A stretch of 64,000 nt of DNA from a virus. Lineage: Duplodnaviria; Caudoviricetes. Below the pieces are notes generated by a model. The model did no database searches, had not been told where the DNA came from, and worked only from the letters and a program-made list of their open reading frames with translations. The stretch lies in IMG/VR virus record IMGVR_UViG_3300015607_004160; one strand, written 5' to 3'. The translations under genes and the position numbers were made by a program. Position 1 is the stretch's first letter. Every line of letters begins with the position of its first letter. Positions 1 through 64,000 of the stretch are shown here, piece after piece.

Positions 1-587
1 TTGAGATAATCACCATAAACTTGATCATACTCATCTTGTGTATAAAATTGATTGTCTATATCCGAAAAGACAACTCTTGTATCTGTGGAGGTTAAAGTAA
101 CGGGAAGTTTTTCTTGTCCATATCCTGGTCCAAATGAACCACCTATATTCATAAGTTCAGTACCACTGATTGACTCTATAAATTTTTTAAATTTCTTTGT
201 TCCTTTTTCGTTTCCCGATATACATTTTTCTTTAAAACATTTTTCGAATCCATCTAATCTATCACATTTGTAATATTTACAATCAGGATAAAATAGAACT
301 ATAAGAAACCAATCGTCTTTTAATTTACTTAGTGATAGGAGGTTTGAATAACCATTGGTATGTTTAATGCTTAAACAATCTGACATATCAATAGTTATCA
401 CATACATTGGATATTCCTTTTTTAAGAAGTTTTCTATATAATTTATATCCTCATCTGTAAAGTGGCAAGAAGATATATTAACAAAATTTTCGTCAAATTG
501 AAAGTGATTGTCATATTCTGCCTCGGTTATTTCTGTGTAGAAGTTGTCATCAATCGATTCAAAATATTTAAATTTTTTAATTCTCAT
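1..587 (-). CDS. Partial hypothetical protein with N-terminal capsid-targeting-like motif and YKCD-family module (runs off window start)
   Basis: Not in the ORF track. Hand translation from ATG 587: MRIKKFKYFES...LSKLKDDWFLIV...YYKCDRLDG...TKKFKKFIESISG..., with no stop before position 1. Confidence 0.8.
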   Translation of the reverse strand, partial: MRIKKFKYFESIDDNFYTEITEAEYDNHFQFDENFVNISSCHFTDEDINYIENFLKKEYPMYVITIDMSDCLSIKHTNGYSNLLSLSKLKDDWFLIVLFYPDCKYYKCDRLDGFEKCFKEKCISGNEKGTKKFKKFIESISGTELMNIGGSFGPGYGQEKLPVTLTSTDTRVVFSDIDNQFYTQDEYDQVYGDYL

Positions 588-1047
588 CTTTTATAGGTAT
601 CTTTTCATAATATTGATCTTGTGATTGTAATGAATATTCATCCTTTTTAATATCATAAACTATATTATATAAATAATTATCTTTTAATTCTATTCTTTCA
701 CCATCTTTTAAAACTATAAAACATGACTCACTTTCAAATTGATTAAAAACAGAGACGATTTCTATACCGACTTTATTCTTTTCATATAGATCACAGATAA
801 CTTTTCTTCCCTCTGAAAGAATATCTTTGATTCTATCAAACGCATCATTCTTAGTCAAGTAAGAAAAATCCTTATAATCATCTTCATTGGACTTATCAAA
901 CATACTTAAGAACCTTTTTTCTACATCATTCAAAGGCTTTCCCTCAGACATCTTATCTAAGATTCTATTTAATTCATCATCCTTAACTGACTCATTCACT
1001 TGACTTATCCAGGTTTCAAAATTCATAATTCGCATTGGTTTCACCAT
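577..1047 (-). CDS. Hypothetical protein (weak N-terminal targeting-like motif)
   Basis: ORF track; MRIMNFETWISQVNES near the N-terminus; TAATATATA upstream on the minus strand (~1055-1063). Confidence 0.7.
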   Translation of the reverse strand: MVKPMRIMNFETWISQVNESVKDDELNRILDKMSEGKPLNDVEKRFLSMFDKSNEDDYKDFSYLTKNDAFDRIKDILSEGRKVICDLYEKNKVGIEIVSVFNQFESESCFIVLKDGERIELKDNYLYNIVYDIKKDEYSLQSQDQYYEKIPIKDEN

Positions 1048-1113
1048 TTTTTATTATATATTAAAAGACAAAGATTATTTTATATATAGTATTATAAATA
1101 TTTACAAAAATAG

Positions 1114-4100
1114 ATGGATAAACAGTTGCTCGCTGCTTTAAGTAATTTATCAATAGCGTTACAAGAAATATCTGATTCCTTAGATAGTATTAATAAGACT
1201 AAGGAAACTTCCAATTCTTCTATTGTTGAAGCATTCAAAAGTTTAGATATTAATGAGCAGCTTAAATCCATTGATGAAGGTGTTAAAAAAATACAAGAGG
1301 ATAATAAACAAATAGTTAAAACACAAAAGCAAATATTATCACAGGTTAGTAAGCCGTCAGCAACAACCAAAGAAAATAGCCTAATAAATACTAAAGATCA
1401 AAAGGGAATTAAAGATGGGGTTAGCTTAATATTGCTAATAGCTGGTGGTGTTTTGGCTATTGGCCTTGCATTTAAACTAATAGGCACTGTCGATTTTAAA
1501 TCGGTAATAGCTTTAAGTTTATCGTTGCCCCTGATAGCATTTGCATTTGAAAAGGTCGCAAAAATCAAGTCTGATATTAAAAGTTTGACAATTGTTAATT
1601 TTGGGTTAATAATGATGGCTGGTACAATGGTCATTGTTTCAAAATTATTAAGTTTTGTAACACCTATTAGTCTTGATAAACTAATTACTACTGTATTGAT
1701 ATCCGGAGCATTTGTATTATTATCAGCATCTATTGGAAAAATATCACAAAATGTTGAAGGAATAAATGTAAGAAATCTTTGGAAGTTGCCACTTGTACTA
1801 CTTGCTGCGTCTGCTGCTATTGCCACATCATCTTGGATATTACAATGGGTTAAACCAGTTGGATTTAATCAATTACTAACAGTTATAATGATTTCAGCGG
1901 CATTTGCTGTTCTATCATTTGGACTTGGTAAACTTGTTAAAGCCATGGATAAAATACTGAAAAATTACGCAGAGGTAGTAGCATTACTACCTTTAGTATT
2001 AGTTGGTGTTTCATTAGCTATAACTGGATCATCTTATATTTTATCTAAAATAGTTCCAATAAGTTTCCCACAGGCATTAACAACTATATTAATAGCCTCA
2101 ACATTTACAATTTTATCATATGGATTACCTAAAGTAGTTGATGCAGTTAGTAAAATTAAGATAAAGGATATTCCAATGATTCCATTAGTTCTAATTGCTA
2201 TGTCGGCTGCTATATTAGGATCATCTTATCTCTTTTCAAAAGTTCAAACTGTTCCATTTGGGACTTTAATAAACATAGCACTTCAATCAATTGCATTAAC
2301 AGTTGTTGCTATTGCAATCGGATTTGCAATGAGTATCTTAGATAAATTAGGAATAAGTCATCAACGGGACGGGCTTCCATCAAAAGCCTTAATGGGTGGG
2401 GTATCAATTGTTATAATTGCAACTACTTTAATGACCTCATCGTTAATAATTTCACTGGGTCAATATTCTGTTTATCCGGATTTAAGTTGGACACTTAATA
2501 TGGCTGCTTCCATGTTAATCTTTGGAGCGGGAATGGCAATTATAGGAGCAAGTACGACTGCGGCCACAGAAGTCCTACCAGCTTTAATTATTGGAGGCAT
2601 TGGTATACTTGTAATAGCAGGAACAATCTTAGCAACAGATGCAATATTATCTAATGGTGAGTATAAAATATACCCTACACTGCCATGGGTATTGGGAGTA
2701 GGGGCATCTTTAACAACATTCGGTTTAGTAATGGCCGCGTCAGCTTTCGGAATAATTGCCTTAGCAATTGGATATTTAAGTATTAGTCTTATTGCAAATT
2801 CTATTGTTAAAGTAGCTAATATTTTAAATGGAGGTGAATATGGAAAATATCCATCCTTATCATGGATTCTTGGAGTAGGCTTATCATTAGGAGCATTTGG
2901 AACAATAATGGTTGCTAGTGGAATTGGTATCATAGCGTTGGGATTAGGATATCTAAGTATTAAAATGATTGCTAATTCAATAGTCGAAACATCACAAATA
3001 TTATCAAATGGTAAATTTACTGGTGGTCCTTCCTTAGGGTGGGCACTCGGAACAAGTGTTTTATTAACAACATTTGGAATGTCTATGATGTTACTTGGTG
3101 CATTTGTGGCTGGTACACTTGGGCTTGGATATGTTGCTTTACTTGCTGGTAAATCAGCACTGAAAGTAATTGCACAATCTATTGTAGATGCGTCATTTAT
3201 ATTATCAAATGGTAATTATAAAGATGGACCAACAAAAGAATGGGCTGAAGGGGTTGCGTTATCAATTGGAGCATTTGCACCAGTATATAAAACATTAACA
3301 TCAAAAGGCGGTGGTGGATCATCACCAGCTAAAATGAAACAAGCTATAGTTACAATATCAGAAGGTATTATTACCGCTGCTCAATTCTTCTCTAAGAATA
3401 CAGTTTCATTTAAAAATGGTCCGCCTGTGGAATGGGCTGAAGGAGTTGGATTATCAATTAGAGCATTTACTCCAGTATTTGAATCATTAGCTAAGAACAA
3501 AAGCTGGTTCAGTAGTGGCCTTGATATGGACGAAATGGTAAATGCAGTTCATGGAATATCACAAGGTATAATTACTTCTGCTGAAATTTTCAATCAAAAT
3601 AGAACCATATTTGGTGGAACTTATCCAAGTGTAGAATGGGCTGAGGGTGTCGGATTAGCTATTAGGGCATTTAATCCAGTTATTGAATATGCAGCTTCAA
3701 TATCAGGAATAACAAGCAATGTTAGTTCTGATTGGTTGTATAAGAATATTACATTCTTTGCGAAAGCAATGGTTGAAACAGCAAATATATTATCTGGTAA
3801 CTATGAAGGATCTAGAGGAAAACCTAATTACAATAATATAATACCAGATAATTATACACAAACATTAACATCATTATATAGTTCATTTTATAAATTAGTT
3901 AGTGATAAAAAAATAGCTAGCCTCGATAGTGATAACTTTGGAGTTTTTTATGCAATGGCTGGATCGATTTCAAATACAAGTATAATTTTAAGTAAAGGAA
4001 ATTATAAATTAATACCATTGGATTATATGACTAACTTAACAAGTAATATAATTCAATATTCTAAATTATTATCTTATTTAAAAGGAACAAATGAATCAGA

Positions 4101-4551
4101 GACTAAGCTACTTGGACTTGTGACTATTAGTAGGGCCAGTGATATAACAAGAATGGCTAGTGATTATGATAAATTAGCAAATAGCATTCAAAATTTATCA
4201 GGGGCTATTCAATCAATTGATGTAGAAAGAATAACCGCACTTAAAACACTAACCGGAAGTATTGTATTAATGTCACTAATGGATTCTGATCAATTTAATT
4301 CAATGATGGATTCATTAGAAAGTAAAGCTAAAATATTTGTTGATGTTATTAATGATATGGAAAATGGGGTAAGTGGGAAAGAAATATCAATTAATGCTGG
4401 GGGTGCTAAACAAAGTGGTCCAACAATGCAAGATGTTGTTAATGTTATGTCTAGAATGGATGCTAAACTTGGCCAGTTAGTATCATATAGTAGTAGCATT
4501 TCATTAAAGATTAACGAAATAAAAACCAATAAAGGTATAAAAGGTAAATAA
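1114..4551 (+). CDS. Probable tail tape measure protein
   Basis: 1145 aa, Ala/Gly/Ile/Leu/Ser-rich and helical, with ~60-68 aa periodic repeats (LPLVLxxxSxAIxxSSxIL; GxYxxYPxLxW; GPxxEWAEGV) and coiled-coil ends, in a myophage context. Confidence 0.65.
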   Translation: MDKQLLAALSNLSIALQEISDSLDSINKTKETSNSSIVEAFKSLDINEQLKSIDEGVKKIQEDNKQIVKTQKQILSQVSKPSATTKENSLINTKDQKGIKDGVSLILLIAGGVLAIGLAFKLIGTVDFKSVIALSLSLPLIAFAFEKVAKIKSDIKSLTIVNFGLIMMAGTMVIVSKLLSFVTPISLDKLITTVLISGAFVLLSASIGKISQNVEGINVRNLWKLPLVLLAASAAIATSSWILQWVKPVGFNQLLTVIMISAAFAVLSFGLGKLVKAMDKILKNYAEVVALLPLVLVGVSLAITGSSYILSKIVPISFPQALTTILIASTFTILSYGLPKVVDAVSKIKIKDIPMIPLVLIAMSAAILGSSYLFSKVQTVPFGTLINIALQSIALTVVAIAIGFAMSILDKLGISHQRDGLPSKALMGGVSIVIIATTLMTSSLIISLGQYSVYPDLSWTLNMAASMLIFGAGMAIIGASTTAATEVLPALIIGGIGILVIAGTILATDAILSNGEYKIYPTLPWVLGVGASLTTFGLVMAASAFGIIALAIGYLSISLIANSIVKVANILNGGEYGKYPSLSWILGVGLSLGAFGTIMVASGIGIIALGLGYLSIKMIANSIVETSQILSNGKFTGGPSLGWALGTSVLLTTFGMSMMLLGAFVAGTLGLGYVALLAGKSALKVIAQSIVDASFILSNGNYKDGPTKEWAEGVALSIGAFAPVYKTLTSKGGGGSSPAKMKQAIVTISEGIITAAQFFSKNTVSFKNGPPVEWAEGVGLSIRAFTPVFESLAKNKSWFSSGLDMDEMVNAVHGISQGIITSAEIFNQNRTIFGGTYPSVEWAEGVGLAIRAFNPVIEYAASISGITSNVSSDWLYKNITFFAKAMVETANILSGNYEGSRGKPNYNNIIPDNYTQTLTSLYSSFYKLVSDKKIASLDSDNFGVFYAMAGSISNTSIILSKGNYKLIPLDYMTNLTSNIIQYSKLLSYLKGTNESETKLLGLVTISRASDITRMASDYDKLANSIQNLSGAIQSIDVERITALKTLTGSIVLMSLMDSDQFNSMMDSLESKAKIFVDVINDMENGVSGKEISINAGGAKQSGPTMQDVVNVMSRMDAKLGQLVSYSSSISLKINEIKTNKGIKGK

Positions 4552-4576
4552 ACAAATATTATACTCTTTTATATAA
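4549..4576 (+). promoter_or_regulatory. Putative promoter, class TAAAC-N17-HTATAA
   Basis: TAAAC, 17 nt, ATATAA, ending 5 nt before ATG 4582; the same spacing occurs at four other intergenic sites. Confidence 0.55.
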
Positions 4577-4581
4577 ATGAT

Positions 4582-5016
4582 ATGAAAAAACTTTCTTTTT
4601 GGAAAAAGCTATCTATCTATAGAACTTATAGAAAAATTGTCCTAAAAAATAAAAATGAGTTTGAATCTACTTACGGTCTTAGAATAGATAGAGCAAATAG
4701 AATATACACTGTAATAAACATACCAGCCGAAATGTTTGAGGAGCCTTATAATTTAAGAACCGCTGATATCAATAAAATTTCCGAGCCTTATATAACAGCA
4801 TATATAAAGCAAATTTCTGGATTATTAGATTCTAAAGAACTAGGAGAATTATACAGATTGTATGATATTCAAAAAATAGACAAGTATAGCTACTTAGTAA
4901 TAATAGGATTTTCTTTATTTGATACTGCTAAATTATCCAGAAACATCTTCCTAAGATTTATACCAACAATCTTTATTTTATCTATATTAACCTTTTTAAT
5001 TTTGAAACTGTTATAA
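4582..5016 (+). CDS. Hypothetical protein with C-terminal transmembrane segment
   Basis: ORF track; hydrophobic C-terminus FIPTIFILSILTFLILKLL. Confidence 0.75.
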   Translation: MKKLSFWKKLSIYRTYRKIVLKNKNEFESTYGLRIDRANRIYTVINIPAEMFEEPYNLRTADINKISEPYITAYIKQISGLLDSKELGELYRLYDIQKIDKYSYLVIIGFSLFDTAKLSRNIFLRFIPTIFILSILTFLILKLL

Positions 5017-5041
5017 ACTTTTAAGATATTTTAATTTATAA
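5014..5041 (+). promoter_or_regulatory. Putative promoter, class TAAAC-N17-HTATAA
   Basis: TAAAC, 17 nt, TTATAA upstream of ATG 5056. Confidence 0.55.
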
Positions 5042-5055
5042 AAATAAAAAATCAC

Positions 5056-5490
5056 ATGAGTAAATATTACGATTTATCTGAAGATGCAATTAAAACATTT
5101 AATGACATCTTTAAGAAAAAAGCTTTTCCTGTAGATGTTAAATTTCACTTTACTGGAGATTCTAAACAAAAAAACCTAATAAAAGTATCTAAGATTCCTG
5201 ATATCTATGCAGCAGATAATGCCTTAGGAAAAGAGTTAACTATTAGTATTAATGAAGATTTAATGACAGTATTTGACGAAGAATCAGTTCAGATATTGAT
5301 TGAGCAGGAAATTGATAAAATTTCTATCAACATTGATAATGGAAAAATCAAATTAATTAAACCAGATTTAACAACTTTCTCCGGATTAATAACTAAATAT
5401 GGTATCGAAAAGGTATCAAAGGCTAATCAAGTAGAAGAATTATATGATCAGCAAAAGAAAGATGGTGCTGATGATGAATTTATAGTATAA
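5056..5490 (+). CDS. Phage metallopeptidase-like fold protein, probably inactive
   Basis: ISINED...QILIEQEIDKI...KPDLTTFSGLITKYG parallels the LxxHELxH...HDxxxFxxxxxRYG pattern of putative phage metallopeptidases but lacks the His ligands. Confidence 0.45.
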   Translation: MSKYYDLSEDAIKTFNDIFKKKAFPVDVKFHFTGDSKQKNLIKVSKIPDIYAADNALGKELTISINEDLMTVFDEESVQILIEQEIDKISINIDNGKIKLIKPDLTTFSGLITKYGIEKVSKANQVEELYDQQKKDGADDEFIV

Positions 5491-5509
5491 AAATAAAAAT
5501 AAAAATAAA

Positions 5510-6211
5510 ATGGAAAAACAAACAATAGAAACAAACGTGGTAAAACCTAAACTTTCTATCTTCGTAGAAGAAGTTGAGTATAGAATTATTACACCTGAAA
5601 CAGAAACACAATTAGATTCTGGTATTGCAGAGATTGAAAAATTTATAGCTAATAATCACGGGTTTGGAGAAACTGATGCAGTTAAAGATTTATTGTATGC
5701 AGATGCAAAAAGCTTATGGAATAAGTATGCAGCAGCTTTAAGGGACGCTTCATTCACTTTCTACTTAAATAGAGACGAATATAGATTTTTAGTTACTTTA
5801 TTAAAAGATAAATTAGAATATGATGTTAATACAGTTTTCTTAGCAATTGAATTAACTAATATGTTAGGTGAGTGGGTACAATCAGAAAAGCATAAAGGTG
5901 ATGATGATGTTAAGGGATTTATGGTTGATGCTACGGAAATTACTTATATCTATCACTTAATTGCTAAGCATAAAATAAAAGGTCTTACAAAAGATACTTA
6001 TACATTTGCGTATACTTTAAGAAAAATTGGTGATATTAGTAAAATTATCAGTTACTATGATACAGCTGCTAAAAATCTTTCTAAGGAAATTCAAGAATGG
6101 GTTGCAAACTTTGAACCAAGAGAAGAAGCTCCAACTGAACACGCAACAACTGAAGAATCAGTTAAAGCAAAAAAACTAGCTCCCAAAAAGAAGAGAGAAG
6201 AAACAATCTAA
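5510..6211 (+). CDS. Hypothetical protein
   Basis: 233-aa ORF, co-oriented in the operon. Confidence 0.8.
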   Translation: MEKQTIETNVVKPKLSIFVEEVEYRIITPETETQLDSGIAEIEKFIANNHGFGETDAVKDLLYADAKSLWNKYAAALRDASFTFYLNRDEYRFLVTLLKDKLEYDVNTVFLAIELTNMLGEWVQSEKHKGDDDVKGFMVDATEITYIYHLIAKHKIKGLTKDTYTFAYTLRKIGDISKIISYYDTAAKNLSKEIQEWVANFEPREEAPTEHATTEESVKAKKLAPKKKREETI

Positions 6212-6213
6212 TT

Positions 6214-7191
6214 ATGAAATATATTTGTGTACAACCTAGATTAGTTTATTATGCCTGGCAACTGGAAGTTATGATAAATAACTTCCTTAAGCACAGCATA
6301 AATCCAAATGATATTCAAATATTAGTTGCCTATAGCCCAGATCAGAATGATAGAACAAATCATTCTGATGTGGTGGATTTATATTCTAAACTAATGCAGA
6401 AATATCCAACTGTTGGATTCTATTTCTATAAAGACACCAGAGTTAACCCCTGTTATATTTCATCTGTCAGGCCTAATATACTAAAACAACATTTTAAATA
6501 TTTTCCCGAATTAAAAAAATCAAATATTTTTTATCACGATTGTGATATTGTGTTTAGTAAAACACCAGATTTTACTCCATTTTTAAATAATAAAATCTGG
6601 TATATGAGCAATACTGAAGGATATATTGGATCAAGATATGTTCTAAGTAAAGGTGAAGATATTTATCTAAAGATGTGTGAAATTGTTGGAATAGATTCAA
6701 AAATACCTAAGTTGATGGAATCTAATTCTGGTGGAGCTCAATATTTATTAAAAGGAGTAGATTCAGACTTTTGGGAAAAGGTTGAAAAAGATTCTGAAGA
6801 TCTATATAGATATTTTTTAGAAGATGAACCTATAAAAATGGCTGAAAATCCATCATATCATCCAATTCAAAAATGGACCTCTGATATGTGGGCAGTATTG
6901 TGGAATGCATGGTATTTCGAACATGAGACTAAAGTAGATCCATATTTTAATTTCACATGGGCTACCGATCCAATTGAGAGATGGAATGATAATGTTATTT
7001 ATCATAATGCCGGAGTGGTTGGACCTGGTGAATTATTTTATAAAGGTGATTATATAAACACTCTTCCTTATTTTATTGAGGATACATTTAATAAAAATTT
7101 TGCATCTTACAATTATTTTAAAGAAATACTTGAATCTAAAGAAAATAGTTGTTTGAGAATTTCCACTGAATTAGTTGGACCTCAAATTTAA
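6214..7191 (+). CDS. GT-A glycosyltransferase, HPAT/SERGT (peptide O-glycosyltransferase)-like
   Basis: YYAWQLEV near the N-terminus, DxD motif FYHDCDIVF, GGAQY, and WTSDMWA resembling WxxEMY of plant HPAT/SERGT-type enzymes. Confidence 0.65.
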   Translation: MKYICVQPRLVYYAWQLEVMINNFLKHSINPNDIQILVAYSPDQNDRTNHSDVVDLYSKLMQKYPTVGFYFYKDTRVNPCYISSVRPNILKQHFKYFPELKKSNIFYHDCDIVFSKTPDFTPFLNNKIWYMSNTEGYIGSRYVLSKGEDIYLKMCEIVGIDSKIPKLMESNSGGAQYLLKGVDSDFWEKVEKDSEDLYRYFLEDEPIKMAENPSYHPIQKWTSDMWAVLWNAWYFEHETKVDPYFNFTWATDPIERWNDNVIYHNAGVVGPGELFYKGDYINTLPYFIEDTFNKNFASYNYFKEILESKENSCLRISTELVGPQI

Positions 7192-7802
7192 ACACAAGGT
7201 GGTACTATTGATCCACCACTTCTTAGTGTAACACTTATATTATTTGATGATGGTGTTAGCGGAAGTGTGAATGTGTGATCCACTATAGTATTAGTAGACG
7301 ATATATCCACAGGGGTATAAAATAACTCCGTTGAATTATCCATATCACAGACTCTATATCGAATAGTATTTCCGCTTCCACTAGTCCATCTTCCGGATAT
7401 TGTATATGAATTTCCAAAAGACAATACTATCGACCCACTTAATGTAGAAGTACCATTGGTATCTTTAGTTAGCATAGTCGTACTTGTTGTATTATTTATG
7501 ACAACTAATCTACCACCAATAGTTGTTCCAAGATTCCAATTTAAATTTACACTTGTGGAAACTATCGTAACAGGATCTAAATTTATATCCGTATATCCAG
7601 AACATAATCCATTAGATTGTAATCTAACATAAGTTGCGCTTAAATTTACACTATATGTTTTTCCATATCCAGGGGATAATAAATCCGCTTTTGGAACATT
7701 TGTATCAATAATATTCGCAAATGAATCACTTACATCAAAAGGTCCAGTATCAGATCCAGCTGATGTTAGTTGTACAAATATCTTTCTTGTTGTTTGTGGC
7801 AT
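7188..7802 (-). CDS. Putative virion/tail-associated beta-rich protein
   Basis: Thr/Ser/Gly-rich, beta-strand-like; in the operon downstream of the baseplate-like gene. Confidence 0.55.
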   Translation of the reverse strand: MPQTTRKIFVQLTSAGSDTGPFDVSDSFANIIDTNVPKADLLSPGYGKTYSVNLSATYVRLQSNGLCSGYTDINLDPVTIVSTSVNLNWNLGTTIGGRLVVINNTTSTTMLTKDTNGTSTLSGSIVLSFGNSYTISGRWTSGSGNTIRYRVCDMDNSTELFYTPVDISSTNTIVDHTFTLPLTPSSNNISVTLRSGGSIVPPCV

Positions 7803-7835
7803 TTTAGTTTATAAATTTTTTATTAATTTTCATAG

Positions 7836-8759
7836 TTAAGGAGGTGTACCTGGCATTGATATTTGCATTGTTGTAGAATAACTTGGATTAAACCCACCAA
7901 ATATATACCCACTAGTACCAACTGGTATAGATACATTAAAATCATAATAATTGTTATAACAATCAGTTGATGCACCTGAAGTATTTGTACAATTTACAAA
8001 TATGTCAGCAGTACTAAACATTTGATATAGAAATCTATTATAGTAAATACCGTATTGCACTGGTGAGTTTGAATTATTTGCGTTAACAGTGTAATCACTA
8101 AAATAAGTAACCCCGTCATATATACCAAAACTGTTTATTTGTAAATCAGGTTGACTTACCACAAATTCTATTGGTAACGTCTCTCTAAATGTCACAGTTT
8201 TATTTTCAGTTATACCTGTGATTGTAACATTCCATAATAGAGTCGAATCTTGTGTATAATAATTTAATATGGTTGTGCATCCAGGTGCAGTAAATATTGA
8301 TTCTAAAAATTGTATTGCCGATAGGTTATCGGATGGAATATTAAATCCCGAATTCCAAAATGATTCAAATGAAAAATTCACTTCTGTTTCACCATAATTT
8401 AATATAATTGTATTTTCATTTGATGAATATACAGATGATATTGGAGATAAGTTATAACCTGCACTAAAAGATTGTGTAGATGGAAAACTTCCAGGCAGCA
8501 TGGTTTCAAAACTTAAAATAAATCCAGGCGGCAGCGTAGTTGTTGTGGTTGTTGATGCACCTCCTAACGGACAGGATGTAATATCATATACGTTTGGAAA
8601 ATAGGGTCCAAGTCCAGATAATATTGCGTTACCAAGTATATCTGAATTTGGTTCAGTTAAATCAGATGACCAAGTTAGACCATTATAAAAAATGGTACCA
8701 TTCTCATCTAATATTAATCTTCTCCTATTTAAGTAAATTTTATATCCTGTAAATGACAT
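7836..8759 (-). CDS. Putative virion protein with poly-Thr linker
   Basis: CPLGGASTTTTTTLPP linker followed by beta-rich domains; follows the baseplate-like gene. Confidence 0.55.
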   Translation of the reverse strand: MSFTGYKIYLNRRRLILDENGTIFYNGLTWSSDLTEPNSDILGNAILSGLGPYFPNVYDITSCPLGGASTTTTTTLPPGFILSFETMLPGSFPSTQSFSAGYNLSPISSVYSSNENTIILNYGETEVNFSFESFWNSGFNIPSDNLSAIQFLESIFTAPGCTTILNYYTQDSTLLWNVTITGITENKTVTFRETLPIEFVVSQPDLQINSFGIYDGVTYFSDYTVNANNSNSPVQYGIYYNRFLYQMFSTADIFVNCTNTSGASTDCYNNYYDFNVSIPVGTSGYIFGGFNPSYSTTMQISMPGTPP

Positions 8760-8775
8760 ATTTTATATATTTTTT

Positions 8776-11700
8776 TTAGCTAGCTATAAAGTTTATTTCT
8801 AATGGTCCATAAACATTTCCCCAAGTACAGGAGTCAAATGTTCCAGATACCACGCCATTCGATCCGTTACAAATCGGAGTTCCACTGATTAAACCACCAG
8901 TTATAGATAATTGTAACATATAAGCATCAGTAGCTGGTAAGTAAATACTAGATCCAGATGTTGATGTTGTAAATGCAACATTATTTAAAATCGTGTGTGT
9001 GCCTGATAAGTCAAATAGTATTAGTGTTATATTTAAAGGAGTATTACTTGTATTTATAAGTGTATATGTATTACTAATACTATAGGTTCCAGATAGAGTA
9101 CAATCTAATGGTCTAGCAAAATAGTGATATACATCAGACCAAGGAGAGCTAACAACACCACAAGATTTAAGTACCTTGAAGTACCAATCTTGAGTATTTG
9201 ATACAGCCAGCTCATAAGAAGATGTACATCCAATGCTGACATAGTTATATGTGATATCATCAGCACTATATCCAAGAGTTATACCACTACAAGATCCACA
9301 ATCAGCCAATCCTGAAATACTAACTATAACACCAACATTACTTGCGACACTATAGGTTGCACTACTTACAGTTAGTCCACAACATACAACTGTCGTGGTA
9401 GTTGTTGTCGTACTTGTCGTAGTAGTTGTTGTCGTGGTAGTCGTGGTAGTTGTAGTAGTAATACCAGTATCCTGGCATATTTCATCAATTGGTTGCCAAT
9501 CATATATTAATACACTTGGGACTGTTGTTGTACTTGTTGTTGTACTTGTTAATAAATTATATACCCTAATTGGCCCTATTTCATCCAATTCACCCACTCC
9601 TTCATCAATATCGAGTAGACTTCTTAACTCATAATTCTTTTTAGATGTATAAATTTGACCATATCCGTTATCACTTGTTACTTCAAATGTTATAAAAGGA
9701 TCAATATTTGTATCAACTGTAAAATGAAAAGAATGCGTGCCAGTTCTATATTCATTTATAGTTTGAACCGGGGTATAATCTAATTTTCTCCACTCAGTTA
9801 TATCAGTCCAATTTCCTAGTGAATTTAGAACATCTGTAAAAGGACTCTTAACTGAACTTGTTCCAGATAATAAAACCGATTGAGTTCCAATAAACTCGTA
9901 GAAATTTCTCTTATACTCAACAATCTGACCTTGTATATAATCAAAGTTTATATTCCATGATTCTGAATTTTGATATTTTCTTGGATCATTTATTCTATTT
10001 CCATCAATGACAGATTCATATATTTGTTGATAGTAAGAAACAATATCTCCATTTTGATATGTTTTAAATGGACGCCATTCTGGATATGTTTTGTATGTTC
10101 TTATTCTTAAGTCAAAATAATCAGGGACTTCATTAACAGAAAAATAATTTGTTATCGAATCAATTGCTTGATTATAAAAATCAACTACAACATTATAAAC
10201 TGTGCTTCCAGAATTAACTGGCATTAAATATGCTTCATTAACACTAAAATCAATTGGTGATAATGATTGTTTAACATTAAATATAGTGGCATCATAACTT
10301 TTATGAACAATTGAATTAGGTCCAACAAAGTCTGCTCTACCAGTAATATCTAATATCCTATGTGATAAAGGGATAACATTTCTTTGTAACCAATATTTTA
10401 AGCCTTGTAATTTAATTAATACTTCTGGTAATGAATATAATAATACATTATTACCATCTTTATCAGTTATATTGTAGGTTAGATTAAATAAATTTGTATC
10501 CTCATAGTTAGGATTTGGCATGGTGTGCTTAATAAAATCACTCTCATTCCAGCCAGCAACACTATTATCAAAAATGTCAGGAATTTCTACTTTATATAAT
10601 TTTCCTAAATCTTTAGAATATGGATTTATATTTCTATAATATTCATATAATTCTAAATCATTATATCCAAAATAATTAATTGCGTTTATTATAGCTTTAT
10701 AAGAACCAACATATGGAAATATGTCATCCTTAACCATTAACATTTCTTTTCGCTTTCTATTTAATAATCCCCAATCTACTCCTTGTTCATTTATATCATA
10801 TGTTTTAAATATAAATGCATCATCTGCTGTTATATTTTTACCAGCATTTGTTAATTCGGTTTTATAACGAATATCTTCTATTTCAGTTTCACCATTTACA
10901 TAGAATCTACCTATCTCTCTATCCATTACTTTAAACGTAGTAGTCATATAAGTTAGTTTTCCAGTAGTTGGATAATCAGAAACAGTAGTTGATTCATCTG
11001 TAAACACTCCACTTATAAACTTAACAATAATTTCTCTTAAGTATATTTCGGTAATTTTTACTCTGATTCCATTATTAAAAGAAATGTATTTATTCTTAGT
11101 ATTTGTATTATCTTTTACAAATATTATTATTTCCTGATCAACTTTTAATCCTCTTGAAATGTCATTAGAATCATACAAAAAATTTTCGGTTGAATTAGAA
11201 TCCAATGTAATTGTACCATAAGATGTTCCATAATTAGTTAACACTACAGAAAATGTTATATTATTAAGATTTGAAGAATCTGTTACAATAGAAAAGTTCA
11301 CATTTTCTCTTTTGTATAAAAGAAGTGTAGAAAATACAGTTCCTTCATCTTGTGAGTTAAATCCTAAGAATAACTCTAATGGCTCTGGAGTATATGATAT
11401 ATTTGTACTTGAATTGATATAATCAATATCCTCTACAATCTCACTAAAAATTGTTTGCTGATAAGCGGAAGAAGCTGTTTTACCTATATCTTTGTTGGAA
11501 TATTTATTAAGATTAATATTTTCTAACGGTTTTTCGCCTATATAAGCATACGCCCCTGTAGTAGGTAATTGTTTACCAGAAAAATCATACATAAACATCT
11601 CAGGAACATCGTCAGTTAACCATCTCCAAACATATTGAACTTGGCTTTCACCTATATAGTTTTCTCTTGGCCTTCTAATATAATCACGAGTTTTCAACCA

Positions 11701-14700
11701 TATTCCTCCTTTTGGAGAATAATCTTCTGAAAGTGTGCCATATTGTGAATCATATATACCATTGTAAGAAGGTGGATAAACAACTATAAAAATTGATAAC
11801 TCAACAAGTATTTCAACTATTTGATTAATAGAAGGCAATATACCCCATATAGATCTTCTTAATGGATTATATGTTAGTTTTGATGCAGAAGCTGGTAGTA
11901 TAATCGTATTCTTAACATTTCCACTCAGTGGATCTATTATGATAACCTCACTACTAGTTTGACTAGCCATATAAATCCTTTCATCATATTGATTCATTAT
12001 TAATTGTCCATATTCTAAACTACCTAAATTATAAATAAGTGAATTATCTAAACCAACAGATCCGAAATAGGAATCTCTTGATATTATAATTTCTTGATTA
12101 ATGTTATCATATAAAATGTCAGAAAATAATCCACTTGATATACTAACAATTGCAGTAACCGTATTATTGTTAATTTGATTTAAAGTTGATCCCATTACAT
12201 AAATAGAGCTGCCGACTGGCTCATATATCATTGTGTGTTGTAAACCTGTAATTGAATAACTTGTATATTCAGTCCTACTTGTTGCATTTATCCGCAATAC
12301 TGTATCATCTGATGTAGTTACATAAACATCATCTTCAAATTGATTATACGCCAATCTATATGTACCATATGTAGCACCAACAAAACTTGAAGTAAGTCCA
12401 TGTTTAACACCATAAATATCCAGAACTTCTAAATAAGTATATCCAGAATATGAGATATAGATATCACCATTTGTAGTATTTACAACTGCATCATATGGCG
12501 TATACGGAACAGAATAAGTATAAGTATTTATAATTAAGTTTGTACTTGGTTCTATTTTATATAGACGTGTGGTGGTTAATGCATACAAGTAATCATCTAC
12601 ATTGTTATAAACTAATTTTAAGCTCTGTGATAAACCAGGTAGTACTATTGTATCATAATAATCACCACTAAGACCATCATATATTTTTATAGCATCACCT
12701 AAGATGTATAAATATTCAGATGTATTAACATACACCAAATCAATCATATTGGTTGTTGAACCAATAAATGTACTTGTATAGGTACTGCTATCACCTCTAA
12801 TAATATCGAACGAATAATCAAATTCGGATTGATCATAAGCTCCCAGCTCTATACTTGAACTTCCTCCAGTTCCAGAAATTTGTATTATACTATAAGAAAA
12901 CCCACCACTAAATGAAACATTAGTAAACGGGGATGATATTAGAGATGGTGTTCCTCCCCAAAAAGGTCCCTGATAACTAAGTACTAATCTATCAGTTTCT
13001 ACTTCTAATAAGTTATATTCTTGATTATCAAATGGATAGATTGTATTATTAATTCCAGTTATCATCCCAGTGGCAAATCCTGTATCTCCAGCGGATGCTC
13101 CATTAACATCATAAAATGATTGTGTTGCTGACTGTGTTGTTGATAGTAATATTACAGCATTGGATGTTATTAATGCTCCTAAATTACCCTTTATTTTATT
13201 ATTTATTTTAACTGAACCATTGCCAGGCAGGCTAGACTTTCCAACAGTAATTGTATAGTCTAAAGTTTTATCTTGCTCTTTAACATTAAAATATAGTGTA
13301 TTATTTATAAAAGAAGTATAGATTCTATAATCATCCAATGTAGTAGAATAGGCATCTATCCAATTAGATAAAGTAGTCGGTATATCTGTACTAAATGTTA
13401 CACCATATTCCCTATTGTTTATAGTTAATGATAACGCATTTCCAATTTCATAAAAAACAACATTAGAATGCTGTATATAAAAATTTGCAGTTGTTCCTAC
13501 AAGAACATCAAATATAATTGGAACATTTGGATATACTGTTTTTAAAACAATAGAATCAAAATATATGTAAGGAAAATTTACTAAATAATCTAAGTTACAT
13601 TCTATACCTAACCTATGCAATGTTACAGCATGTTTCGATAGCCAAGCTCTTAATGTTTTATCGACTGTTCTTTCCATATCAACATTAAGTCCAGCATAGA
13701 CCCATTGAACTTCTTGTTGATAAACCATTCCATTTATATTAACTACAATTCCATATTCATCAATGTCAGTAAACACGATATTATAAGAATATCTTTCAGA
13801 TATATCTTTGTTAAGTTCTGTTTTAAGAGTTTCCTCAACTTCAATTGTTTTTTCATAAGTTTTGATTGTTGTTCCAATACTATATGTTGCACCGACTTTT
13901 GTATGATAGAAATTAACAGTTGCATATTCTGATGAGTAATTTAAATTAGCATATAATGCTTTATTATAATAATATAAATCAATATTTAAGAAGCTAAAGT
14001 CTTCTTTATATTTATCTCCAGCAAAAGCTAAGACAAGCTCATTGTTATTAGATGCACTTAATCCAGAAGCACTTACACCATAGTATAGCTTATTAGTTGT
14101 TAGGTATATTTCTCCATATAGTAACGTTTCTGCTGTTAATGTTTCATCGACTGGTAGGTAAGTTATATTACTTGTCCAATAACTAGCACTCCCAGGATTT
14201 ATACTTGAAGTGCCACTTTGTGTGTACGCTTGAACACATTGATATATTAAATTATCATACAATACTTGTGAGGCAGTTGCATAGTATGTTAGTTGTGTAT
14301 TACCTAAGAAAGTTGGTATAGTAGAAACATTTATAAAATTGGTATTATTTGTTGAATTTCCTATGACTAACTGTGTTCCAGATTTTAATATTCTTGGAAC
14401 ATCATTACCAAATTCTATTCTATCTGTTTGAACAGTTAAAGGGCCTTTATAAATTTCAGGCAAATCTGTTTTAAGAATTGCTTCTATTATTAAATCTGAA
14501 TTATTTGGTAGGTGAAGACTATCTACATAATATTGATAATGAACCTTATCTAATACATTACTATTCTTTACTGTAACAACACTATCATTTTTAGTAGTAT
14601 TAACAATATTTAACTTCCTACCATTATATATCATCGAATAAAATTTAGGCTCGGACCATAATGATAAATTATCATTTAATATAGAATTAACGTAACTACT

Positions 14701-15243
14701 TATTCCTATTGAGTTTAATCCACTTATTGTTTTATTCTCATAAGATGAAGTTAATCCAATACTCGTTTCATATAAAATATTAAATGATTGATTATCTAAT
14801 CCTGATATAACCATAATTGCACCTTTCTTTGATGAAACTACAGTATATGATTTTAATGGACTAGAAAATTCAAATATGGAAGAATTAAAAACTACTTCAG
14901 ATCCAATTGGATATTTAGACTCAAAATTGACACCATATATCCATTTTGAACGGAAGTTTGGATCATTGTTTACAGCCTCTATTCTTGAAATTGGTTGTAG
15001 TTGATAACTATTACCAGTGATATTGAACCCATACTCATTGAATAATTGAAATTTTTCTAATGATAATATGTTGGATTCGTATTCAAAAGAAGGTATCTTT
15101 TCAAATACATATAACCCGATTGTTTTAAAAGTATCTGAGCTATTCTCATGAAACATCAAATCACCATTATATGTTTGTGAAATATCGTCATATCTAAAGT
15201 TTAGATAATTTCCTTCCTTATCAAAAAACGCGAGAGACTGCAT
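8776..15243 (-). CDS. Large baseplate wedge-like structural protein with propeller-like region, CBM-like motifs and poly-Thr tract
   Basis: 2155 aa. YVGSYKAIINAINYFGY...WLQRNVIP resembles the gp7/P2 gpI wedge signature; YVTN-like repeats (LVYNNVDDYLY, LAYNQFEDDVYV); WRPFKTYQNGDIVSY resembles CBM5/12; long Thr run near the C-terminus. Confidence 0.6.
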   Translation of the reverse strand: MQSLAFFDKEGNYLNFRYDDISQTYNGDLMFHENSSDTFKTIGLYVFEKIPSFEYESNILSLEKFQLFNEYGFNITGNSYQLQPISRIEAVNNDPNFRSKWIYGVNFESKYPIGSEVVFNSSIFEFSSPLKSYTVVSSKKGAIMVISGLDNQSFNILYETSIGLTSSYENKTISGLNSIGISSYVNSILNDNLSLWSEPKFYSMIYNGRKLNIVNTTKNDSVVTVKNSNVLDKVHYQYYVDSLHLPNNSDLIIEAILKTDLPEIYKGPLTVQTDRIEFGNDVPRILKSGTQLVIGNSTNNTNFINVSTIPTFLGNTQLTYYATASQVLYDNLIYQCVQAYTQSGTSSINPGSASYWTSNITYLPVDETLTAETLLYGEIYLTTNKLYYGVSASGLSASNNNELVLAFAGDKYKEDFSFLNIDLYYYNKALYANLNYSSEYATVNFYHTKVGATYSIGTTIKTYEKTIEVEETLKTELNKDISERYSYNIVFTDIDEYGIVVNINGMVYQQEVQWVYAGLNVDMERTVDKTLRAWLSKHAVTLHRLGIECNLDYLVNFPYIYFDSIVLKTVYPNVPIIFDVLVGTTANFYIQHSNVVFYEIGNALSLTINNREYGVTFSTDIPTTLSNWIDAYSTTLDDYRIYTSFINNTLYFNVKEQDKTLDYTITVGKSSLPGNGSVKINNKIKGNLGALITSNAVILLSTTQSATQSFYDVNGASAGDTGFATGMITGINNTIYPFDNQEYNLLEVETDRLVLSYQGPFWGGTPSLISSPFTNVSFSGGFSYSIIQISGTGGSSSIELGAYDQSEFDYSFDIIRGDSSTYTSTFIGSTTNMIDLVYVNTSEYLYILGDAIKIYDGLSGDYYDTIVLPGLSQSLKLVYNNVDDYLYALTTTRLYKIEPSTNLIINTYTYSVPYTPYDAVVNTTNGDIYISYSGYTYLEVLDIYGVKHGLTSSFVGATYGTYRLAYNQFEDDVYVTTSDDTVLRINATSRTEYTSYSITGLQHTMIYEPVGSSIYVMGSTLNQINNNTVTAIVSISSGLFSDILYDNINQEIIISRDSYFGSVGLDNSLIYNLGSLEYGQLIMNQYDERIYMASQTSSEVIIIDPLSGNVKNTIILPASASKLTYNPLRRSIWGILPSINQIVEILVELSIFIVVYPPSYNGIYDSQYGTLSEDYSPKGGIWLKTRDYIRRPRENYIGESQVQYVWRWLTDDVPEMFMYDFSGKQLPTTGAYAYIGEKPLENINLNKYSNKDIGKTASSAYQQTIFSEIVEDIDYINSSTNISYTPEPLELFLGFNSQDEGTVFSTLLLYKRENVNFSIVTDSSNLNNITFSVVLTNYGTSYGTITLDSNSTENFLYDSNDISRGLKVDQEIIIFVKDNTNTKNKYISFNNGIRVKITEIYLREIIVKFISGVFTDESTTVSDYPTTGKLTYMTTTFKVMDREIGRFYVNGETEIEDIRYKTELTNAGKNITADDAFIFKTYDINEQGVDWGLLNRKRKEMLMVKDDIFPYVGSYKAIINAINYFGYNDLELYEYYRNINPYSKDLGKLYKVEIPDIFDNSVAGWNESDFIKHTMPNPNYEDTNLFNLTYNITDKDGNNVLLYSLPEVLIKLQGLKYWLQRNVIPLSHRILDITGRADFVGPNSIVHKSYDATIFNVKQSLSPIDFSVNEAYLMPVNSGSTVYNVVVDFYNQAIDSITNYFSVNEVPDYFDLRIRTYKTYPEWRPFKTYQNGDIVSYYQQIYESVIDGNRINDPRKYQNSESWNINFDYIQGQIVEYKRNFYEFIGTQSVLLSGTSSVKSPFTDVLNSLGNWTDITEWRKLDYTPVQTINEYRTGTHSFHFTVDTNIDPFITFEVTSDNGYGQIYTSKKNYELRSLLDIDEGVGELDEIGPIRVYNLLTSTTTSTTTVPSVLIYDWQPIDEICQDTGITTTTTTTTTTTTTTTSTTTTTTTVVCCGLTVSSATYSVASNVGVIVSISGLADCGSCSGITLGYSADDITYNYVSIGCTSSYELAVSNTQDWYFKVLKSCGVVSSPWSDVYHYFARPLDCTLSGTYSISNTYTLINTSNTPLNITLILFDLSGTHTILNNVAFTTSTSGSSIYLPATDAYMLQLSITGGLISGTPICNGSNGVVSGTFDSCTWGNVYGPLEINFIAS
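9391..9459 (-). repeat. Poly-threonine coding tract (~23 codons, mixed ACN codons)
   Basis: Encodes a T-run with one S inside the 2155-aa protein, using ACA/ACT/ACC/ACG codons. Confidence 0.9.
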
Positions 15244-15322
15244 TAATATTATTAAATATTTTAACTTATATATTAAGTTTGGTTACTTTACTTTGAGATT
15301 TATATTTTAATATATATGAATT

Positions 15323-15694
15323 ATGAAACATATTAAACATATCAATGAATTATTCGGCCTCAGAAAATTATTTAATAAGGATGAAGAGACTGCAGAAGGT
15401 ATACTTAATAGTATTGATCAAACTACTAAAATAGAATTTAGAGATGATTCTGATGATATTAGTGATATTAAAATTTACCGATTTAATATTGATGAATTTA
15501 ATATTAAAGTTAGTAGTGATTTAAATGAGTTTGTTTCAGAATACTCATTAGAAATAGATGGAATAAAAATGAATTGTAGCAAAAGTATAATCAAAAAGAT
15601 ACTTACAAAATGCTATGAGGTAATAAATAAGGACAATATAGAGCAAGAGGAATATATCAGAAAGGATGCTAAAATACATTTTAAAAATAGATAA
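15323..15694 (+). CDS. Hypothetical protein with N-terminal targeting-like motif
   Basis: MKHIKHINE; TAATATATA just upstream. Confidence 0.8.
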   Translation: MKHIKHINELFGLRKLFNKDEETAEGILNSIDQTTKIEFRDDSDDISDIKIYRFNIDEFNIKVSSDLNEFVSEYSLEIDGIKMNCSKSIIKKILTKCYEVINKDNIEQEEYIRKDAKIHFKNR

Positions 15695-15697
15695 ACT

Positions 15698-18055
15698 ATG
15701 AAACACATAAATAAATTTAAATTATTCAACGAAGCTTTCCTACAAGAGGATAAGAAAAAAGCTATAGATATTATTGTATCATATATAACCAAAAATTCTA
15801 ATGTAGATTTATATGAATACGAAGAAATATGGCATATACAAAAGAAAGACCTATTTTTAAGTGGTCAATTATTTGTTTCATTAAGATCTTCTAAAGCCAT
15901 AAGATTCAATTGGATAGAAAATGATATTAGATCAGAAATTCATAGCATAGATATGTGGACTAGCTTCAAATTTGACGAGAATCCAGAATACACCTTAGAA
16001 TTAGGCCAAAATTCAATAACTAAAATATTACCACAGATATTAAATTTTGTAAAAGATCCATCAATTTTAGTTAAGGAGGAATTAGATATAGAAGAAGGTG
16101 GATACGACCCAAGACAAGAATTAGAAGCAGCAGTTAAAAGATTGGGTAAATTAAGAAGCCCTAAATCAATAGCTTCTCAAGAAAGAAAAATAGAACAGTT
16201 AAAAGCAGCAATTGCTTATGATGAAAAAGCAGAAACAGATAGTGAAAAAATCAATCAACTAGATGATGATTTAAAAATTGATATATTCAAGTCTATTGAG
16301 CTATATACAATTCAAGTAGCAAGAGGAAAATCAAATTCACTAGTTATATCTGGTGATGCAGGTGTTGGTAAGTGTCACGGAAAAGGAACAAAAATATTAA
16401 TGTATGATGGATCAATTAAAAATGTTGAGGATATAGAAGTTGGTGAATTTTTAATGGGAAATGATTCTAAACCAAGAAAAGTATTATCACTTGGCCGTGG
16501 TAAAGATATAATTTATGAAATTAAATCAAAAGGATGGGATAGCTTCACTGTAAATTCGGAGCATATTCTAGTTTTAAGAAATAGAAAAAAATCATCAAAT
16601 AAACCATTTGAAATCTCAGTTAAAGACTTTTTACAAAAAAGTAAAACCTTTCAGGATCAATCACAACTTATTAGAACATCCGTTGAATTTAAAGAAAAAG
16701 AAATAAAGATGGATCCCTATTTAATGGGAATATGGTTAGGTGATGGGGCAAGAACATCACCACATGGAATAGAAACGGCTGATGCTGAGATAGTATCTTT
16801 TTTAGAAGAAAAGGCAAATGATTATAATCTATTACTTAAAAAACATACAAATAAAAAAAGTAAAAGTGATGGGTACTATTTTTCTTCGGGTAGTTTTGGA
16901 AAAGGATTAAAATTAGAAAGAAATGAATTTTTAAATGATTTAAAAGAATATAAACTATACAATTGCGTTGAGAAATTTATACCAAATGATTATTTAATAA
17001 ATTCTACAGATATTAGAAAGAAATTATTAGCTGGTCTAATAGATTCAGATGGATATCAATTTCATAAATCCTATTCAATATGTACAAAATGGGAAAAGTT
17101 AGCTAACCAAATTGTTTTTCTATCAAGATCTCTCGGATTTAAATCACACATATCTATAAAAACTATCAAAGGGAAAGAATATTATAATATTAATATATCT
17201 GGAGACCTATCAGACTTACCAATAAGGTTGGAAAGGAAGAAAAGTGAAAAAAGAAATCAAGTTAAAAATGTACTTAATTCCGGATTTATCATATCTGAAG
17301 TTGGTTATGATGATTACTATGGGTTTGAATTGGATGATAATCATCTATATTTACTTGGAGATTTTACAGTAACACACAACACTCAGACAGTTAAAGATAC
17401 ATTGTCATCATTAGGAATGCAAAAAGATACACACTATTACTTTGCGACAGGCACAGCAACAACTGCTGGATTATATGAATTGTTATTCAAAAATAGACAT
17501 AAATTAACAGTTTTTGATGACTGTGATGCGGTTTTTAAAGAAGCCGAATCGGTAAATATACTTAAAGGTGCATTAGATACATATAAAATTAGAGAAATAT
17601 CTAGTTTAACAAAGGGGAATAAATTTGATTCAGCTGGAATGGATGAGAAGGAAATTCAAGAAACATATGATGCTAGTGGTAAACTTCCGAATAAATTTGA
17701 ATTTACTGGTCAAATAATATTTATTTCAAATTTACCTGAATCTAAATTTGACGATGCTTTACTTTCAAGGGCATTACATGTTGATGTTCATTTAAGTAAA
17801 AAGGAATTATTTGCTAGAATGAGTGAGATTATGAGAAAATTATCCCCAGATGTTACAATGGAAAAAAAGCAAGAAGCTTTAGAATATCTAACATTTGTTA
17901 CGAATAACTATCCAACTAAATTTGATATGAATATTAGAACATTAATTCACTCTATTAATTTAAGAGCGAATAACGAAGAAACTATCAAAATTGGTGATAG
18001 AGAAGAAGCGGTTTGGAAGCTTTTGGTGAAAAAATACCTTGTACGATCTAGATAA
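15698..18055 (+). CDS. AAA-type P-loop ATPase with intein and N-terminal targeting-like motif
   Basis: Walker A GDAGVGK|T is split by an intein; Walker B LTVFDDCD; IIFISN sensor; ALLSR arginine finger; begins MKHINKFKLFNEA. Confidence 0.85.
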   Translation: MKHINKFKLFNEAFLQEDKKKAIDIIVSYITKNSNVDLYEYEEIWHIQKKDLFLSGQLFVSLRSSKAIRFNWIENDIRSEIHSIDMWTSFKFDENPEYTLELGQNSITKILPQILNFVKDPSILVKEELDIEEGGYDPRQELEAAVKRLGKLRSPKSIASQERKIEQLKAAIAYDEKAETDSEKINQLDDDLKIDIFKSIELYTIQVARGKSNSLVISGDAGVGKCHGKGTKILMYDGSIKNVEDIEVGEFLMGNDSKPRKVLSLGRGKDIIYEIKSKGWDSFTVNSEHILVLRNRKKSSNKPFEISVKDFLQKSKTFQDQSQLIRTSVEFKEKEIKMDPYLMGIWLGDGARTSPHGIETADAEIVSFLEEKANDYNLLLKKHTNKKSKSDGYYFSSGSFGKGLKLERNEFLNDLKEYKLYNCVEKFIPNDYLINSTDIRKKLLAGLIDSDGYQFHKSYSICTKWEKLANQIVFLSRSLGFKSHISIKTIKGKEYYNINISGDLSDLPIRLERKKSEKRNQVKNVLNSGFIISEVGYDDYYGFELDDNHLYLLGDFTVTHNTQTVKDTLSSLGMQKDTHYYFATGTATTAGLYELLFKNRHKLTVFDDCDAVFKEAESVNILKGALDTYKIREISSLTKGNKFDSAGMDEKEIQETYDASGKLPNKFEFTGQIIFISNLPESKFDDALLSRALHVDVHLSKKELFARMSEIMRKLSPDVTMEKKQEALEYLTFVTNNYPTKFDMNIRTLIHSINLRANNEETIKIGDREEAVWKLLVKKYLVRSR
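16373..17380 (+). mobile_element. Intein (336 aa) with LAGLIDADG homing endonuclease
   Basis: Starts CHGKGT, contains YLMGIWLGDG and LLAGLIDSDG, ends VTHN followed by Thr as the +1 nucleophile. Confidence 0.92.
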
Positions 18056-18071
18056 ATTAAATATATATCAT

Positions 18072-18185
18072 ATGACAAAAGTTTGTAAAAAGTGCAACAT
18101 AGAGAAGGATATAACTTATTTCTTTAATGATAAGTCAAAAAAAGGTAGTCAAGATCTAGTTGTTAAAATTATTAAATTAAAATGA
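18072..18185 (+). pseudogene. Relic of a zinc-finger-containing homing endonuclease N-terminus
   Basis: MTKVCKKCNIEKDITYFFNDKSKKG...stop after 37 aa; RSSC appears in a shifted frame. Confidence 0.5.
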
Positions 18186-18622
18186 ATTACATTAAAAAAT
18201 ATAAAACATTTGAAAGTATTAATGATCTATATCAAAAAATAAGTGTAGATGAATATAATGATATGTTTGATTTAGATGATTCAGATGATCAAGATGTATT
18301 TTCAAGATCTAAAAGTGTCTTTTTTAAAGATAAAGAGATAAAAGAGGTGCAAAATATTGTTCCCGAATCAATTAGAAATATCTTTAAAAGTGATGTTATA
18401 TTTCTAAAATATCTTGGGGTTCAAATATCTATTAATAAGTTTGATGATGAATGGTTTTTAGTAATGGTTACAAAATCACCAACCGATGAAGAGTTAAGAT
18501 CCACATTTTATAAAATAGATGATTATACATTTGAATACTACAAGTGTGACCAAATAGATGGGTTAATAAATCTATTAAAAAAATTAGTAGAAGGTTTACT
18601 ACCATGGGTGCCAAACAAATGA
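18182..18622 (+). CDS. Targeting-motif protein, YKCDQ family
   Basis: MNYIKKYKTFES...KFDDEWFLV...YYKCDQIDGL. Confidence 0.8.
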   Translation: MNYIKKYKTFESINDLYQKISVDEYNDMFDLDDSDDQDVFSRSKSVFFKDKEIKEVQNIVPESIRNIFKSDVIFLKYLGVQISINKFDDEWFLVMVTKSPTDEELRSTFYKIDDYTFEYYKCDQIDGLINLLKKLVEGLLPWVPNK

Positions 18623-19950
18623 AACACATAAGAGAGTTTAGTTTATTTGAATCTAAGATTAATGCCATTAGGGTAGAAATACCATATGAAACTTATGAAA
18701 AAGATTCAAATGGTCACTATACCAAAAATAGAATCAAGGGTAAATCTAAAATCATTGATTATGCAGATAGAAAAGTTGTCTTATTTGATATAAATGGAAT
18801 AAGAATTCCATTTTATTTATCATCTGGTCATGCTGGTAAAAAAGATGTTGCGGCAGGAAAGTGGTATCCATTTTTTGGAATAGGTTCAGATTATTGGTTT
18901 AATAAAGGTCATCAAAGTGATATAAATAAGTATTATGAAATAGGTATACTCAAAAGCATTGCTCAATCATTGGATTCAAATATAGGTGACATTAGAAATG
19001 ATAAAACTATTCCTAAAGTAGCTCCAAATGGAATACATCTTGATACAATTAATAGAGATTTGACGCCAACCGAACATGGAATGTCTTATACAGTAAATAA
19101 GTTTTATGACAGTGTTAAAAGGATAAAAGAAAAATTAGAATCATTAAATGAGAACGCATCTTTTAATACATTATATCATCAAATAGATAATAATGAATTC
19201 GGATCCATGGTCAAGGATGTAAATGCTTTAGAACGTTTTGGGTCAGAAATAGATCAAATAGAAAAAGTCCTTAAAAAGGATTGGTCTAAATTAATAATTC
19301 ATTCATCTTATAAGATAGAAATTAGGACTAAAATAGGTAGTGATATTGTAGGGTTTTACATGATATTTTTCAGAATATTTAAATTAAATGATGAATGGTT
19401 TTTAGTTGAAAGAGAGAATATTACAAAAAATACAAAATTATACTATAAGTGTGATCAACTTGATGGATTAATAGAATTACTTGAAGATGAAGGAGTGGTA
19501 GATTTAAGCATACATGAGAGTGTAATGTCACCTGATGAGGTAGAGGACTATTTTATTGAATTTTTAGATGACGGAGATATTAATATAGTAGAATCGGAAC
19601 AAGATGAATTACATCGTCAATGGAGAGGTCGATCTAATATATATTTACACTATCTCTATATTAATAGTGTAAAAATCAATAAATTTGATAGTCATCAAAA
19701 AAAGATAGAATCACCAAAAGTTAATACATCAAAAGAAAATGTTACGTATTTAAAAATAGAAATATTACAACCAAAATGGAGGGTCAGAGGCAATTTGGAT
19801 GTAGGTGGATATACAATTGATACGATGGACTATCTTTTTAGAAAATTCACTAGACACATTAATTGTAATATACTTATTAAGATAATGGATCAAGATTTAT
19901 TTGGAGATATACTGTCTAAATCAATAGTTAGAATTGAATTTTTAAATTAA
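18619..19950 (+). CDS. Three-module targeting-motif protein (PFYxSSG module + YKCDQ module + EDYFxE module)
   Basis: Likely start at ATG 18619 (ATGA overlap), MKHIREFSLFES; modules joined at SLNE and SIHE. Confidence 0.8.
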   Translation: MKHIREFSLFESKINAIRVEIPYETYEKDSNGHYTKNRIKGKSKIIDYADRKVVLFDINGIRIPFYLSSGHAGKKDVAAGKWYPFFGIGSDYWFNKGHQSDINKYYEIGILKSIAQSLDSNIGDIRNDKTIPKVAPNGIHLDTINRDLTPTEHGMSYTVNKFYDSVKRIKEKLESLNENASFNTLYHQIDNNEFGSMVKDVNALERFGSEIDQIEKVLKKDWSKLIIHSSYKIEIRTKIGSDIVGFYMIFFRIFKLNDEWFLVERENITKNTKLYYKCDQLDGLIELLEDEGVVDLSIHESVMSPDEVEDYFIEFLDDGDINIVESEQDELHRQWRGRSNIYLHYLYINSVKINKFDSHQKKIESPKVNTSKENVTYLKIEILQPKWRVRGNLDVGGYTIDTMDYLFRKFTRHINCNILIKIMDQDLFGDILSKSIVRIEFLN

Positions 19951-19960
19951 TATATAGTTT

Positions 19961-20185
19961 ATGAAGATTATAGATTTATTTCTTAATATTTTTAAAAGTA
20001 AATATATTATCGAATATAAAATAGAAGATAATATTTATAATCTTGTAGTTAAAGGTAGATCAGAAGATGATGCTATAATGAATTTTGAAGAAAAGTGGAT
20101 AAACACATTCGGTAAAGTGTATCCATTTCCTAAATATGAGATACTTTCTGTAAAAAGATTTTTTAATAAAATAAGATTAAGATGA
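19961..20185 (+). CDS. Small hypothetical protein
   Basis: ORF preceded by TAATATATA and overlapping the next start. Confidence 0.65.
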   Translation: MKIIDLFLNIFKSKYIIEYKIEDNIYNLVVKGRSEDDAIMNFEEKWINTFGKVYPFPKYEILSVKRFFNKIRLR

Positions 20186-20739
20186 GATATATTAAAAACT
20201 ATAAAACATTTGAGGCAATATCCTCTCTACTAAATATTCATAATAATGTAGATGAGGGACTTATGAATGTAATTGATAACATATCTTATCCGGGATCATC
20301 TATATTAGAAATTGCTTGCGGAAATGCGGAAGACTCATTATATCTACAAAAAAAAGGATATAAGGTAACATGCACTGATTTGGATGATGGATATATAAAA
20401 AATGCTATAGACAAAGGTTTAAATTGTATTAAGCATGATACTAAAAAGAAATTTCCCTTTATTGATAATGAATTTGATTTAGTATATTCAAGATTAGGAT
20501 TACACTATTTTACAAAAGAGGAATTAAATGAAATCTTTAGGGAGATTAGAAGAATAGGTAAAAAGTTATTAATGAGTGTTAAAATTCAAAATGATAATAT
20601 TAAAACAAATAAGATAATATTAACTCCAGGTGAATGGAAAGAAATCATTTCTAATTTTTTTGAAATTGAAGATGTAAAGATAAGAGAAGGTAAACTATAT
20701 GGTGAGGATGCAAAATGGATGGAAATAATAGCTAAATAA
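20182..20739 (+). CDS. Class I SAM-dependent methyltransferase with N-terminal targeting-like motif
   Basis: ILEIACGNA, VTCTD, FPFIDNEFDLVYSRLGLHYF; begins MRYIKNYKTFEA. Confidence 0.85.
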   Translation: MRYIKNYKTFEAISSLLNIHNNVDEGLMNVIDNISYPGSSILEIACGNAEDSLYLQKKGYKVTCTDLDDGYIKNAIDKGLNCIKHDTKKKFPFIDNEFDLVYSRLGLHYFTKEELNEIFREIRRIGKKLLMSVKIQNDNIKTNKIILTPGEWKEIISNFFEIEDVKIREGKLYGEDAKWMEIIAK

Positions 20740-20754
20740 AATAAATTAAGATAT

Positions 20755-21498
20755 ATGAAAAAGATAAAATTATTTGAAGACTATGATAAGGATTATGAAA
20801 AGGGTAAGAAAACTGCTCTTAGTAATTTTCCACACCTTCAAAAAAAAGAAGCTGAGAAAAAGGAAAAAAGGATTAAAAAATCATATAAAGAAGATCCTGA
20901 TGGAATGTATCCAAGAGATGATAAGAGATATGATGATTCAGAAAATAAAGGTGGATGGCAAGATGGTATGGGTAAGCCCGATTGGATAGGTGAGTCCCTT
21001 TTCAAGAAATCAAATAGTGAGTGGGATTATGTTAAAAATGAAATAATAGACAGAATATCCGGATTATCAATAGATTGTCCTGAATGTGAGACTATTATTC
21101 ATGATGATGAACAATATCAATGTGGAACTTGTAACGGTGGTGGAAAAATATGGGTTAAAGAATGGATTGAAAGTCATATTGGATCTTTAAATGAATCTCA
21201 ATTCAATTTAAGTGAAGGTGAGAAGTGGAAGATTTATGCAGGTTTGGGAGGCGGATTCGGTGGTGCCAAATACATTAGAACATTTACAGGACCAAAGGTT
21301 CAAGCCGAAAAGGAGGCTTATTATGCTGCGATTGAGGAATATGAAAGTTATGAAGGATTACACGGATTAAGAACCGTGGACGAGATAATGGAAGAAGATG
21401 AAATTGAGGATCAAGATGAAGCTGAACAGGTATATAACGATGAGAGAGAATCTTGGTTAGAATACTATGTAGAACCAGATGATGGAAAGGAAGAATAA
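20755..21498 (+). CDS. Multi-module targeting-motif protein with CxxC...CxxC zinc ribbon
   Basis: MKKIKLFED; CPEC...CGTC; internal WIGES and SLNES linkers. Confidence 0.8.
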   Translation: MKKIKLFEDYDKDYEKGKKTALSNFPHLQKKEAEKKEKRIKKSYKEDPDGMYPRDDKRYDDSENKGGWQDGMGKPDWIGESLFKKSNSEWDYVKNEIIDRISGLSIDCPECETIIHDDEQYQCGTCNGGGKIWVKEWIESHIGSLNESQFNLSEGEKWKIYAGLGGGFGGAKYIRTFTGPKVQAEKEAYYAAIEEYESYEGLHGLRTVDEIMEEDEIEDQDEAEQVYNDERESWLEYYVEPDDGKEE

Positions 21499-21529
21499 AA
21501 TAACCGATTGATAATCAATCAGTTATTTT
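21497..21529. terminator. Hairpin / likely intrinsic terminator at the left edge of the RM island
   Basis: AAAATAACCGATTGAT-A-ATCAATCAGTTATTTT inverted repeat with one mismatch. Confidence 0.6.
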
Positions 21530-21531
21530 AA

Positions 21532-21563
21532 TTTGATGAATTCGTGAACTTTTATTACTTTTG
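21532..21563 (+). promoter_or_regulatory. Bacteroidota-type housekeeping promoter (-33 TTTG / -7 TAnnTTTG)
   Basis: TTTG 21532-21535, 20-nt spacer, TACTTTTG 21556-21563, ending 16 nt before the helicase ATG. Confidence 0.65.
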
Positions 21564-21579
21564 TAGATAAACTTATAGT

Positions 21580-23196
21580 ATGTCAATAAAGAGTAAAAAA
21601 GACTATCTTAACAAAAAACTATCTACACTTAACGAAGATCAAAGGAAGATATTTAATGAAATTTTAAGAAATAAACTTCTTCAAATCTGTATTCCAACTG
21701 GTGGGGGTAAAAATTACCTAATGTTTATTGATCTTCTCTTTAGGATTATTAAAAATCAAGGAAATATATTTGCTATATCATCACATAGGCTAATGCTAAA
21801 TACACAGCATTTGACAGATATATTTGAACTACTTAGTCCATTAATTGGGGAAGTTGGATTTGTTTTTGTTGGAAGCTCAAAATATGATGTAAGTAAATTT
21901 CAAACACCCTCATTTAATACTGCTTTATTAAAAAAGAAATTATCTTTTAATGAAATTGTTTCTTCTACAACTTCTAAAAAAGAGGTTGAAAGTTTAGTTT
22001 CAGATCACATTTCTAATGGTAGAAAAGTTATTGTAATATCTACCTATCACTCATTGCATACATTAAAAGGGTTAGAAATCGACACATTATATTGTGATGA
22101 AGCCCATACTTTAGCATCTGAAGCAGATACTGCACAATTTAGAGATAATTATAATACAATTAAAGCTGATAATAGATTTTTTCTAACTGCAACTCCGAAA
22201 GATTGTATAGAAGAAACCGAATCATTTTTGATGAATAATACAGAAATATTTGGAGAACGAATTGGATTAACATTTAAAGAGTGTGTAGATAAAGGATATA
22301 TTACTAAACCAGTCATACATATTGCATTACCGACCAATTTTACAATTGGGGCTGATTACAAGTCAATTGAAAATATGGCTAAATTTATCACGGATACATA
22401 TACTGCACATTCTAAATTTATTGAAGAACAATCTTCTGATAACACAAAGATTGAGGCTAAAATTCTAGTAAAATGTCCATCTGTATCTGATATGTGGAAA
22501 ATATATGCAACACTTCTTGGTAAAGTTGGTACCGTTAAAATATGTGCTGGGGCTGCTCCAAATAAAGATAATCCAAATGTTCACAATCATTATATTGATA
22601 GTTTAGGAATTGGTGATAGAGGTGATTATTTAGAAGCCTTACAGAACTTTGATGAAAATGAGGGAGCAATCGTTTTACACTATGATACGATGTCTGAGGG
22701 AATTAATGTGGCTGGATTTACTGGGGTTGAATTTTTGGGTGGTAAACTGCCAACTATTACTAAGGTGTTACAAAACACCGGAAGAGCTACAAGGTTACAT
22801 AGTGGTGATAGAAATCGAGTTAGAAGTGGTGAGATAAATACATCTGATTATTCTAAGTGGATTAAGCCCTATTGTTCTGTTATTATACCTTATTGGGATA
22901 GTGTAAGTGAATTTACTACAAGAGAACTAGCTCGTCAAATTAAAGATTTGAGAGATAATTTTGCATATGATCCAACATACTACATCAGTATTGGTAGTGA
23001 TATCGGTGATGGTAAAAAGAAAGAAGATATGGATATTCTTAACTCTAAGAATGAGAGGAACAAAAAGTTTGAAATCATTGATGAAATTAAAAATGAAATT
23101 GAACTTTTAGATAAAGAACAAATAGATATGATAGAGTCAGAAAGAATCAATAATATGACTATGGAAGAATGGTTTGAATTTGCTAATAAAAATTAA
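21580..23196 (+). CDS. SF2 helicase/ATPase, Type ISP/III restriction-subunit-like
   Basis: IPTGGGK, STYHS, DEAH, TATP, MSEGINV and QNTGRATR motifs. Confidence 0.85.
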   Translation: MSIKSKKDYLNKKLSTLNEDQRKIFNEILRNKLLQICIPTGGGKNYLMFIDLLFRIIKNQGNIFAISSHRLMLNTQHLTDIFELLSPLIGEVGFVFVGSSKYDVSKFQTPSFNTALLKKKLSFNEIVSSTTSKKEVESLVSDHISNGRKVIVISTYHSLHTLKGLEIDTLYCDEAHTLASEADTAQFRDNYNTIKADNRFFLTATPKDCIEETESFLMNNTEIFGERIGLTFKECVDKGYITKPVIHIALPTNFTIGADYKSIENMAKFITDTYTAHSKFIEEQSSDNTKIEAKILVKCPSVSDMWKIYATLLGKVGTVKICAGAAPNKDNPNVHNHYIDSLGIGDRGDYLEALQNFDENEGAIVLHYDTMSEGINVAGFTGVEFLGGKLPTITKVLQNTGRATRLHSGDRNRVRSGEINTSDYSKWIKPYCSVIIPYWDSVSEFTTRELARQIKDLRDNFAYDPTYYISIGSDIGDGKKKEDMDILNSKNERNKKFEIIDEIKNEIELLDKEQIDMIESERINNMTMEEWFEFANKN

Positions 23197-23201
23197 AAAT
23201 T

Positions 23202-23555
23202 ATGACATTTATAGAAGCAGCTAAATATATTCTAGAGAAAAACGGAAACAAACCTATGCCTTCTAGCGATATATGGAAAGAAATATCAGATTTAAAATTG
23301 GTCACAACAACTGGAAAAACACCTGCCGCGAGTTTGAACACAATTATACTCGGTCAATGCAAAGATACACCAGCAAAATCATTAAAACATAAAAATAACC
23401 TTATATTTGAAATCATTGGAAATAATCCGATGAAATTTAGATTGTGTAATTATGTCCCAAGTAATATTAAGGAAAGTCTAATAAAAAATGGATTTGTGAC
23501 AATTGATGCTTTGAAGGAAATTTTAGCAAAAAACAATATAAATATCGAAATTTAA
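23202..23555 (+). CDS. HARE-HTH (HB1/ASXL/restriction endonuclease) winged-helix protein
   Basis: MTFIEAAKYILE...PM...IW...TTGKTPAASL signature. Confidence 0.8.
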   Translation: MTFIEAAKYILEKNGNKPMPSSDIWKEISDLKLVTTTGKTPAASLNTIILGQCKDTPAKSLKHKNNLIFEIIGNNPMKFRLCNYVPSNIKESLIKNGFVTIDALKEILAKNNINIEI

Positions 23556-23565
23556 TATATAACCA

Positions 23566-25167
23566 ATGTTAGAGCTAATAGATAATACCCAAATAATTGG
23601 GGCGACTTACACACCCAAACATTATCAACTTTTTGAAAAAACTGGCAATAAAAATCTTTTTGAAGAGGTTATTGATATGATGATGTTAGAAACCTTCTCA
23701 GAAGAATTCAAGCAGAAGGTAATGAGTATGCCATTGAAAGAAAAAAGAATGGCAATTCTTAGCCTTTTAGATAAAGATAGAAATCTATTTTTAAGAATAA
23801 AATCACTAATCAATGGTGGTATTGGAAAATTTGAGCATATTAAAGATGTAATTAAAATGTTACGTGAATATGTTAAAGTGGGTGAGGTCGAAAAGAAAAA
23901 ATATGGAGAGGTTATGACTCCACTTGAATTGGTTAAGGAGATGCTTAATACTTTACCAGAGGATGTATGGTCTAATCCTAATTTAAAATGGCTAGATCCA
24001 GCTAATGGAACTGGACCATATCCATTAATGGTTATTTATAAATTAATGAATGGTCTCAAAGAGTGGGAACCAAATGAGGAAAAGAGATACAAACATATTG
24101 TTGAAAATATGATTTATGTTTGTGAGCTTCAACCGAAGAATATGTTTCTCTATATGTGTGCTGTTGATCCTTGGGATATGTATCATTTAAATATCTATAC
24201 TGGGTCCTTTTTAACTGATGGATTTGATAAACATATGAAAGAGGTTTGGAATGTAGATAAATTTGATATTGTGATGGGAAATCCACCCTATCAGGAAATG
24301 GATGGTGGATCTAAAGCATCAGCTAAACCGATATATAACCTATTTGTATTAAAATCTACTAAACTATCTAATAAAATTTTATTTATTACACCAAGTAGAT
24401 GGTTTATTGGTGGAAAGGGACTAGACCTTTATAGAAAATTTATGATGGAATCTAATAAAATTAAATCTATTAAACATTATAATGATGCGACTCAAATATT
24501 TGGTAATAATGTAGATATAACAGGTGGTGTGTCTTATTTTTTATTTGATAATATGTATAATGGAAATTGTAATTTAAATAATAATATAGTTAATTTAAAT
24601 GAATATGATGTAATAGTAGACCCGTCATATATTTCTATAATTAATAAATTTAAGAATTATAACAGCATATCTACAATATGTATGGGTAGAGGAGACAATA
24701 CATTCGGAATTCAAACAAATGATAGAAGGATATCTGAGTATTTGCCTGGGTATATTAAATGTTTTGTAAGCCAATCAAAAGGATTTGAAAAGTGGATAGA
24801 TGGATCAAAAATTAAGAACCATCAACATATAGACAAATATAAAGTAATTACCGCTGAGTCAAACGGGTCATATCCTAGATTTGGTAATAAATTTATAGCA
24901 CACCCATATATGGTTTGCTCAGGTAGTTATATATGGTTTGTAATGAGATCAAAAGAGGAAGCAGAGTCATTAATTTCATATATGGAATGTAAATTGGTAA
25001 ACTATTTACTTTCTATTAGAAAAATAAGTCAACACATAAAACCAAGCACATTAAAGTGGATACCTATGGTCCCATTTGATAGAAAATGGACAGATGAACA
25101 ACTTTTTGAATATTTCAATTTGACAGAAGAAGAGAGAAATTTAATTTTAAACTACGACAAAAAGTAA
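23566..25167 (+). CDS. N6-adenine DNA methyltransferase (gamma class, Eco57I-like) with C-terminal target-recognition region
   Basis: GEVMTP, LDPANGTG (motif I), GNPPY (motif IV), FITPSRW. Confidence 0.92.
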   Translation: MLELIDNTQIIGATYTPKHYQLFEKTGNKNLFEEVIDMMMLETFSEEFKQKVMSMPLKEKRMAILSLLDKDRNLFLRIKSLINGGIGKFEHIKDVIKMLREYVKVGEVEKKKYGEVMTPLELVKEMLNTLPEDVWSNPNLKWLDPANGTGPYPLMVIYKLMNGLKEWEPNEEKRYKHIVENMIYVCELQPKNMFLYMCAVDPWDMYHLNIYTGSFLTDGFDKHMKEVWNVDKFDIVMGNPPYQEMDGGSKASAKPIYNLFVLKSTKLSNKILFITPSRWFIGGKGLDLYRKFMMESNKIKSIKHYNDATQIFGNNVDITGGVSYFLFDNMYNGNCNLNNNIVNLNEYDVIVDPSYISIINKFKNYNSISTICMGRGDNTFGIQTNDRRISEYLPGYIKCFVSQSKGFEKWIDGSKIKNHQHIDKYKVITAESNGSYPRFGNKFIAHPYMVCSGSYIWFVMRSKEEAESLISYMECKLVNYLLSIRKISQHIKPSTLKWIPMVPFDRKWTDEQLFEYFNLTEEERNLILNYDKK

Positions 25168-25171
25168 TTAA

Positions 25172-25789
25172 ATGAAAACAATACAACATGAGGCTTTTGT
25201 AAACCTTTATAATAAGAATAAAAAGGTATTTGAACTAATCTTCAAAGACACAAAAACCCTTTCACAACTATCTAGTAAAATTATTAAACTATCAAAAACA
25301 TTTGATAAATTTGCCTATAAAGACGCAGATAAATTAAAAGGAGACCTCTTTGAAATATTCTCGGAATGCTTCTTCAAAATCCTATCCGCGGATAATAGAA
25401 TCGGAGTCGGAAACTATCAACCTGCACCACCCATCGACGACTATGGTGTAGATGGAACCGGTATCGGAATGGATGACAAACCCACAACCATACAAGTTAA
25501 ATTCCGTTCAGACGCGACCACTGAACTAACACAAGATGATATCAAACAATTTGCACTTCAATCCATAGTTAATTTTGGTGTTGATAAAGATACCAAAACA
25601 AATATGATAGTATTTACCAACGCAAAAGGATTACACTGGATAACCGAATCAAAAGTCTTCTCAGGAAGACTTAGAGCAATTGGATATACAGAAATATCAT
25701 CACTCATAGATAATAATACAAATTTTTGGAGAGAAGTAGAATCACTAATTACCGATACTATAAACGAAAAATATACAATAGTGAATTAA
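25172..25789 (+). CDS. Mrr-like PD-(D/E)xK restriction endonuclease domain protein
   Basis: KGDLFE...DYGVDG...IQVKF (E...D...QxK). Confidence 0.75.
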   Translation: MKTIQHEAFVNLYNKNKKVFELIFKDTKTLSQLSSKIIKLSKTFDKFAYKDADKLKGDLFEIFSECFFKILSADNRIGVGNYQPAPPIDDYGVDGTGIGMDDKPTTIQVKFRSDATTELTQDDIKQFALQSIVNFGVDKDTKTNMIVFTNAKGLHWITESKVFSGRLRAIGYTEISSLIDNNTNFWREVESLITDTINEKYTIVN

Positions 25790-25790
25790 T

Positions 25791-25823
25791 AAAAAGAGTC
25801 AGAAAAATCTGACTCTTTTTTTT
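25791..25823 (+). terminator. Intrinsic terminator closing the RM island
   Basis: AAAAAGAGTCAGA-AAAA-TCTGACTC followed by a T run. Confidence 0.8.
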
Positions 25824-25835
25824 ATATATACATTT

Positions 25836-26432
25836 ATGAGAAATATTAAATTATTTAAAGAGTTCTCGTTATATGTAGATAAGGATGGTAAAATGCGCGA
25901 ATCTGATTGGGAAACTGATGAGAATGAAGATATTGGACCTGGTGATTTAGTTCATTTTAAAAAGTATGGAACACTTTATGTGGTTACCATAACAGTAGAT
26001 GGGTATGTGGTATCAGAAGATGAAGAGCAAAGATATATGGGAGATGAGGGAGAAGGACATATAATACCTCTCTCAGCAGCATTAGATGCACAAATATTAG
26101 AGAAGGGTGATGATGAAGGATATTTGATGGAATCCAACAGCGAAATAGAGGTTAAATTTGTTAGTAAGAGAAATCGAACACAAGCTTTTAATGTATATAA
26201 AACTCCAGATGGTAGAATTACAAGAATTGAAAAGCCTAATCATGTTCATGTTAATTTTCCATTTAAAGTTGGTCAGGTATTAAATAGAAATATAGAAACA
26301 TGGGCTTGTAATAATCACTTTTATATAGATGGAAAGGATACTTGCCCAGAAGAAAAAATATTTGGTATTAGGAAATCCGATATACCAAAAGGACATGAGT
26401 TAAGAAACTTATTTCCAAATAAATTTAGATAA
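25836..26432 (+). CDS. Two-module targeting-motif protein
   Basis: MRNIKLFKEF; internal YLMES separates an acidic and a basic module. Confidence 0.75.
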   Translation: MRNIKLFKEFSLYVDKDGKMRESDWETDENEDIGPGDLVHFKKYGTLYVVTITVDGYVVSEDEEQRYMGDEGEGHIIPLSAALDAQILEKGDDEGYLMESNSEIEVKFVSKRNRTQAFNVYKTPDGRITRIEKPNHVHVNFPFKVGQVLNRNIETWACNNHFYIDGKDTCPEEKIFGIRKSDIPKGHELRNLFPNKFR

Positions 26433-26437
26433 TAAAT

Positions 26438-26659
26438 ATGAAACATTTAAAAAAATTTGAAGATACTAAACCAAGTATCATAAACGAATCTAAATCCACA
26501 ATTGATCCAGTAGTATCTATGGAAGTAGAGACAGTAGAATGGGACGATCCAGAAGATTTCGGAAAAACAAAAACACTTATTGTTAAAACAAAAAGTGGAA
26601 AAATTTACAAAACTAAGTTAAAATCTGATGAAGATGAAGACTATAGTGGAGAGCAATAA
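26438..26659 (+). CDS. Small targeting-motif protein
   Basis: MKHLKKFED...IINES. Confidence 0.75.
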   Translation: MKHLKKFEDTKPSIINESKSTIDPVVSMEVETVEWDDPEDFGKTKTLIVKTKSGKIYKTKLKSDEDEDYSGEQ

Positions 26660-26677
26660 ATAAATTTAGAAAATAAT

Positions 26678-27118
26678 ATGAGACACATTAAACTATTTGA
26701 AAATTTTGAGGAAGAAAAAGAGTGTAAGTGGTGTTATAAAAAATTTACACCAGAGAAAAAGTTCCAAGATTGTTGCTGTTCCGAATGTGATGGTAAATAT
26801 AACAACTATTTAGGCAATGATGGTGCTGAGGCTCCTTGGTCCAAGTATACCGAATCCAAAATTTATGACTATAAAATACTTCCAAAAGAAGCTATTAAGG
26901 AATTAGAAATGTATGTCAATGTAAATAATCCATCAAATAAAATAGAAGTCTATCCAGATCCACAAGTTGAAGGAACATATGCACTAAGAATAACAAGAAA
27001 TGAACATGGACATACACATCCTGAAGTATTCACATTATTATGGAATAAAGGTGGATATGATGAAATTGATTTTGATGAATTTCCACCAAAATCTGGAAAC
27101 TTAAAATTTTTTATATAA
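26678..27118 (+). CDS. Targeting-motif protein with Cys-rich zinc module
   Basis: MRHIKLFENF; CKWC...CCCSEC; KYTES linker. Confidence 0.75.
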   Translation: MRHIKLFENFEEEKECKWCYKKFTPEKKFQDCCCSECDGKYNNYLGNDGAEAPWSKYTESKIYDYKILPKEAIKELEMYVNVNNPSNKIEVYPDPQVEGTYALRITRNEHGHTHPEVFTLLWNKGGYDEIDFDEFPPKSGNLKFFI

Positions 27119-27463
27119 ATGAAAATTAGAAGATTTAATGAAGGTATATCTAATTTAAAATATGAAAGCTTTGATTTCTTTGACATAACTGTTGAGAAGT
27201 TAAAACATTATAAAGGATGGACCGTCTTCTATATTTCAAAAGAAGATCAATATTGTCAAGTTTTTAATTTCACTAATAAGGAAGACTTTGATAGAAACTT
27301 TTCAATAAATAAACATCCAAATTATCCAGGTAATATTGTTGCCCCTAATAATGTTGAAGAGACAGAACATGGAAATTCAGATAGATGTATAATAGATGGC
27401 CAAGAATTTTATTTAGAAACTCTTGAATTATATCTAATAATAGATGGAAAATTAATGAGATAA
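27119..27463 (+). CDS. Targeting-motif protein
   Basis: MKIRRFNEG; abuts its neighbours. Confidence 0.75.
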   Translation: MKIRRFNEGISNLKYESFDFFDITVEKLKHYKGWTVFYISKEDQYCQVFNFTNKEDFDRNFSINKHPNYPGNIVAPNNVEETEHGNSDRCIIDGQEFYLETLELYLIIDGKLMR

Positions 27464-27838
27464 ATGAAATATATTAAAACATTTGAGAATGAGGTATCTC
27501 CAGTTGATTTAATAGAAGACTACTTTCTTGAACTAGTAGATAGTAAATGGAAAGTATCTGTGAAAAAAACTAATGCAGTTTATAGAAAAGATGATGGTGT
27601 TAGTAGATCATATCATATTAAAAATGGTGTTAATAATTCTGGATATCCCGACTCTTATATTTATAGAAAAAAACCTGGATATATAGTTTCATCTATCATA
27701 GATAGTGATACTAATGTTGTTAGTGAATTTCTTAATGATGTTAATAAGGTTGCAAATAGATTTAGTTTAAAGTCTAAATTATATGGAATAGTGGAGAGAG
27801 GTAACAAAATATTAATAAAAATTGAAATTATAGAATGA
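27464..27838 (+). CDS. Targeting-motif protein, IEDYFLEL family
   Basis: MKYIKTFENE...LIEDYFLELVD. Confidence 0.75.
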   Translation: MKYIKTFENEVSPVDLIEDYFLELVDSKWKVSVKKTNAVYRKDDGVSRSYHIKNGVNNSGYPDSYIYRKKPGYIVSSIIDSDTNVVSEFLNDVNKVANRFSLKSKLYGIVERGNKILIKIEIIE

Positions 27839-28173
27839 AATATTTAAAACTATTTGAAGCATTTAATCCATATGATGATGAACCATTAAGCAGAGTCGAA
27901 CAACATTTTGGTAAGCAAACACGATTAGAAAAACAATTTTCAGAAATTGTTACTAATGGATTAATGGGTGAGGATGATTGCTTTTGGTCTTGTTTTAATG
28001 CTCTTAAAATAGAAATAAAGGAAGTAATTGATGAGGATGATGATTTATATAAAGAGTTCATGCATAGGATAGTAGAAGGTGAGAATCCAGTTGATGTTAT
28101 TAATTGGATATGTAAAGAAATTCCTAAAAATGCCGAAATTGATAGATTATTACAAAAAATAAATAACCTATGA
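27835..28173 (+). CDS. Targeting-motif protein
   Basis: MKYLKLFEAF; ATGA overlap. Confidence 0.75.
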   Translation: MKYLKLFEAFNPYDDEPLSRVEQHFGKQTRLEKQFSEIVTNGLMGEDDCFWSCFNALKIEIKEVIDEDDDLYKEFMHRIVEGENPVDVINWICKEIPKNAEIDRLLQKINNL

Positions 28174-28463
28174 AATATCTAAAGTTATTTGAATCAAATA
28201 GAATGCCAAAGAGATGTAGCCAAAAAGAAGCTACAGATAAATTGAACTCTTTTAAAAGAGAAAAGCTATCTGAAAACGAGATAAAATGGATATGTTCAAA
28301 ATTTTCAGACATAAAATTAGCTAAGAGCTCAATATATATCAAAGACAATATTTTAATAAGTAAGTTATGTGATAGTTGGTTTATAATATTTACTGAACAT
28401 GATGCAGAATATTATATAGCTGACGAATTCATAGAGGTCCAAAATTTTTTACAATCAATATGA
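28170..28463 (+). CDS. Targeting-motif protein, divergent YKCDQ family
   Basis: MKYLKLFES...ISKLCDSWFII...YYIADE. Confidence 0.7.
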   Translation: MKYLKLFESNRMPKRCSQKEATDKLNSFKREKLSENEIKWICSKFSDIKLAKSSIYIKDNILISKLCDSWFIIFTEHDAEYYIADEFIEVQNFLQSI

Positions 28464-29551
28464 AATATTTAAAACTATTTGAAAATTTTAATGCATTTAA
28501 TCCAGAAGATATATCAGATTTATTCTTAGAAATAGCGGATAAATTCGATATACCTGAAATGACTTCCGAGGAAATCATGAATAAGACAATTGATGAGTCG
28601 ATTGATAAATATTATAATATTTTCAAAAATATACATGGTGATTATGTCATTGATGTTAAATGCGGGATAGATAATGTTTCTAGCTTTTTAAAAGAATTAG
28701 AAAAATTTAAACTAAGATTAGAAAAATTTGACATGTATATTATAATTCATGATTATCCGAATGCTCCTGATAATTTTAAAGTCGGAATATCAAATAATCC
28801 AGAATCAAAAACCATTAAAGAAGCATTGTTAACCTACAATTTAGAAAATCTATTTAAACAAGTAGAATTATATAAAGTCGCTGATGGTATTTATTGTGTT
28901 GTTATTGAATCACAACAACTAAGAGCATTTACATTCTTAAGATTACAAGAATATTATGAATCATCATCGAGTGAGTTTCAAGGAAATAGATTTACATGGG
29001 ATAGATACATTCAATGGTATAAAAGCTCTGAAGGTCCAACTGGTGAAAAAGATGTTTTCACTTATGGAAGTGATTGGAGTGGATTTAATATACCTTCAGA
29101 ATCTATTGAGAAATGTATGGAAGAAGTTGATGATCCAAATAGATATGATGATCTAATGGTATCTATTATCACTGAGATTAAAGAAAGAGAAAGTGATAAA
29201 TATTACATAATTGGTGTAGATGAACTAGATGTTAATAGTGATTTATTAGACCATGAATTAGCACATGGATTTTATTATACAGATAAAGAATATAGAACAA
29301 AGATGAATAATTTAGTCAATTCATTACCAAAGGAAGAGAAAAAAGCAATCTCTGATGTAATTATTGGGATTGGGTATAATGAATCGGTTTTAAATGATGA
29401 GATACAAGCTTATATGTCAACTGGTATAATTGATAGAATGCCTAAGTCACTAAGTAATTATACAGAGAAATTTGAGAAGGTATTTAAGGAAGCTAAACAA
29501 AAACATCACGCAACACCTCAAAAAATTGAACTCACTTATCTAAATGATTAA
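28460..29551 (+). CDS. Targeting-motif protein with C-terminal zincin-like (HExxH) domain
   Basis: MKYLKLFENF; EDISDLFLEIAD module; TIKEA linker; LLDHELAHG...DEIQAY. Confidence 0.75.
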   Translation: MKYLKLFENFNAFNPEDISDLFLEIADKFDIPEMTSEEIMNKTIDESIDKYYNIFKNIHGDYVIDVKCGIDNVSSFLKELEKFKLRLEKFDMYIIIHDYPNAPDNFKVGISNNPESKTIKEALLTYNLENLFKQVELYKVADGIYCVVIESQQLRAFTFLRLQEYYESSSSEFQGNRFTWDRYIQWYKSSEGPTGEKDVFTYGSDWSGFNIPSESIEKCMEEVDDPNRYDDLMVSIITEIKERESDKYYIIGVDELDVNSDLLDHELAHGFYYTDKEYRTKMNNLVNSLPKEEKKAISDVIIGIGYNESVLNDEIQAYMSTGIIDRMPKSLSNYTEKFEKVFKEAKQKHHATPQKIELTYLND

Positions 29552-30080
29552 AACATTTTTACAATATAATGAGGCAATTTCAGAAAATTTATCCCTATCT
29601 GATTTTTTATACTTGCATTTAGATAATGTTGAAGTATCTATTGGATACATGCATAAACGTGTATCAATTGACAAAATTAAAGATGAATTTGGTGTGCAAA
29701 ATTTTGTAGATGACTATATATCACTTGCTAAGAAAAACAATCAATGGGCTGGTGGTCCACTAAATAGAGAATGGGCTAATAAATATTATAAATTTTTTGG
29801 TATGGATTTTCCACATACAGAATGGAAGCCGACAATAGGTATCCACTTAGTTTTTAATGACGGATCGATATTTATTATTGGATTCAGTATGATAAGTAAA
29901 AATATTTCAGATATGAATTGGGCATTATCTCCGGACGGATCGGTTGGAGCCGAATTCTATAAAAGGGATAGAGATAATACAAATTGGGCAGATTTTTCAT
30001 ATGATGTGTATTATGATATAATACATCGAATAATACCTGGTTATGCTTTTAACTGGGAGATAGATCCTACATACAACTAA
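29544..30080 (+). CDS. Targeting-motif protein
   Basis: MIKTFLQYNEA. Confidence 0.75.
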   Translation: MIKTFLQYNEAISENLSLSDFLYLHLDNVEVSIGYMHKRVSIDKIKDEFGVQNFVDDYISLAKKNNQWAGGPLNREWANKYYKFFGMDFPHTEWKPTIGIHLVFNDGSIFIIGFSMISKNISDMNWALSPDGSVGAEFYKRDRDNTNWADFSYDVYYDIIHRIIPGYAFNWEIDPTYN

Positions 30081-30081
30081 T

Positions 30082-30624
30082 ATGAAATACTTAAAATTAT
30101 TTGAAGAACATTCTAAATTATATACACAGATAGATTATAATGAATTTAAGGAAAGGTATAAAAGTTTACAGGACTTCTCAAAGAAGTATGCCAATAGAAT
30201 ATCAGAAATATTTAATGATTATAAAAATACAGATTTTATAGAGGATTATAATAAAACAAAATACATAAATGTAGTCATAGATAAATATGGTAAAATATTA
30301 AATTATGATGATTTAAATGACGGAGATTATGATAATTCTGAAATATTTGACATGGTTATTTTAAAATATAGAAAAAAAGGAATTATAGATAACAAATATG
30401 TATTCTTTGATGTAGATATGAATATTACCCAAAATGAGGATGGATGGTTTTATGTTAAATATAGTTACTATATACCGGATAGGACTACACCAATAACATT
30501 TTACAAATGTGATCAAATTGATGGACTACTCAACTTTATTTGTGATATTATTGAAAGGGGAACAAATCTAAATATTAGAATGCCTGGAATGCCACATGGT
30601 GCTGAAGGATACTATTATAATTAA
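30082..30624 (+). CDS. Targeting-motif protein, YKCDQ family
   Basis: MKYLKLFEE...EDGWFYV...FYKCDQIDGL. Confidence 0.8.
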   Translation: MKYLKLFEEHSKLYTQIDYNEFKERYKSLQDFSKKYANRISEIFNDYKNTDFIEDYNKTKYINVVIDKYGKILNYDDLNDGDYDNSEIFDMVILKYRKKGIIDNKYVFFDVDMNITQNEDGWFYVKYSYYIPDRTTPITFYKCDQIDGLLNFICDIIERGTNLNIRMPGMPHGAEGYYYN

Positions 30625-31749
30625 TTATTTTTGATATCCCTCATCATAAATTTTAATTATCTCATTATATTCTTGAACAATACCATTTTTAATCTTTTCA
30701 TTTTCATAAGATTGTGCTAAAATATATTCTCTAATAACTTCTTTGTATTCAAGTTGTATTTTAGGAACATCTTCACCGTCTAAGTTTTCATTAATAATAC
30801 TTTGTTTAATATCTTCATCGGTTTCAGCATCTGTTGTATTAATATCATCAACATATTCAACAGAAGCAAAATTTCCTGTTTCTAAAAGGATTTCTAATTT
30901 TCTTCTTAATTTACGATTACTAACTAAAAGTGAATTTGATATGTATAAGTCAATATAATCTTTTGTAGATACCTTATCTAAAGAGTCTATATCACCCTCA
31001 TTCATAACATAAACCTTCTTGAATTTAGGTGAAATTAGGTTTGGTATGAATGTTTCGGTTCCTTCTATAACATCTAAAATAAATATACCTTTTTGGTTCT
31101 CTCTATCATTTCTATCCATTTCATGAATGGACCCAACAAAAGTGAAATTTTTATTTACTTGGTGAATGTGTATGTGTCCGCTATAAACCTTCTTATATTT
31201 TTTGAATTCTTCTACATCTATTTTATCGGTATTTTTTTGTGCTACTGACGTTAAGTGCATTTTAGCACCATTTAAGTCCGAATGGCAAAATAAATAATCG
31301 GCACTTTTAAATTTCTTCAACAATTCAATTTGATCGTTTCTTTTTTCCACCCAAGGAAGCATTAATATAGATTTGCCTAAATAATCTATTTTAATTGCTT
31401 CTTCATATACAAATACATTTGGTATATACTTATATAATTTAACTGTATTTACATCATTAGAGCTCTTGGTATATAAGTCGTGGTTTCCAATTATAAGATG
31501 TGTTGGACATATACTAGATAACTCCTCTAGTATATATTGTGCATAGTTTAAAATATTAATAGGGACAATGTTTCTATTATCAAAGAGGTCTCCTAATAGA
31601 ACGATAATATCGTCTTTTGTTAATTCTTTTTTAGCAAGTGGTAATAAAAATTCTTGAAAGTATTCTTGTGCGACTTTAAACCACTTATCAACTGAGTTTG
31701 GATATCCCAATCCAAGGTGAATATCCCCTAATACTAATATTTTAGACAT
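30625..31749 (-). CDS. gp47: Mre11/SbcD-like recombination nuclease (T4 gp47-like)
   Basis: GDIHLG, LGDLFDNR, IGNHD and SGHIH metallophosphoesterase motifs. Confidence 0.9.
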   Translation of the reverse strand: MSKILVLGDIHLGLGYPNSVDKWFKVAQEYFQEFLLPLAKKELTKDDIIVLLGDLFDNRNIVPINILNYAQYILEELSSICPTHLIIGNHDLYTKSSNDVNTVKLYKYIPNVFVYEEAIKIDYLGKSILMLPWVEKRNDQIELLKKFKSADYLFCHSDLNGAKMHLTSVAQKNTDKIDVEEFKKYKKVYSGHIHIHQVNKNFTFVGSIHEMDRNDRENQKGIFILDVIEGTETFIPNLISPKFKKVYVMNEGDIDSLDKVSTKDYIDLYISNSLLVSNRKLRRKLEILLETGNFASVEYVDDINTTDAETDEDIKQSIINENLDGEDVPKIQLEYKEVIREYILAQSYENEKIKNGIVQEYNEIIKIYDEGYQK

Positions 31750-31771
31750 TTAACATAACTAATATTTTTCT

Positions 31772-31799
31772 TTATAGAGAAAAAAATGATTATGGTTTA
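31772..31799 (-). promoter_or_regulatory. Putative promoter, class TAAAC-N17-HTATAA
   Basis: Minus-strand TAAAC, 17 nt, CTATAA upstream of the gp47-like gene. Confidence 0.55.
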
Positions 31800-31814
31800 T
31801 TTAATATATAATTA

Positions 31815-32084
31815 ATGAAGCATATAAATAAATTTAATGAGAGATACTCTGGAAAAGAAACCGGATGTGAATACAAAAATGATTTTATCAAAGCTTTGGA
31901 AACATTATTTTATAGCTGGGGAAGTGAAGCACCGCCAGAAGCATACTGGGCAGCTAATGAATTATTAGACTGGTTTGAAAAAGAATTCGATAGTAAAATT
32001 GATGACAGATTTGATGAAAATGGTGAAAATGTAGAAGAAATTTTTGATAAAATTAGAAATACATATCCTGGATATTCTTTATAA
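31815..32084 (+). CDS. Small targeting-motif protein
   Basis: MKHINKFNE; TAATATATA upstream. Confidence 0.75.
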   Translation: MKHINKFNERYSGKETGCEYKNDFIKALETLFYSWGSEAPPEAYWAANELLDWFEKEFDSKIDDRFDENGENVEEIFDKIRNTYPGYSL

Positions 32085-32096
32085 ATATATACCTAT

Positions 32097-33020
32097 ATGA
32101 AAATTAGAAATTTTTCTGAGTTTATTACAGAGGCATTAGGAATTGATAAGGACATCGAATCACAAGCACAAGAAATTTATAAGAAGATAAAGCATTCTAA
32201 TAAAAATGAATTTAGTTTCATATTATATGAAACATCAGGAAATTACTTTTTTAAATTAATCATAGGTAAATTTGATAAAACTGCATCAGGTAGATTTATT
32301 ATATCAGACGATAATAAGGAAATGACTGTTCTACTTAAAGATAGAAATGATTATTCCACATTACTTCATGAAATGAAGCATTTATCAAGGGCCATTAAAA
32401 ATAAGGGTAGTCACTTTAATGATTTTATATACAAAACACATAAGTTAATTAGTAATATGGATCTTAAGGATAAGGATCCAATTAAGGCTCAAAAACAAAT
32501 ATTTTATGTTTATGATAAAGATGAATTTGAAGCCAAATATCATGGGTATTATGTTGATCTTGATATTTATCTAAAGAAAATAGTCGATATAAAAAAACAA
32601 TCACCTAATGACAAATCCGTATCAAAAGATTTCATTATAGATGTAATTAAAGGATTTTTAAATACCTGTGATGATATGACATACACTTGGTGGGTTGGAT
32701 ATTTTAATGGGGAAAAAGTAAGTAAAGAGTTTAATTTTTCAAACTATTTAAAAGAAAGTGATATTAATCGTCTTTTTTATCTTATAACTAAAAAAGATTT
32801 TAAACCAGGATATTCTTATACTGATATGTTTAAAGAGATATATTTTGACTTAAAAAACATTCTAAAAACTAAGATGAACATATATTCTAAAGAAGATAAA
32901 GTGTTAATACAAAAATATAGAAAATCTTTTGAATTAGAAATAAATAAAAGAAAGAAGGTATTTTCTAAAAAGTTCTATCGTCTCTTCTCAATAATGGTTG
33001 ATAAATACGCAGATTCTTAA
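32097..33020 (+). CDS. Targeting-motif protein with zincin-like HExxH motif
   Basis: MKIRNFSEFITEA; LLHEMKH...DEFEA. Confidence 0.75.
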   Translation: MKIRNFSEFITEALGIDKDIESQAQEIYKKIKHSNKNEFSFILYETSGNYFFKLIIGKFDKTASGRFIISDDNKEMTVLLKDRNDYSTLLHEMKHLSRAIKNKGSHFNDFIYKTHKLISNMDLKDKDPIKAQKQIFYVYDKDEFEAKYHGYYVDLDIYLKKIVDIKKQSPNDKSVSKDFIIDVIKGFLNTCDDMTYTWWVGYFNGEKVSKEFNFSNYLKESDINRLFYLITKKDFKPGYSYTDMFKEIYFDLKNILKTKMNIYSKEDKVLIQKYRKSFELEINKRKKVFSKKFYRLFSIMVDKYADS

Positions 33021-33328
33021 GATAATATTTTTCCCAATTTAATATCTCTTAGTTGTGATAATAACAAATTTACTCTTGACATATCTATATCATCAAGTAT
33101 CTTCTTTTTGTTTTTAGAGATATATTCATAATCCAACACATAGTTTTCTTCATTGGTTTCAATGCATCCACTATCTAAAGTCAAGACAAATACTCTGATT
33201 AATTCATCAGTTCCTTCTTTATCAATCGTAGTATAATTTTTATTCCATCTATTTATAACCACAGTGTCATCATTCGGTATATAACTGACTTCTTTCCCTA
33301 TTAGTTCAGATAGTAAATTTAAACTCAT
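33017..33328 (-). CDS. Hypothetical protein with C-terminal RDIKL tag
   Basis: Ends LRDIKLGKILS; TATATTTG (TAnnTTTG) immediately upstream on the minus strand. Confidence 0.7.
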   Translation of the reverse strand: MSLNLLSELIGKEVSYIPNDDTVVINRWNKNYTTIDKEGTDELIRVFVLTLDSGCIETNEENYVLDYEYISKNKKKILDDIDMSRVNLLLSQLRDIKLGKILS

Positions 33329-33346
33329 ATTACAAATATAAGAAAA

Positions 33347-34207
33347 TTAGTTGAATTTGATATTTAGCATACCATGTAATAATATGGGATTTGGATTCCT
33401 AACAGTATTTCTTATGATATTACCATCTTCATCTTCAATTTCACCATCATACCATTGACGGTAAGTATATGAATCGTGATAAGCAGATTCAACACTACAT
33501 GGATGTATATAACTAAATCTTCTTTTTATTCTATTTGATATTGAATCATCTACCCAATTTGCAGAAAACTGCTTTTGATTCCATCCATCCATTGTTAAGC
33601 AATATTCGGTATCATTTTCCCAATAAGTTGCATATTCTCTATGATAAATATCAATATTTACGAGAGGCTTCATTAATAAAAAATATTTAAAATAATTTGT
33701 AACATGAACTTTTCTGCTTCTTGGTTGTGATATCCAAAATTTGTTATTATTCTTTCTTTCCTCTCTTTGTTTATCCGCCAATCTATGTGACTCTTTGTTT
33801 ATTTTTTTAACAAATGATAGTAACGATGATAATAAATATTGTTGCTTATCATTAGCATTATCATAATTATCACCAAATAAAAAATTGGTATCAATATCTC
33901 CATGAACATATAAATAATAATGTTTCTTCGGTAAAAAGACTCCTATATTTATTTTATATGTATATTGGCTTGATTCAAAAAACTCAAGTAATATATCATC
34001 TATATAATCTTTTGAAAATCTATTATAGAAGCTATAAATTTCATCTACTTTACGATAAATTTGATCAACAATATCATGTATTCCTGTTAATTCACCAAGT
34101 TCCTTTTCGGTAGATCTGGAGATATAACCAGTATTCTCAATACGTTTACATATCTGATCAATCCTATTTTCAGAGTCAAACTCATTTAGTTCTAATAGAT
34201 ATCTCAT
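33347..34207 (-). CDS. Targeting-motif protein
   Basis: MRYLLELNEF. Confidence 0.75.
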   Translation of the reverse strand: MRYLLELNEFDSENRIDQICKRIENTGYISRSTEKELGELTGIHDIVDQIYRKVDEIYSFYNRFSKDYIDDILLEFFESSQYTYKINIGVFLPKKHYYLYVHGDIDTNFLFGDNYDNANDKQQYLLSSLLSFVKKINKESHRLADKQREERKNNNKFWISQPRSRKVHVTNYFKYFLLMKPLVNIDIYHREYATYWENDTEYCLTMDGWNQKQFSANWVDDSISNRIKRRFSYIHPCSVESAYHDSYTYRQWYDGEIEDEDGNIIRNTVRNPNPILLHGMLNIKFN

Positions 34208-34842
34208 TTTGAGTTTATAGCATTTTTTATTTGTATTTTACATCTTCTGATTATTTTTGAAACCTCCTCAGTCTCATTTTCAAAGTCCATATCATTAAGA
34301 CTCTCAATTTCTCTTAGTATATCTTCGTCTGACTTTGGGGTTTCCCCGGCATATCTACTAGTTTTTATTCTATTTTTCTCTACACCTGTTTCATTAACCC
34401 ATTCTAATATTTCAAATAATTTATTAGTTAAAAATTGAATTGTCTTTGTATCAATATCATTTATTTCGTTAATATTTTTATCATATATTTTCTTTTGATT
34501 ATCTAAAAATGAAACTAAAATTGCCTTATTTTCAGCTTGAAACATATAAAATTGTTTATAATCAGATACATCTTTATCTTCATATCCACCTCCTCTTTTT
34601 CGAATTCTTCTAGTCTTTCTGTTATAAAATACATAATTTTTATAATGAGCATACGTTCTTTCTATCCTATCTAGCATAATTCTAATTTCATTGAGATTTT
34701 TAGCACTATCACTATAATATACATTAATAAAAGCTAATATATCTTCATTGGGCTTATTCTTCTTCACCATATCTTTCAACGAATTCAACGCCTTTTGATA
34801 GTCCTCAATAGAATATGCTTCAAATATTTTTAAATATTTCAT
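34204..34842 (-). CDS. Targeting-motif protein
   Basis: MKYLKIFEA. Confidence 0.75.
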   Translation of the reverse strand: MKYLKIFEAYSIEDYQKALNSLKDMVKKNKPNEDILAFINVYYSDSAKNLNEIRIMLDRIERTYAHYKNYVFYNRKTRRIRKRGGGYEDKDVSDYKQFYMFQAENKAILVSFLDNQKKIYDKNINEINDIDTKTIQFLTNKLFEILEWVNETGVEKNRIKTSRYAGETPKSDEDILREIESLNDMDFENETEEVSKIIRRCKIQIKNAINSK

Positions 34843-34844
34843 TA

Positions 34845-34870
34845 TTTATATATTAAAATTAATATATAAA
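34845..34870. promoter_or_regulatory. Back-to-back TAATATATA elements (putative divergent late promoters)
   Basis: TTTATATATTAA-AA-TTAATATATAAA, perfect 12-bp arms filling most of the 31-bp gap between two divergent genes. Confidence 0.6.
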
Positions 34871-34873
34871 TAT

Positions 34874-35686
34874 ATGGAAATAAAGAACTTTTTATCATTT
34901 ACTGAATCACTATACTCAATGGCGGCATCTATAGCACCTAGTAATTATAGCAAACCAGTTCGTAATGATGAATATATTGTTAAAGGAGTTGTAATAGAAT
35001 TTCCAGATACAACACAATTACTATTTGAAGTCGTCAGAGAAGATTACTTCTCAGATAAAATAAACTATACAATATCTACTCCGAGAAATGAAAATCCACT
35101 TTGGAGGGTAAGTAGAGACTATAAACTAACTCCACTAAATACGATACAGCAATTTTATATTGATGTATTCGGAGATTCGATACAGATGGAAAACTACCAA
35201 GAATTTGTATTTGTAAGATGCTGGAATACACCAGCTGATTTTGTAGAAAATAATTGGGAGGGATTTATTTTTAAATCCAATTCAGATAGTGGATTTTATG
35301 AAATAAGAATGAAATTTGTTATTATAAGTAATAGTTTAGATAGATCACAGTATCCTACATACACACCTGAATATTTTAGAAATTCATACTTAGATAAAAA
35401 TACAACAATGTGGGCAATAAGACACTTTCATCAAGAATTACCAAATGGAATAGCATATAGAGATTTAATGATATTAAAAAGAAAATTTGAGTCATATTTA
35501 ATAAATATAGATGAAACAAAATCAATAGTAAATCTTAGAGAAGCAAAAGTTGAAGGAATTAGTTTATTATCATTGATATATGCACTTAGTCTAAGAGATA
35601 ATAATATATTAAAAAATCTGAAATTAACTAGTAATAATATCAATCAGTGTCCTACTAATAAATTATTAGACACTTTATTTTTATAA
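34874..35686 (+). CDS. Targeting-motif protein
   Basis: MEIKNFLSFTES. Confidence 0.75.
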   Translation: MEIKNFLSFTESLYSMAASIAPSNYSKPVRNDEYIVKGVVIEFPDTTQLLFEVVREDYFSDKINYTISTPRNENPLWRVSRDYKLTPLNTIQQFYIDVFGDSIQMENYQEFVFVRCWNTPADFVENNWEGFIFKSNSDSGFYEIRMKFVIISNSLDRSQYPTYTPEYFRNSYLDKNTTMWAIRHFHQELPNGIAYRDLMILKRKFESYLINIDETKSIVNLREAKVEGISLLSLIYALSLRDNNILKNLKLTSNNINQCPTNKLLDTLFL

Positions 35687-36385
35687 ATTTTTTTCTAGAA
35701 TATTTTGAATATTATCTAAATCCCAATAAGGAATTCTTATCAAATTTATTTTATTATTAATACAATATTTATTTTTAATTTGATCATTTTTATTTATATA
35801 ATCAAGATTTCCTTCTCCAAAATATTTGTTTTCCTGATAATGGTGTTCTCCATCATACTCAATGCAAATATTTATATCTGGTAAGTAAAAATCAAATCTT
35901 AGTTTCCTAATTCTTATGCAATCATCAAATTGATAATTTCTAATAAAATTAATGCTATTGTTTTCTAAATAAGATTTAATAGCATCCTCTCCTCTTGACG
36001 ATGAGTTACATTCTGGACATCCATGGCCATACTCATGATAATATAAATATTGTTTAAAGACACCATGATAATCACAAGTAATATTTATAAATCCTCTATT
36101 AATAGATATATCATTATATAAATACTTGTTATTATGTATTTTCTTTAAATTTTTAATTCTTTCTGATGATAGCTCGGTTAAACGATGATTATCCCTCGCA
36201 CATTTATCACATCCTTGCTTCATGTGTAGGTGGTTACTCGCTTTTATTTCAATATCACCATGATTTGGACAAATTATTATAATTTTACTTCTAACATTCT
36301 TAAAAATAGTTTTAGAATAATTAAATTTATTATTATGTACTTTATTACACATTTCTATAAATTCAACATTTGTTAACCTTCTCAT
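35681..36385 (-). CDS. Putative homing endonuclease (two Zn modules + Vsr/PD-(D/E)xK domain)
   Basis: ICPNHG...GCDKC; TCDYHG...GCPEC; SRGE...FDFYLP...CIEYDGEHH...LIRIPYW. Confidence 0.75.
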   Translation of the reverse strand: MRRLTNVEFIEMCNKVHNNKFNYSKTIFKNVRSKIIIICPNHGDIEIKASNHLHMKQGCDKCARDNHRLTELSSERIKNLKKIHNNKYLYNDISINRGFINITCDYHGVFKQYLYYHEYGHGCPECNSSSRGEDAIKSYLENNSINFIRNYQFDDCIRIRKLRFDFYLPDINICIEYDGEHHYQENKYFGEGNLDYINKNDQIKNKYCINNKINLIRIPYWDLDNIQNILEKNL

Positions 36386-36515
36386 TCTTCAATATTTTTT
36401 TTCTTTCTCTCTGCCTATATTTTTTTTCATTTCTTTTACAATTTACACAGCAATATTCCTTATCAGATCTACCTCCGAATATAGTCTCATTACAATTTCT
36501 ATATTTACATTTCAT
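36363..36515 (-). CDS. Small 50-aa zinc-finger protein
   Basis: Not in the ORF track. MKCKYRNCNETIFGGRSDKEYCCVNCKRNEKK...; TAATATATA directly upstream. Confidence 0.6.
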   Translation of the reverse strand: MKCKYRNCNETIFGGRSDKEYCCVNCKRNEKKYRQRERKKILKNEKVNKC

Positions 36516-36678
36516 AATCTTATATATTAAAATAATTGTCCTCCCAATAATATATTTTTTTGAGTTTTTATATTAAATATATACAGTAATAAGAATTAGA
36601 ATATTTAATGGAGACAAAAGATATTTTAATATATAATTTAATAACTTAAACAAGTTAAAACAAAAATAATATAAAGAG

Positions 36679-37296
36679 ATGCCGCTTCCTCATTTTACTC
36701 AACTTTTAATGACTGGTTCACCTGGTGGCCCAGGAACCAAGCCACAAGAGCCTGTTTACTTAAATCTATTCGAAATAACATTCATATTACCTACTATTTT
36801 GCAAGCGCAAGGTAGAGATCCAATTTTAATGCTTCAACAAGCTAACAGTGTTACTTTAGATTTAACTAAAGACATTGATATCAAAGATCAGAGGTTTAAA
36901 TACTCAACCAGAGCGTTCTTAACAACTCCAGGTCAAACACACATAGAATTTGATATTAAGTTTAACGTAAACGTTAATGATCAAAACTCAATGGAAACTT
37001 GGAATGTTTTAAAAGCATGGTATGATTTAGTATGGAATTCTCAAAATGGTACTTTACATTATAAATCAGATATCATTGGTACAATCATTGTTAACCAACA
37101 CGATAAAAAAGGTGTTGTATTAAGAAGAGTTACTTTCCAAAATGCCCAATTAAGAGGTATTGATGCTCCATCATTAGCTTGGAACTCAAATGAAATTTGG
37201 AGTGATGTGGGTGCTAAATTTGTAGCAGACTACTGGATTGATGAGTACATTGACGGAAACTTTACAATTCAACCTCCTTTGGTTCCTGGATATTAA
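36679..37296 (+). CDS. gp19: Tail tube protein (T4 gp19-like)
   Basis: EPVYLNLFEITF...LKAWYDL...IIVNQHDKKG...FVADYW pattern; 205 aa; codon usage like a highly expressed gene. Confidence 0.75.
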   Translation: MPLPHFTQLLMTGSPGGPGTKPQEPVYLNLFEITFILPTILQAQGRDPILMLQQANSVTLDLTKDIDIKDQRFKYSTRAFLTTPGQTHIEFDIKFNVNVNDQNSMETWNVLKAWYDLVWNSQNGTLHYKSDIIGTIIVNQHDKKGVVLRRVTFQNAQLRGIDAPSLAWNSNEIWSDVGAKFVADYWIDEYIDGNFTIQPPLVPGY

Positions 37297-37321
37297 ACAA
37301 TTTATATTTTTTAATATATAA
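37294..37321 (+). promoter_or_regulatory. Putative promoter (TAAAC-N17-ATATAA overlapping TAATATATA)
   Basis: Both motif classes coincide upstream of ATG 37328. Confidence 0.5.
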
Positions 37322-37327
37322 TCTAAT

Positions 37328-38902
37328 ATGGATTATATTAAAGAAATATTATCAAATAAAAATAAAAACAAGAGTGAAAAATGGATAAGTGAAAACTTTC
37401 CTGTTTTTCACTCTTTTATTAATAGCTTGTTCTCTGAGATTACATGGAAAGAGAAGTTATATCTACACATCAATTCACTAACAATTCCACCCGTTTGCTA
37501 CTGTGGGGGTAAATTAAAATTTAAAAGCATACAAAAAGGTTATACTACTTTTTGCTCTACTAAATGTTTATCTAATGATCCTACTATAAAAAATAAAAGG
37601 ATGCAATCCTGTATTAAAAAATATGGTGTTGACAATCCTATGAAAGATACATATATTAAAGAGAAATATAATGAATCTATAATGGAAAAATATGGTGTTA
37701 ATAACATTTCTACATTATCAAATATCAAAAGCAAAGTAAGGGAGAGTAATTTAAAAAAGTATGGATTTGAGTATATATCACAAAGTCCAGATGCTAGGAT
37801 CAATTTATCAAAATCAATGACTAATAAATCTGAAGTCCTAAATAATATCCAAAATGATAAATTAAAATTGTATTTATCTGAAAAGGTTAAGAAATATAAT
37901 ATTCAATTTATATCAATAGTTGATTCATCAATTTATAAATTAAGATGTCAAGAAAATCATGAATTTTCCATTCACAAAAATATGTTAAATGATAGGATAT
38001 CTAATTCTAATACAATATGTACTGTCTGTAATAAAATTAGCAATGAATCAGATTCTCAAAATCAATTATATAACTTCATAAAATCTATTTATAGTAATAT
38101 TATTATACCTAATGATCGATCTGCAATAGGAATGGAAATAGATATTTACTTACCAGATATAAAATTAGGAATTGAGTTTAATGGGATATTTTGGCATTCG
38201 GATAAATATAAATCTAAGAAATATCATTTGGATAAGACAAATATGGCTGAAGATAAAGGCATAAAACTTATTCATATCTGGGAGGATGACTGGAAATTTA
38301 AAAGGGAAATAGTTGAATCAAGAATACGTAACACAATTGGTAAATCGTCTAGAATATGGGCTAGACTTTGCGAAGTTAGAGAAATAAGTTATAAGGAATC
38401 TATTTCATTTTTAAACAAAAATCACATTCAGGGAAATTGTATTTCAAAATATAGAATTGCACTCTTTTATAAAAATGAGATTGTAAGTATAATGACCTTT
38501 GGTAATTTAAGAAAATCACTAGGACAAAAAAGTAAAGATGGATCTTATGAACTATTAAGATTTTGTAATCGATTAAATACAACAATTGTTGGTGGAGCAT
38601 CAAAGTTATTTTCATTCTTTATTCGAAAATATTCACCAATAGATATAATAAGTTATGCTGATAGATGCTGGTCAAATGGAAATTTGTACAAAAGATTAGG
38701 ATTTTCTATGGATAAATTTACTGAACCAAATTACTATTATGTTATTAATGGTATTAGAAAAAATAGATTTAATTATACCAAAAGTAAATTAGTTAAAAAT
38801 GGATTTGATCCTCAAAAATCAGAATCTCAAATAATGAAAGAATTAGGATATAATAAAATATATGATAGTGGGAATATTAAATTTGTCTATACAAAAAAGT
38901 GA
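37328..38902 (+). CDS. Free-standing homing-type endonuclease (KYGV repeats, PD-(D/E)xK, Hef-like C-terminus)
   Basis: CYCG...FCSTKC; KKYGVDNP repeats; EIDIYLP...IEFNGIFWHS...IWEDDW; ARLCEVRE...YELLRFC...YDSG. Confidence 0.75.
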   Translation: MDYIKEILSNKNKNKSEKWISENFPVFHSFINSLFSEITWKEKLYLHINSLTIPPVCYCGGKLKFKSIQKGYTTFCSTKCLSNDPTIKNKRMQSCIKKYGVDNPMKDTYIKEKYNESIMEKYGVNNISTLSNIKSKVRESNLKKYGFEYISQSPDARINLSKSMTNKSEVLNNIQNDKLKLYLSEKVKKYNIQFISIVDSSIYKLRCQENHEFSIHKNMLNDRISNSNTICTVCNKISNESDSQNQLYNFIKSIYSNIIIPNDRSAIGMEIDIYLPDIKLGIEFNGIFWHSDKYKSKKYHLDKTNMAEDKGIKLIHIWEDDWKFKREIVESRIRNTIGKSSRIWARLCEVREISYKESISFLNKNHIQGNCISKYRIALFYKNEIVSIMTFGNLRKSLGQKSKDGSYELLRFCNRLNTTIVGGASKLFSFFIRKYSPIDIISYADRCWSNGNLYKRLGFSMDKFTEPNYYYVINGIRKNRFNYTKSKLVKNGFDPQKSESQIMKELGYNKIYDSGNIKFVYTKK

Positions 38903-38920
38903 GAATTCTTTCTCACTTTT
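38893..38920. terminator. Bidirectional terminator hairpin between convergent genes
   Basis: AAAAGTGAGAA-TTCT-TTCTCACTTTT. Confidence 0.7.
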
Positions 38921-39551
38921 ATTTGTTTAAAACATAATCTAATTTAATATCTCTAACTGTGGATTTTATCCATTGATCCGATGGCTTTTCATTCTCACCA
39001 TCAACATCCAAATCCCAATGCTCACCAGGAGACATATATTTACAATCATATGAATTATATACCTCCTCAGAATAATAACTATCATACTCAACTTCACCAA
39101 ATACGTTAGCGTAACATCCTATATCAGAACCTTCAACTGTATAATTAGAATACCCGTAGTCTTGTATATAACATAGTTGGCATGATAAGCAAGTTTTAAA
39201 CTTAGTAAAATAGTCTCTTGCTAATGTAAGATCATCCTCAATTAGTTTTTTAATATCACGAGTTCTCTTTGGATCTCTTAACTTATCTAAAAATTTGATA
39301 TGGTATTCACTACCAACATTTACACTTATTCTACTATTATATCCTTTTATATTAATAATATGTGTTTCAATTCGATATTTGCCTTTATCTATTGATATCA
39401 ATGATACACCACTGCCAAGTTTTCCCAAAGTAGCATATAGCCCCTGTTCTAATCCACTTGGTAATTCATCTAATATAAAATTAATGGTAGGAAATTTCAT
39501 TTCCTCACCTTTACCAGCACCTTTAACTCTTTTGCTTTGTATTTCTATCAT
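38919..39551 (-). CDS. Riboflavin kinase-like domain fused to a Cys-rich domain, with C-terminal RDIKL tag
   Basis: GAGKGEEMKFPTINF (cf. GxxxGxxLGFPTAN), IETHI, FLDKLR...LIEDD; then CLSCQLC...; ends VRDIKLDYVLNK. Confidence 0.6.
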   Translation of the reverse strand: MIEIQSKRVKGAGKGEEMKFPTINFILDELPSGLEQGLYATLGKLGSGVSLISIDKGKYRIETHIINIKGYNSRISVNVGSEYHIKFLDKLRDPKRTRDIKKLIEDDLTLARDYFTKFKTCLSCQLCYIQDYGYSNYTVEGSDIGCYANVFGEVEYDSYYSEEVYNSYDCKYMSPGEHWDLDVDGENEKPSDQWIKSTVRDIKLDYVLNK

Positions 39552-40210
39552 AATTCTAATTTATCCTTTATAAGATTTAATTTACCCTGTAAATCATAAC
39601 TTTTGTTCCAATCTGATCCCGAAATTAAATGGATAAATAAATAATCCATTGTGGACATTAATAATTCATCTTGATACATATGTCTTTCTGCAATTTCCTT
39701 TATTTTAAGATTATTATTTCGAATGTAATAATGCATATTACCACCTGTATCACAATTAAATCCATCAATATTTCCAGGATCAAATGACATTTGATTTTTA
39801 TTTCTAATATTATTAAGTATAATTAAACCGGGCCATGGGTATATTACATGTCCTTTAATATGATTTAAGCAAACTACATCACAATTTTCGTAATAGCTTT
39901 CATAAATATAATCTATAGGGAATATATCATGATCCATAATCATAATACTATCGCCATCATTTATAATACTTAATAAATATCTTAAAGCATGTTGATGTGA
40001 GGATGACCCAACAGAAGGAGATGTATTATTACAATCATAATATTTTATACCTAAATTATTTGTAATATTAACTATTTCCTTTTTAATATTGATATCAATA
40101 GAATTGTCTATTACTATAAATTCATGTTCAAATTTAACATATTTATCTATTGATGATTTCTGTATCTCAATATATTCTGGCTTATTATAATGTATTGAAA
40201 ATATTTTCAT
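39548..40210 (-). CDS. GT-A glycosyltransferase
   Basis: FIVIDNS, HQHAL, IMDHDIF (DxD), CDTGG. Confidence 0.7.
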   Translation of the reverse strand: MKIFSIHYNKPEYIEIQKSSIDKYVKFEHEFIVIDNSIDINIKKEIVNITNNLGIKYYDCNNTSPSVGSSSHQHALRYLLSIINDGDSIMIMDHDIFPIDYIYESYYENCDVVCLNHIKGHVIYPWPGLIILNNIRNKNQMSFDPGNIDGFNCDTGGNMHYYIRNNNLKIKEIAERHMYQDELLMSTMDYLFIHLISGSDWNKSYDLQGKLNLIKDKLEL

Positions 40211-40211
40211 C

Positions 40212-40769
40212 TTATTTCTTTATTGCATATGCGATTCTTGTAACATCTTTTCCAGTTGATGAGTAAATATATGGTGGATTCGTAACTTGATATAAATCAT
40301 ATTCTGGATTACTTCCAAATGCATCCATTATACCATTATAAACACCATCTAAATCAGCATCATGATAAATAATATATTTAGAACCAGCTTTAATAGCTTG
40401 TAATGTTTCTTTATTTGCATTTTCATATGTATGATCACCATCTATAAACCAACAATCAATTGGATAATGAATACTAAAGTCATAGTTTAGTGAATCTCCT
40501 ACTATTTTAACTACACCTTGAGGACACATTTCTCCACATTTTCTTATATCTAATGTTATTATTTCAGAATCAGGGGAAGCATTTTTCATTATTAAACAAC
40601 CCCTACCTGTATTTGTTCCTATTTCGAAAATTCTTTTTGGTTTCCATTCAGATATTAAACAATGTATAATCAAGTAATCCTCAGTAAATCCAATAAATTC
40701 ATCATTTATTAGGGCATTTCTAATTAGATCATTGCTTGTTATTATGTCAGTATATTTTATTTTATTCAT
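40212..40769 (-). CDS. SAM-dependent methyltransferase (Methyltransf_24-like)
   Basis: IFEIGTNTG, GDS, FIDGDHTY, YHD. Confidence 0.85.
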   Translation of the reverse strand: MNKIKYTDIITSNDLIRNALINDEFIGFTEDYLIIHCLISEWKPKRIFEIGTNTGRGCLIMKNASPDSEIITLDIRKCGEMCPQGVVKIVGDSLNYDFSIHYPIDCWFIDGDHTYENANKETLQAIKAGSKYIIYHDADLDGVYNGIMDAFGSNPEYDLYQVTNPPYIYSSTGKDVTRIAYAIKK

Positions 40770-41470
40770 AATTTATATTTTTTTAATTCATCTTTAAAAA
40801 TATTTCTAAAGTTAGATGACCAATAAGTTCCAGTCGTTTTCATATAATAAACTTCTTCTTCCGATAAAGTATCAGGAGTAATATACCATGGTAAATGCCT
40901 ACAAGAATATGGCTCAGGTGACCTAACTGCTTGAAAGAAATTGTTACTGGTCATATTTTCTGGTGTATCACTCATAAACCCATCCCATTCTCTATTTCTA
41001 TCATAGATTGCAAATGTTGTATCAAGCTCAGAAAAATAGAATCCATATTCATCTTGTGGTCTCTGCCAAAATTTTATCTCCCAATCATATATCATTTTTG
41101 TATAATCATTCTTTGGTAAATCATCTATCTTAAGCGAAAATCCACTCTTTATAATATTTACATTTTTAAATCCTTTCATTAAAAAATTCAAAAAATCATC
41201 AGGGACATCATATATATCCAAGTCAGGATCGGTTAGTATATAGTGCTGATCTTTATAATCATTTAAAATTCCAGATCTGTAAAGGCATTTATGCCCTAAA
41301 TTTTCTTTTAATCGATATACTTTATATGGACAGTCTTCATACCAATTCAATAATGGCTGATATGTGGAGTTATTATCTATAAATATAACATTTATATCAT
41401 GATCTGATAGAAATTCTGCCATCTTTTTTGGATTAGATAGCCTATTGTGCATTATTATAAAGCAATTCAT
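40766..41470 (-). CDS. GT2-like glycosyltransferase
   Basis: FIDNNSTY, NLGH, LTDPDL, DTTFA, RHLPWY. Confidence 0.75.
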   Translation of the reverse strand: MNCFIIMHNRLSNPKKMAEFLSDHDINVIFIDNNSTYQPLLNWYEDCPYKVYRLKENLGHKCLYRSGILNDYKDQHYILTDPDLDIYDVPDDFLNFLMKGFKNVNIIKSGFSLKIDDLPKNDYTKMIYDWEIKFWQRPQDEYGFYFSELDTTFAIYDRNREWDGFMSDTPENMTSNNFFQAVRSPEPYSCRHLPWYITPDTLSEEEVYYMKTTGTYWSSNFRNIFKDELKKYKL

Positions 41471-41471
41471 A

Positions 41472-42254
41472 TTACATTTCGTGTTTTATCCAATAACTTG
41501 GTAGAAAGTCTTCTACTGTATAAAAGGATCTTTCTGGTAACCTTGGATATAAGTGATATTCTTTTCCAGGTTGATATATAGATTGTATCATATATAGTAA
41601 GGAAGTTGATACGGTACTAACCTTTCGAGCACCCTCTATTATACCACACCAATCTATCATAGTATAATCATCTATTTTGTTCATTTGTATTAAAGGTAAA
41701 TCACATTTAACAATTTCATCTAGTCCTAAATTTACATTTAAGCTATTTTGAAAAAATGGATTATAAAAGTCATATTCGGTTATATCATTTAATACAAGTT
41801 GTTTCAATTTTTCTTCTCTTTCATAGTTTCTTGTAAATTTAATACTTTCCCATTGTTCAACTGGTAGTCCTAAAACTCTATATTTATCACTCATCCAATA
41901 TCTTGAAGCGGATGAGTCATGTGGTCTTAAATCTCTAAATATTTGATCAGAAAATCTTGTTGGTAAGTATAGTGTATCTTCAATAATATTACCATTTAAT
42001 ATTAATAATCCATGTTCAAATCTTTCATAATCTATGTTATATTCAGACATTTTTTTAAAATGAACATAATTAATATGTTCTTGTATCCATATGTATCCAT
42101 CTTGAATTGGAGCTATAACTTCCAATCCTAAATCATGTAGATATCTATAAATAGGCTCAATAAAGAGTATATCACCAAGTCCAAAAAACTGATTGAGTAC
42201 AACTTTTTTAACATTTGGATTTTCTTCAAGAAATTGTTTTACATCTATTGTCAT
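41472..42254 (-). CDS. Putative GT-B-type glycosyltransferase
   Basis: QFFGLGDILF N-terminal motif and DWCGIIEGA...VSTS, as in GT9-like enzymes. Confidence 0.55.
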   Translation of the reverse strand: MTIDVKQFLEENPNVKKVVLNQFFGLGDILFIEPIYRYLHDLGLEVIAPIQDGYIWIQEHINYVHFKKMSEYNIDYERFEHGLLILNGNIIEDTLYLPTRFSDQIFRDLRPHDSSASRYWMSDKYRVLGLPVEQWESIKFTRNYEREEKLKQLVLNDITEYDFYNPFFQNSLNVNLGLDEIVKCDLPLIQMNKIDDYTMIDWCGIIEGARKVSTVSTSLLYMIQSIYQPGKEYHLYPRLPERSFYTVEDFLPSYWIKHEM

Positions 42255-42278
42255 ATAGATATATATAATTAAAATGAA

Positions 42279-42863
42279 TTAAAATCCCAATAATTTCAAC
42301 AATTTTTTAAATTCAATTGAATAAATGATAATAAAATTCCAAAGGAAGCTTAATATTATAAATGATATCTCTGAAATAGATTGTATTCTATGTAATAGAA
42401 ATACTATACTTATTAACATTAATATTGATATTAATATCGAGGATATTGCTATTCTAAAATCATTTTTAATCATTTGAATACCTGTAAAGAATATTGAAAT
42501 AGTATAAAATAAGAAAAAAATACCAGCTGATATATTATGTAAAGTTTTATTGTGGTCCATATTAATGAAAGCAACATTAAATAGTCCAAAAATTGCTATA
42601 TTAAATAATAATCTTGTTAATTTCTTATACTTCAAATTCCATTCCGATATTGTTGTAGAATTTATACATATGGATGTAATTATCAGTAATAATGATGATA
42701 TCCATATAAAATTTGTTTCTTTATAAGTTCCAAATCTTGAAAGAGCTTCGGATGTTATTGGTAAATTAATTTTAAATATACCATATATTAATGTGGAACA
42801 GAAGATAATAAATGAGATAATTGTATGATACTTTTTAATTAATCTTATCTTCTGAATATTCAT
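42279..42863 (-). CDS. Multi-pass membrane protein (DUF998/Frag1-DRAM-like)
   Basis: About six hydrophobic segments; ALSRFG, LHNISAGIFF, conserved E in the last helix. Confidence 0.6.
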   Translation of the reverse strand: MNIQKIRLIKKYHTIISFIIFCSTLIYGIFKINLPITSEALSRFGTYKETNFIWISSLLLIITSICINSTTISEWNLKYKKLTRLLFNIAIFGLFNVAFINMDHNKTLHNISAGIFFLFYTISIFFTGIQMIKNDFRIAISSILISILMLISIVFLLHRIQSISEISFIILSFLWNFIIIYSIEFKKLLKLLGF

Positions 42864-42884
42864 ATCCTATATATAAAAAAGATA

Positions 42885-42918
42885 AAAAAAAAGTCGTATA
42901 TTTCTATACGACTTTTTT
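42885..42918 (-). terminator. Intrinsic terminator (GAAA loop on the minus strand)
   Basis: A-run-GTCGTATA-TTTC-TATACGAC-T-run. Confidence 0.8.
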
Positions 42919-42932
42919 ATTTCTCAAAAAAA

Positions 42933-43121
42933 TTAAGAAATAATTTTTTCAATTTTGGATTCTCTAACTTTAGATCTAACAATTGATTGATTATTTAAAT
43001 CTTCTGTTGTTATTTGACATTGATCCATTATAACCTTTAATAAATATTGTTTATTTTCCCATACTGGATCAATCTTTCCAGTCATTTCGGCGCTCATGTT
43101 TTTGCTACTAATTTCTGACAT
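42933..43121 (-). CDS. Small protein with C-terminal RESKI tag
   Basis: 62 aa, ends VRESKIEKIIS; has its own putative promoter and terminator. Confidence 0.7.
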   Translation of the reverse strand: MSEISSKNMSAEMTGKIDPVWENKQYLLKVIMDQCQITTEDLNNQSIVRSKVRESKIEKIIS

Positions 43122-43136
43122 AATTTTTTATTTATT

Positions 43137-43164
43137 TTATATAGCTTTCTTGGACAAATGTTTA
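43137..43164 (-). promoter_or_regulatory. Putative promoter, class TAAAC-N17-HTATAA
   Basis: Minus-strand TAAAC, 17 nt, ATATAA. Confidence 0.55.
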
Positions 43165-43198
43165 AAAAAAAGTCGAACATTTCTGTTCGACTTTTTTT
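43164..43198 (-). terminator. Intrinsic terminator of the tail sheath gene
   Basis: A-run-GTCGAACA-TTTC-TGTTCGAC-T-run, just after the sheath stop codon. Confidence 0.85.
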
Positions 43199-43212
43199 AT
43201 TTTATTCAATTA

Positions 43213-46200
43213 TTATGGGATTATAAAACCACCACTTTGAATAGCACCTGTTCTAAGGATTGTAATGTTATTAACAATTATACCCATACCTTTAATTGGT
43301 TCTACGTATGTGTCAAGAACACCGATTTGATTATCTATGATGTCATTTGTGTTATTTTCATCATCACATTTGTTGAAGTAGTTATATAAGCCATTCTTAC
43401 TAACGTATGTTTCACAAATAACGTCTGCTCTCAACTTAATTTCAGCTCTAGTTTCAGGTGTATTAAATCTCCATTGGAAATCTAGTAACATTCTAGAAAG
43501 TTCTCTTTCAAGTTCAATCAACACTTCTCTAACGTGTATGTAAGATAAAGCTGATTTATAAAGAGTTTGAGCTGTGTTTTCAGTTTCGATTACAAATCCT
43601 CTATTTCTCTTGTAAACGATTGGGTTCATTTGAGCTAAGTTAAGATTCTCAATATCTGTTAATGTAAAATCCATTTCAACATTATCGAATCCAGTAACTC
43701 TACCATTGTTAACACCCGCTGCAATTGTCCAAGGAACTATTGATGTTATATTTGAGTTATGTTTTCTCAAATATGTAGTTGCTGCGAACATTGCTGGTGG
43801 TAAATCAAGTGGTCTGCTATTATCATTTATTACCAAGTAAGGTAAGAAGTATCCAACACAAGTTGTACCTCTACCAGTACCGAATGAGTAGTAGAATGAC
43901 GGATTTGCTTCAGGATCACCACCATTAGCGATAAATGATGTGTCTAATACACCATCACTATTTGTGAATGATGGGTCAGATGAAGCCTTAAACTGTTTCA
44001 TTGAAGGCATATTTAAGAATCCAAGACAGTCTAATCTATCACCACATATATCTACTAATTGTTGTTTAGACCCCTCAATTAATCCTAATCCAAATGAGTC
44101 AACAACATATCTAAAATCAATTGCTTCTTTGTTTACTAAAGCGTTGAACATTGGTGTTCCTTTAGCAACAAGGTTTAAAATAGCTGTTTGTCTATCTTCA
44201 GTTCCATCAGGAATTGAAGCTTGTCTTACTTTAAATCCAGCTAATGTAATAGCCTTATAAGTAGTTACATAATCTTCGATAGTTGTGTATCTTGTTGTCT
44301 GCCAATCTGGACTAAGTGCTGTTCCATAATTTGAAACCGCAATTCTAGCATCGCAGGAAATTTCAACCAAAGTTGTATCAGCTGAGTAGAACTTCTTGCT
44401 TAAAATTCTGGTTAATTTTCTTGGAACTTCACCAGTTTCTAATAATGTATTATCTACATAAGCTTCTAAGAAATCACCAACTTTTACTTCGGTGTATCTT
44501 GATGCTGATACGAGAACCTTATTAGGAGATGTAGTATATCCAGTTGGATAAACTAGTTCCAATGTTTGTTTGTAATTTAGCTTATCAGAGAATAAATCAA
44601 ATCCAAATTTAGCATTTGCTAATTCGTCAATAGGTTGTGTATCTGCTGCATCTAAAGGAAGAGCATCACCGGCAGCATCAACAAATTCAACCTGAAGATT
44701 ATCAGAACTGTCAATATATATTTTAGTATAGTGTTTTAAATTTAATGCGTAAACACTTGTTACACTAAGTAAAGTTTCATCAACAACAGTCCCATTTACT
44801 ACAAATTTATATTCACCTGTAACTGGATTACCATGATTTGTATAGTCAGTTGCTATGGTTATAGTTCCTTTGTTTAATACTGAATCTGGAAATCTTAGTA
44901 AGTCACCTGACTGAATCATACCAACTGAAGGCCAACCACTTGTTGAAGTTCCAGTTGTTGTTTGTAAGGTAACATAGGCAGTTGCTCCAGATGTTGCAAA
45001 AGTAACATCAAATTCATCACCTTCAGTAATAAAGTTAGTGTAGAAATAATCACCACTATTAATAGTACCATTTGTATAATCTAAATAAAAGTCAGAATAT
45101 TTACCAGCAACACCTTCTGCGGTAGTTGCTACAGTTGATTTTGTAACAATTGTATCAGTACCAACAACAAACTCATCATCTACAGTATAGAACACTAAAA
45201 GACCATCTGTTACAATATCTGTGTATGTTGAAAGCCCAGATAGTGTAAATGACTTATTAGAAGTAGTTGATGTTACAATATTTGAAACTGTCACATCAGC
45301 TAAAGATAGTTTTTCTAATGTACTACCATTAACAATCATACTCATTTTAGCTTTAGCTACTGAATCTAATAAGCTAACAAGATTGTTAAAATATTTAATT
45401 CTTCTATATTGCTCATAATTTCTTAAACTTGGTGTAGCTGCGGTATCAGTGAAAGTAATCACTACACTGTTACTTGCTGTTGCTACAGTATAATCAGTAG
45501 TAAGAGCTAATTCATTAAATCCAGTAGATTTTGTACAAACATCAGTCCATGTTGGTGTACCAAATACACCACCAGCAGATATGTATGTTGTTGCATATCC
45601 AAGAACAAGGTCAGTTGCTTCAACTAATGGTTTAACATTTGTAGTTGTTCCATTAACCAATTCGATAATACCAGTATTCTTTAATACCAATGTTGATGTA
45701 TATGTCGCTCCTAAAGTAGTGAAGCTTGATGTTGCAACAGTAAATGTTGTTGTCGTTGTATCAACATCTACAGCCGCTCCACCAATTATAGCGTAAGGAG
45801 TGGCAGTGGTGAATGTTACATTCACACTAACACTTGATGCTGAATATGTTCCTAAAACAGTTTCAACACTATCAATATATCCCTCTGAGAAGTATGCAGT
45901 TCTACCTGGTGTGCCTGATGATCTAAAAGAAGAGAAGGTACCAATAATAGCCCATACATTACCAGTTTTATCAAGAGGAACATCACCAAATGCGGTAACT
46001 TCATTGATAGTATCATAATATGATAAGAAATCAATAGTTGCGTTTTCACTGCCAACTAAATTATTACCAATTAAATCAACCATACCTTTTGGATAATCAG
46101 TTTCAAATGAGTCAATATCAAATGCACAGAATACACCAGTTTTATCAGTGTCTCTGTTTATAATACTTTCGATAAATATATTTTTACCATTACCATCTCT

Positions 46201-46986
46201 AAAATATGGAATTAAAGATAGTCCTTCATAATATGCTAACAAATTAACATTTCTATCATTGGCAAAATCACTTATCATTGATTTCTTAAGACCAGTTGAA
46301 TCAAAGTATCTTGACCATCTAGGATCAACAGATAGAACTGAATAATTAGACCAATCACCACCTACAACAATAGCATCAACCATATATTCAGATGCGTAAT
46401 CATTTGTGTTTAAATATGGTGGAACTTTCTCTGCTGTACCATACCATTCAATTAAGGTTCTATCAAACCCTGTTAACTTAGTCTTAAACATAAATACACT
46501 CACAGGTCTATCTGAAAGGTTAGTTAAATTAAGAATAGTGTTACTTGTAGTACCTACTAGGTCAATAAAAGCATCAGTATCTCTTTTCCAGAAACCAGTT
46601 GTATTAAAGAACTTTCTATAAGAATCAGTTAATAATTCATCATTTGCTTTATCAGAAGCTGCTGATAATGATCTATATTCCATTTGGTCAAGTGTGTCAT
46701 CAGTTGCTAATAGATTAAGGGCGTATACCGGAGTAGATTCTAACATCTTAGCGATAGTTCTGTGAAAGAAAGATCCCTTTCTTTCTAATCCTCTATCAAT
46801 AGATCCGAATATGCTATCCAAGTCGTTTAGATTTGTTAAACGAACAGGGGTATTAATTGGTCCCTTCTTGGAAAACCCAACAACCAACGTATTAATTCCC
46901 TCAACAGTCGGGCTAGTAATTATTGAATTATCGTATTCTTCTATGAAGATACCTGGTCTTTTGTATTTACCAATTTGAATTGCCAT
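43213..46986 (-). CDS. gp18: Contractile tail sheath protein (T4 gp18-like) with large insertion
   Basis: RPGIFIEEYD, GFSKKGPINTP at the N-terminus; PWTIAAG, MNPI, SALSYIHVRE, FNTPETR, CDDENNT, YVEP at the C-terminus. Confidence 0.93.
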   Translation of the reverse strand: MAIQIGKYKRPGIFIEEYDNSIITSPTVEGINTLVVGFSKKGPINTPVRLTNLNDLDSIFGSIDRGLERKGSFFHRTIAKMLESTPVYALNLLATDDTLDQMEYRSLSAASDKANDELLTDSYRKFFNTTGFWKRDTDAFIDLVGTTSNTILNLTNLSDRPVSVFMFKTKLTGFDRTLIEWYGTAEKVPPYLNTNDYASEYMVDAIVVGGDWSNYSVLSVDPRWSRYFDSTGLKKSMISDFANDRNVNLLAYYEGLSLIPYFRDGNGKNIFIESIINRDTDKTGVFCAFDIDSFETDYPKGMVDLIGNNLVGSENATIDFLSYYDTINEVTAFGDVPLDKTGNVWAIIGTFSSFRSSGTPGRTAYFSEGYIDSVETVLGTYSASSVSVNVTFTTATPYAIIGGAAVDVDTTTTTFTVATSSFTTLGATYTSTLVLKNTGIIELVNGTTTNVKPLVEATDLVLGYATTYISAGGVFGTPTWTDVCTKSTGFNELALTTDYTVATASNSVVITFTDTAATPSLRNYEQYRRIKYFNNLVSLLDSVAKAKMSMIVNGSTLEKLSLADVTVSNIVTSTTSNKSFTLSGLSTYTDIVTDGLLVFYTVDDEFVVGTDTIVTKSTVATTAEGVAGKYSDFYLDYTNGTINSGDYFYTNFITEGDEFDVTFATSGATAYVTLQTTTGTSTSGWPSVGMIQSGDLLRFPDSVLNKGTITIATDYTNHGNPVTGEYKFVVNGTVVDETLLSVTSVYALNLKHYTKIYIDSSDNLQVEFVDAAGDALPLDAADTQPIDELANAKFGFDLFSDKLNYKQTLELVYPTGYTTSPNKVLVSASRYTEVKVGDFLEAYVDNTLLETGEVPRKLTRILSKKFYSADTTLVEISCDARIAVSNYGTALSPDWQTTRYTTIEDYVTTYKAITLAGFKVRQASIPDGTEDRQTAILNLVAKGTPMFNALVNKEAIDFRYVVDSFGLGLIEGSKQQLVDICGDRLDCLGFLNMPSMKQFKASSDPSFTNSDGVLDTSFIANGGDPEANPSFYYSFGTGRGTTCVGYFLPYLVINDNSRPLDLPPAMFAATTYLRKHNSNITSIVPWTIAAGVNNGRVTGFDNVEMDFTLTDIENLNLAQMNPIVYKRNRGFVIETENTAQTLYKSALSYIHVREVLIELERELSRMLLDFQWRFNTPETRAEIKLRADVICETYVSKNGLYNYFNKCDDENNTNDIIDNQIGVLDTYVEPIKGMGIIVNNITILRTGAIQSGGFIIP

Positions 46987-47049
46987 ATTAAAAATTTTAT
47001 TTTTTGTTACATTATATATAAAAATAAAAAAACAGATTTTTTCTATTTC

Positions 47050-47616
47050 TTATTTGGTTTTGATAAAATAATCTAACTTTTTTTTGTTATTAGCTAGACC
47101 ATCTTTCATTTGTTTTAATTTGTCCCTTGTATTTCTCTCCAATGTTACTATCTCATTCTTTAATTTGGTGATTCTTGATTTAATATCAGATATCTTCCCT
47201 TGAGTATATGCAACATCATTTTGTAGAGAGTCAGTTGCGTCTGGGTTTGTACCTATTGCACTTTGTCTTTGAGACAAAGTATCTGTTTGAGTACCTAATT
47301 CATTTTCAAGAGATCTTAGTTCTCTTGATTTTTCAGCAGATAAAGCATATAATCCAATAAGTGGATTAGTAAATTTTATTTTCTTTTTATCAAATGTATT
47401 TACAGGAATGAATTTTTGAGCAGCTAATTTTTTTATTAGATCTTTCTCATCTGTATACGTCTTATAAATATTATCAATAGTTGTCTTCTTGGATAAAAAT
47501 TCCTTAATATCAGATTCCGATTCATTAAAATAGCTCTTATCAGATGCTAATTCAGTTGGATCATTCTGGTAAACATTAAATTTTTCCCTTACAAAATCAC
47601 TATACTTCTTTATCAT
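47050..47616 (-). CDS. Coiled-coil protein with targeting-like motif
   Basis: MIKKYSDFVRE; heptad-rich C-terminal half. Confidence 0.75.
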   Translation of the reverse strand: MIKKYSDFVREKFNVYQNDPTELASDKSYFNESESDIKEFLSKKTTIDNIYKTYTDEKDLIKKLAAQKFIPVNTFDKKKIKFTNPLIGLYALSAEKSRELRSLENELGTQTDTLSQRQSAIGTNPDATDSLQNDVAYTQGKISDIKSRITKLKNEIVTLERNTRDKLKQMKDGLANNKKKLDYFIKTK

Positions 47617-50600
47617 TTCTTATTTTTAAATTCTGCTATTATTTTATTAACCTTACCATCTAAATCCACATCATTTCTAGTCATTGTAAATCTAGCATCA
47701 ACTAATTTGTTTCTTTGCTTTACATCACCACTTTTTTTATTCTTTTCTGGTGTTGGAACAATTAGGTAATAGATATCAGATATCTCCATGATATAATCTT
47801 TAATACCATTAAAATTATTATTCTTAATATCCTCAACACTTATTGATTTAAATGGAAATTTACCGCCAATTAGAAATCCTTTAGTAGATGCAAATCCAAT
47901 GCTGATCCTAACATCATTTGAATAAGGAATACCATTATTTCTCACATCTTCAATATAATCTGTTTTATAGACCTCTTTATTTTCCGTTTTAGCAGTTTGC
48001 TTTCTGACGTAATCACTAGCAATTGATTGTTTAGGATTATTCTTACTACTCACTTGATATCTGAATAAAACATATGGATCTTTATCACTTCCAGCAGTAA
48101 TAGGATAAATAGTATAAACATTATCGTCTTTAGATACAACCTTTATAATATTTCCTTTTTTGTTTTTTAATCCAGTAGTAAATTGCTCACTAAAAAAAGG
48201 CATGTCTACTGCACCCTCATCATCCTTCGAAATGATTGGATCAAAAGTAGGCGAATCTGGTAGGTTGCCTTGTTGAGCTGTTCCGCCACCACTTCCTTCA
48301 GTATTAAAATATTTTTTAAATATAATAGCTCTATGCTTCTTAAAAGTACCATTATCATTATTTAACAAGTCATTTATAAATGTAAGTAATGTTTTTCCTG
48401 ATCCAGGTGATTTCATTGGAGTGTTTGTGCTAGATTCAGCATCAGAAACAAACTTAGCATTAGCTAATATTCTTCTTAATTGTTTATCTTCTAATATCTT
48501 AGTTATTCCATCTTGCCATTTATTATATGGAAGTTTAGCCGCCCATGGTCCAAAACCAGGAGTACCTTCTGCACTCCACTTAGGTTCACCTTGGCCAATG
48601 TGTTCATATTCTCTCATTGTTTTTAATGATATCTTACCATTAGGACGACCTGATGGAATATAATCAGTTGCATATAATTTATATGCTCTTCCAAAAATGT
48701 TTACAATTTTAATAATATGATCATCATCAGGATTCGATAATTTTATATCAGTTCCTTCTTTCTTTTCAATATCATCTCTTAATTGTTGATCCTCTTTGGT
48801 TACTTTCCATTCTTTTTCTTCATCTTTTTTAAAGAATTTGAACCAAGACTTTTTAACACGATCACTATTATCACTCTCATCTGGAACTTCAGTATTTTGT
48901 GATTCTACTGGCTGTCCTGCTGGTTGTTCTTCATCAGGTTTAGGTTCATCAAGCTTAATATTATCAGGAGCTTCGTCAGCTTCCTCTTTTATTAATATGA
49001 AAGAAGAATAATCTCTAACAATTGATTCTTTTTTAATTGATGGGTACACCTCTTTTATTTTATTAAATGAATTGATGAATAACTTAATATGATTTCCTGC
49101 ACCACCAGCATCACCTTCTGATTTATATGAATTGCCATAAGAACCTAAAAGTCCCATATCTTCAGAAAATGCTAACAAAACTCTACCAAATAATGATATA
49201 GACTTAGCAATATCTGATACAGAGGTTCCCTCAGCTTCAGATATTAGCTCATCCATAGAAATTGGCTTACCAACATTTTGATAGTTTATTACAACTTGTC
49301 TACCAATTTCAAGTATTTTTTTCTTAGCTTCTTTTAATTTATCAGCACCATTTACATCAATTATTGATTCAATATATGGGACGAATTTTGCAATTCCTGA
49401 TTTATTATAGGCATTAACCACTTTATTCCATGCAGATCTAGCTTGTGATTCTTGGTCTCTAAGATTTGCATCTACTTCCTCATTAATAACAGATTCGGTA
49501 GCCATTGGTTGACCATGCATTCTTTTAGTTTCTTCTTTGGCTCTTTTATCAGCATCTACATCATAATCTGGTCTTGTTTCAGTTGAAACCTTTCCAGGTG
49601 TTTTAGTAGCTTCTTTTCCTTTAACTCTATCTAGCTTTGCTTGATATGTTTTAATCTCATTATTATAAAAATTAATTCTTTCCTTATTACCTTTAGCAGT
49701 ATATACAGAAAGTCCTTTTTTAGCTAGTTCTATTTTGGTATTAATTTCCTGTGATGTATTAGTTCTTTGTTGTTGATATTTCTTATCATCAAAAAAAGTA
49801 GATGTTTTACTATCACTAGTTTTTTTAAGCATAGATGGATCAACTGCAACAGTAGATGCGGTATATTTACCGTCTGATCCCATAACAGCTACTGAAACTA
49901 ATCCTTTTTTAATAGGTTCCTTTTTAACATCATCTTTAGTTAAATATTCTTTATCATCACCAATATTAATAACATTATTTAATGATATAACTTTAACTCT
50001 ATTAGTTTTTCCTTCTTTATTAGTATAGGAATATTCATTACCAACTTTTATTTCATCACTAACACCTTTTTCAAATTTAACTGTGTTATTCTTAATATCT
50101 CTATGTATTTTACAAATTGATTGTAATAATAATTTTGAATTGTTATAAAAAATAACTGCTGGATTAGATTTAGCATCATCCGCATTTTCTTCTCCCTCTC
50201 CTTCACCTTCACCATCTATTCCTAATCCTTTTTGAATTTCTAATAAATCATTTTTAAATTTCTTTAGTTTTTCAAGAAGAACCTCCTTGTTTTCTAAATT
50301 AGCTTTTTCTACTTGTGAAATAACATTATCTACTAATCCGATATTTGAAGCATCACCTAAAAGAACTTTTAATTTCTCTTTAACATCTTTCTCACTAGAA
50401 ACTTCTTTATAAATCTCTTCTAACAACATTCTATATGATAAGTTGTTTAGCTTTTTCTTTTCATCATCATTTAAAGAGTAGTCTTCTAATAAAGAATATA
50501 ATTCTTGGTTAAATAATTTGACTAAGTTATTTATTTTAGTATAGTTATATCCAATCTTCATCTTCCTTAATGTTGAATTGATAAGCCTTCCTAATAAAGA

Positions 50601-50711
50601 TCCACCCCATGTTATGTCGTTCTCAAATGCCTCGCTTATCATTGTAGATGATTCAAAGTCAGTTTTAAGATTCTCCATTCTATATTCTTGATGATATTTT
50701 AAATATTTCAT
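47613..50711 (-). CDS. Large (1032 aa) putative internal head protein with multiple x-x-E linkers
   Basis: MKYLKYHQEY...MISEA; internal MATESVINEE, LISEA, IKKESIVRDYSSFILIKEEA. Confidence 0.7.
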   Translation of the reverse strand: MKYLKYHQEYRMENLKTDFESSTMISEAFENDITWGGSLLGRLINSTLRKMKIGYNYTKINNLVKLFNQELYSLLEDYSLNDDEKKKLNNLSYRMLLEEIYKEVSSEKDVKEKLKVLLGDASNIGLVDNVISQVEKANLENKEVLLEKLKKFKNDLLEIQKGLGIDGEGEGEGEENADDAKSNPAVIFYNNSKLLLQSICKIHRDIKNNTVKFEKGVSDEIKVGNEYSYTNKEGKTNRVKVISLNNVINIGDDKEYLTKDDVKKEPIKKGLVSVAVMGSDGKYTASTVAVDPSMLKKTSDSKTSTFFDDKKYQQQRTNTSQEINTKIELAKKGLSVYTAKGNKERINFYNNEIKTYQAKLDRVKGKEATKTPGKVSTETRPDYDVDADKRAKEETKRMHGQPMATESVINEEVDANLRDQESQARSAWNKVVNAYNKSGIAKFVPYIESIIDVNGADKLKEAKKKILEIGRQVVINYQNVGKPISMDELISEAEGTSVSDIAKSISLFGRVLLAFSEDMGLLGSYGNSYKSEGDAGGAGNHIKLFINSFNKIKEVYPSIKKESIVRDYSSFILIKEEADEAPDNIKLDEPKPDEEQPAGQPVESQNTEVPDESDNSDRVKKSWFKFFKKDEEKEWKVTKEDQQLRDDIEKKEGTDIKLSNPDDDHIIKIVNIFGRAYKLYATDYIPSGRPNGKISLKTMREYEHIGQGEPKWSAEGTPGFGPWAAKLPYNKWQDGITKILEDKQLRRILANAKFVSDAESSTNTPMKSPGSGKTLLTFINDLLNNDNGTFKKHRAIIFKKYFNTEGSGGGTAQQGNLPDSPTFDPIISKDDEGAVDMPFFSEQFTTGLKNKKGNIIKVVSKDDNVYTIYPITAGSDKDPYVLFRYQVSSKNNPKQSIASDYVRKQTAKTENKEVYKTDYIEDVRNNGIPYSNDVRISIGFASTKGFLIGGKFPFKSISVEDIKNNNFNGIKDYIMEISDIYYLIVPTPEKNKKSGDVKQRNKLVDARFTMTRNDVDLDGKVNKIIAEFKNKK

Positions 50712-50809
50712 TTTAAAAACTGTAGATTTATTTTGATTATATATTAAATTTATTAAGCATAAAATAAATAAACTGGATTTTAATATATATGTAAAATTGA
50801 GTAATCAAT

Positions 50810-51262
50810 ATGAATATAAAAAATTACAAATCTTTTAACGAGAGCCTGTTGGGTGGACTATCATCTAAAGTTAGTAAAGCATTTAATAAACTTAAAGTGA
50901 TTGGAGGATTTGGTGATGGTAATATTGTTAAATTAAAAAAATGGGGAATCTCAACAAAGAAAGTATCTGAAACTTATTACCAAATAATACATGATAATAA
51001 AATTATTGCTGAAGTAAGAGTTACTGGGGAAGGATATAAACCTATATTTAAATTATCAATTTATTTCTATGATAGTGAAATAGAGAATACAAAAAACCTT
51101 GAGCTAAATAAAAAATTTGATGGTCAAAAAGAACAACCCTATGGAAAAGCAAGTAAAGATTTCTATACCACAGAATCCGCAATTGATTTTCTGATCTCTT
51201 TTTGGTCCACTAAAACTAACTCTGGTAAATCTAAGAATCCTCAATTTAAGATTAATTTATAA
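50810..51262 (+). CDS. Targeting-motif protein
   Basis: MNIKNYKSFNES. Confidence 0.75.
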   Translation: MNIKNYKSFNESLLGGLSSKVSKAFNKLKVIGGFGDGNIVKLKKWGISTKKVSETYYQIIHDNKIIAEVRVTGEGYKPIFKLSIYFYDSEIENTKNLELNKKFDGQKEQPYGKASKDFYTTESAIDFLISFWSTKTNSGKSKNPQFKINL

Positions 51263-51280
51263 ATTTTTAAAAAAATCCAC

Positions 51281-51310
51281 TTCTTGTTTTTTACTATTAA
51301 AAAACAAGAA
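51281..51310. terminator. Hairpin, possible terminator
   Basis: TTCTTGTTTTTTA-CTAT-TAAAAAACAAGAA; an AT-rich stem. Confidence 0.45.
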
Positions 51311-51335
51311 TATATAATTCAAGTTTACATTTATT

Positions 51336-51635
51336 ATGAAGTTTAAAGAAGTCGTTTATAACGGAACACCCGTTACTGAAGAACATAAAATAGTAAAAAT
51401 CCTACAAAAAGAAGGATTTTATTGGTTGATAGACTCTGAAACTGAAGATGCTTGCATTGAAATTATTCACAAAACAATAATATGGAATTCTGGTAACTTT
51501 TACTCAGGTAATTGGCATTACGGAATTTGGAAAAATGGTAATTTTTACGGAAGATGGGAAAATGGAATATTTGAAAATGGAACTTTTAAGGGGAAGTTCA
51601 TAAGTGGTATTGGCGACCCTTCCGTGAGAGTATAA
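51336..51635 (+). CDS. Small protein with W/F-x-x-G pentapeptide repeats
   Basis: WNSGNFYSGNWHYGIWKNGNFYGRWENGIFENGTFKG. Confidence 0.75.
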   Translation: MKFKEVVYNGTPVTEEHKIVKILQKEGFYWLIDSETEDACIEIIHKTIIWNSGNFYSGNWHYGIWKNGNFYGRWENGIFENGTFKGKFISGIGDPSVRV

Positions 51636-51645
51636 AAAACAACCC

Positions 51646-52089
51646 ATGGATATGAAAAAAAGAAGAGAGGTAACAGATAACACTCTTGTATTTGGTAGTA
51701 ATGTTGTTAAAATAACAAAAGAACCTACTAACGAACTATTCTTTGAAATTAAAAATGAGGTCACTACAGATTTAGCAGAGGCGGTATCAATTATGATGAA
51801 ATTAGACATCAAGGATGTTTGGAGCATAGAAGTAGAACATAACACAGCAATTGATCCTGAAAAATGTTTATATTGGTTAAGCGGTGGAAATAAAGAATGG
51901 TTTCTACTAGAACATTATAATAAGCCATGGGTAGAATGTTATTTAGACTTTCAAGAAGAATTTGGATTCATGGTAGTAGAAATAATCAAAAGATCAAAAA
52001 CCTTAGGAGATATCAGAAATGGGTTTAATAAATATTTAAATTTGCCAACTCTATATGATTTTGCTATTAGTAAAGGTCATGTAAAATAG
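51646..52089 (+). CDS. Hypothetical protein
   Basis: ORF track. Confidence 0.75.
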   Translation: MDMKKRREVTDNTLVFGSNVVKITKEPTNELFFEIKNEVTTDLAEAVSIMMKLDIKDVWSIEVEHNTAIDPEKCLYWLSGGNKEWFLLEHYNKPWVECYLDFQEEFGFMVVEIIKRSKTLGDIRNGFNKYLNLPTLYDFAISKGHVK

Positions 52090-52117
52090 GCCGCATTTAT
52101 TTTTTAATATATAATCT

Positions 52118-52330
52118 ATGGATGTAAAAAAAGCAGTTTGTCAAAACCCATGGTGTAAAGCCACCTTTGAGTTCACAGAAGAAACCAAACCAACGGTTTG
52201 CCCAAAATGTAAAAGCTTTGATAAAGATTTATCTGGAGGGGTTACATGGACTGATAAAAAATATGAAGGATCTAGGTTTGACGGCATGCCTCATCACACA
52301 AAAATAGATGTTAAAAAATATTTAAGATGA
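52118..52330 (+). CDS. Small zinc-ribbon protein
   Basis: CQNPWC...CPKC; TAATATATA upstream. Confidence 0.7.
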   Translation: MDVKKAVCQNPWCKATFEFTEETKPTVCPKCKSFDKDLSGGVTWTDKKYEGSRFDGMPHHTKIDVKKYLR

Positions 52331-53685
52331 TATCTCATTTTTTTGATATAGATACTTTGATAAAAATTAATAATATGGTATGGATTGTTGATAAAACAAA
52401 TCCTAATATTCCTATTATTAAAATATCAACATCAGATTTTAATTTAATAAAAAGTGGGGTTTATAAAAGTCAGGGAAATAAAGTTGATTATAATGGTCAA
52501 TCCTTTTGGCTTCCAATTGATATGTTTAATAAACTAAAGGTTAAACTAAAACTAAGCAATGGCAACCTTGGAAATATTGGAATATCAATGCAAGAATTCC
52601 TAAACAAAGATATTATTGACAATATTGATTTTAAAATCAATTTAAATAATATAACACATCTTAAAAACAAAACTGATGATATCTACATCATTTGCTCAAA
52701 ACAAAATAAAAAGAACTATGAGACAGTTTTAAATAAGTTAGAGAAAAAACTAAAAGAAGAAGGATTGAAAATTAAAAACTTCTATTATATTTCTGAAACT
52801 TTTTATAATCAAAATGATGACGACATTAGATATAATAAAATAAAACTCTTACTACAGCATTTAGTTGGATATAGAACATTTATTAATAAGTTCACTGATG
52901 AAGAAATAACCAGATATGATACAGTTCATCTATATGATAATCAATATGATACAATAAAAATTGTTGATGAAGCTAATCAAGTTTTAAAGTCAATACTGAA
53001 AAAAACTGATGATGGGTTAAAATCTGTTATTAAAGAAGATATATCGGAGTACAAACCAGCTTTAGTTGTTAATCAAATAACTGATAATGATTTAAATAAA
53101 AAGATAACTAAAAAGGTTATCATAGATTATTCTAATTTAATTAAGACTTTTGAATCATTTAAAATATTTGAAAATAATAGTTACGAAGAAATTCCCCCGA
53201 ATTTTTATGAATTTATAAAAAATTGCTGTGTATTCAATCTGTATGGAGATAAATCCGAATCAGAAATAGATATGGAGGTAAAGAAAATATTTAAATCATT
53301 TAAATATGAAGAGTTAGAAAAATGGACGAAGGCTTTTGAGGATATTCAAGATATACTAACCGAAATATCTGATAAATTAGGGTCAAGTAATATTTATTAT
53401 GATTTTCAATCATATAGTGCCTACAAAGGAAAAAAAATTGATGCTCTAAGTGTAAGAATTGATGCTGAGAAAAATAAGGGATTTAAAGGTAAAATTTCCA
53501 AATCATACTTTGAAAACCTAATTAAAAGAAGACTTCCTAATATGATAATTGATGATTATGAATATTCAGAAAATAGTGAGGACACAAGTGAATATGAGGA
53601 TATAAATGATATTCCATCAGAAGTAAAAAATAATAAAATTTGGTCCTCGACCTTTTTGCTTCTATTTAAAAGTGATATTCATTAA
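52327..53685 (+). CDS. Hypothetical protein (degenerate HAD-like N-terminus) with an internal targeting-like motif and appended module
   Basis: HFFDIDTLI; internal LIKTFESFKIFE followed by an EDIQDILTEISD module. Confidence 0.65.
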   Translation: MISHFFDIDTLIKINNMVWIVDKTNPNIPIIKISTSDFNLIKSGVYKSQGNKVDYNGQSFWLPIDMFNKLKVKLKLSNGNLGNIGISMQEFLNKDIIDNIDFKINLNNITHLKNKTDDIYIICSKQNKKNYETVLNKLEKKLKEEGLKIKNFYYISETFYNQNDDDIRYNKIKLLLQHLVGYRTFINKFTDEEITRYDTVHLYDNQYDTIKIVDEANQVLKSILKKTDDGLKSVIKEDISEYKPALVVNQITDNDLNKKITKKVIIDYSNLIKTFESFKIFENNSYEEIPPNFYEFIKNCCVFNLYGDKSESEIDMEVKKIFKSFKYEELEKWTKAFEDIQDILTEISDKLGSSNIYYDFQSYSAYKGKKIDALSVRIDAEKNKGFKGKISKSYFENLIKRRLPNMIIDDYEYSENSEDTSEYEDINDIPSEVKNNKIWSSTFLLLFKSDIH

Positions 53686-54293
53686 CCCTTGTTTTTTAAA
53701 TATTTATCAATCATATCATTCATACTTCTAGTATCCATAATCTTTGCGCTTTCTGCTTCTTCAGCTTCTTCAGCAGAAGCTTCTGTTGTAATTTCATTTA
53801 ATCCTAAATCTTTACGAATTTCCTTATAGAACTTTTCTAACTCGGTTCTCTGAGTTGATGAAAATTTTGAATTATCTCTAATTTGGCCTACTGTCTGATT
53901 AATAACCTCATGCATTCTGGCTGAATTATCACCGTTATCAACTTGTCTTAATTGTGTTAAAAAGTTCTTTCTAGTCATCTTAGATAAGAATATAGTTTCA
54001 GCATAAACCATTGCATCTTCTTTTAACTTATTCCTAATATAGGGATGTTCAAGAATCTTCTTAGAATCACCCAAATATAAGTCAACAAGACTTTCTAGTA
54101 GATCCATTGCTTTTTCTGTGGATTCGGTTAAATCCGCATCATAGTCATATATTTGAATCTCACCTAAATCAGGAAGATCATCTTTCTTTGCAAGGTATTT
54201 AGATATATCTAGGTCTTTGTTATTCTCCTGAATTCTTTCAAATTCATCTTTCAATTCAGTTGCCTTTTGTTCCTTTTTCTCTTGAGCACTCAT
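53682..54293 (-). CDS. Helical hypothetical protein divergent from terL (possible packaging partner)
   Basis: 203 aa, helical; shares a 49-bp intergenic region with terL. The function is a positional inference only. Confidence 0.5.
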   Translation of the reverse strand: MSAQEKKEQKATELKDEFERIQENNKDLDISKYLAKKDDLPDLGEIQIYDYDADLTESTEKAMDLLESLVDLYLGDSKKILEHPYIRNKLKEDAMVYAETIFLSKMTRKNFLTQLRQVDNGDNSARMHEVINQTVGQIRDNSKFSSTQRTELEKFYKEIRKDLGLNEITTEASAEEAEEAESAKIMDTRSMNDMIDKYLKNKG

Positions 54294-54342
54294 GTGGGAA
54301 ATTTGATTTTACAATATATATTTAAAATAGGAATATTCCTTT

Positions 54343-56499
54343 ATGGCAGTTAAAGAGGTTCAAGAGAAAAAATTTATCTTCAATAGTAAAGTAGTTGAAG
54401 AAATAACTAATAAAATAAATGATGGATTTGTAATCAAAAGGTTTCAAAACCCATGGTTTAAAAATGAAGTTGGTGTTAGAAGAGCCGGCATTACATTTGC
54501 GATAACAGATGCTGAGTTTCAAGAGTATATCAGATGTAAGGTTGATATACATTATTTTGCCGAAAAATATTGTCGAGTTAAAACTGAAGACGGTAGTGTT
54601 GGTAATATTACACTAAGGGATTACCAAAGAGATATATTAGATTTATACTATGGTGGTAGATTTAGTATTCTTTGTGGTTCAAGACAGATAGGTAAGACCA
54701 TATCGGCCGCAATCACAATGCTACACTTTATTACATTTAATAATGATAAAAATATCATGATTGTTGCGAATATTGCTAATACAGCAATAGAAATTATTGA
54801 TAAGATAAAATCTATTTATGTTCAACTACCATTCTTTTTAAAAGTAGGAATCAAAAACTGGAACCAAAGATCTGTTATATTTGATAATGGATGTAGAATT
54901 AAAAGCTCTGCTAGAACAAAGACACCAGCGATTGGTTTTACAATTGACTTCTTATATATGGACGAATTTGCACACATTCCACCAAATATTATTGAGGCAT
55001 ACTATACAGCAGCTTTTCCAACGGTGTCTGCCATTGAAAACTCTAAGATCATTATTACATCAACCCCGAACGGTATGAACCTATTCTATAAGCTATTAAC
55101 AGATGCAGAAAGACCTGGTGGAGATCCACAGAAAAATAACTATAGAGCGATGCGTGTTTATTGGTATCAAGTACCTGGTAGATTTGTAACGTATTATAGA
55201 CTGAATCAATTTAAAATGGCTGAACTTGGTATAACAAAAGATGATATTTATAATCAAGTTATAAGCGAGTTTGGTGACCTAACTAAAATAGATGTTAAAT
55301 TCAATCCCGATTTACAAAAAGACATTATATCTGTTTTTAATAATGATGTTTGTACAGATGCTATGGCAAAATCATTTCAGTTTATAGATGCAAAAGGATT
55401 ACAAATACCAATTCAAATGCTAGCAGAAGTAACAACATGGAAAGAAGAAGCTATCAAAGATATTGGTGGTGAGGATGCATTTAATCAAGAATATGGATTG
55501 AGATTTATTAATTCAAGTAGGTCGTTATTAACTGAGAGTACTATTGAACATTTATTAACTGGTAAGAAAAATTATAAATTTGAAGAGATATATGAATTTG
55601 ATAGAAAATTAAGATTCTCTTATTCTGATTTAAAATGGGTAGATGATGATAATTTGTTTATGCCAATTCAAAGAAAGCAGATTAAAGGTATAATGACGGT
55701 TGATATATCAGAAGGACTGGGTCAGGACTATTCAGTTATTAATATTTTTAAAATTGCTCCTAAGGCACGAGAAATAATAGAGATGCAAAAGCATACTTAT
55801 AGTACAATGAGTGATTTCTTTTGCTTAGTTCAAATAGGAATGTTTAGGTCAAATCTTGTATCAGTAAAACAACTAGCTGAACTATTCTATATGATTGCGT
55901 TTGAATACTTTCATTACGATAATTTTAAAGTTGTATTAGAAATAAATAGTTACGGAAATGAATTTTTAGCACATTTACCACATGTCTTTGAGGGGAATAA
56001 TAACTATGGATCTTCTATATTTTTTAGATATAAACATAAAGCAGACGCAGAAGAGGAAAAAATAGGACTAAAAGTTGGTGACAATAAAAATATGTTGGTC
56101 AAAGATTATCAAGATGCTATGGATAAGAAAAGATTTGTTATCAACAATGAAGATAATGTTAGAGAAATAACAACCTTTGTTAAACATATTACACCAGCTG
56201 GTAATGTTAGATATGCCGCAGATATTGGAAATGATGATACAGTAATGACATTAGTTGATACTTCTAGTATATTCAATAAGTATGAATATAAACAAATGGT
56301 TGAAGATTATGCACCATCTATTTTAGATGCTGAATCACTTAGCTATTTTAATGCAATATTAAAAGATGTTGAATATAAAGAAACCGCTGATTATTCATCT
56401 ATTATAAACGTCAATAGGCAAAGAAGGATGATGTCTCAATATCAAAATCGAGTTTATAACAGTGGTAATGAATTTTTTGGTGGAAATTATAAACTATAA
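54343..56499 (+). CDS. terL: Terminase large subunit (T4 gp17-like)
   Basis: LRDYQ, SRQIGKT (Walker A), FLYMDEFAH (Walker B), ITSTPNG, FNQEY, VDISEGLGQDYS, NDDTVM. Confidence 0.96.
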   Translation: MAVKEVQEKKFIFNSKVVEEITNKINDGFVIKRFQNPWFKNEVGVRRAGITFAITDAEFQEYIRCKVDIHYFAEKYCRVKTEDGSVGNITLRDYQRDILDLYYGGRFSILCGSRQIGKTISAAITMLHFITFNNDKNIMIVANIANTAIEIIDKIKSIYVQLPFFLKVGIKNWNQRSVIFDNGCRIKSSARTKTPAIGFTIDFLYMDEFAHIPPNIIEAYYTAAFPTVSAIENSKIIITSTPNGMNLFYKLLTDAERPGGDPQKNNYRAMRVYWYQVPGRFVTYYRLNQFKMAELGITKDDIYNQVISEFGDLTKIDVKFNPDLQKDIISVFNNDVCTDAMAKSFQFIDAKGLQIPIQMLAEVTTWKEEAIKDIGGEDAFNQEYGLRFINSSRSLLTESTIEHLLTGKKNYKFEEIYEFDRKLRFSYSDLKWVDDDNLFMPIQRKQIKGIMTVDISEGLGQDYSVINIFKIAPKAREIIEMQKHTYSTMSDFFCLVQIGMFRSNLVSVKQLAELFYMIAFEYFHYDNFKVVLEINSYGNEFLAHLPHVFEGNNNYGSSIFFRYKHKADAEEEKIGLKVGDNKNMLVKDYQDAMDKKRFVINNEDNVREITTFVKHITPAGNVRYAADIGNDDTVMTLVDTSSIFNKYEYKQMVEDYAPSILDAESLSYFNAILKDVEYKETADYSSIINVNRQRRMMSQYQNRVYNSGNEFFGGNYKL

Positions 56500-56500
56500 A

Positions 56501-56782
56501 TTACGCAAGTTCCATTGTGGCACTAAGGTTAGCACCTTTTAATTTCTTATACATTTCAGAAATTGTTTCCTTATCACCTCTTTTAACATCACATTTACCG
56601 ACAAAATGGACAAGGTGAGCACATTGTGAAGCTTGTTCATACTCATGACCACATATCTTCATTAGGCATTCAATTACCCAATCAAATGTGTTGAAATCGT
56701 CATTATGTAGAATAAGTAAGTAAGGTTGACCCAACTTTTCTTCTAGCTCAGTAGAAACTTGTTCTTTTGTTATTGTTGCCAT
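56501..56782 (-). CDS. clpS: ATP-dependent Clp protease adaptor ClpS
   Basis: LILHNDDFNTFDWVIECL...AHLVHFVGKCDVK. Confidence 0.9.
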   Translation of the reverse strand: MATITKEQVSTELEEKLGQPYLLILHNDDFNTFDWVIECLMKICGHEYEQASQCAHLVHFVGKCDVKRGDKETISEMYKKLKGANLSATMELA

Positions 56783-56787
56783 AATTA

Positions 56788-57015
56788 CTATTTATTAAAT
56801 TTTTTTTTCATTTTTTGATATCCTAATACCTGTTCTATAAAATAAGAAGCTTCAACTAATTCCAATTCTTTAGACTCCCTAAATTCCTTAGCACAAGCAG
56901 AGCATTCTTCTGACTTCATATCCACTTTAGTATTGTGATGTCCATATTTTTGTCCACACCCAGGACAACTGATTTCCTCAATAGGGATCATATAATCTTT
57001 GTCAATACTATACAT
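56788..57015 (-). CDS. Small Cys-rich protein
   Basis: CPGCG...ECSAC. Confidence 0.65.
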   Translation of the reverse strand: MYSIDKDYMIPIEEISCPGCGQKYGHHNTKVDMKSEECSACAKEFRESKELELVEASYFIEQVLGYQKMKKKFNK

Positions 57016-57515
57016 TACATTGTTACTTTATTAATAACATCAATAATAGTCACTTTAATTGGCTGTTTCTTTGCCCATTCAACAAATTTGTGTAAATGTT
57101 CATGCCTATCGTCAAACATGATAAGTTCATCAGCATGTGGGTTGGCCTTGATTAAGGTTTCGAATAAATGACATTTAAAGTAAAAGGTATCTCCACCAGT
57201 GTTACAATATAAGTCACACTTAATATCATGTAAGTCTAAAACCTTTCTTACCTGTCTTTCAAGTCTATGTAATCTACCTGTTGCAATAAAAACATAATTA
57301 CTATCATCGGCTTGATATTTTTCAAACTGATTGTAAACCCACTGATTAACAGGTGGGTAAAAAACATTTGTATTAAGAGATTCTGCATTTCCCCACCAGC
57401 CTCTTCCGGCCCATGAAAGCCCTGTTTTTTTCTCCCATTCATGCTTACCTGATTCAGGAGTAGGGGTATGGATTAATGTTCCATCAAAGTCAAACGATAC
57501 TATTTTCTTAATCAT
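57015..57515 (-). CDS. HAD-superfamily phosphatase (Swiss Army Knife RNA-repair-like HAD)
   Basis: Likely start at ATG 57515: FDFDGTLIHTP, ATGR, FK, MFDDR. Confidence 0.8.
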   Translation of the reverse strand: MIKKIVSFDFDGTLIHTPTPESGKHEWEKKTGLSWAGRGWWGNAESLNTNVFYPPVNQWVYNQFEKYQADDSNYVFIATGRLHRLERQVRKVLDLHDIKCDLYCNTGGDTFYFKCHLFETLIKANPHADELIMFDDRHEHLHKFVEWAKKQPIKVTIIDVINKVTM

Positions 57516-57612
57516 GTCTATTTTTTCTAAAATTTTAAAGGTAGATGATACTACTGAATATATATTACAAATATAGTTAAAGTTTTTCAAAAAATAAAAA
57601 TTATTATATTAT

Positions 57613-58272
57613 ATGGCATTAAGTAAAAAATCAAATACAGGTAAGGATCCTGTTAAAAAAACAACTAAAAAGCCTGCCAATCCCAGGCCTAAAATAGTCA
57701 AACCAAAAGAAGAAATCACATCAACGGTGGTTATTCCAGAAGATAAACCTACTCCTACATCAACAAAAATGATAACTGAGGGTGGATCACCATCTTCTAA
57801 AACAGGAATTGCTTCATTTTTGGGATCTCTTTTATCAAAAGGAAAATCAGTAGTGGTATCACTATTAAAAGGCATTAAGCCAATATATCTACTTTTGGGA
57901 TGTGTTGTATTATCAGTTATAGTTTATTTTTGGTTCTCAAAACCTGATACATATAAGCAAGAAAATAAAAGGCTAAAAAATGAGATAATTCAAATACAAA
58001 AACAAAGAGACAAAATAGCAGATAGTATTAAAATATTAAAATATGAGTATACTAAGCTAGAAGATTCTGCAAATGTAAAATTACAATTACTTGATGAAAT
58101 CAATCAAAGAATGGTATTAATTGAACAAAGAGTATCTACTTCCTTTGATGAATTATCTAAAATAAAGAATGGGGTTAATGGTTTAAATGCACAAATCAAA
58201 AGTGCTACCGAAAAACCAATAAAAAGAGTTGGTGATGATTTAATAAATTCACTTAAAAATAAAATAAATTAA
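57613..58272 (+). CDS. Single-pass membrane coiled-coil protein
   Basis: K/P/T-rich N-terminus, TM segment IYLLLGCVVLSVIVYFWF, long coiled coil. Confidence 0.7.
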   Translation: MALSKKSNTGKDPVKKTTKKPANPRPKIVKPKEEITSTVVIPEDKPTPTSTKMITEGGSPSSKTGIASFLGSLLSKGKSVVVSLLKGIKPIYLLLGCVVLSVIVYFWFSKPDTYKQENKRLKNEIIQIQKQRDKIADSIKILKYEYTKLEDSANVKLQLLDEINQRMVLIEQRVSTSFDELSKIKNGVNGLNAQIKSATEKPIKRVGDDLINSLKNKIN

Positions 58273-58273
58273 T

Positions 58274-58777
58274 ATGAAAAAAATACTATTTCTATTATTC
58301 GGATTATTTGCTCTCGTAACATTAGAAGCACAAGTCAAACAAGAATATCCACAATCTTATATTAAAGATGGAAAAACATATGTTGTCTTTACTTTAGAAC
58401 AAGCTCAAAAAATTGATAACGACTATGATCTATTATATTTATTAAGGCAATCGAAAGCACAATATGAAAAATTAGATAGTGCGAATATTATAGTTGTCAA
58501 TAATTTAGGTATACAGATAGCTGAGTTAAAACTAAAAATAAATACCTTAAACGGGGTTATACAAGATCGAGAAGATCAGATACTCAATCTAAAAGCACAA
58601 ATAACGAAATATGAAAGTGATAAAATATTAGCAGATAAACAGTCTAAGGATAAAGATATTATCATTTCGAACAATGGTAAACAAATCAAAAAACTAAAAA
58701 GGCAAAAGTTTTTAGGATTCACTGTTGGTGGTGGTGGGTTAGTATCAGTAATTGTATTGCTGCTTCTAAAAAAGTAA
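58274..58777 (+). CDS. Signal-peptide coiled-coil protein with C-terminal TM anchor
   Basis: MKKILFLLFGLFALVTLEA-Q; coiled coil; GFTVGGGGLVSVIVLLLLKK. Confidence 0.7.
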   Translation: MKKILFLLFGLFALVTLEAQVKQEYPQSYIKDGKTYVVFTLEQAQKIDNDYDLLYLLRQSKAQYEKLDSANIIVVNNLGIQIAELKLKINTLNGVIQDREDQILNLKAQITKYESDKILADKQSKDKDIIISNNGKQIKKLKRQKFLGFTVGGGGLVSVIVLLLLKK

Positions 58778-58831
58778 AAAAACGCTTTTTAATTATAATA
58801 TATAGATTATATAAAAAATTATTTCTTAAAA

Positions 58832-59458
58832 ATGAAACACATAAGAAAATTTGAATCTTATTCTAACAAAAGAAAGCTACAGGAAATCATTAAGGAAAGT
58901 GTAATGATTGTTGATGATATATACAGAGTCAATGTTACTGCTGATATTCCTCAATCTTTATTAAACGCTTATATTAAAAAGGTTAAAGACTCATTAGATA
59001 AAAATGCTAGACAATTCTACTCAGATGTTCAATTAGCTGAAGAAATTACAAAATACGTACTTCAACAAGGATTAAATATCGATAAAATAGATCCATCTGC
59101 CTTATTTGGTGGTCAACCACAAGGTCAAGCACAGGGTCAACCACAAGTTCAAGTTCAAGGTCAACCTGTTCAAGGTCAACCTGTTCAAGGTCAAGCACAA
59201 GCTCAACCTGTTCAAGGTCAAGCACAACCTCAAGCACAAGCTCAACCTGTTCAAGGTCAAGCAGTTCAAGGTCAAGCACAAGCCCAACCTCAAGCCCAAC
59301 CTCAAGCACAAGCTCAACCTCAAGCACAAGCTCAACCTCAAGCACAAGCTCAACCTGTTCAAGGTCAAGCAGTTCAAGGTCAAGCACAAGGTCAAGCACA
59401 AGGTCAAGGTGAATTTGAGGAAGTAGAAGATGAAGATGAAGAAGAATTACCACTTTAA
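58832..59458 (+). CDS. Targeting-motif protein with Gln-rich repeat and acidic tail
   Basis: MKHIRKFESY...IIKES; (QGQ/QAQ/QPV)n; EFEEVEDEDEEELPL. Confidence 0.8.
   Translation: MKHIRKFESYSNKRKLQEIIKESVMIVDDIYRVNVTADIPQSLLNAYIKKVKDSLDKNARQFYSDVQLAEEITKYVLQQGLNIDKIDPSALFGGQPQGQAQGQPQVQVQGQPVQGQPVQGQAQAQPVQGQAQPQAQAQPVQGQAVQGQAQAQPQAQPQAQAQPQAQAQPQAQAQPVQGQAVQGQAQGQAQGQGEFEEVEDEDEEELPL
59112..59410 (+). repeat. Coding tandem repeat (CAAGGT/CAAGCA/CAACCT/GTT units)
   Basis: CAAGCACAAGCTCAACCT and CAAGGTCAACCTGTT units are reiterated. Confidence 0.9.
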
Positions 59459-59474
59459 TTAAATTTTTTAAAAT

Positions 59475-59506
59475 AAAAAAAGCACTATAATTATAGTGCT
59501 TTTTTT
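59475..59506. terminator. Perfect palindrome / intrinsic terminator
   Basis: AAAAAAAGCACTATAA|TTATAGTGCTTTTTTT. Confidence 0.75.
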
Positions 59507-59518
59507 AATATATATTCT

Positions 59519-59623
59519 ATGAGATATCTCAAAATTTTTGATTACAAAATAATTAGCCTTGGGTCAGAGTTATCTAGATCAGAAGTATTTGAATTTGTTT
59601 TTTTTATTGATCCCACAAAATAA
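59519..59623 (+). CDS. 34-aa mini-ORF or relic with targeting-like motif
   Basis: MRYLKIFDYKIISLGSELSRSEVFEFVFFIDPTK*; TAATATATA directly upstream. Confidence 0.45.
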   Translation: MRYLKIFDYKIISLGSELSRSEVFEFVFFIDPTK

Positions 59624-59648
59624 ATTTATTTACTTTAATATATACATT

Positions 59649-60083
59649 ATGAAATATCTTAATCTTTTTAATAATTTTAAATATTTATTTGAAAGCTTTA
59701 ATAGCATAGAAGAAATAGAAGACTATTTTCTCGAATTAAGTGATCATAAAAATGATGATCTACCTATTAAAGTAGAAGTTACTAATCATAATGTAAATAA
59801 ATCTGTTAAGAATATTAAAGGATTTAATAAATCTTCTAAATTTAAATCGATTAAAGGATATAAAATTACTATCTTATTTGATCACTATGATCAATTATAT
59901 GTTAAGAAAAAAGTTGAAACCGCAATAAATAGATTAAAAAGTAGTTATAATATTCACTATAATCAAATATCTAAAAAAGGAAATGGAAACACCTATAGAG
60001 AAGTTCCCATTAATGGCACTAATAGGGTAGCTTATGTATCTGATCCACTATGGAAACAAATAATAACTATTTCTCCTAAATAA
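59649..60083 (+). CDS. Targeting-motif protein, IEDYFLEL family
   Basis: Start re-called to ATG 59649, just after TAATATATA; MKYLNLFNNFKYLFES...EIEDYFLELSD. Confidence 0.75.
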   Translation: MKYLNLFNNFKYLFESFNSIEEIEDYFLELSDHKNDDLPIKVEVTNHNVNKSVKNIKGFNKSSKFKSIKGYKITILFDHYDQLYVKKKVETAINRLKSSYNIHYNQISKKGNGNTYREVPINGTNRVAYVSDPLWKQIITISPK

Positions 60084-60093
60084 TATATAGATT

Positions 60094-60711
60094 ATGATAT
60101 ACATAAAGACATACGAGGAAATAAATAATGGATCTATATTAATTATAGTAGATGTTCAAAAGTCATTCAAAAAATTCTTCACTGATAATTATTTAAAGCA
60201 ATTAAATGAGTATTGTAAAAAATTTGAAACTGTTTATCAAATATTTGATAACCATGTAGAGGGGAAGAATGTAGATACTGATTATCTATATGATAAAAAT
60301 CCAGATAAACCAAATAATAATGACTTATATGTATTTAATAATCAAAAAGATATTATAGAAAAAAGATATAACTATAATGTAGATGCTGACTTTTATAAAA
60401 AAATATTATCACCAGATATATATCAAGATGTTAAAAATAAAGAAAGTAAGGGTTTATTAAGAAGAGGAAATTACTTTTTAACAAATGAAGGAACAATCAT
60501 TGTTTATATCGGAAACAAACATGTTTGGTATCATTGTCCTAAAAAACTCTATGATTTATTTTTAAGACTAAGAAATAAAGAAGTCATAATGGTTGGCGGA
60601 TCTGACCAAGAGTGCTTTTTAGATGTTGAAACAACTGCTAAAGCATTGGGTGTATCAATTAAAAGAAATTTTGATTATATCTATAGTGCAACAAATTGTC
60701 CTATTAAATGA
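60094..60711 (+). CDS. Isochorismatase/nicotinamidase-like cysteine hydrolase with targeting-like motif
   Basis: ILIIVDVQ, EKRY, VGGSDQEC (D-K-C triad); begins MIYIKTYEE. Confidence 0.7.
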   Translation: MIYIKTYEEINNGSILIIVDVQKSFKKFFTDNYLKQLNEYCKKFETVYQIFDNHVEGKNVDTDYLYDKNPDKPNNNDLYVFNNQKDIIEKRYNYNVDADFYKKILSPDIYQDVKNKESKGLLRRGNYFLTNEGTIIVYIGNKHVWYHCPKKLYDLFLRLRNKEVIMVGGSDQECFLDVETTAKALGVSIKRNFDYIYSATNCPIK

Positions 60712-60847
60712 AATATTTAAAATTATTTGAAGCCAAATATTATAAGATTCATGTGAATCAACTACCAAGCTGTCTCCAAAGTTACACAGACCTGTCCAAT
60801 TTGAAGGTGTATTACAATTTTTAAAAGACTATGTGATTTTTAAATAG
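60708..60847 (+). pseudogene. Collapsed relic of a YKCDQ-family gene
   Basis: MKYLKLFEA...stop at 60824; a shifted frame carries VQFEGVLQFLKD, matching the family C-terminus (DQIDGLLNFI). Confidence 0.5.
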
Positions 60848-61154
60848 TAAATCCGGTTCTTGACTTATCCAAATTATTCACTAACTCAACTAACACATCA
60901 CCATGACAAGTTTTTGGTTTACACCAACATCCTAGAGTTTTACCTTTTAATTCATGTAAATCATTTAATAGATATTTACCTTCACCATTGGTAATCCATT
61001 CACGATAAGCTTCAATTGCTTCTTTTCTAGTTGGTAAAATATATGTCGCCCTTGTTCCTTCTCTATATGAAAAAGGGCAACCCCATTTTGTTGTTCTATC
61101 AATTAAAACATCGTAGTCTTCTTTTTTGTGGTGAACTACTTTACACTTTTCCAT
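60840..61154 (-). CDS. DUF4326 family protein
   Basis: KVVH...IDRTTKWGCPF...AIEAY...LKGKTLGCWCKPKTCHGDVL; likely start at ATG 61154. Confidence 0.85.
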   Translation of the reverse strand: MEKCKVVHHKKEDYDVLIDRTTKWGCPFSYREGTRATYILPTRKEAIEAYREWITNGEGKYLLNDLHELKGKTLGCWCKPKTCHGDVLVELVNNLDKSRTGFTI

Positions 61155-62620
61155 ATCCATTTTTGCATTCCGCAATCAAAAATTTTATAGTATCCTTGTT
61201 CTGACATTATTTGAATTTCTGTTTTATTTGGGTCAAATCCATCTTTAATTAGTCTATCTTTTCTATAGTTAAATCTATGCTTTCTAATTCCATTAACAAC
61301 ATAATAGTAATTAGGACGAGACGTGTGTGATAATTTAAATCCCAACTTTAAGTACATATCACCATTAGATCTACTCAAATCAGAATAACTTATAATTTCT
61401 TTTGATGGATAGTTATTTAAAAAATATTTAAAAAGTTTAGAAGACCCTCCAACAACACTTGTATTTAACTTATTACAAAATCTTAGTAACTCATATGATC
61501 CATCTTTACTTTTTTGCCCTAATGATTTCCTAAGATTCCCAAATGTCATTAGACTAACCAACTCCTCCTTGAAAAATAATCCGATTTTATACTTTGATCC
61601 AATGAACCCCTGAATGTGATTTTTTGTTAGAAACTCTCTAACTATTTTATTATCAACTACCTCTCTAATATCACATTTTCTAGCAAATATTTTGTTATTA
61701 GTTTTACCAATTTTATTTAATATCATAGACTTCACAATATCTTGTTTATATATCCAATCATCCTCCCATATATGAAATATATTTATACCATTCTTTGCAA
61801 ATAATAGTGTTTTATTTAGATGGTAGTTTTTTTCCTTAAATACTTCAGAATGCCAATATAATCCATTAAATTCAAATCCGATTTTTTTATCAGGTAGATA
61901 AATATCAAGTTCTCTATTTCCAATTTTATAATTAGATATGAAATCTATGCCAGCATCGGATATAATTTTAGAAATGTTTTTTTCCAAATGTGAACTTTTA
62001 AGATTATTTAACTGATTACAATTTATACAAATATCATGTTCATTCTTTATTCTAAGTAAATATGTTGTATAATTTATTTCATATACATTATTACACTTAT
62101 CACATAGTATACTCATTACTCTATTTTCATCTATGCTTATTAGATTTATAGATTTGTTATTATACTCAATAATAGTTTTTTGCTTTTTTGTGTTTGATAT
62201 TTTATCTTTTATGTATGATAATTTTGATATATTATCTATATTATATTTTTCACTTAATGTGTTTTTTATTTTATTTTTGATAGATAACATATCAAATGTA
62301 TATTTGACACCATATTTAGACATCATACTTTTTTCTCTTAATATAGATGTCTTATCAATAAATTCTTGATCCGAATTTTTACATTTATTAGAACAGTAAA
62401 TTGAATATGTGTTATTGAAAAATCCAACCTTATTTTTACAAGCTTTACAAGTTGGTATAGAATCAATATTATGCAAATAGTTATATACCTTTTGCTTAAA
62501 TGGAACTAAATCCTTAGTATAATTTATTATTTGATTATAAAGGTCTGGATATCTTTTTGATATTATATTCTCCCTTCTATTGGCAAAATTTAAAGACTCA
62601 AGTAAAATGTGATAATCCAT
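61136..62620 (-). CDS. Free-standing homing-type endonuclease, paralog of 37328..38902
   Basis: CKAC...YCSNKC; KYGV; ELDIYLP...FEFNGLYWHS...IWEDDW; ARKC...YELLRFC...FDCG. Confidence 0.75.
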   Translation of the reverse strand: MDYHILLESLNFANRRENIISKRYPDLYNQIINYTKDLVPFKQKVYNYLHNIDSIPTCKACKNKVGFFNNTYSIYCSNKCKNSDQEFIDKTSILREKSMMSKYGVKYTFDMLSIKNKIKNTLSEKYNIDNISKLSYIKDKISNTKKQKTIIEYNNKSINLISIDENRVMSILCDKCNNVYEINYTTYLLRIKNEHDICINCNQLNNLKSSHLEKNISKIISDAGIDFISNYKIGNRELDIYLPDKKIGFEFNGLYWHSEVFKEKNYHLNKTLLFAKNGINIFHIWEDDWIYKQDIVKSMILNKIGKTNNKIFARKCDIREVVDNKIVREFLTKNHIQGFIGSKYKIGLFFKEELVSLMTFGNLRKSLGQKSKDGSYELLRFCNKLNTSVVGGSSKLFKYFLNNYPSKEIISYSDLSRSNGDMYLKLGFKLSHTSRPNYYYVVNGIRKHRFNYRKDRLIKDGFDPNKTEIQIMSEQGYYKIFDCGMQKWIWKSVK

Positions 62621-62631
62621 ATCACTATATA

Positions 62632-62997
62632 TTATAAAGAGTGTAGTCCCTGTCCATCATTTGACGATTCAATACTAATAACCTTAATTAAATTCTCGTT
62701 ATCTCCTTTCTTTTTATAAATTTCATTAAAACCCTTTGCTAGTCCACGTTTAAAAACCTCAGTAAAGTATGCGAAGGCGTTATCACTTTTTTCTTCATTG
62801 AAGTTATACCAGTTACCGAACATATCTAGTAAACCACTTTGGTAGCAATCCATTTTATCATCATTATTCCAATATCTCATTTTTTTGATGGTTCTCTTGG
62901 CTAAGATTTCTAACATTAATTTAGATTTATTTGTTAGTTTGCCTTGTGCTTTTGATACGACAATTTCTGCGTATAAATCCCGATTGTGAAGATACAT
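62632..62997 (-). CDS. gp55: Late-transcription sigma factor (T4 gp55-like)
   Basis: YLHNRDL...DDKMDCYQSG...NFNEEKSDNAFAYFTEV matches the gp55 YVNNxxL...NFDPxKSxNPFAYFTQ pattern. Confidence 0.85.
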   Translation of the reverse strand: MYLHNRDLYAEIVVSKAQGKLTNKSKLMLEILAKRTIKKMRYWNNDDKMDCYQSGLLDMFGNWYNFNEEKSDNAFAYFTEVFKRGLAKGFNEIYKKKGDNENLIKVISIESSNDGQGLHSL

Positions 62998-63058
62998 TTA
63001 CATAATATTATTTTTAGAGTGTTTTAATTATATTTTATATTTATATAATTAAATAAGT

Positions 63059-63505
63059 TTAGTTTATTACTAAAATATGCCATCGATAAACAGATATCCA
63101 AATATCTACTCGGTATTTAGAATCTCCATTTTCAAAATATCCCTCATGTTCATATGTCCAATTAACTTTAAACTCATATCCAAGTTTATTTAATCTAGAG
63201 TGATTTATTCTATTAGTTAGTTCATTTACCTGATCATCAAAGAATTCTCCTTTTCGTATCACATTCGTCAAGAAATTGGTATTTTTCCTAAATAAATATT
63301 TGGTTTTTTTTGGTTCTAACTTAAAAGTATATTTACTAATTGAACGGGTGTCATGCTTGGATGAACTTGGTGAGACGATGTATTCTTTTTCTAATAAATT
63401 CCATTCATCAAATATACCTTCTATTATAAGAGCATCTTCAATTTCTTCTTTTTCTTCTTCCTCGGACTTTTCTTGATAATTTTCAAATAACTTCAGATAT
63501 TTCAT
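63059..63505 (-). CDS. Targeting-motif protein
   Basis: MKYLKLFENY; TAATATATA upstream. Confidence 0.75.
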   Translation of the reverse strand: MKYLKLFENYQEKSEEEEKEEIEDALIIEGIFDEWNLLEKEYIVSPSSSKHDTRSISKYTFKLEPKKTKYLFRKNTNFLTNVIRKGEFFDDQVNELTNRINHSRLNKLGYEFKVNWTYEHEGYFENGDSKYRVDIWISVYRWHILVIN

Positions 63506-63534
63506 AATTTATATATTAACTTCCTGAAAACAAA

Positions 63535-63557
63535 AAACCCCTCAATATGAGGGGTTT
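63535..63557 (-). terminator. Intrinsic terminator
   Basis: AAACCCCTCA-ATA-TGAGGGGTTT, with a T run on the minus strand. Confidence 0.75.
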
Positions 63558-63574
63558 AAATTTATTAATTTAAT

Positions 63575-64000
63575 TTATGCTTTAACTCTTTCTTTGTATT
63601 GTGATTCTTTAACTGATTGTAAGTCATTTTCTAATACTTCTTTTCTCTTCTGTAGATTTTCTAAAGCAACATTTAAAACATTTGATTCGCCGATATATTC
63701 TAAGGATGTTTTAACTTTTGAAATGTTAAATTTAACATCTTCTAATTTTAAAGAAATTTCTCTTTCTTTATCTTCTAATTTCTTTTTACTAATTAATTCC
63801 ACGTCTAATTTATTTTCAAAAAAATATGTTAAATCATAGTTTAATTCATTTCTAACTTCATTTACTAGCTCAATTGCTGAATCATATTTGAAAAATGAAT
63901 GTCCGTATCTTTCATCACATCTGTAAAGATATGTAGCATTTTTATAATTGAATGCATAAATTTCAAGGTAAGGATTTACTAAATTAGAAATTTTCTTAAC
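63575..64000 (-). CDS. Partial hypothetical protein with C-terminal coiled coil (starts beyond window end)
   Basis: The frame of the 63575..63802 ORF stays open to 64000 (VKKISNLVNPYLEIYAFNY...). Confidence 0.75.
   Translation of the reverse strand, partial: VKKISNLVNPYLEIYAFNYKNATYLYRCDERYGHSFFKYDSAIELVNEVRNELNYDLTYFFENKLDVELISKKKLEDKEREISLKLEDVKFNISKVKTSLEYIGESNVLNVALENLQKRKEVLENDLQSVKESQYKERVKA

Follow-up and report, generated by a model that had tools for sequence, protein, structure and literature searches.

A short N-terminal peptide shared by about 25 otherwise unrelated late proteins in a 64-kb window of an uncultivated giant phage

In extracellular contractile injection systems (PVC and others), which are phage-like particles, a disordered N-terminal segment is sufficient for the loading of unrelated payloads. 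These packing signals are about 50 residues long; the particles contain no DNA, and the cargo goes into the lumen of the tail tube. In phage T4, the internal proteins IPI, IPII and IPIII and the protein Alt carry a capsid-targeting sequence (CTS), which the gp21 prohead protease removes (Mullaney and Black 1996, via PMC3012670, PMC5694885). The T4 CTS is 10–20 residues long, and the internal proteins are basic and DNA-associated (PMC3012670, PMC5694885). In the giant phages phiKZ, 201phi2-1 and SPN3US, N-terminal segments of head and ejection proteins likewise aid the loading of many proteins into the head and are removed by the prohead protease after Glu, and the first 15 residues can be identical between paralogues; these propeptides are mostly longer than 100 residues and are cut at A/S/G-x-E (PMC5694885). 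SPN3US has approximately 50 head proteins, of which 8 are processed (PMC5694885).

The window, i.e., the whole 64-kb stretch of DNA analyzed here, belongs to an uncultivated phage of ~0.6 Mb whose TerL is 65% identical to that of a complete relative, LR745206.1. About 25 late genes of the window, otherwise unrelated, share 8–13 N-terminal residues forming an amphipathic tag with the consensus M-[KR]-[YH]-[IL]-[KR]-x-[FY]-(0–4 residues)-E. No publication describing such a tag was found. As in PVC-type systems, a loading signal of this kind would be N-terminal, but theirs is ~50 residues long and serves the tail tube lumen. Compared with the phiKZ-like phages, in which a handful of paralogous proteins bear long propeptides, a short tag is present here on about a hundred unrelated proteins.

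All 29 starts named by the sequence-only reading are ATG codons with the peptides quoted there (Table 1). A strict motif, M[KR][YH][ILV][KRN].[FY][EKN], is matched at 15 of the 2535 ATGs of the window, 14 of which are called gene starts; the remaining one begins a 38-aa ORF (60708) that was absent from that list and is a mini-gene or a remnant. With an iterated, calibrated profile (strong, ≥10 bits; moderate, 8–10; weak, <8), 23 of the 70 called window genes are strong, 2 moderate and 3 weak. The tag is confined to extreme N-termini: 371 N-termini reach 10 bits, versus 10 of 14,423 internal-Met control windows. The bodies behind it are indeed unrelated, as had been claimed, since the 29 window proteins fall into 27 BLASTP clusters and the 142 tagged bodies pooled from the window and the relative into 126. 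Also in agreement with the sequence-only reading, no tag was found in the window on the sheath (43213–46986, minus strand), TerL (54343–56499), the gp47-like phosphoesterase (30625–31749, minus), ClpS (56501–56782, minus) or the helicase/Eco57I-type methylase pair (21580–25167).

Table 1. Tagged ORFs and promoter-like sites in the window.
Feature	Position	Strand	Remarks
Tagged ORF, cut by window edge	3..587	-	MRIKKFKYFES, long variant; partial ORF, judged by eye, outside profile scoring
Weak tag, MKHIKHINELF	15323..15694	+	6.7 bits; TAATATATA begins 15 nt 5' of ATG
Tagged 785-aa protein, MKHINKFKLFNEA	15698..18055	+	19.5 bits; intein (Hint + LAGLIDADG) inside
Tagged gene, MNYIKKYKTFES	18182..18622	+	18.1 bits; paralogue of 18619, 30082
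Tagged gene, MKHIREFSLFES	18619..19950	+	16.9 bits; tag from ORF's second ATG
Tagged SAM-dependent methyltransferase, MRYIKNYKTFEA	20182..20739	+	15.3 bits
Tagged gene, MKKIKLFED	20755..21498	+	14.7 bits
Tagged gene, MRNIKLFKEF	25836..26432	+	15.0 bits; opens run of 11 tagged genes
Tagged gene, MKHLKKFED	26438..26659	+	17.2 bits
Tagged gene, MRHIKLFENF	26678..27118	+	24.0 bits
Tagged gene, MKIRRFNEG	27119..27463	+	12.1 bits; LR745206 orthologue without tag
Tagged gene, MKYIKTFEN	27464..27838	+	17.2 bits
Tagged gene, MKYLKLFEAF	27835..28173	+	20.7 bits
Tagged gene, MKYLKLFES	28170..28463	+	14.8 bits
Tagged gene, MKYLKLFENF	28460..29551	+	22.6 bits
Moderate tag, MIKTFLQYNEA	29544..30080	+	9.9 bits
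Tagged gene, MKYLKLFEE	30082..30624	+	16.6 bits
Tagged gene, MKHINKFNE	31815..32084	+	16.6 bits; TAATATATA begins 13 nt 5' of ATG
Tagged gene, T4-like variant MKIRNFSEFITEA	32097..33020	+	10.5 bits
Moderate tag, MRYLLELNEF	33347..34207	-	8.8 bits
Tagged gene, MKYLKIFEAY	34204..34842	-	15.5 bits; TAATATATA begins 13 nt 5' of ATG
Divergent TAATATATA pair	34847..34868		sites start 13–14 nt 5' of tagged ATGs 34842(-), 34874(+)
Weak variant, MEIKNFLSFTES	34874..35686	+	7.4 bits; TAATATATA begins 14 nt 5' of ATG
Tagged gene, MIKKYSDFVRE	47050..47616	-	12.0 bits; sheath operon, between 1032-aa and sheath genes
Weak tag, MKYLKYHQEY, 1032-aa protein	47613..50711	-	6.7 bits; opens sheath operon
Divergent TAATATATA promoter-like pair	50738..50789		50738–50746(-) heads sheath operon; 50781–50789(+) heads tagged 50810
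Tagged gene, MNIKNYKSFNES	50810..51262	+	17.3 bits
Tagged gene, MKHIRKFES	58832..59458	+	19.6 bits
Tagged gene, MKYLNLFNNF	59649..60083	+	12.9 bits
Tagged isochorismatase/nicotinamidase-fold hydrolase, MIYIKTYEE	60094..60711	+	14.9 bits
38-aa ORF, perfect MKYLKLFEA start	60708..60824	+	strict motif
Tagged gene, MKYLKLFENY	63059..63505	-	18.3 bits; TAATATATA begins 13 nt 5' of ATG

With only 25–32% G+C, the genome encodes many K, I, L, F, Y and N residues, and such a motif might arise by chance or from AT-rich composition. However, resampling of each protein's own residues gives 0.0005 expected strict matches at N-termini, whereas 14 were observed. Backwards-read pattern controls yield 0 matches versus 27 in LR756504, PTm1 has 0–1 tagged genes at equal G+C, and the exact DNA pattern occurs in at least 119 places in viral contigs versus only 23 across cellular genomes totaling 596 Gb. 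These controls reject chance, which has next to no probability. An AT-rich translation-initiation bias, the alternative named by the sequence-only reading itself, is refuted by the composition, codon and DNA-pattern controls.

In LR745206.1, 127–143 of the 907 genes are tagged (14–16%), and MIKKFKLFE is the variant found in a 735-kb cousin. The cultured relatives PTm1 (0–1 matches), PAU and MaF61 lack the tag. Roughly, a clade of uncultivated phages of ~0.6–0.74 Mb bears it on ~130 genes per genome, 25–30 of them in this window. The earlier proportion of over a third of the proteins thus holds within the window (25–30 of ~71) but not genome-wide. An LR745206 homologue is present for 28% of the tagged versus 58% of the untagged window genes. 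The tagged bodies tend to be acidic, with a median pI of 4.86 (versus 5.54) and 74% below pI 5.5. The few recognizable ones are small enzymes, including two NUDIX proteins, a 2H/Acb1-like domain fused to an exonuclease, and an M15 peptidase; further examples are a TOPRIM protein, an NFACT-R protein, a methyltransferase, and a nicotinamidase-fold hydrolase. The cargo consists mostly of orphan, acidic, fast-turnover accessory proteins.

The tagged genes lie almost only behind TAATATATA and share this promoter class with head and tail genes; promoter-like sites of this type are found 5' of the protease-scaffold plus MCP operon and of the portal, sheath and TerL genes. In LR745206, the late:early ratio is 93:7 for tagged and 270:288 for untagged genes (OR 14, p = 6e-19), and in the window 25 of 25 tagged genes belong to late operons. 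With the promoter motif starting only 13 nt 5' of many ATGs, a large share of the late mRNAs may have little or no leader. This spacing and the very AT-rich tag codons would suit an expression signal, such as a translation ramp or a leaderless late-mRNA feature acting via the RNA or the nascent chain. Such a role is very unlikely, since the untagged genes 23566, 36515(-), 37328, 52118 and 62620(-) share both the promoter and the 13-nt spacing, and the most abundant late proteins (MCP and sheath) are untagged. Moreover, codon choice in the tag follows genome usage, and conservation extends to Phe-Glu at residues 7–12 with insertions tolerated.

Selection on the tag acts at the protein level. 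Synonymous codons within it match genome usage (Leu4 is encoded by TTA 48, CTA 13, TTG 6, CTT 4 and CTG 1 times), and its substitutions are conservative (K/R, Y/H, I/L and F/Y). It is also a modular, detachable N-terminal unit. In aligned NFACT-R protein orthologues, every tag variant is present over 8–13 aa, always ending in the invariant Glu followed by [SG]KKDKFP, and in one homologue of 30082, MIKTFLLYCES replaces MKYLKLFED. Residues 1–11 of 60094 and 30082 have a pLDDT of 38 in AF2 models with folded bodies, which places the tag, as modeled, outside the fold in both proteins; solved isochorismatase-fold chains start where the 60094 tag ends. The 60094 family comprises 1072 homologues, and among the matches listed, 118 of 120 have some version of the tag at their start. 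Conservation of the tag in this family equals that of the body (0.85), compared with 0.41 for linker residues 11–14. Generally, the tag ends in hydrophobic-x-E, with F/L/I/Y at P3 in 73% and S/N/E/A/G/D at P1' in 76%. The codons, controls and BLAST clusters thus bear out a modular, strictly N-terminal, protein-level tag on unrelated bodies.

These data also bear on whether the tag is inherited baggage, i.e., a promoter-plus-start cassette copied or recombined ahead of new coding sequences, with little or no function of the peptide. This explanation would fit the fixed position of TAATATATA 13–15 nt before the ATG in many tagged genes, the concentration of the tag in the fast-turnover part of the genome, and the ORF at 60708, which resembles a tag on very little body. 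Yet, it is improbable: promoter-less internal operon genes (27464–30624) are tagged as well, synonymous positions vary freely while amino-acid classes are kept, and all length variants retain the terminal Glu. Neutral baggage would decay, whereas homologues of 60094 conserve the tag like the fold, and the adjoining linker drifts.

Evidence on the head module comes from the loci of relatives, as that of the window genome lies outside the window. The relatives encode a gp23-family MCP (Pfam E = 7e-26), whose profile also matches T4 gp23, and a protease-scaffold fusion protein with at least 10 tandem Y-S-E-Y-[LIV]-A-E-N repeats, which amount to a series of predicted [LIV]-x-E sites like those of T4 gp21. 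Its assignment as a protease is weak (Peptidase_S77, E = 1e-4 to 2e-3, under Pfam's cut-off), and the protease-scaffold profile gave no match among solved structures. The MCP, portal and protease-scaffold proteins are untagged. The gene immediately 3' of the MCP gene is tagged in 35 of 69 related loci; in L085, five consecutive tag-like starts follow the MCP gene, as judged by eye. Beyond its tag, a small LR745206 ORF is a copy of the N-arm of the MCP, 58% identical over 38 aa.

The likeness to the T4 CTS put forward in the sequence-only reading stands for position, length (8–13 aa), amphipathicity and the hydrophobic-x-Glu end. In both cases, a short peptide at the very N-terminus is common to unrelated, fast-evolving accessory proteins, and the hydrophobic moments are equal (0.48 for the tag and 0.47–0.51 for T4 internal proteins, versus 0.30 for untagged N-termini). 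The phage group also encodes a capsid protein of the gp23 family, together with a protease/scaffold with [LIV]-x-E repeats. The likeness fails for the cargo, which is acidic here and basic in T4. The IPI start (MKTFKEF) passes the tag profile at 8.4–9.9 bits, whereas IPII and IPIII (MKTYQEFIAE) fail at only 2–4 bits. Furthermore, protease and scaffold form a single fusion protein here, and ~130 genes per genome are tagged, compared with three internal proteins plus Alt in T4.

Capsid loading is the best reading, tentatively held, in which the tag most likely loads accessory proteins into the head; it is favored because of the protein-level tag, the late-promoter specificity and the T4-type head module in relatives. 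The tag would be a portable N-terminal address, joined to a folded body by a variable linker, on proteins driven by the late (virion-gene) promoter. It may dock on the assembling prohead core, i.e., the protease-scaffold fusion protein, so that the docked cargo would be enclosed on closure of the gp23-like shell. A prohead protease of the T4 type would then cut off the tag after the invariant Glu, and in the following infection the cargo would exit together with the DNA. Counting against this reading are the acidic cargo, the lack of the tag in cultured relatives, the untagged MCP, portal and protease-scaffold proteins, the weak protease assignment and the low scores of IPII and IPIII; in addition, ~130 kinds of cargo per genome would outnumber the SPN3US head proteins more than twofold.

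Alternatively, the tag may dock late proteins to a reader other than the prohead core, with the cargo unpackaged and acting in the late infected cell. An assembly chaperone or site, a component of the tail or baseplate, a membrane or lysis complex, and a turnover system are candidate readers. This reading is less probable than capsid loading. The N-terminal-only, protein-level, modular, disordered and late-class results fit it equally well, and acidic cargo and very many tagged species are more in keeping with a role in the cytoplasm than with co-packing with DNA. Other proteins of the same genome bear a C-terminal tag, which suggests a more general sorting system, and the phage encodes ClpS. 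MetAP leaves Met in place before K or R, so a ClpS N-degron route would need an extra cut. However, no candidate reader was identified, and such docking offers no obvious reason for the hydrophobic-preceded terminal Glu, the tagged genes downstream of the MCP gene or the copy of the MCP N-arm. If the capsid-loading reading is true, these phages would extend the capsid-targeting logic of T4 from its three internal proteins to a set roughly forty times larger.

The window has a G+C content of 25–32% and encodes, together with a T4-type large terminase (TerL) and a long tail sheath, a gp47-like phosphoesterase, a helicase and Eco57I-type methylase pair, and a phage-encoded ClpS adaptor, whose gene adjoins that of a HAD_SAK_1 phosphatase-like protein. 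The terminase shares 65% identity with those of LR745206.1 and LR756502.1, two uncultivated phage genomes of ~0.64 Mb, and 42% identity with those of LR756504.1 and the 735-kb LR756501.1, while its top cultured match, Tenacibaculum phage PTm1, reaches only 33%. The nearest record to the window is a 20.8-kb fragment (G001), and the whole of LR745206.1 was taken as a proxy. LR756501.1 and PTm1, the latter as a cultured proxy with virion proteomics, were also analyzed. The coordinates of the features are collected in the table.

Coordinates of features in the window and in related phage genomes and loci
Record	Coordinates	Strand	Feature
Window	15698-18055	+	Tagged 785-aa protein split by an intein (Hint 226-301; LAGLIDADG homing endonuclease 428-503)
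Window	27464-30624		Operon-internal tagged genes with overlapping stop/start codons
Window	30082-30624		Tagged gene 30082
Window	33017-33328, 38919-39551, 42933-43121	-	Genes with the C-terminal peptide (LRDIKLGKILS, VRDIKLDYVLNK, VRESKIEKIIS)
Window	37328-38902	+	DUF7487 + MTES_1575 nuclease-domain paralogue
Window	61136-62620	-	DUF7487 + MTES_1575 nuclease-domain paralogue
Window	43213-46986	-	Long tail sheath
Window	54343-56499		T4-type large terminase (TerL)
Window	56501-56782	-	ClpS adaptor (Pfam E=7e-17)
Window	57015-57515	-	HAD_SAK_1 phosphatase-like gene
Window	60094-60711	+	Tagged gene 60094
Window	31802-31810, 59636-59644	+	Examples of TAATATATA sites
Window	34847-34855, 63510-63518	-	Examples of TAATATATA sites
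LR745206.1	93266-93520	+	84-aa ORF with tag and MCP N-arm copy
LR745206.1	198546-200669		Protease-scaffold fusion (locus L014)
LR745206.1	202508-202897		NFACT-R protein
LR745206.1	448257-449573	-	Tagged 2H phosphoesterase + DEDD exonuclease
LR756501.1	73913-76336		Protease-scaffold fusion
LR756501.1	276342-276932	-	Short ORF like an MCP piece
LR756501.1	542326-542892	+	Short ORF like an MCP piece
LR756501.1	145891-146127	+	Short ORF like an MCP piece
LR756501.1	619760-620383		207-aa protein with scaffold repeats
L085	7826-9916		Protease-scaffold fusion
L085	11801-12184	+	NFACT-R domain protein, stand-alone, tagged, right after MCP

The sequence-only reading had listed 29 genes that start with a common peptide, hereafter the tag; its consensus in the present analysis is M-[KR]-[YH]-[IL]-[KR]-x-[FY]-(0–4 residues)-E. 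All 29 starts are ATGs followed by the quoted peptides, although three of them (15323, 50711(-), and 34874, named by start coordinate) score below 8 bits on a profile of the tag. A strict regular expression matches 15 of the 2535 ATGs in the window, i.e., 14 called gene starts and one ATG opening a 38-aa ORF at 60708, against 0.0005 matches expected from composition, and the probability that the tag arose by chance is practically negligible. The profile, seeded with the strict matches and iterated three times, retrieves 371 N-termini at ≥10 bits, whereas 10 of 14,423 control windows that start at an internal Met pass. The numbers of called genes that it finds at ≥10 and ≥8 bits, respectively, are 23 and 25 of 70 in the window, 127 and 143 of 907 in LR745206.1, 63 and 82 of 996 in LR756501.1, and 0 and 1 of 295 in PTm1. 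The whole PTm1 genome shows no N-terminal tag family, and the PTm1 proteome is therefore uninformative on the packaging question; the strict motif was likewise not found in PAU and MaF61. The exact tag DNA pattern occurs at at least 119 places in IMG/VR, often several per large contig, whereas 596 Gb of bacterial and archaeal genomes contain it only 23 times, so that a host-type start bias can be discarded.

The proteins behind the tag are indeed unrelated, as had been claimed: 142 tagged bodies fall into 126 clusters by BLASTP, and a Pfam family was found for only ~9 of 127 tagged proteins, all different except for two NUDIX. The tag also lies outside the fold. 60094, a gene conserved in the clade, has 1072 homologues of ~205 aa, and a form of the tag stands at the start of 118 of the 120 listed. 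Scored by residue class, residues 1–10 and the body are equally conserved (0.85 each), and the linker (residues 11–14) reaches 0.41. In the AlphaFold2 model, the body is confident (mean pLDDT 87.7) and has an isochorismatase/nicotinamidase fold (49 entries with Z 8.7–10.8, the next at 5.9), while residues 1–11 have a pLDDT of 38 and are contact-free; solved enzymes of this fold start at the point where the 60094 tag ends. Asp20, Cys174, and several Lys residues are invariant, as in cysteine hydrolases, and the product could act in NAD or nicotinamide metabolism. Residues 1–11 of the 30082 model are again below a pLDDT of 50; the 30082-family model gave no clear fold match. An assignment of the 18182/18619/30082 paralogues as 2H phosphoesterases from a weak HVSL match was dropped, their conserved motif being YYKCDQIDGLLNF. 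One 30082 homologue starts with MIKTFLLYCES versus MKYLKLFED in others, and 27119, tagged in the window, has an untagged orthologue in LR745206.1. Read beside these families, an inherited start cassette is an improbable account of the tag.

The anatomy of the tag is best seen in relatives, next to the capsid gene. A capsid-protein search led to 222 IMG/VR stretches, from which 80 loci were retained. In most of them, the gene after MCP encodes a ~128-aa NFACT-R protein (Pfam E=1.5e-17), NFACT-R being an RNA-binding domain of the ribosome-quality-control type. L085, a related locus with the head module, and 31 further loci provided 32 unique orthologues, 30 of which are in the alignment (A2), with 56–79% identity to the L085 reference. 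These orthologues carry every tag variant known elsewhere (MKYLKYFE, MKHLKQFE, MIKKYNYFFE, MRLKKYSQFNE, MKHINNFKLYLE, and MRNLKKFNNFLKE), with 8–13 residues and an invariant terminal Glu followed by [SG]KKDKFP. Since all variants occur on one orthologue set and all end at Glu, they are forms of a single signal that can stand in for one another, and the invariant Glu before [SG]KKDKFP marks a conserved boundary. In a set of 294 distinct tags, the P3 residue is F in 30%, L in 19%, I in 15%, and Y in 9%, together 73%; F/N/Y are found at P2, E at P1, and S/N/E/A/G/D at P1'.

The word TAATATATA dominates upstream regions, with its first base 13–15 or 26–38 nt before the ATG and 22 sites in the window. 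It lies upstream of the protease-scaffold and MCP operon, the portal, and the sheath operon in LR745206.1, and of the sheath operon, TerL, and a 2155-aa gene in the window. Because it precedes head, tail, and terminase genes, we infer from gene content that it is a late promoter; the early class is that of a TAnnTTTG-type motif. Counted at the operon level in LR745206.1, 93 tagged genes are late and 7 early, whereas 270 untagged genes are late and 288 early (odds ratio 14, p=6e-19), and 25 of 25 tagged genes in the window are within late operons. By promoter class only, the tagged genes would be made together with the head proteins. A first base at 13 nt and the T4-late-like geometry would place the transcript start at or beside the AUG, so that many of the late mRNAs may have little or no leader. 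Two paralogues with DUF7487 and MTES_1575 nuclease domains have TAATATATA 14–16 nt before each ATG. A second shared peptide, R-[DE]-x-K-[IL]-x-x-[IL], is C-terminal and occurs on three window genes without the N-terminal tag, one encoding a riboflavin-kinase-domain protein and one lying behind a host-type TAnnTTTG motif.

Alternatively, the tag might be an expression signal. Synonymous codon choice within the tag equals that in the rest of the genome, and the substitutions observed (K/R, Y/H, I/L, and F/Y) are conservative. Moreover, operon-internal genes with overlapping stop and start codons are tagged without any promoter, and untagged genes also have TAATATATA at an equal distance from the ATG. 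These four features indicate that the tag is read as protein, and an expression signal is thus very unlikely. A Sec, Tat, or lipoprotein signal peptide was ruled out, as a hydrophobic run is missing from the tag, which is followed by an acidic stretch; any 18-residue apolar run is present in only 0.9% of tagged proteins. It is well supported, and in our judgment highly probable, that the tag acts at the protein level as a portable linear motif, recognized in the late phase by a partner that the tagged proteins have in common.

A precedent exists in T4, whose internal proteins IPI, IPII, and IPIII and Alt are targeted by a capsid-targeting sequence (CTS) of 10–20 residues that is removed by the prohead protease gp21; each head contains ~1000 internal protein molecules, a diverse anti-restriction set with only the CTS in common (PMC3012670, PMC5694885). 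In phiKZ-like giants, by comparison, propeptides exceed 100 residues and are found on few proteins (PMC5694885). Like the CTS (about 10–20 aa), the tag is short (8–13 aa), N-terminal only, and common to otherwise unrelated proteins. The hydrophobic moment of residues 2–11 is 0.48 for tagged and 0.30 for untagged N-termini (p=1e-24); that of T4 internal proteins is 0.47–0.51. On the tag profile, T4 IPI scores 8.4–9.9 bits, above the 8-bit mark, and IPII and IPIII score 2.2–2.3 and 2.5–4.3 bits, respectively. By eye, the window variant MKIRNFSEFITEA is similar to T4 MKTYQEFIAEA. By analogy, the tag may work like a CTS and is a candidate member of this class.

The head module of the window genome lies outside the window, and that of its relatives was examined. 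The MCP of LR745206.1 belongs to the gp23 family (Pfam Gp23 E=7e-26), and the MCP profile also matches T4 gp23 (E=8e-4). Directly upstream is a 707-aa ORF whose N-terminus is weakly similar to the T4 prohead protease family (Peptidase_S77 E=1e-4 and 2e-3, below the cut-off) and whose middle has at least 10 tandem 14-residue repeats, Y-S-E-Y-[LIV]-A-E-N-L-D-K-N-I, followed by an acidic tract; LR756501.1 has the same arrangement of protease and scaffold repeats. A search of solved structures with the protease-scaffold profile found no match. T4 gp21 cleaves by the rule [LIV]-x-E, and the T4 scaffold is cut into short peptides (PMC5694885). The repeat core is similar to the T4 CTS core YQEFIAE, and the end of the tag is compatible with L/I-x-E, the specificity of this protease being taken solely from the [LIV]-A-E scaffold repeats. 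Mimicry of the scaffold repeat (YSEYIAEN, cf. T4 YQEFIAE) by the tag was considered but dropped for the main variant since the tag profile misses the repeats; only the rare variant MKIRNFSEFITEA resembles them. A predicted complex of the protease-scaffold (alignment A3) and the tagged NFACT-R protein (A2) scored 0.00, which is evidence neither way. A separate 207-aa protein of LR756501.1 has three such repeats near its C-terminus and is possibly a second way into the core.

The N-region of the MCP contains an invariant I42-N43-E44-N45, which could be a maturation site; when the T4 gp23 maturation site was mapped onto the MCP, phmmer gave no match and the profile aligned the C-terminal half only. 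In LR745206.1, an 84-aa ORF joins the tag MRYLKPYKKFIE to a copy of the MCP N-arm, with 58% identity over 38 aa to MCP residues 48–85, just downstream of the candidate site. Scattered short ORFs of LR756501.1 also resemble MCP pieces, including the propeptide region. The gene after MCP is tagged in 35 of 69 related loci, and five consecutive genes downstream of MCP in L085 have, by eye, tag-like starts.

Most tagged proteins have no Pfam or PHROGs family, and those of the window are almost all blank. The recognizable bodies are small enzymes, including two NUDIX hydrolases, a 2H/Acb1-like and DEDD exonuclease fusion, and an M15 peptidase, together with a TOPRIM protein, a winged-helix protein, and the NFACT-R protein; in the window, they are a SAM methyltransferase, the nicotinamidase-fold hydrolase, and an intein-bearing protein, whose C-extein matches viral hypothetical proteins only (protein atlas; phrog_1250). 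The fusion consists of a 2H phosphoesterase (Pfam 2_5_RNA_ligase2, with a weak match to the anti-CBASS protein Acb1) and a DEDD 3'-5' exonuclease, and is a candidate degrader of signaling nucleotides. A tagged match to the PHROG 'DNA primase' was rejected as a replicative primase: the protein has 193 aa, is TOPRIM-like and stand-alone, and is encoded in a late operon. Homologues in LR745206.1 exist for 28% of tagged versus 58% of untagged window genes (p=0.02), indicating a faster turnover of tagged genes. Tagged bodies are acidic (median pI 4.86 versus 5.54, p=5e-9), unlike T4 internal proteins.

The best single reading, although it falls a little short of probable, sees the prohead core as the partner; the core would bind the tag, which would be clipped after the conserved Glu. 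It explains the late class and the boundary at Glu, the resemblance of the tag to the T4 CTS, and the presence of a T4-type head module; the tagged genes that lie behind MCP, the chimera with the MCP arm, and a cargo that is variable and accessory are covered as well. Against it are the acidic cargo, the unprecedented number of species, and the lack of any tagged canonical head protein. That a different late-phase partner reads the tag is unlikely, but such a partner would still define a new protein-sorting system, with a conserved disordered linear motif that is present on 14–16% of the genes of a phage and is linked to one promoter class. A literature search turned up neither the tag strings nor, for huge phages, the concept.

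If the prohead core is the partner, it is conceivable, more tentatively still, that the megaphages of this clade, among the largest known phages, pre-load their capsids with at least 100 small accessory enzymes via one 8–13-residue address clipped by the prohead protease, and that this interchangeable arsenal enters with the DNA before phage gene expression. It would include candidate counter-defense enzymes: the Acb1-like 2H phosphoesterase-exonuclease fusion, the NUDIX hydrolases, and the nicotinamidase-fold hydrolase. With such a tag in hand, injected effectors could be catalogued in metagenomes, and foreign proteins could be directed into these capsids. As a capsid address, one short motif would give the injected proteome of a whole clade from sequence, i.e., ~130 proteins in each genome, spread over hundreds of metagenomic contigs and mostly without a known family, and would point to where new counter-defense proteins should be sought. 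A mechanism that serves three or four proteins in T4 would thus scale to a seventh of the genome.
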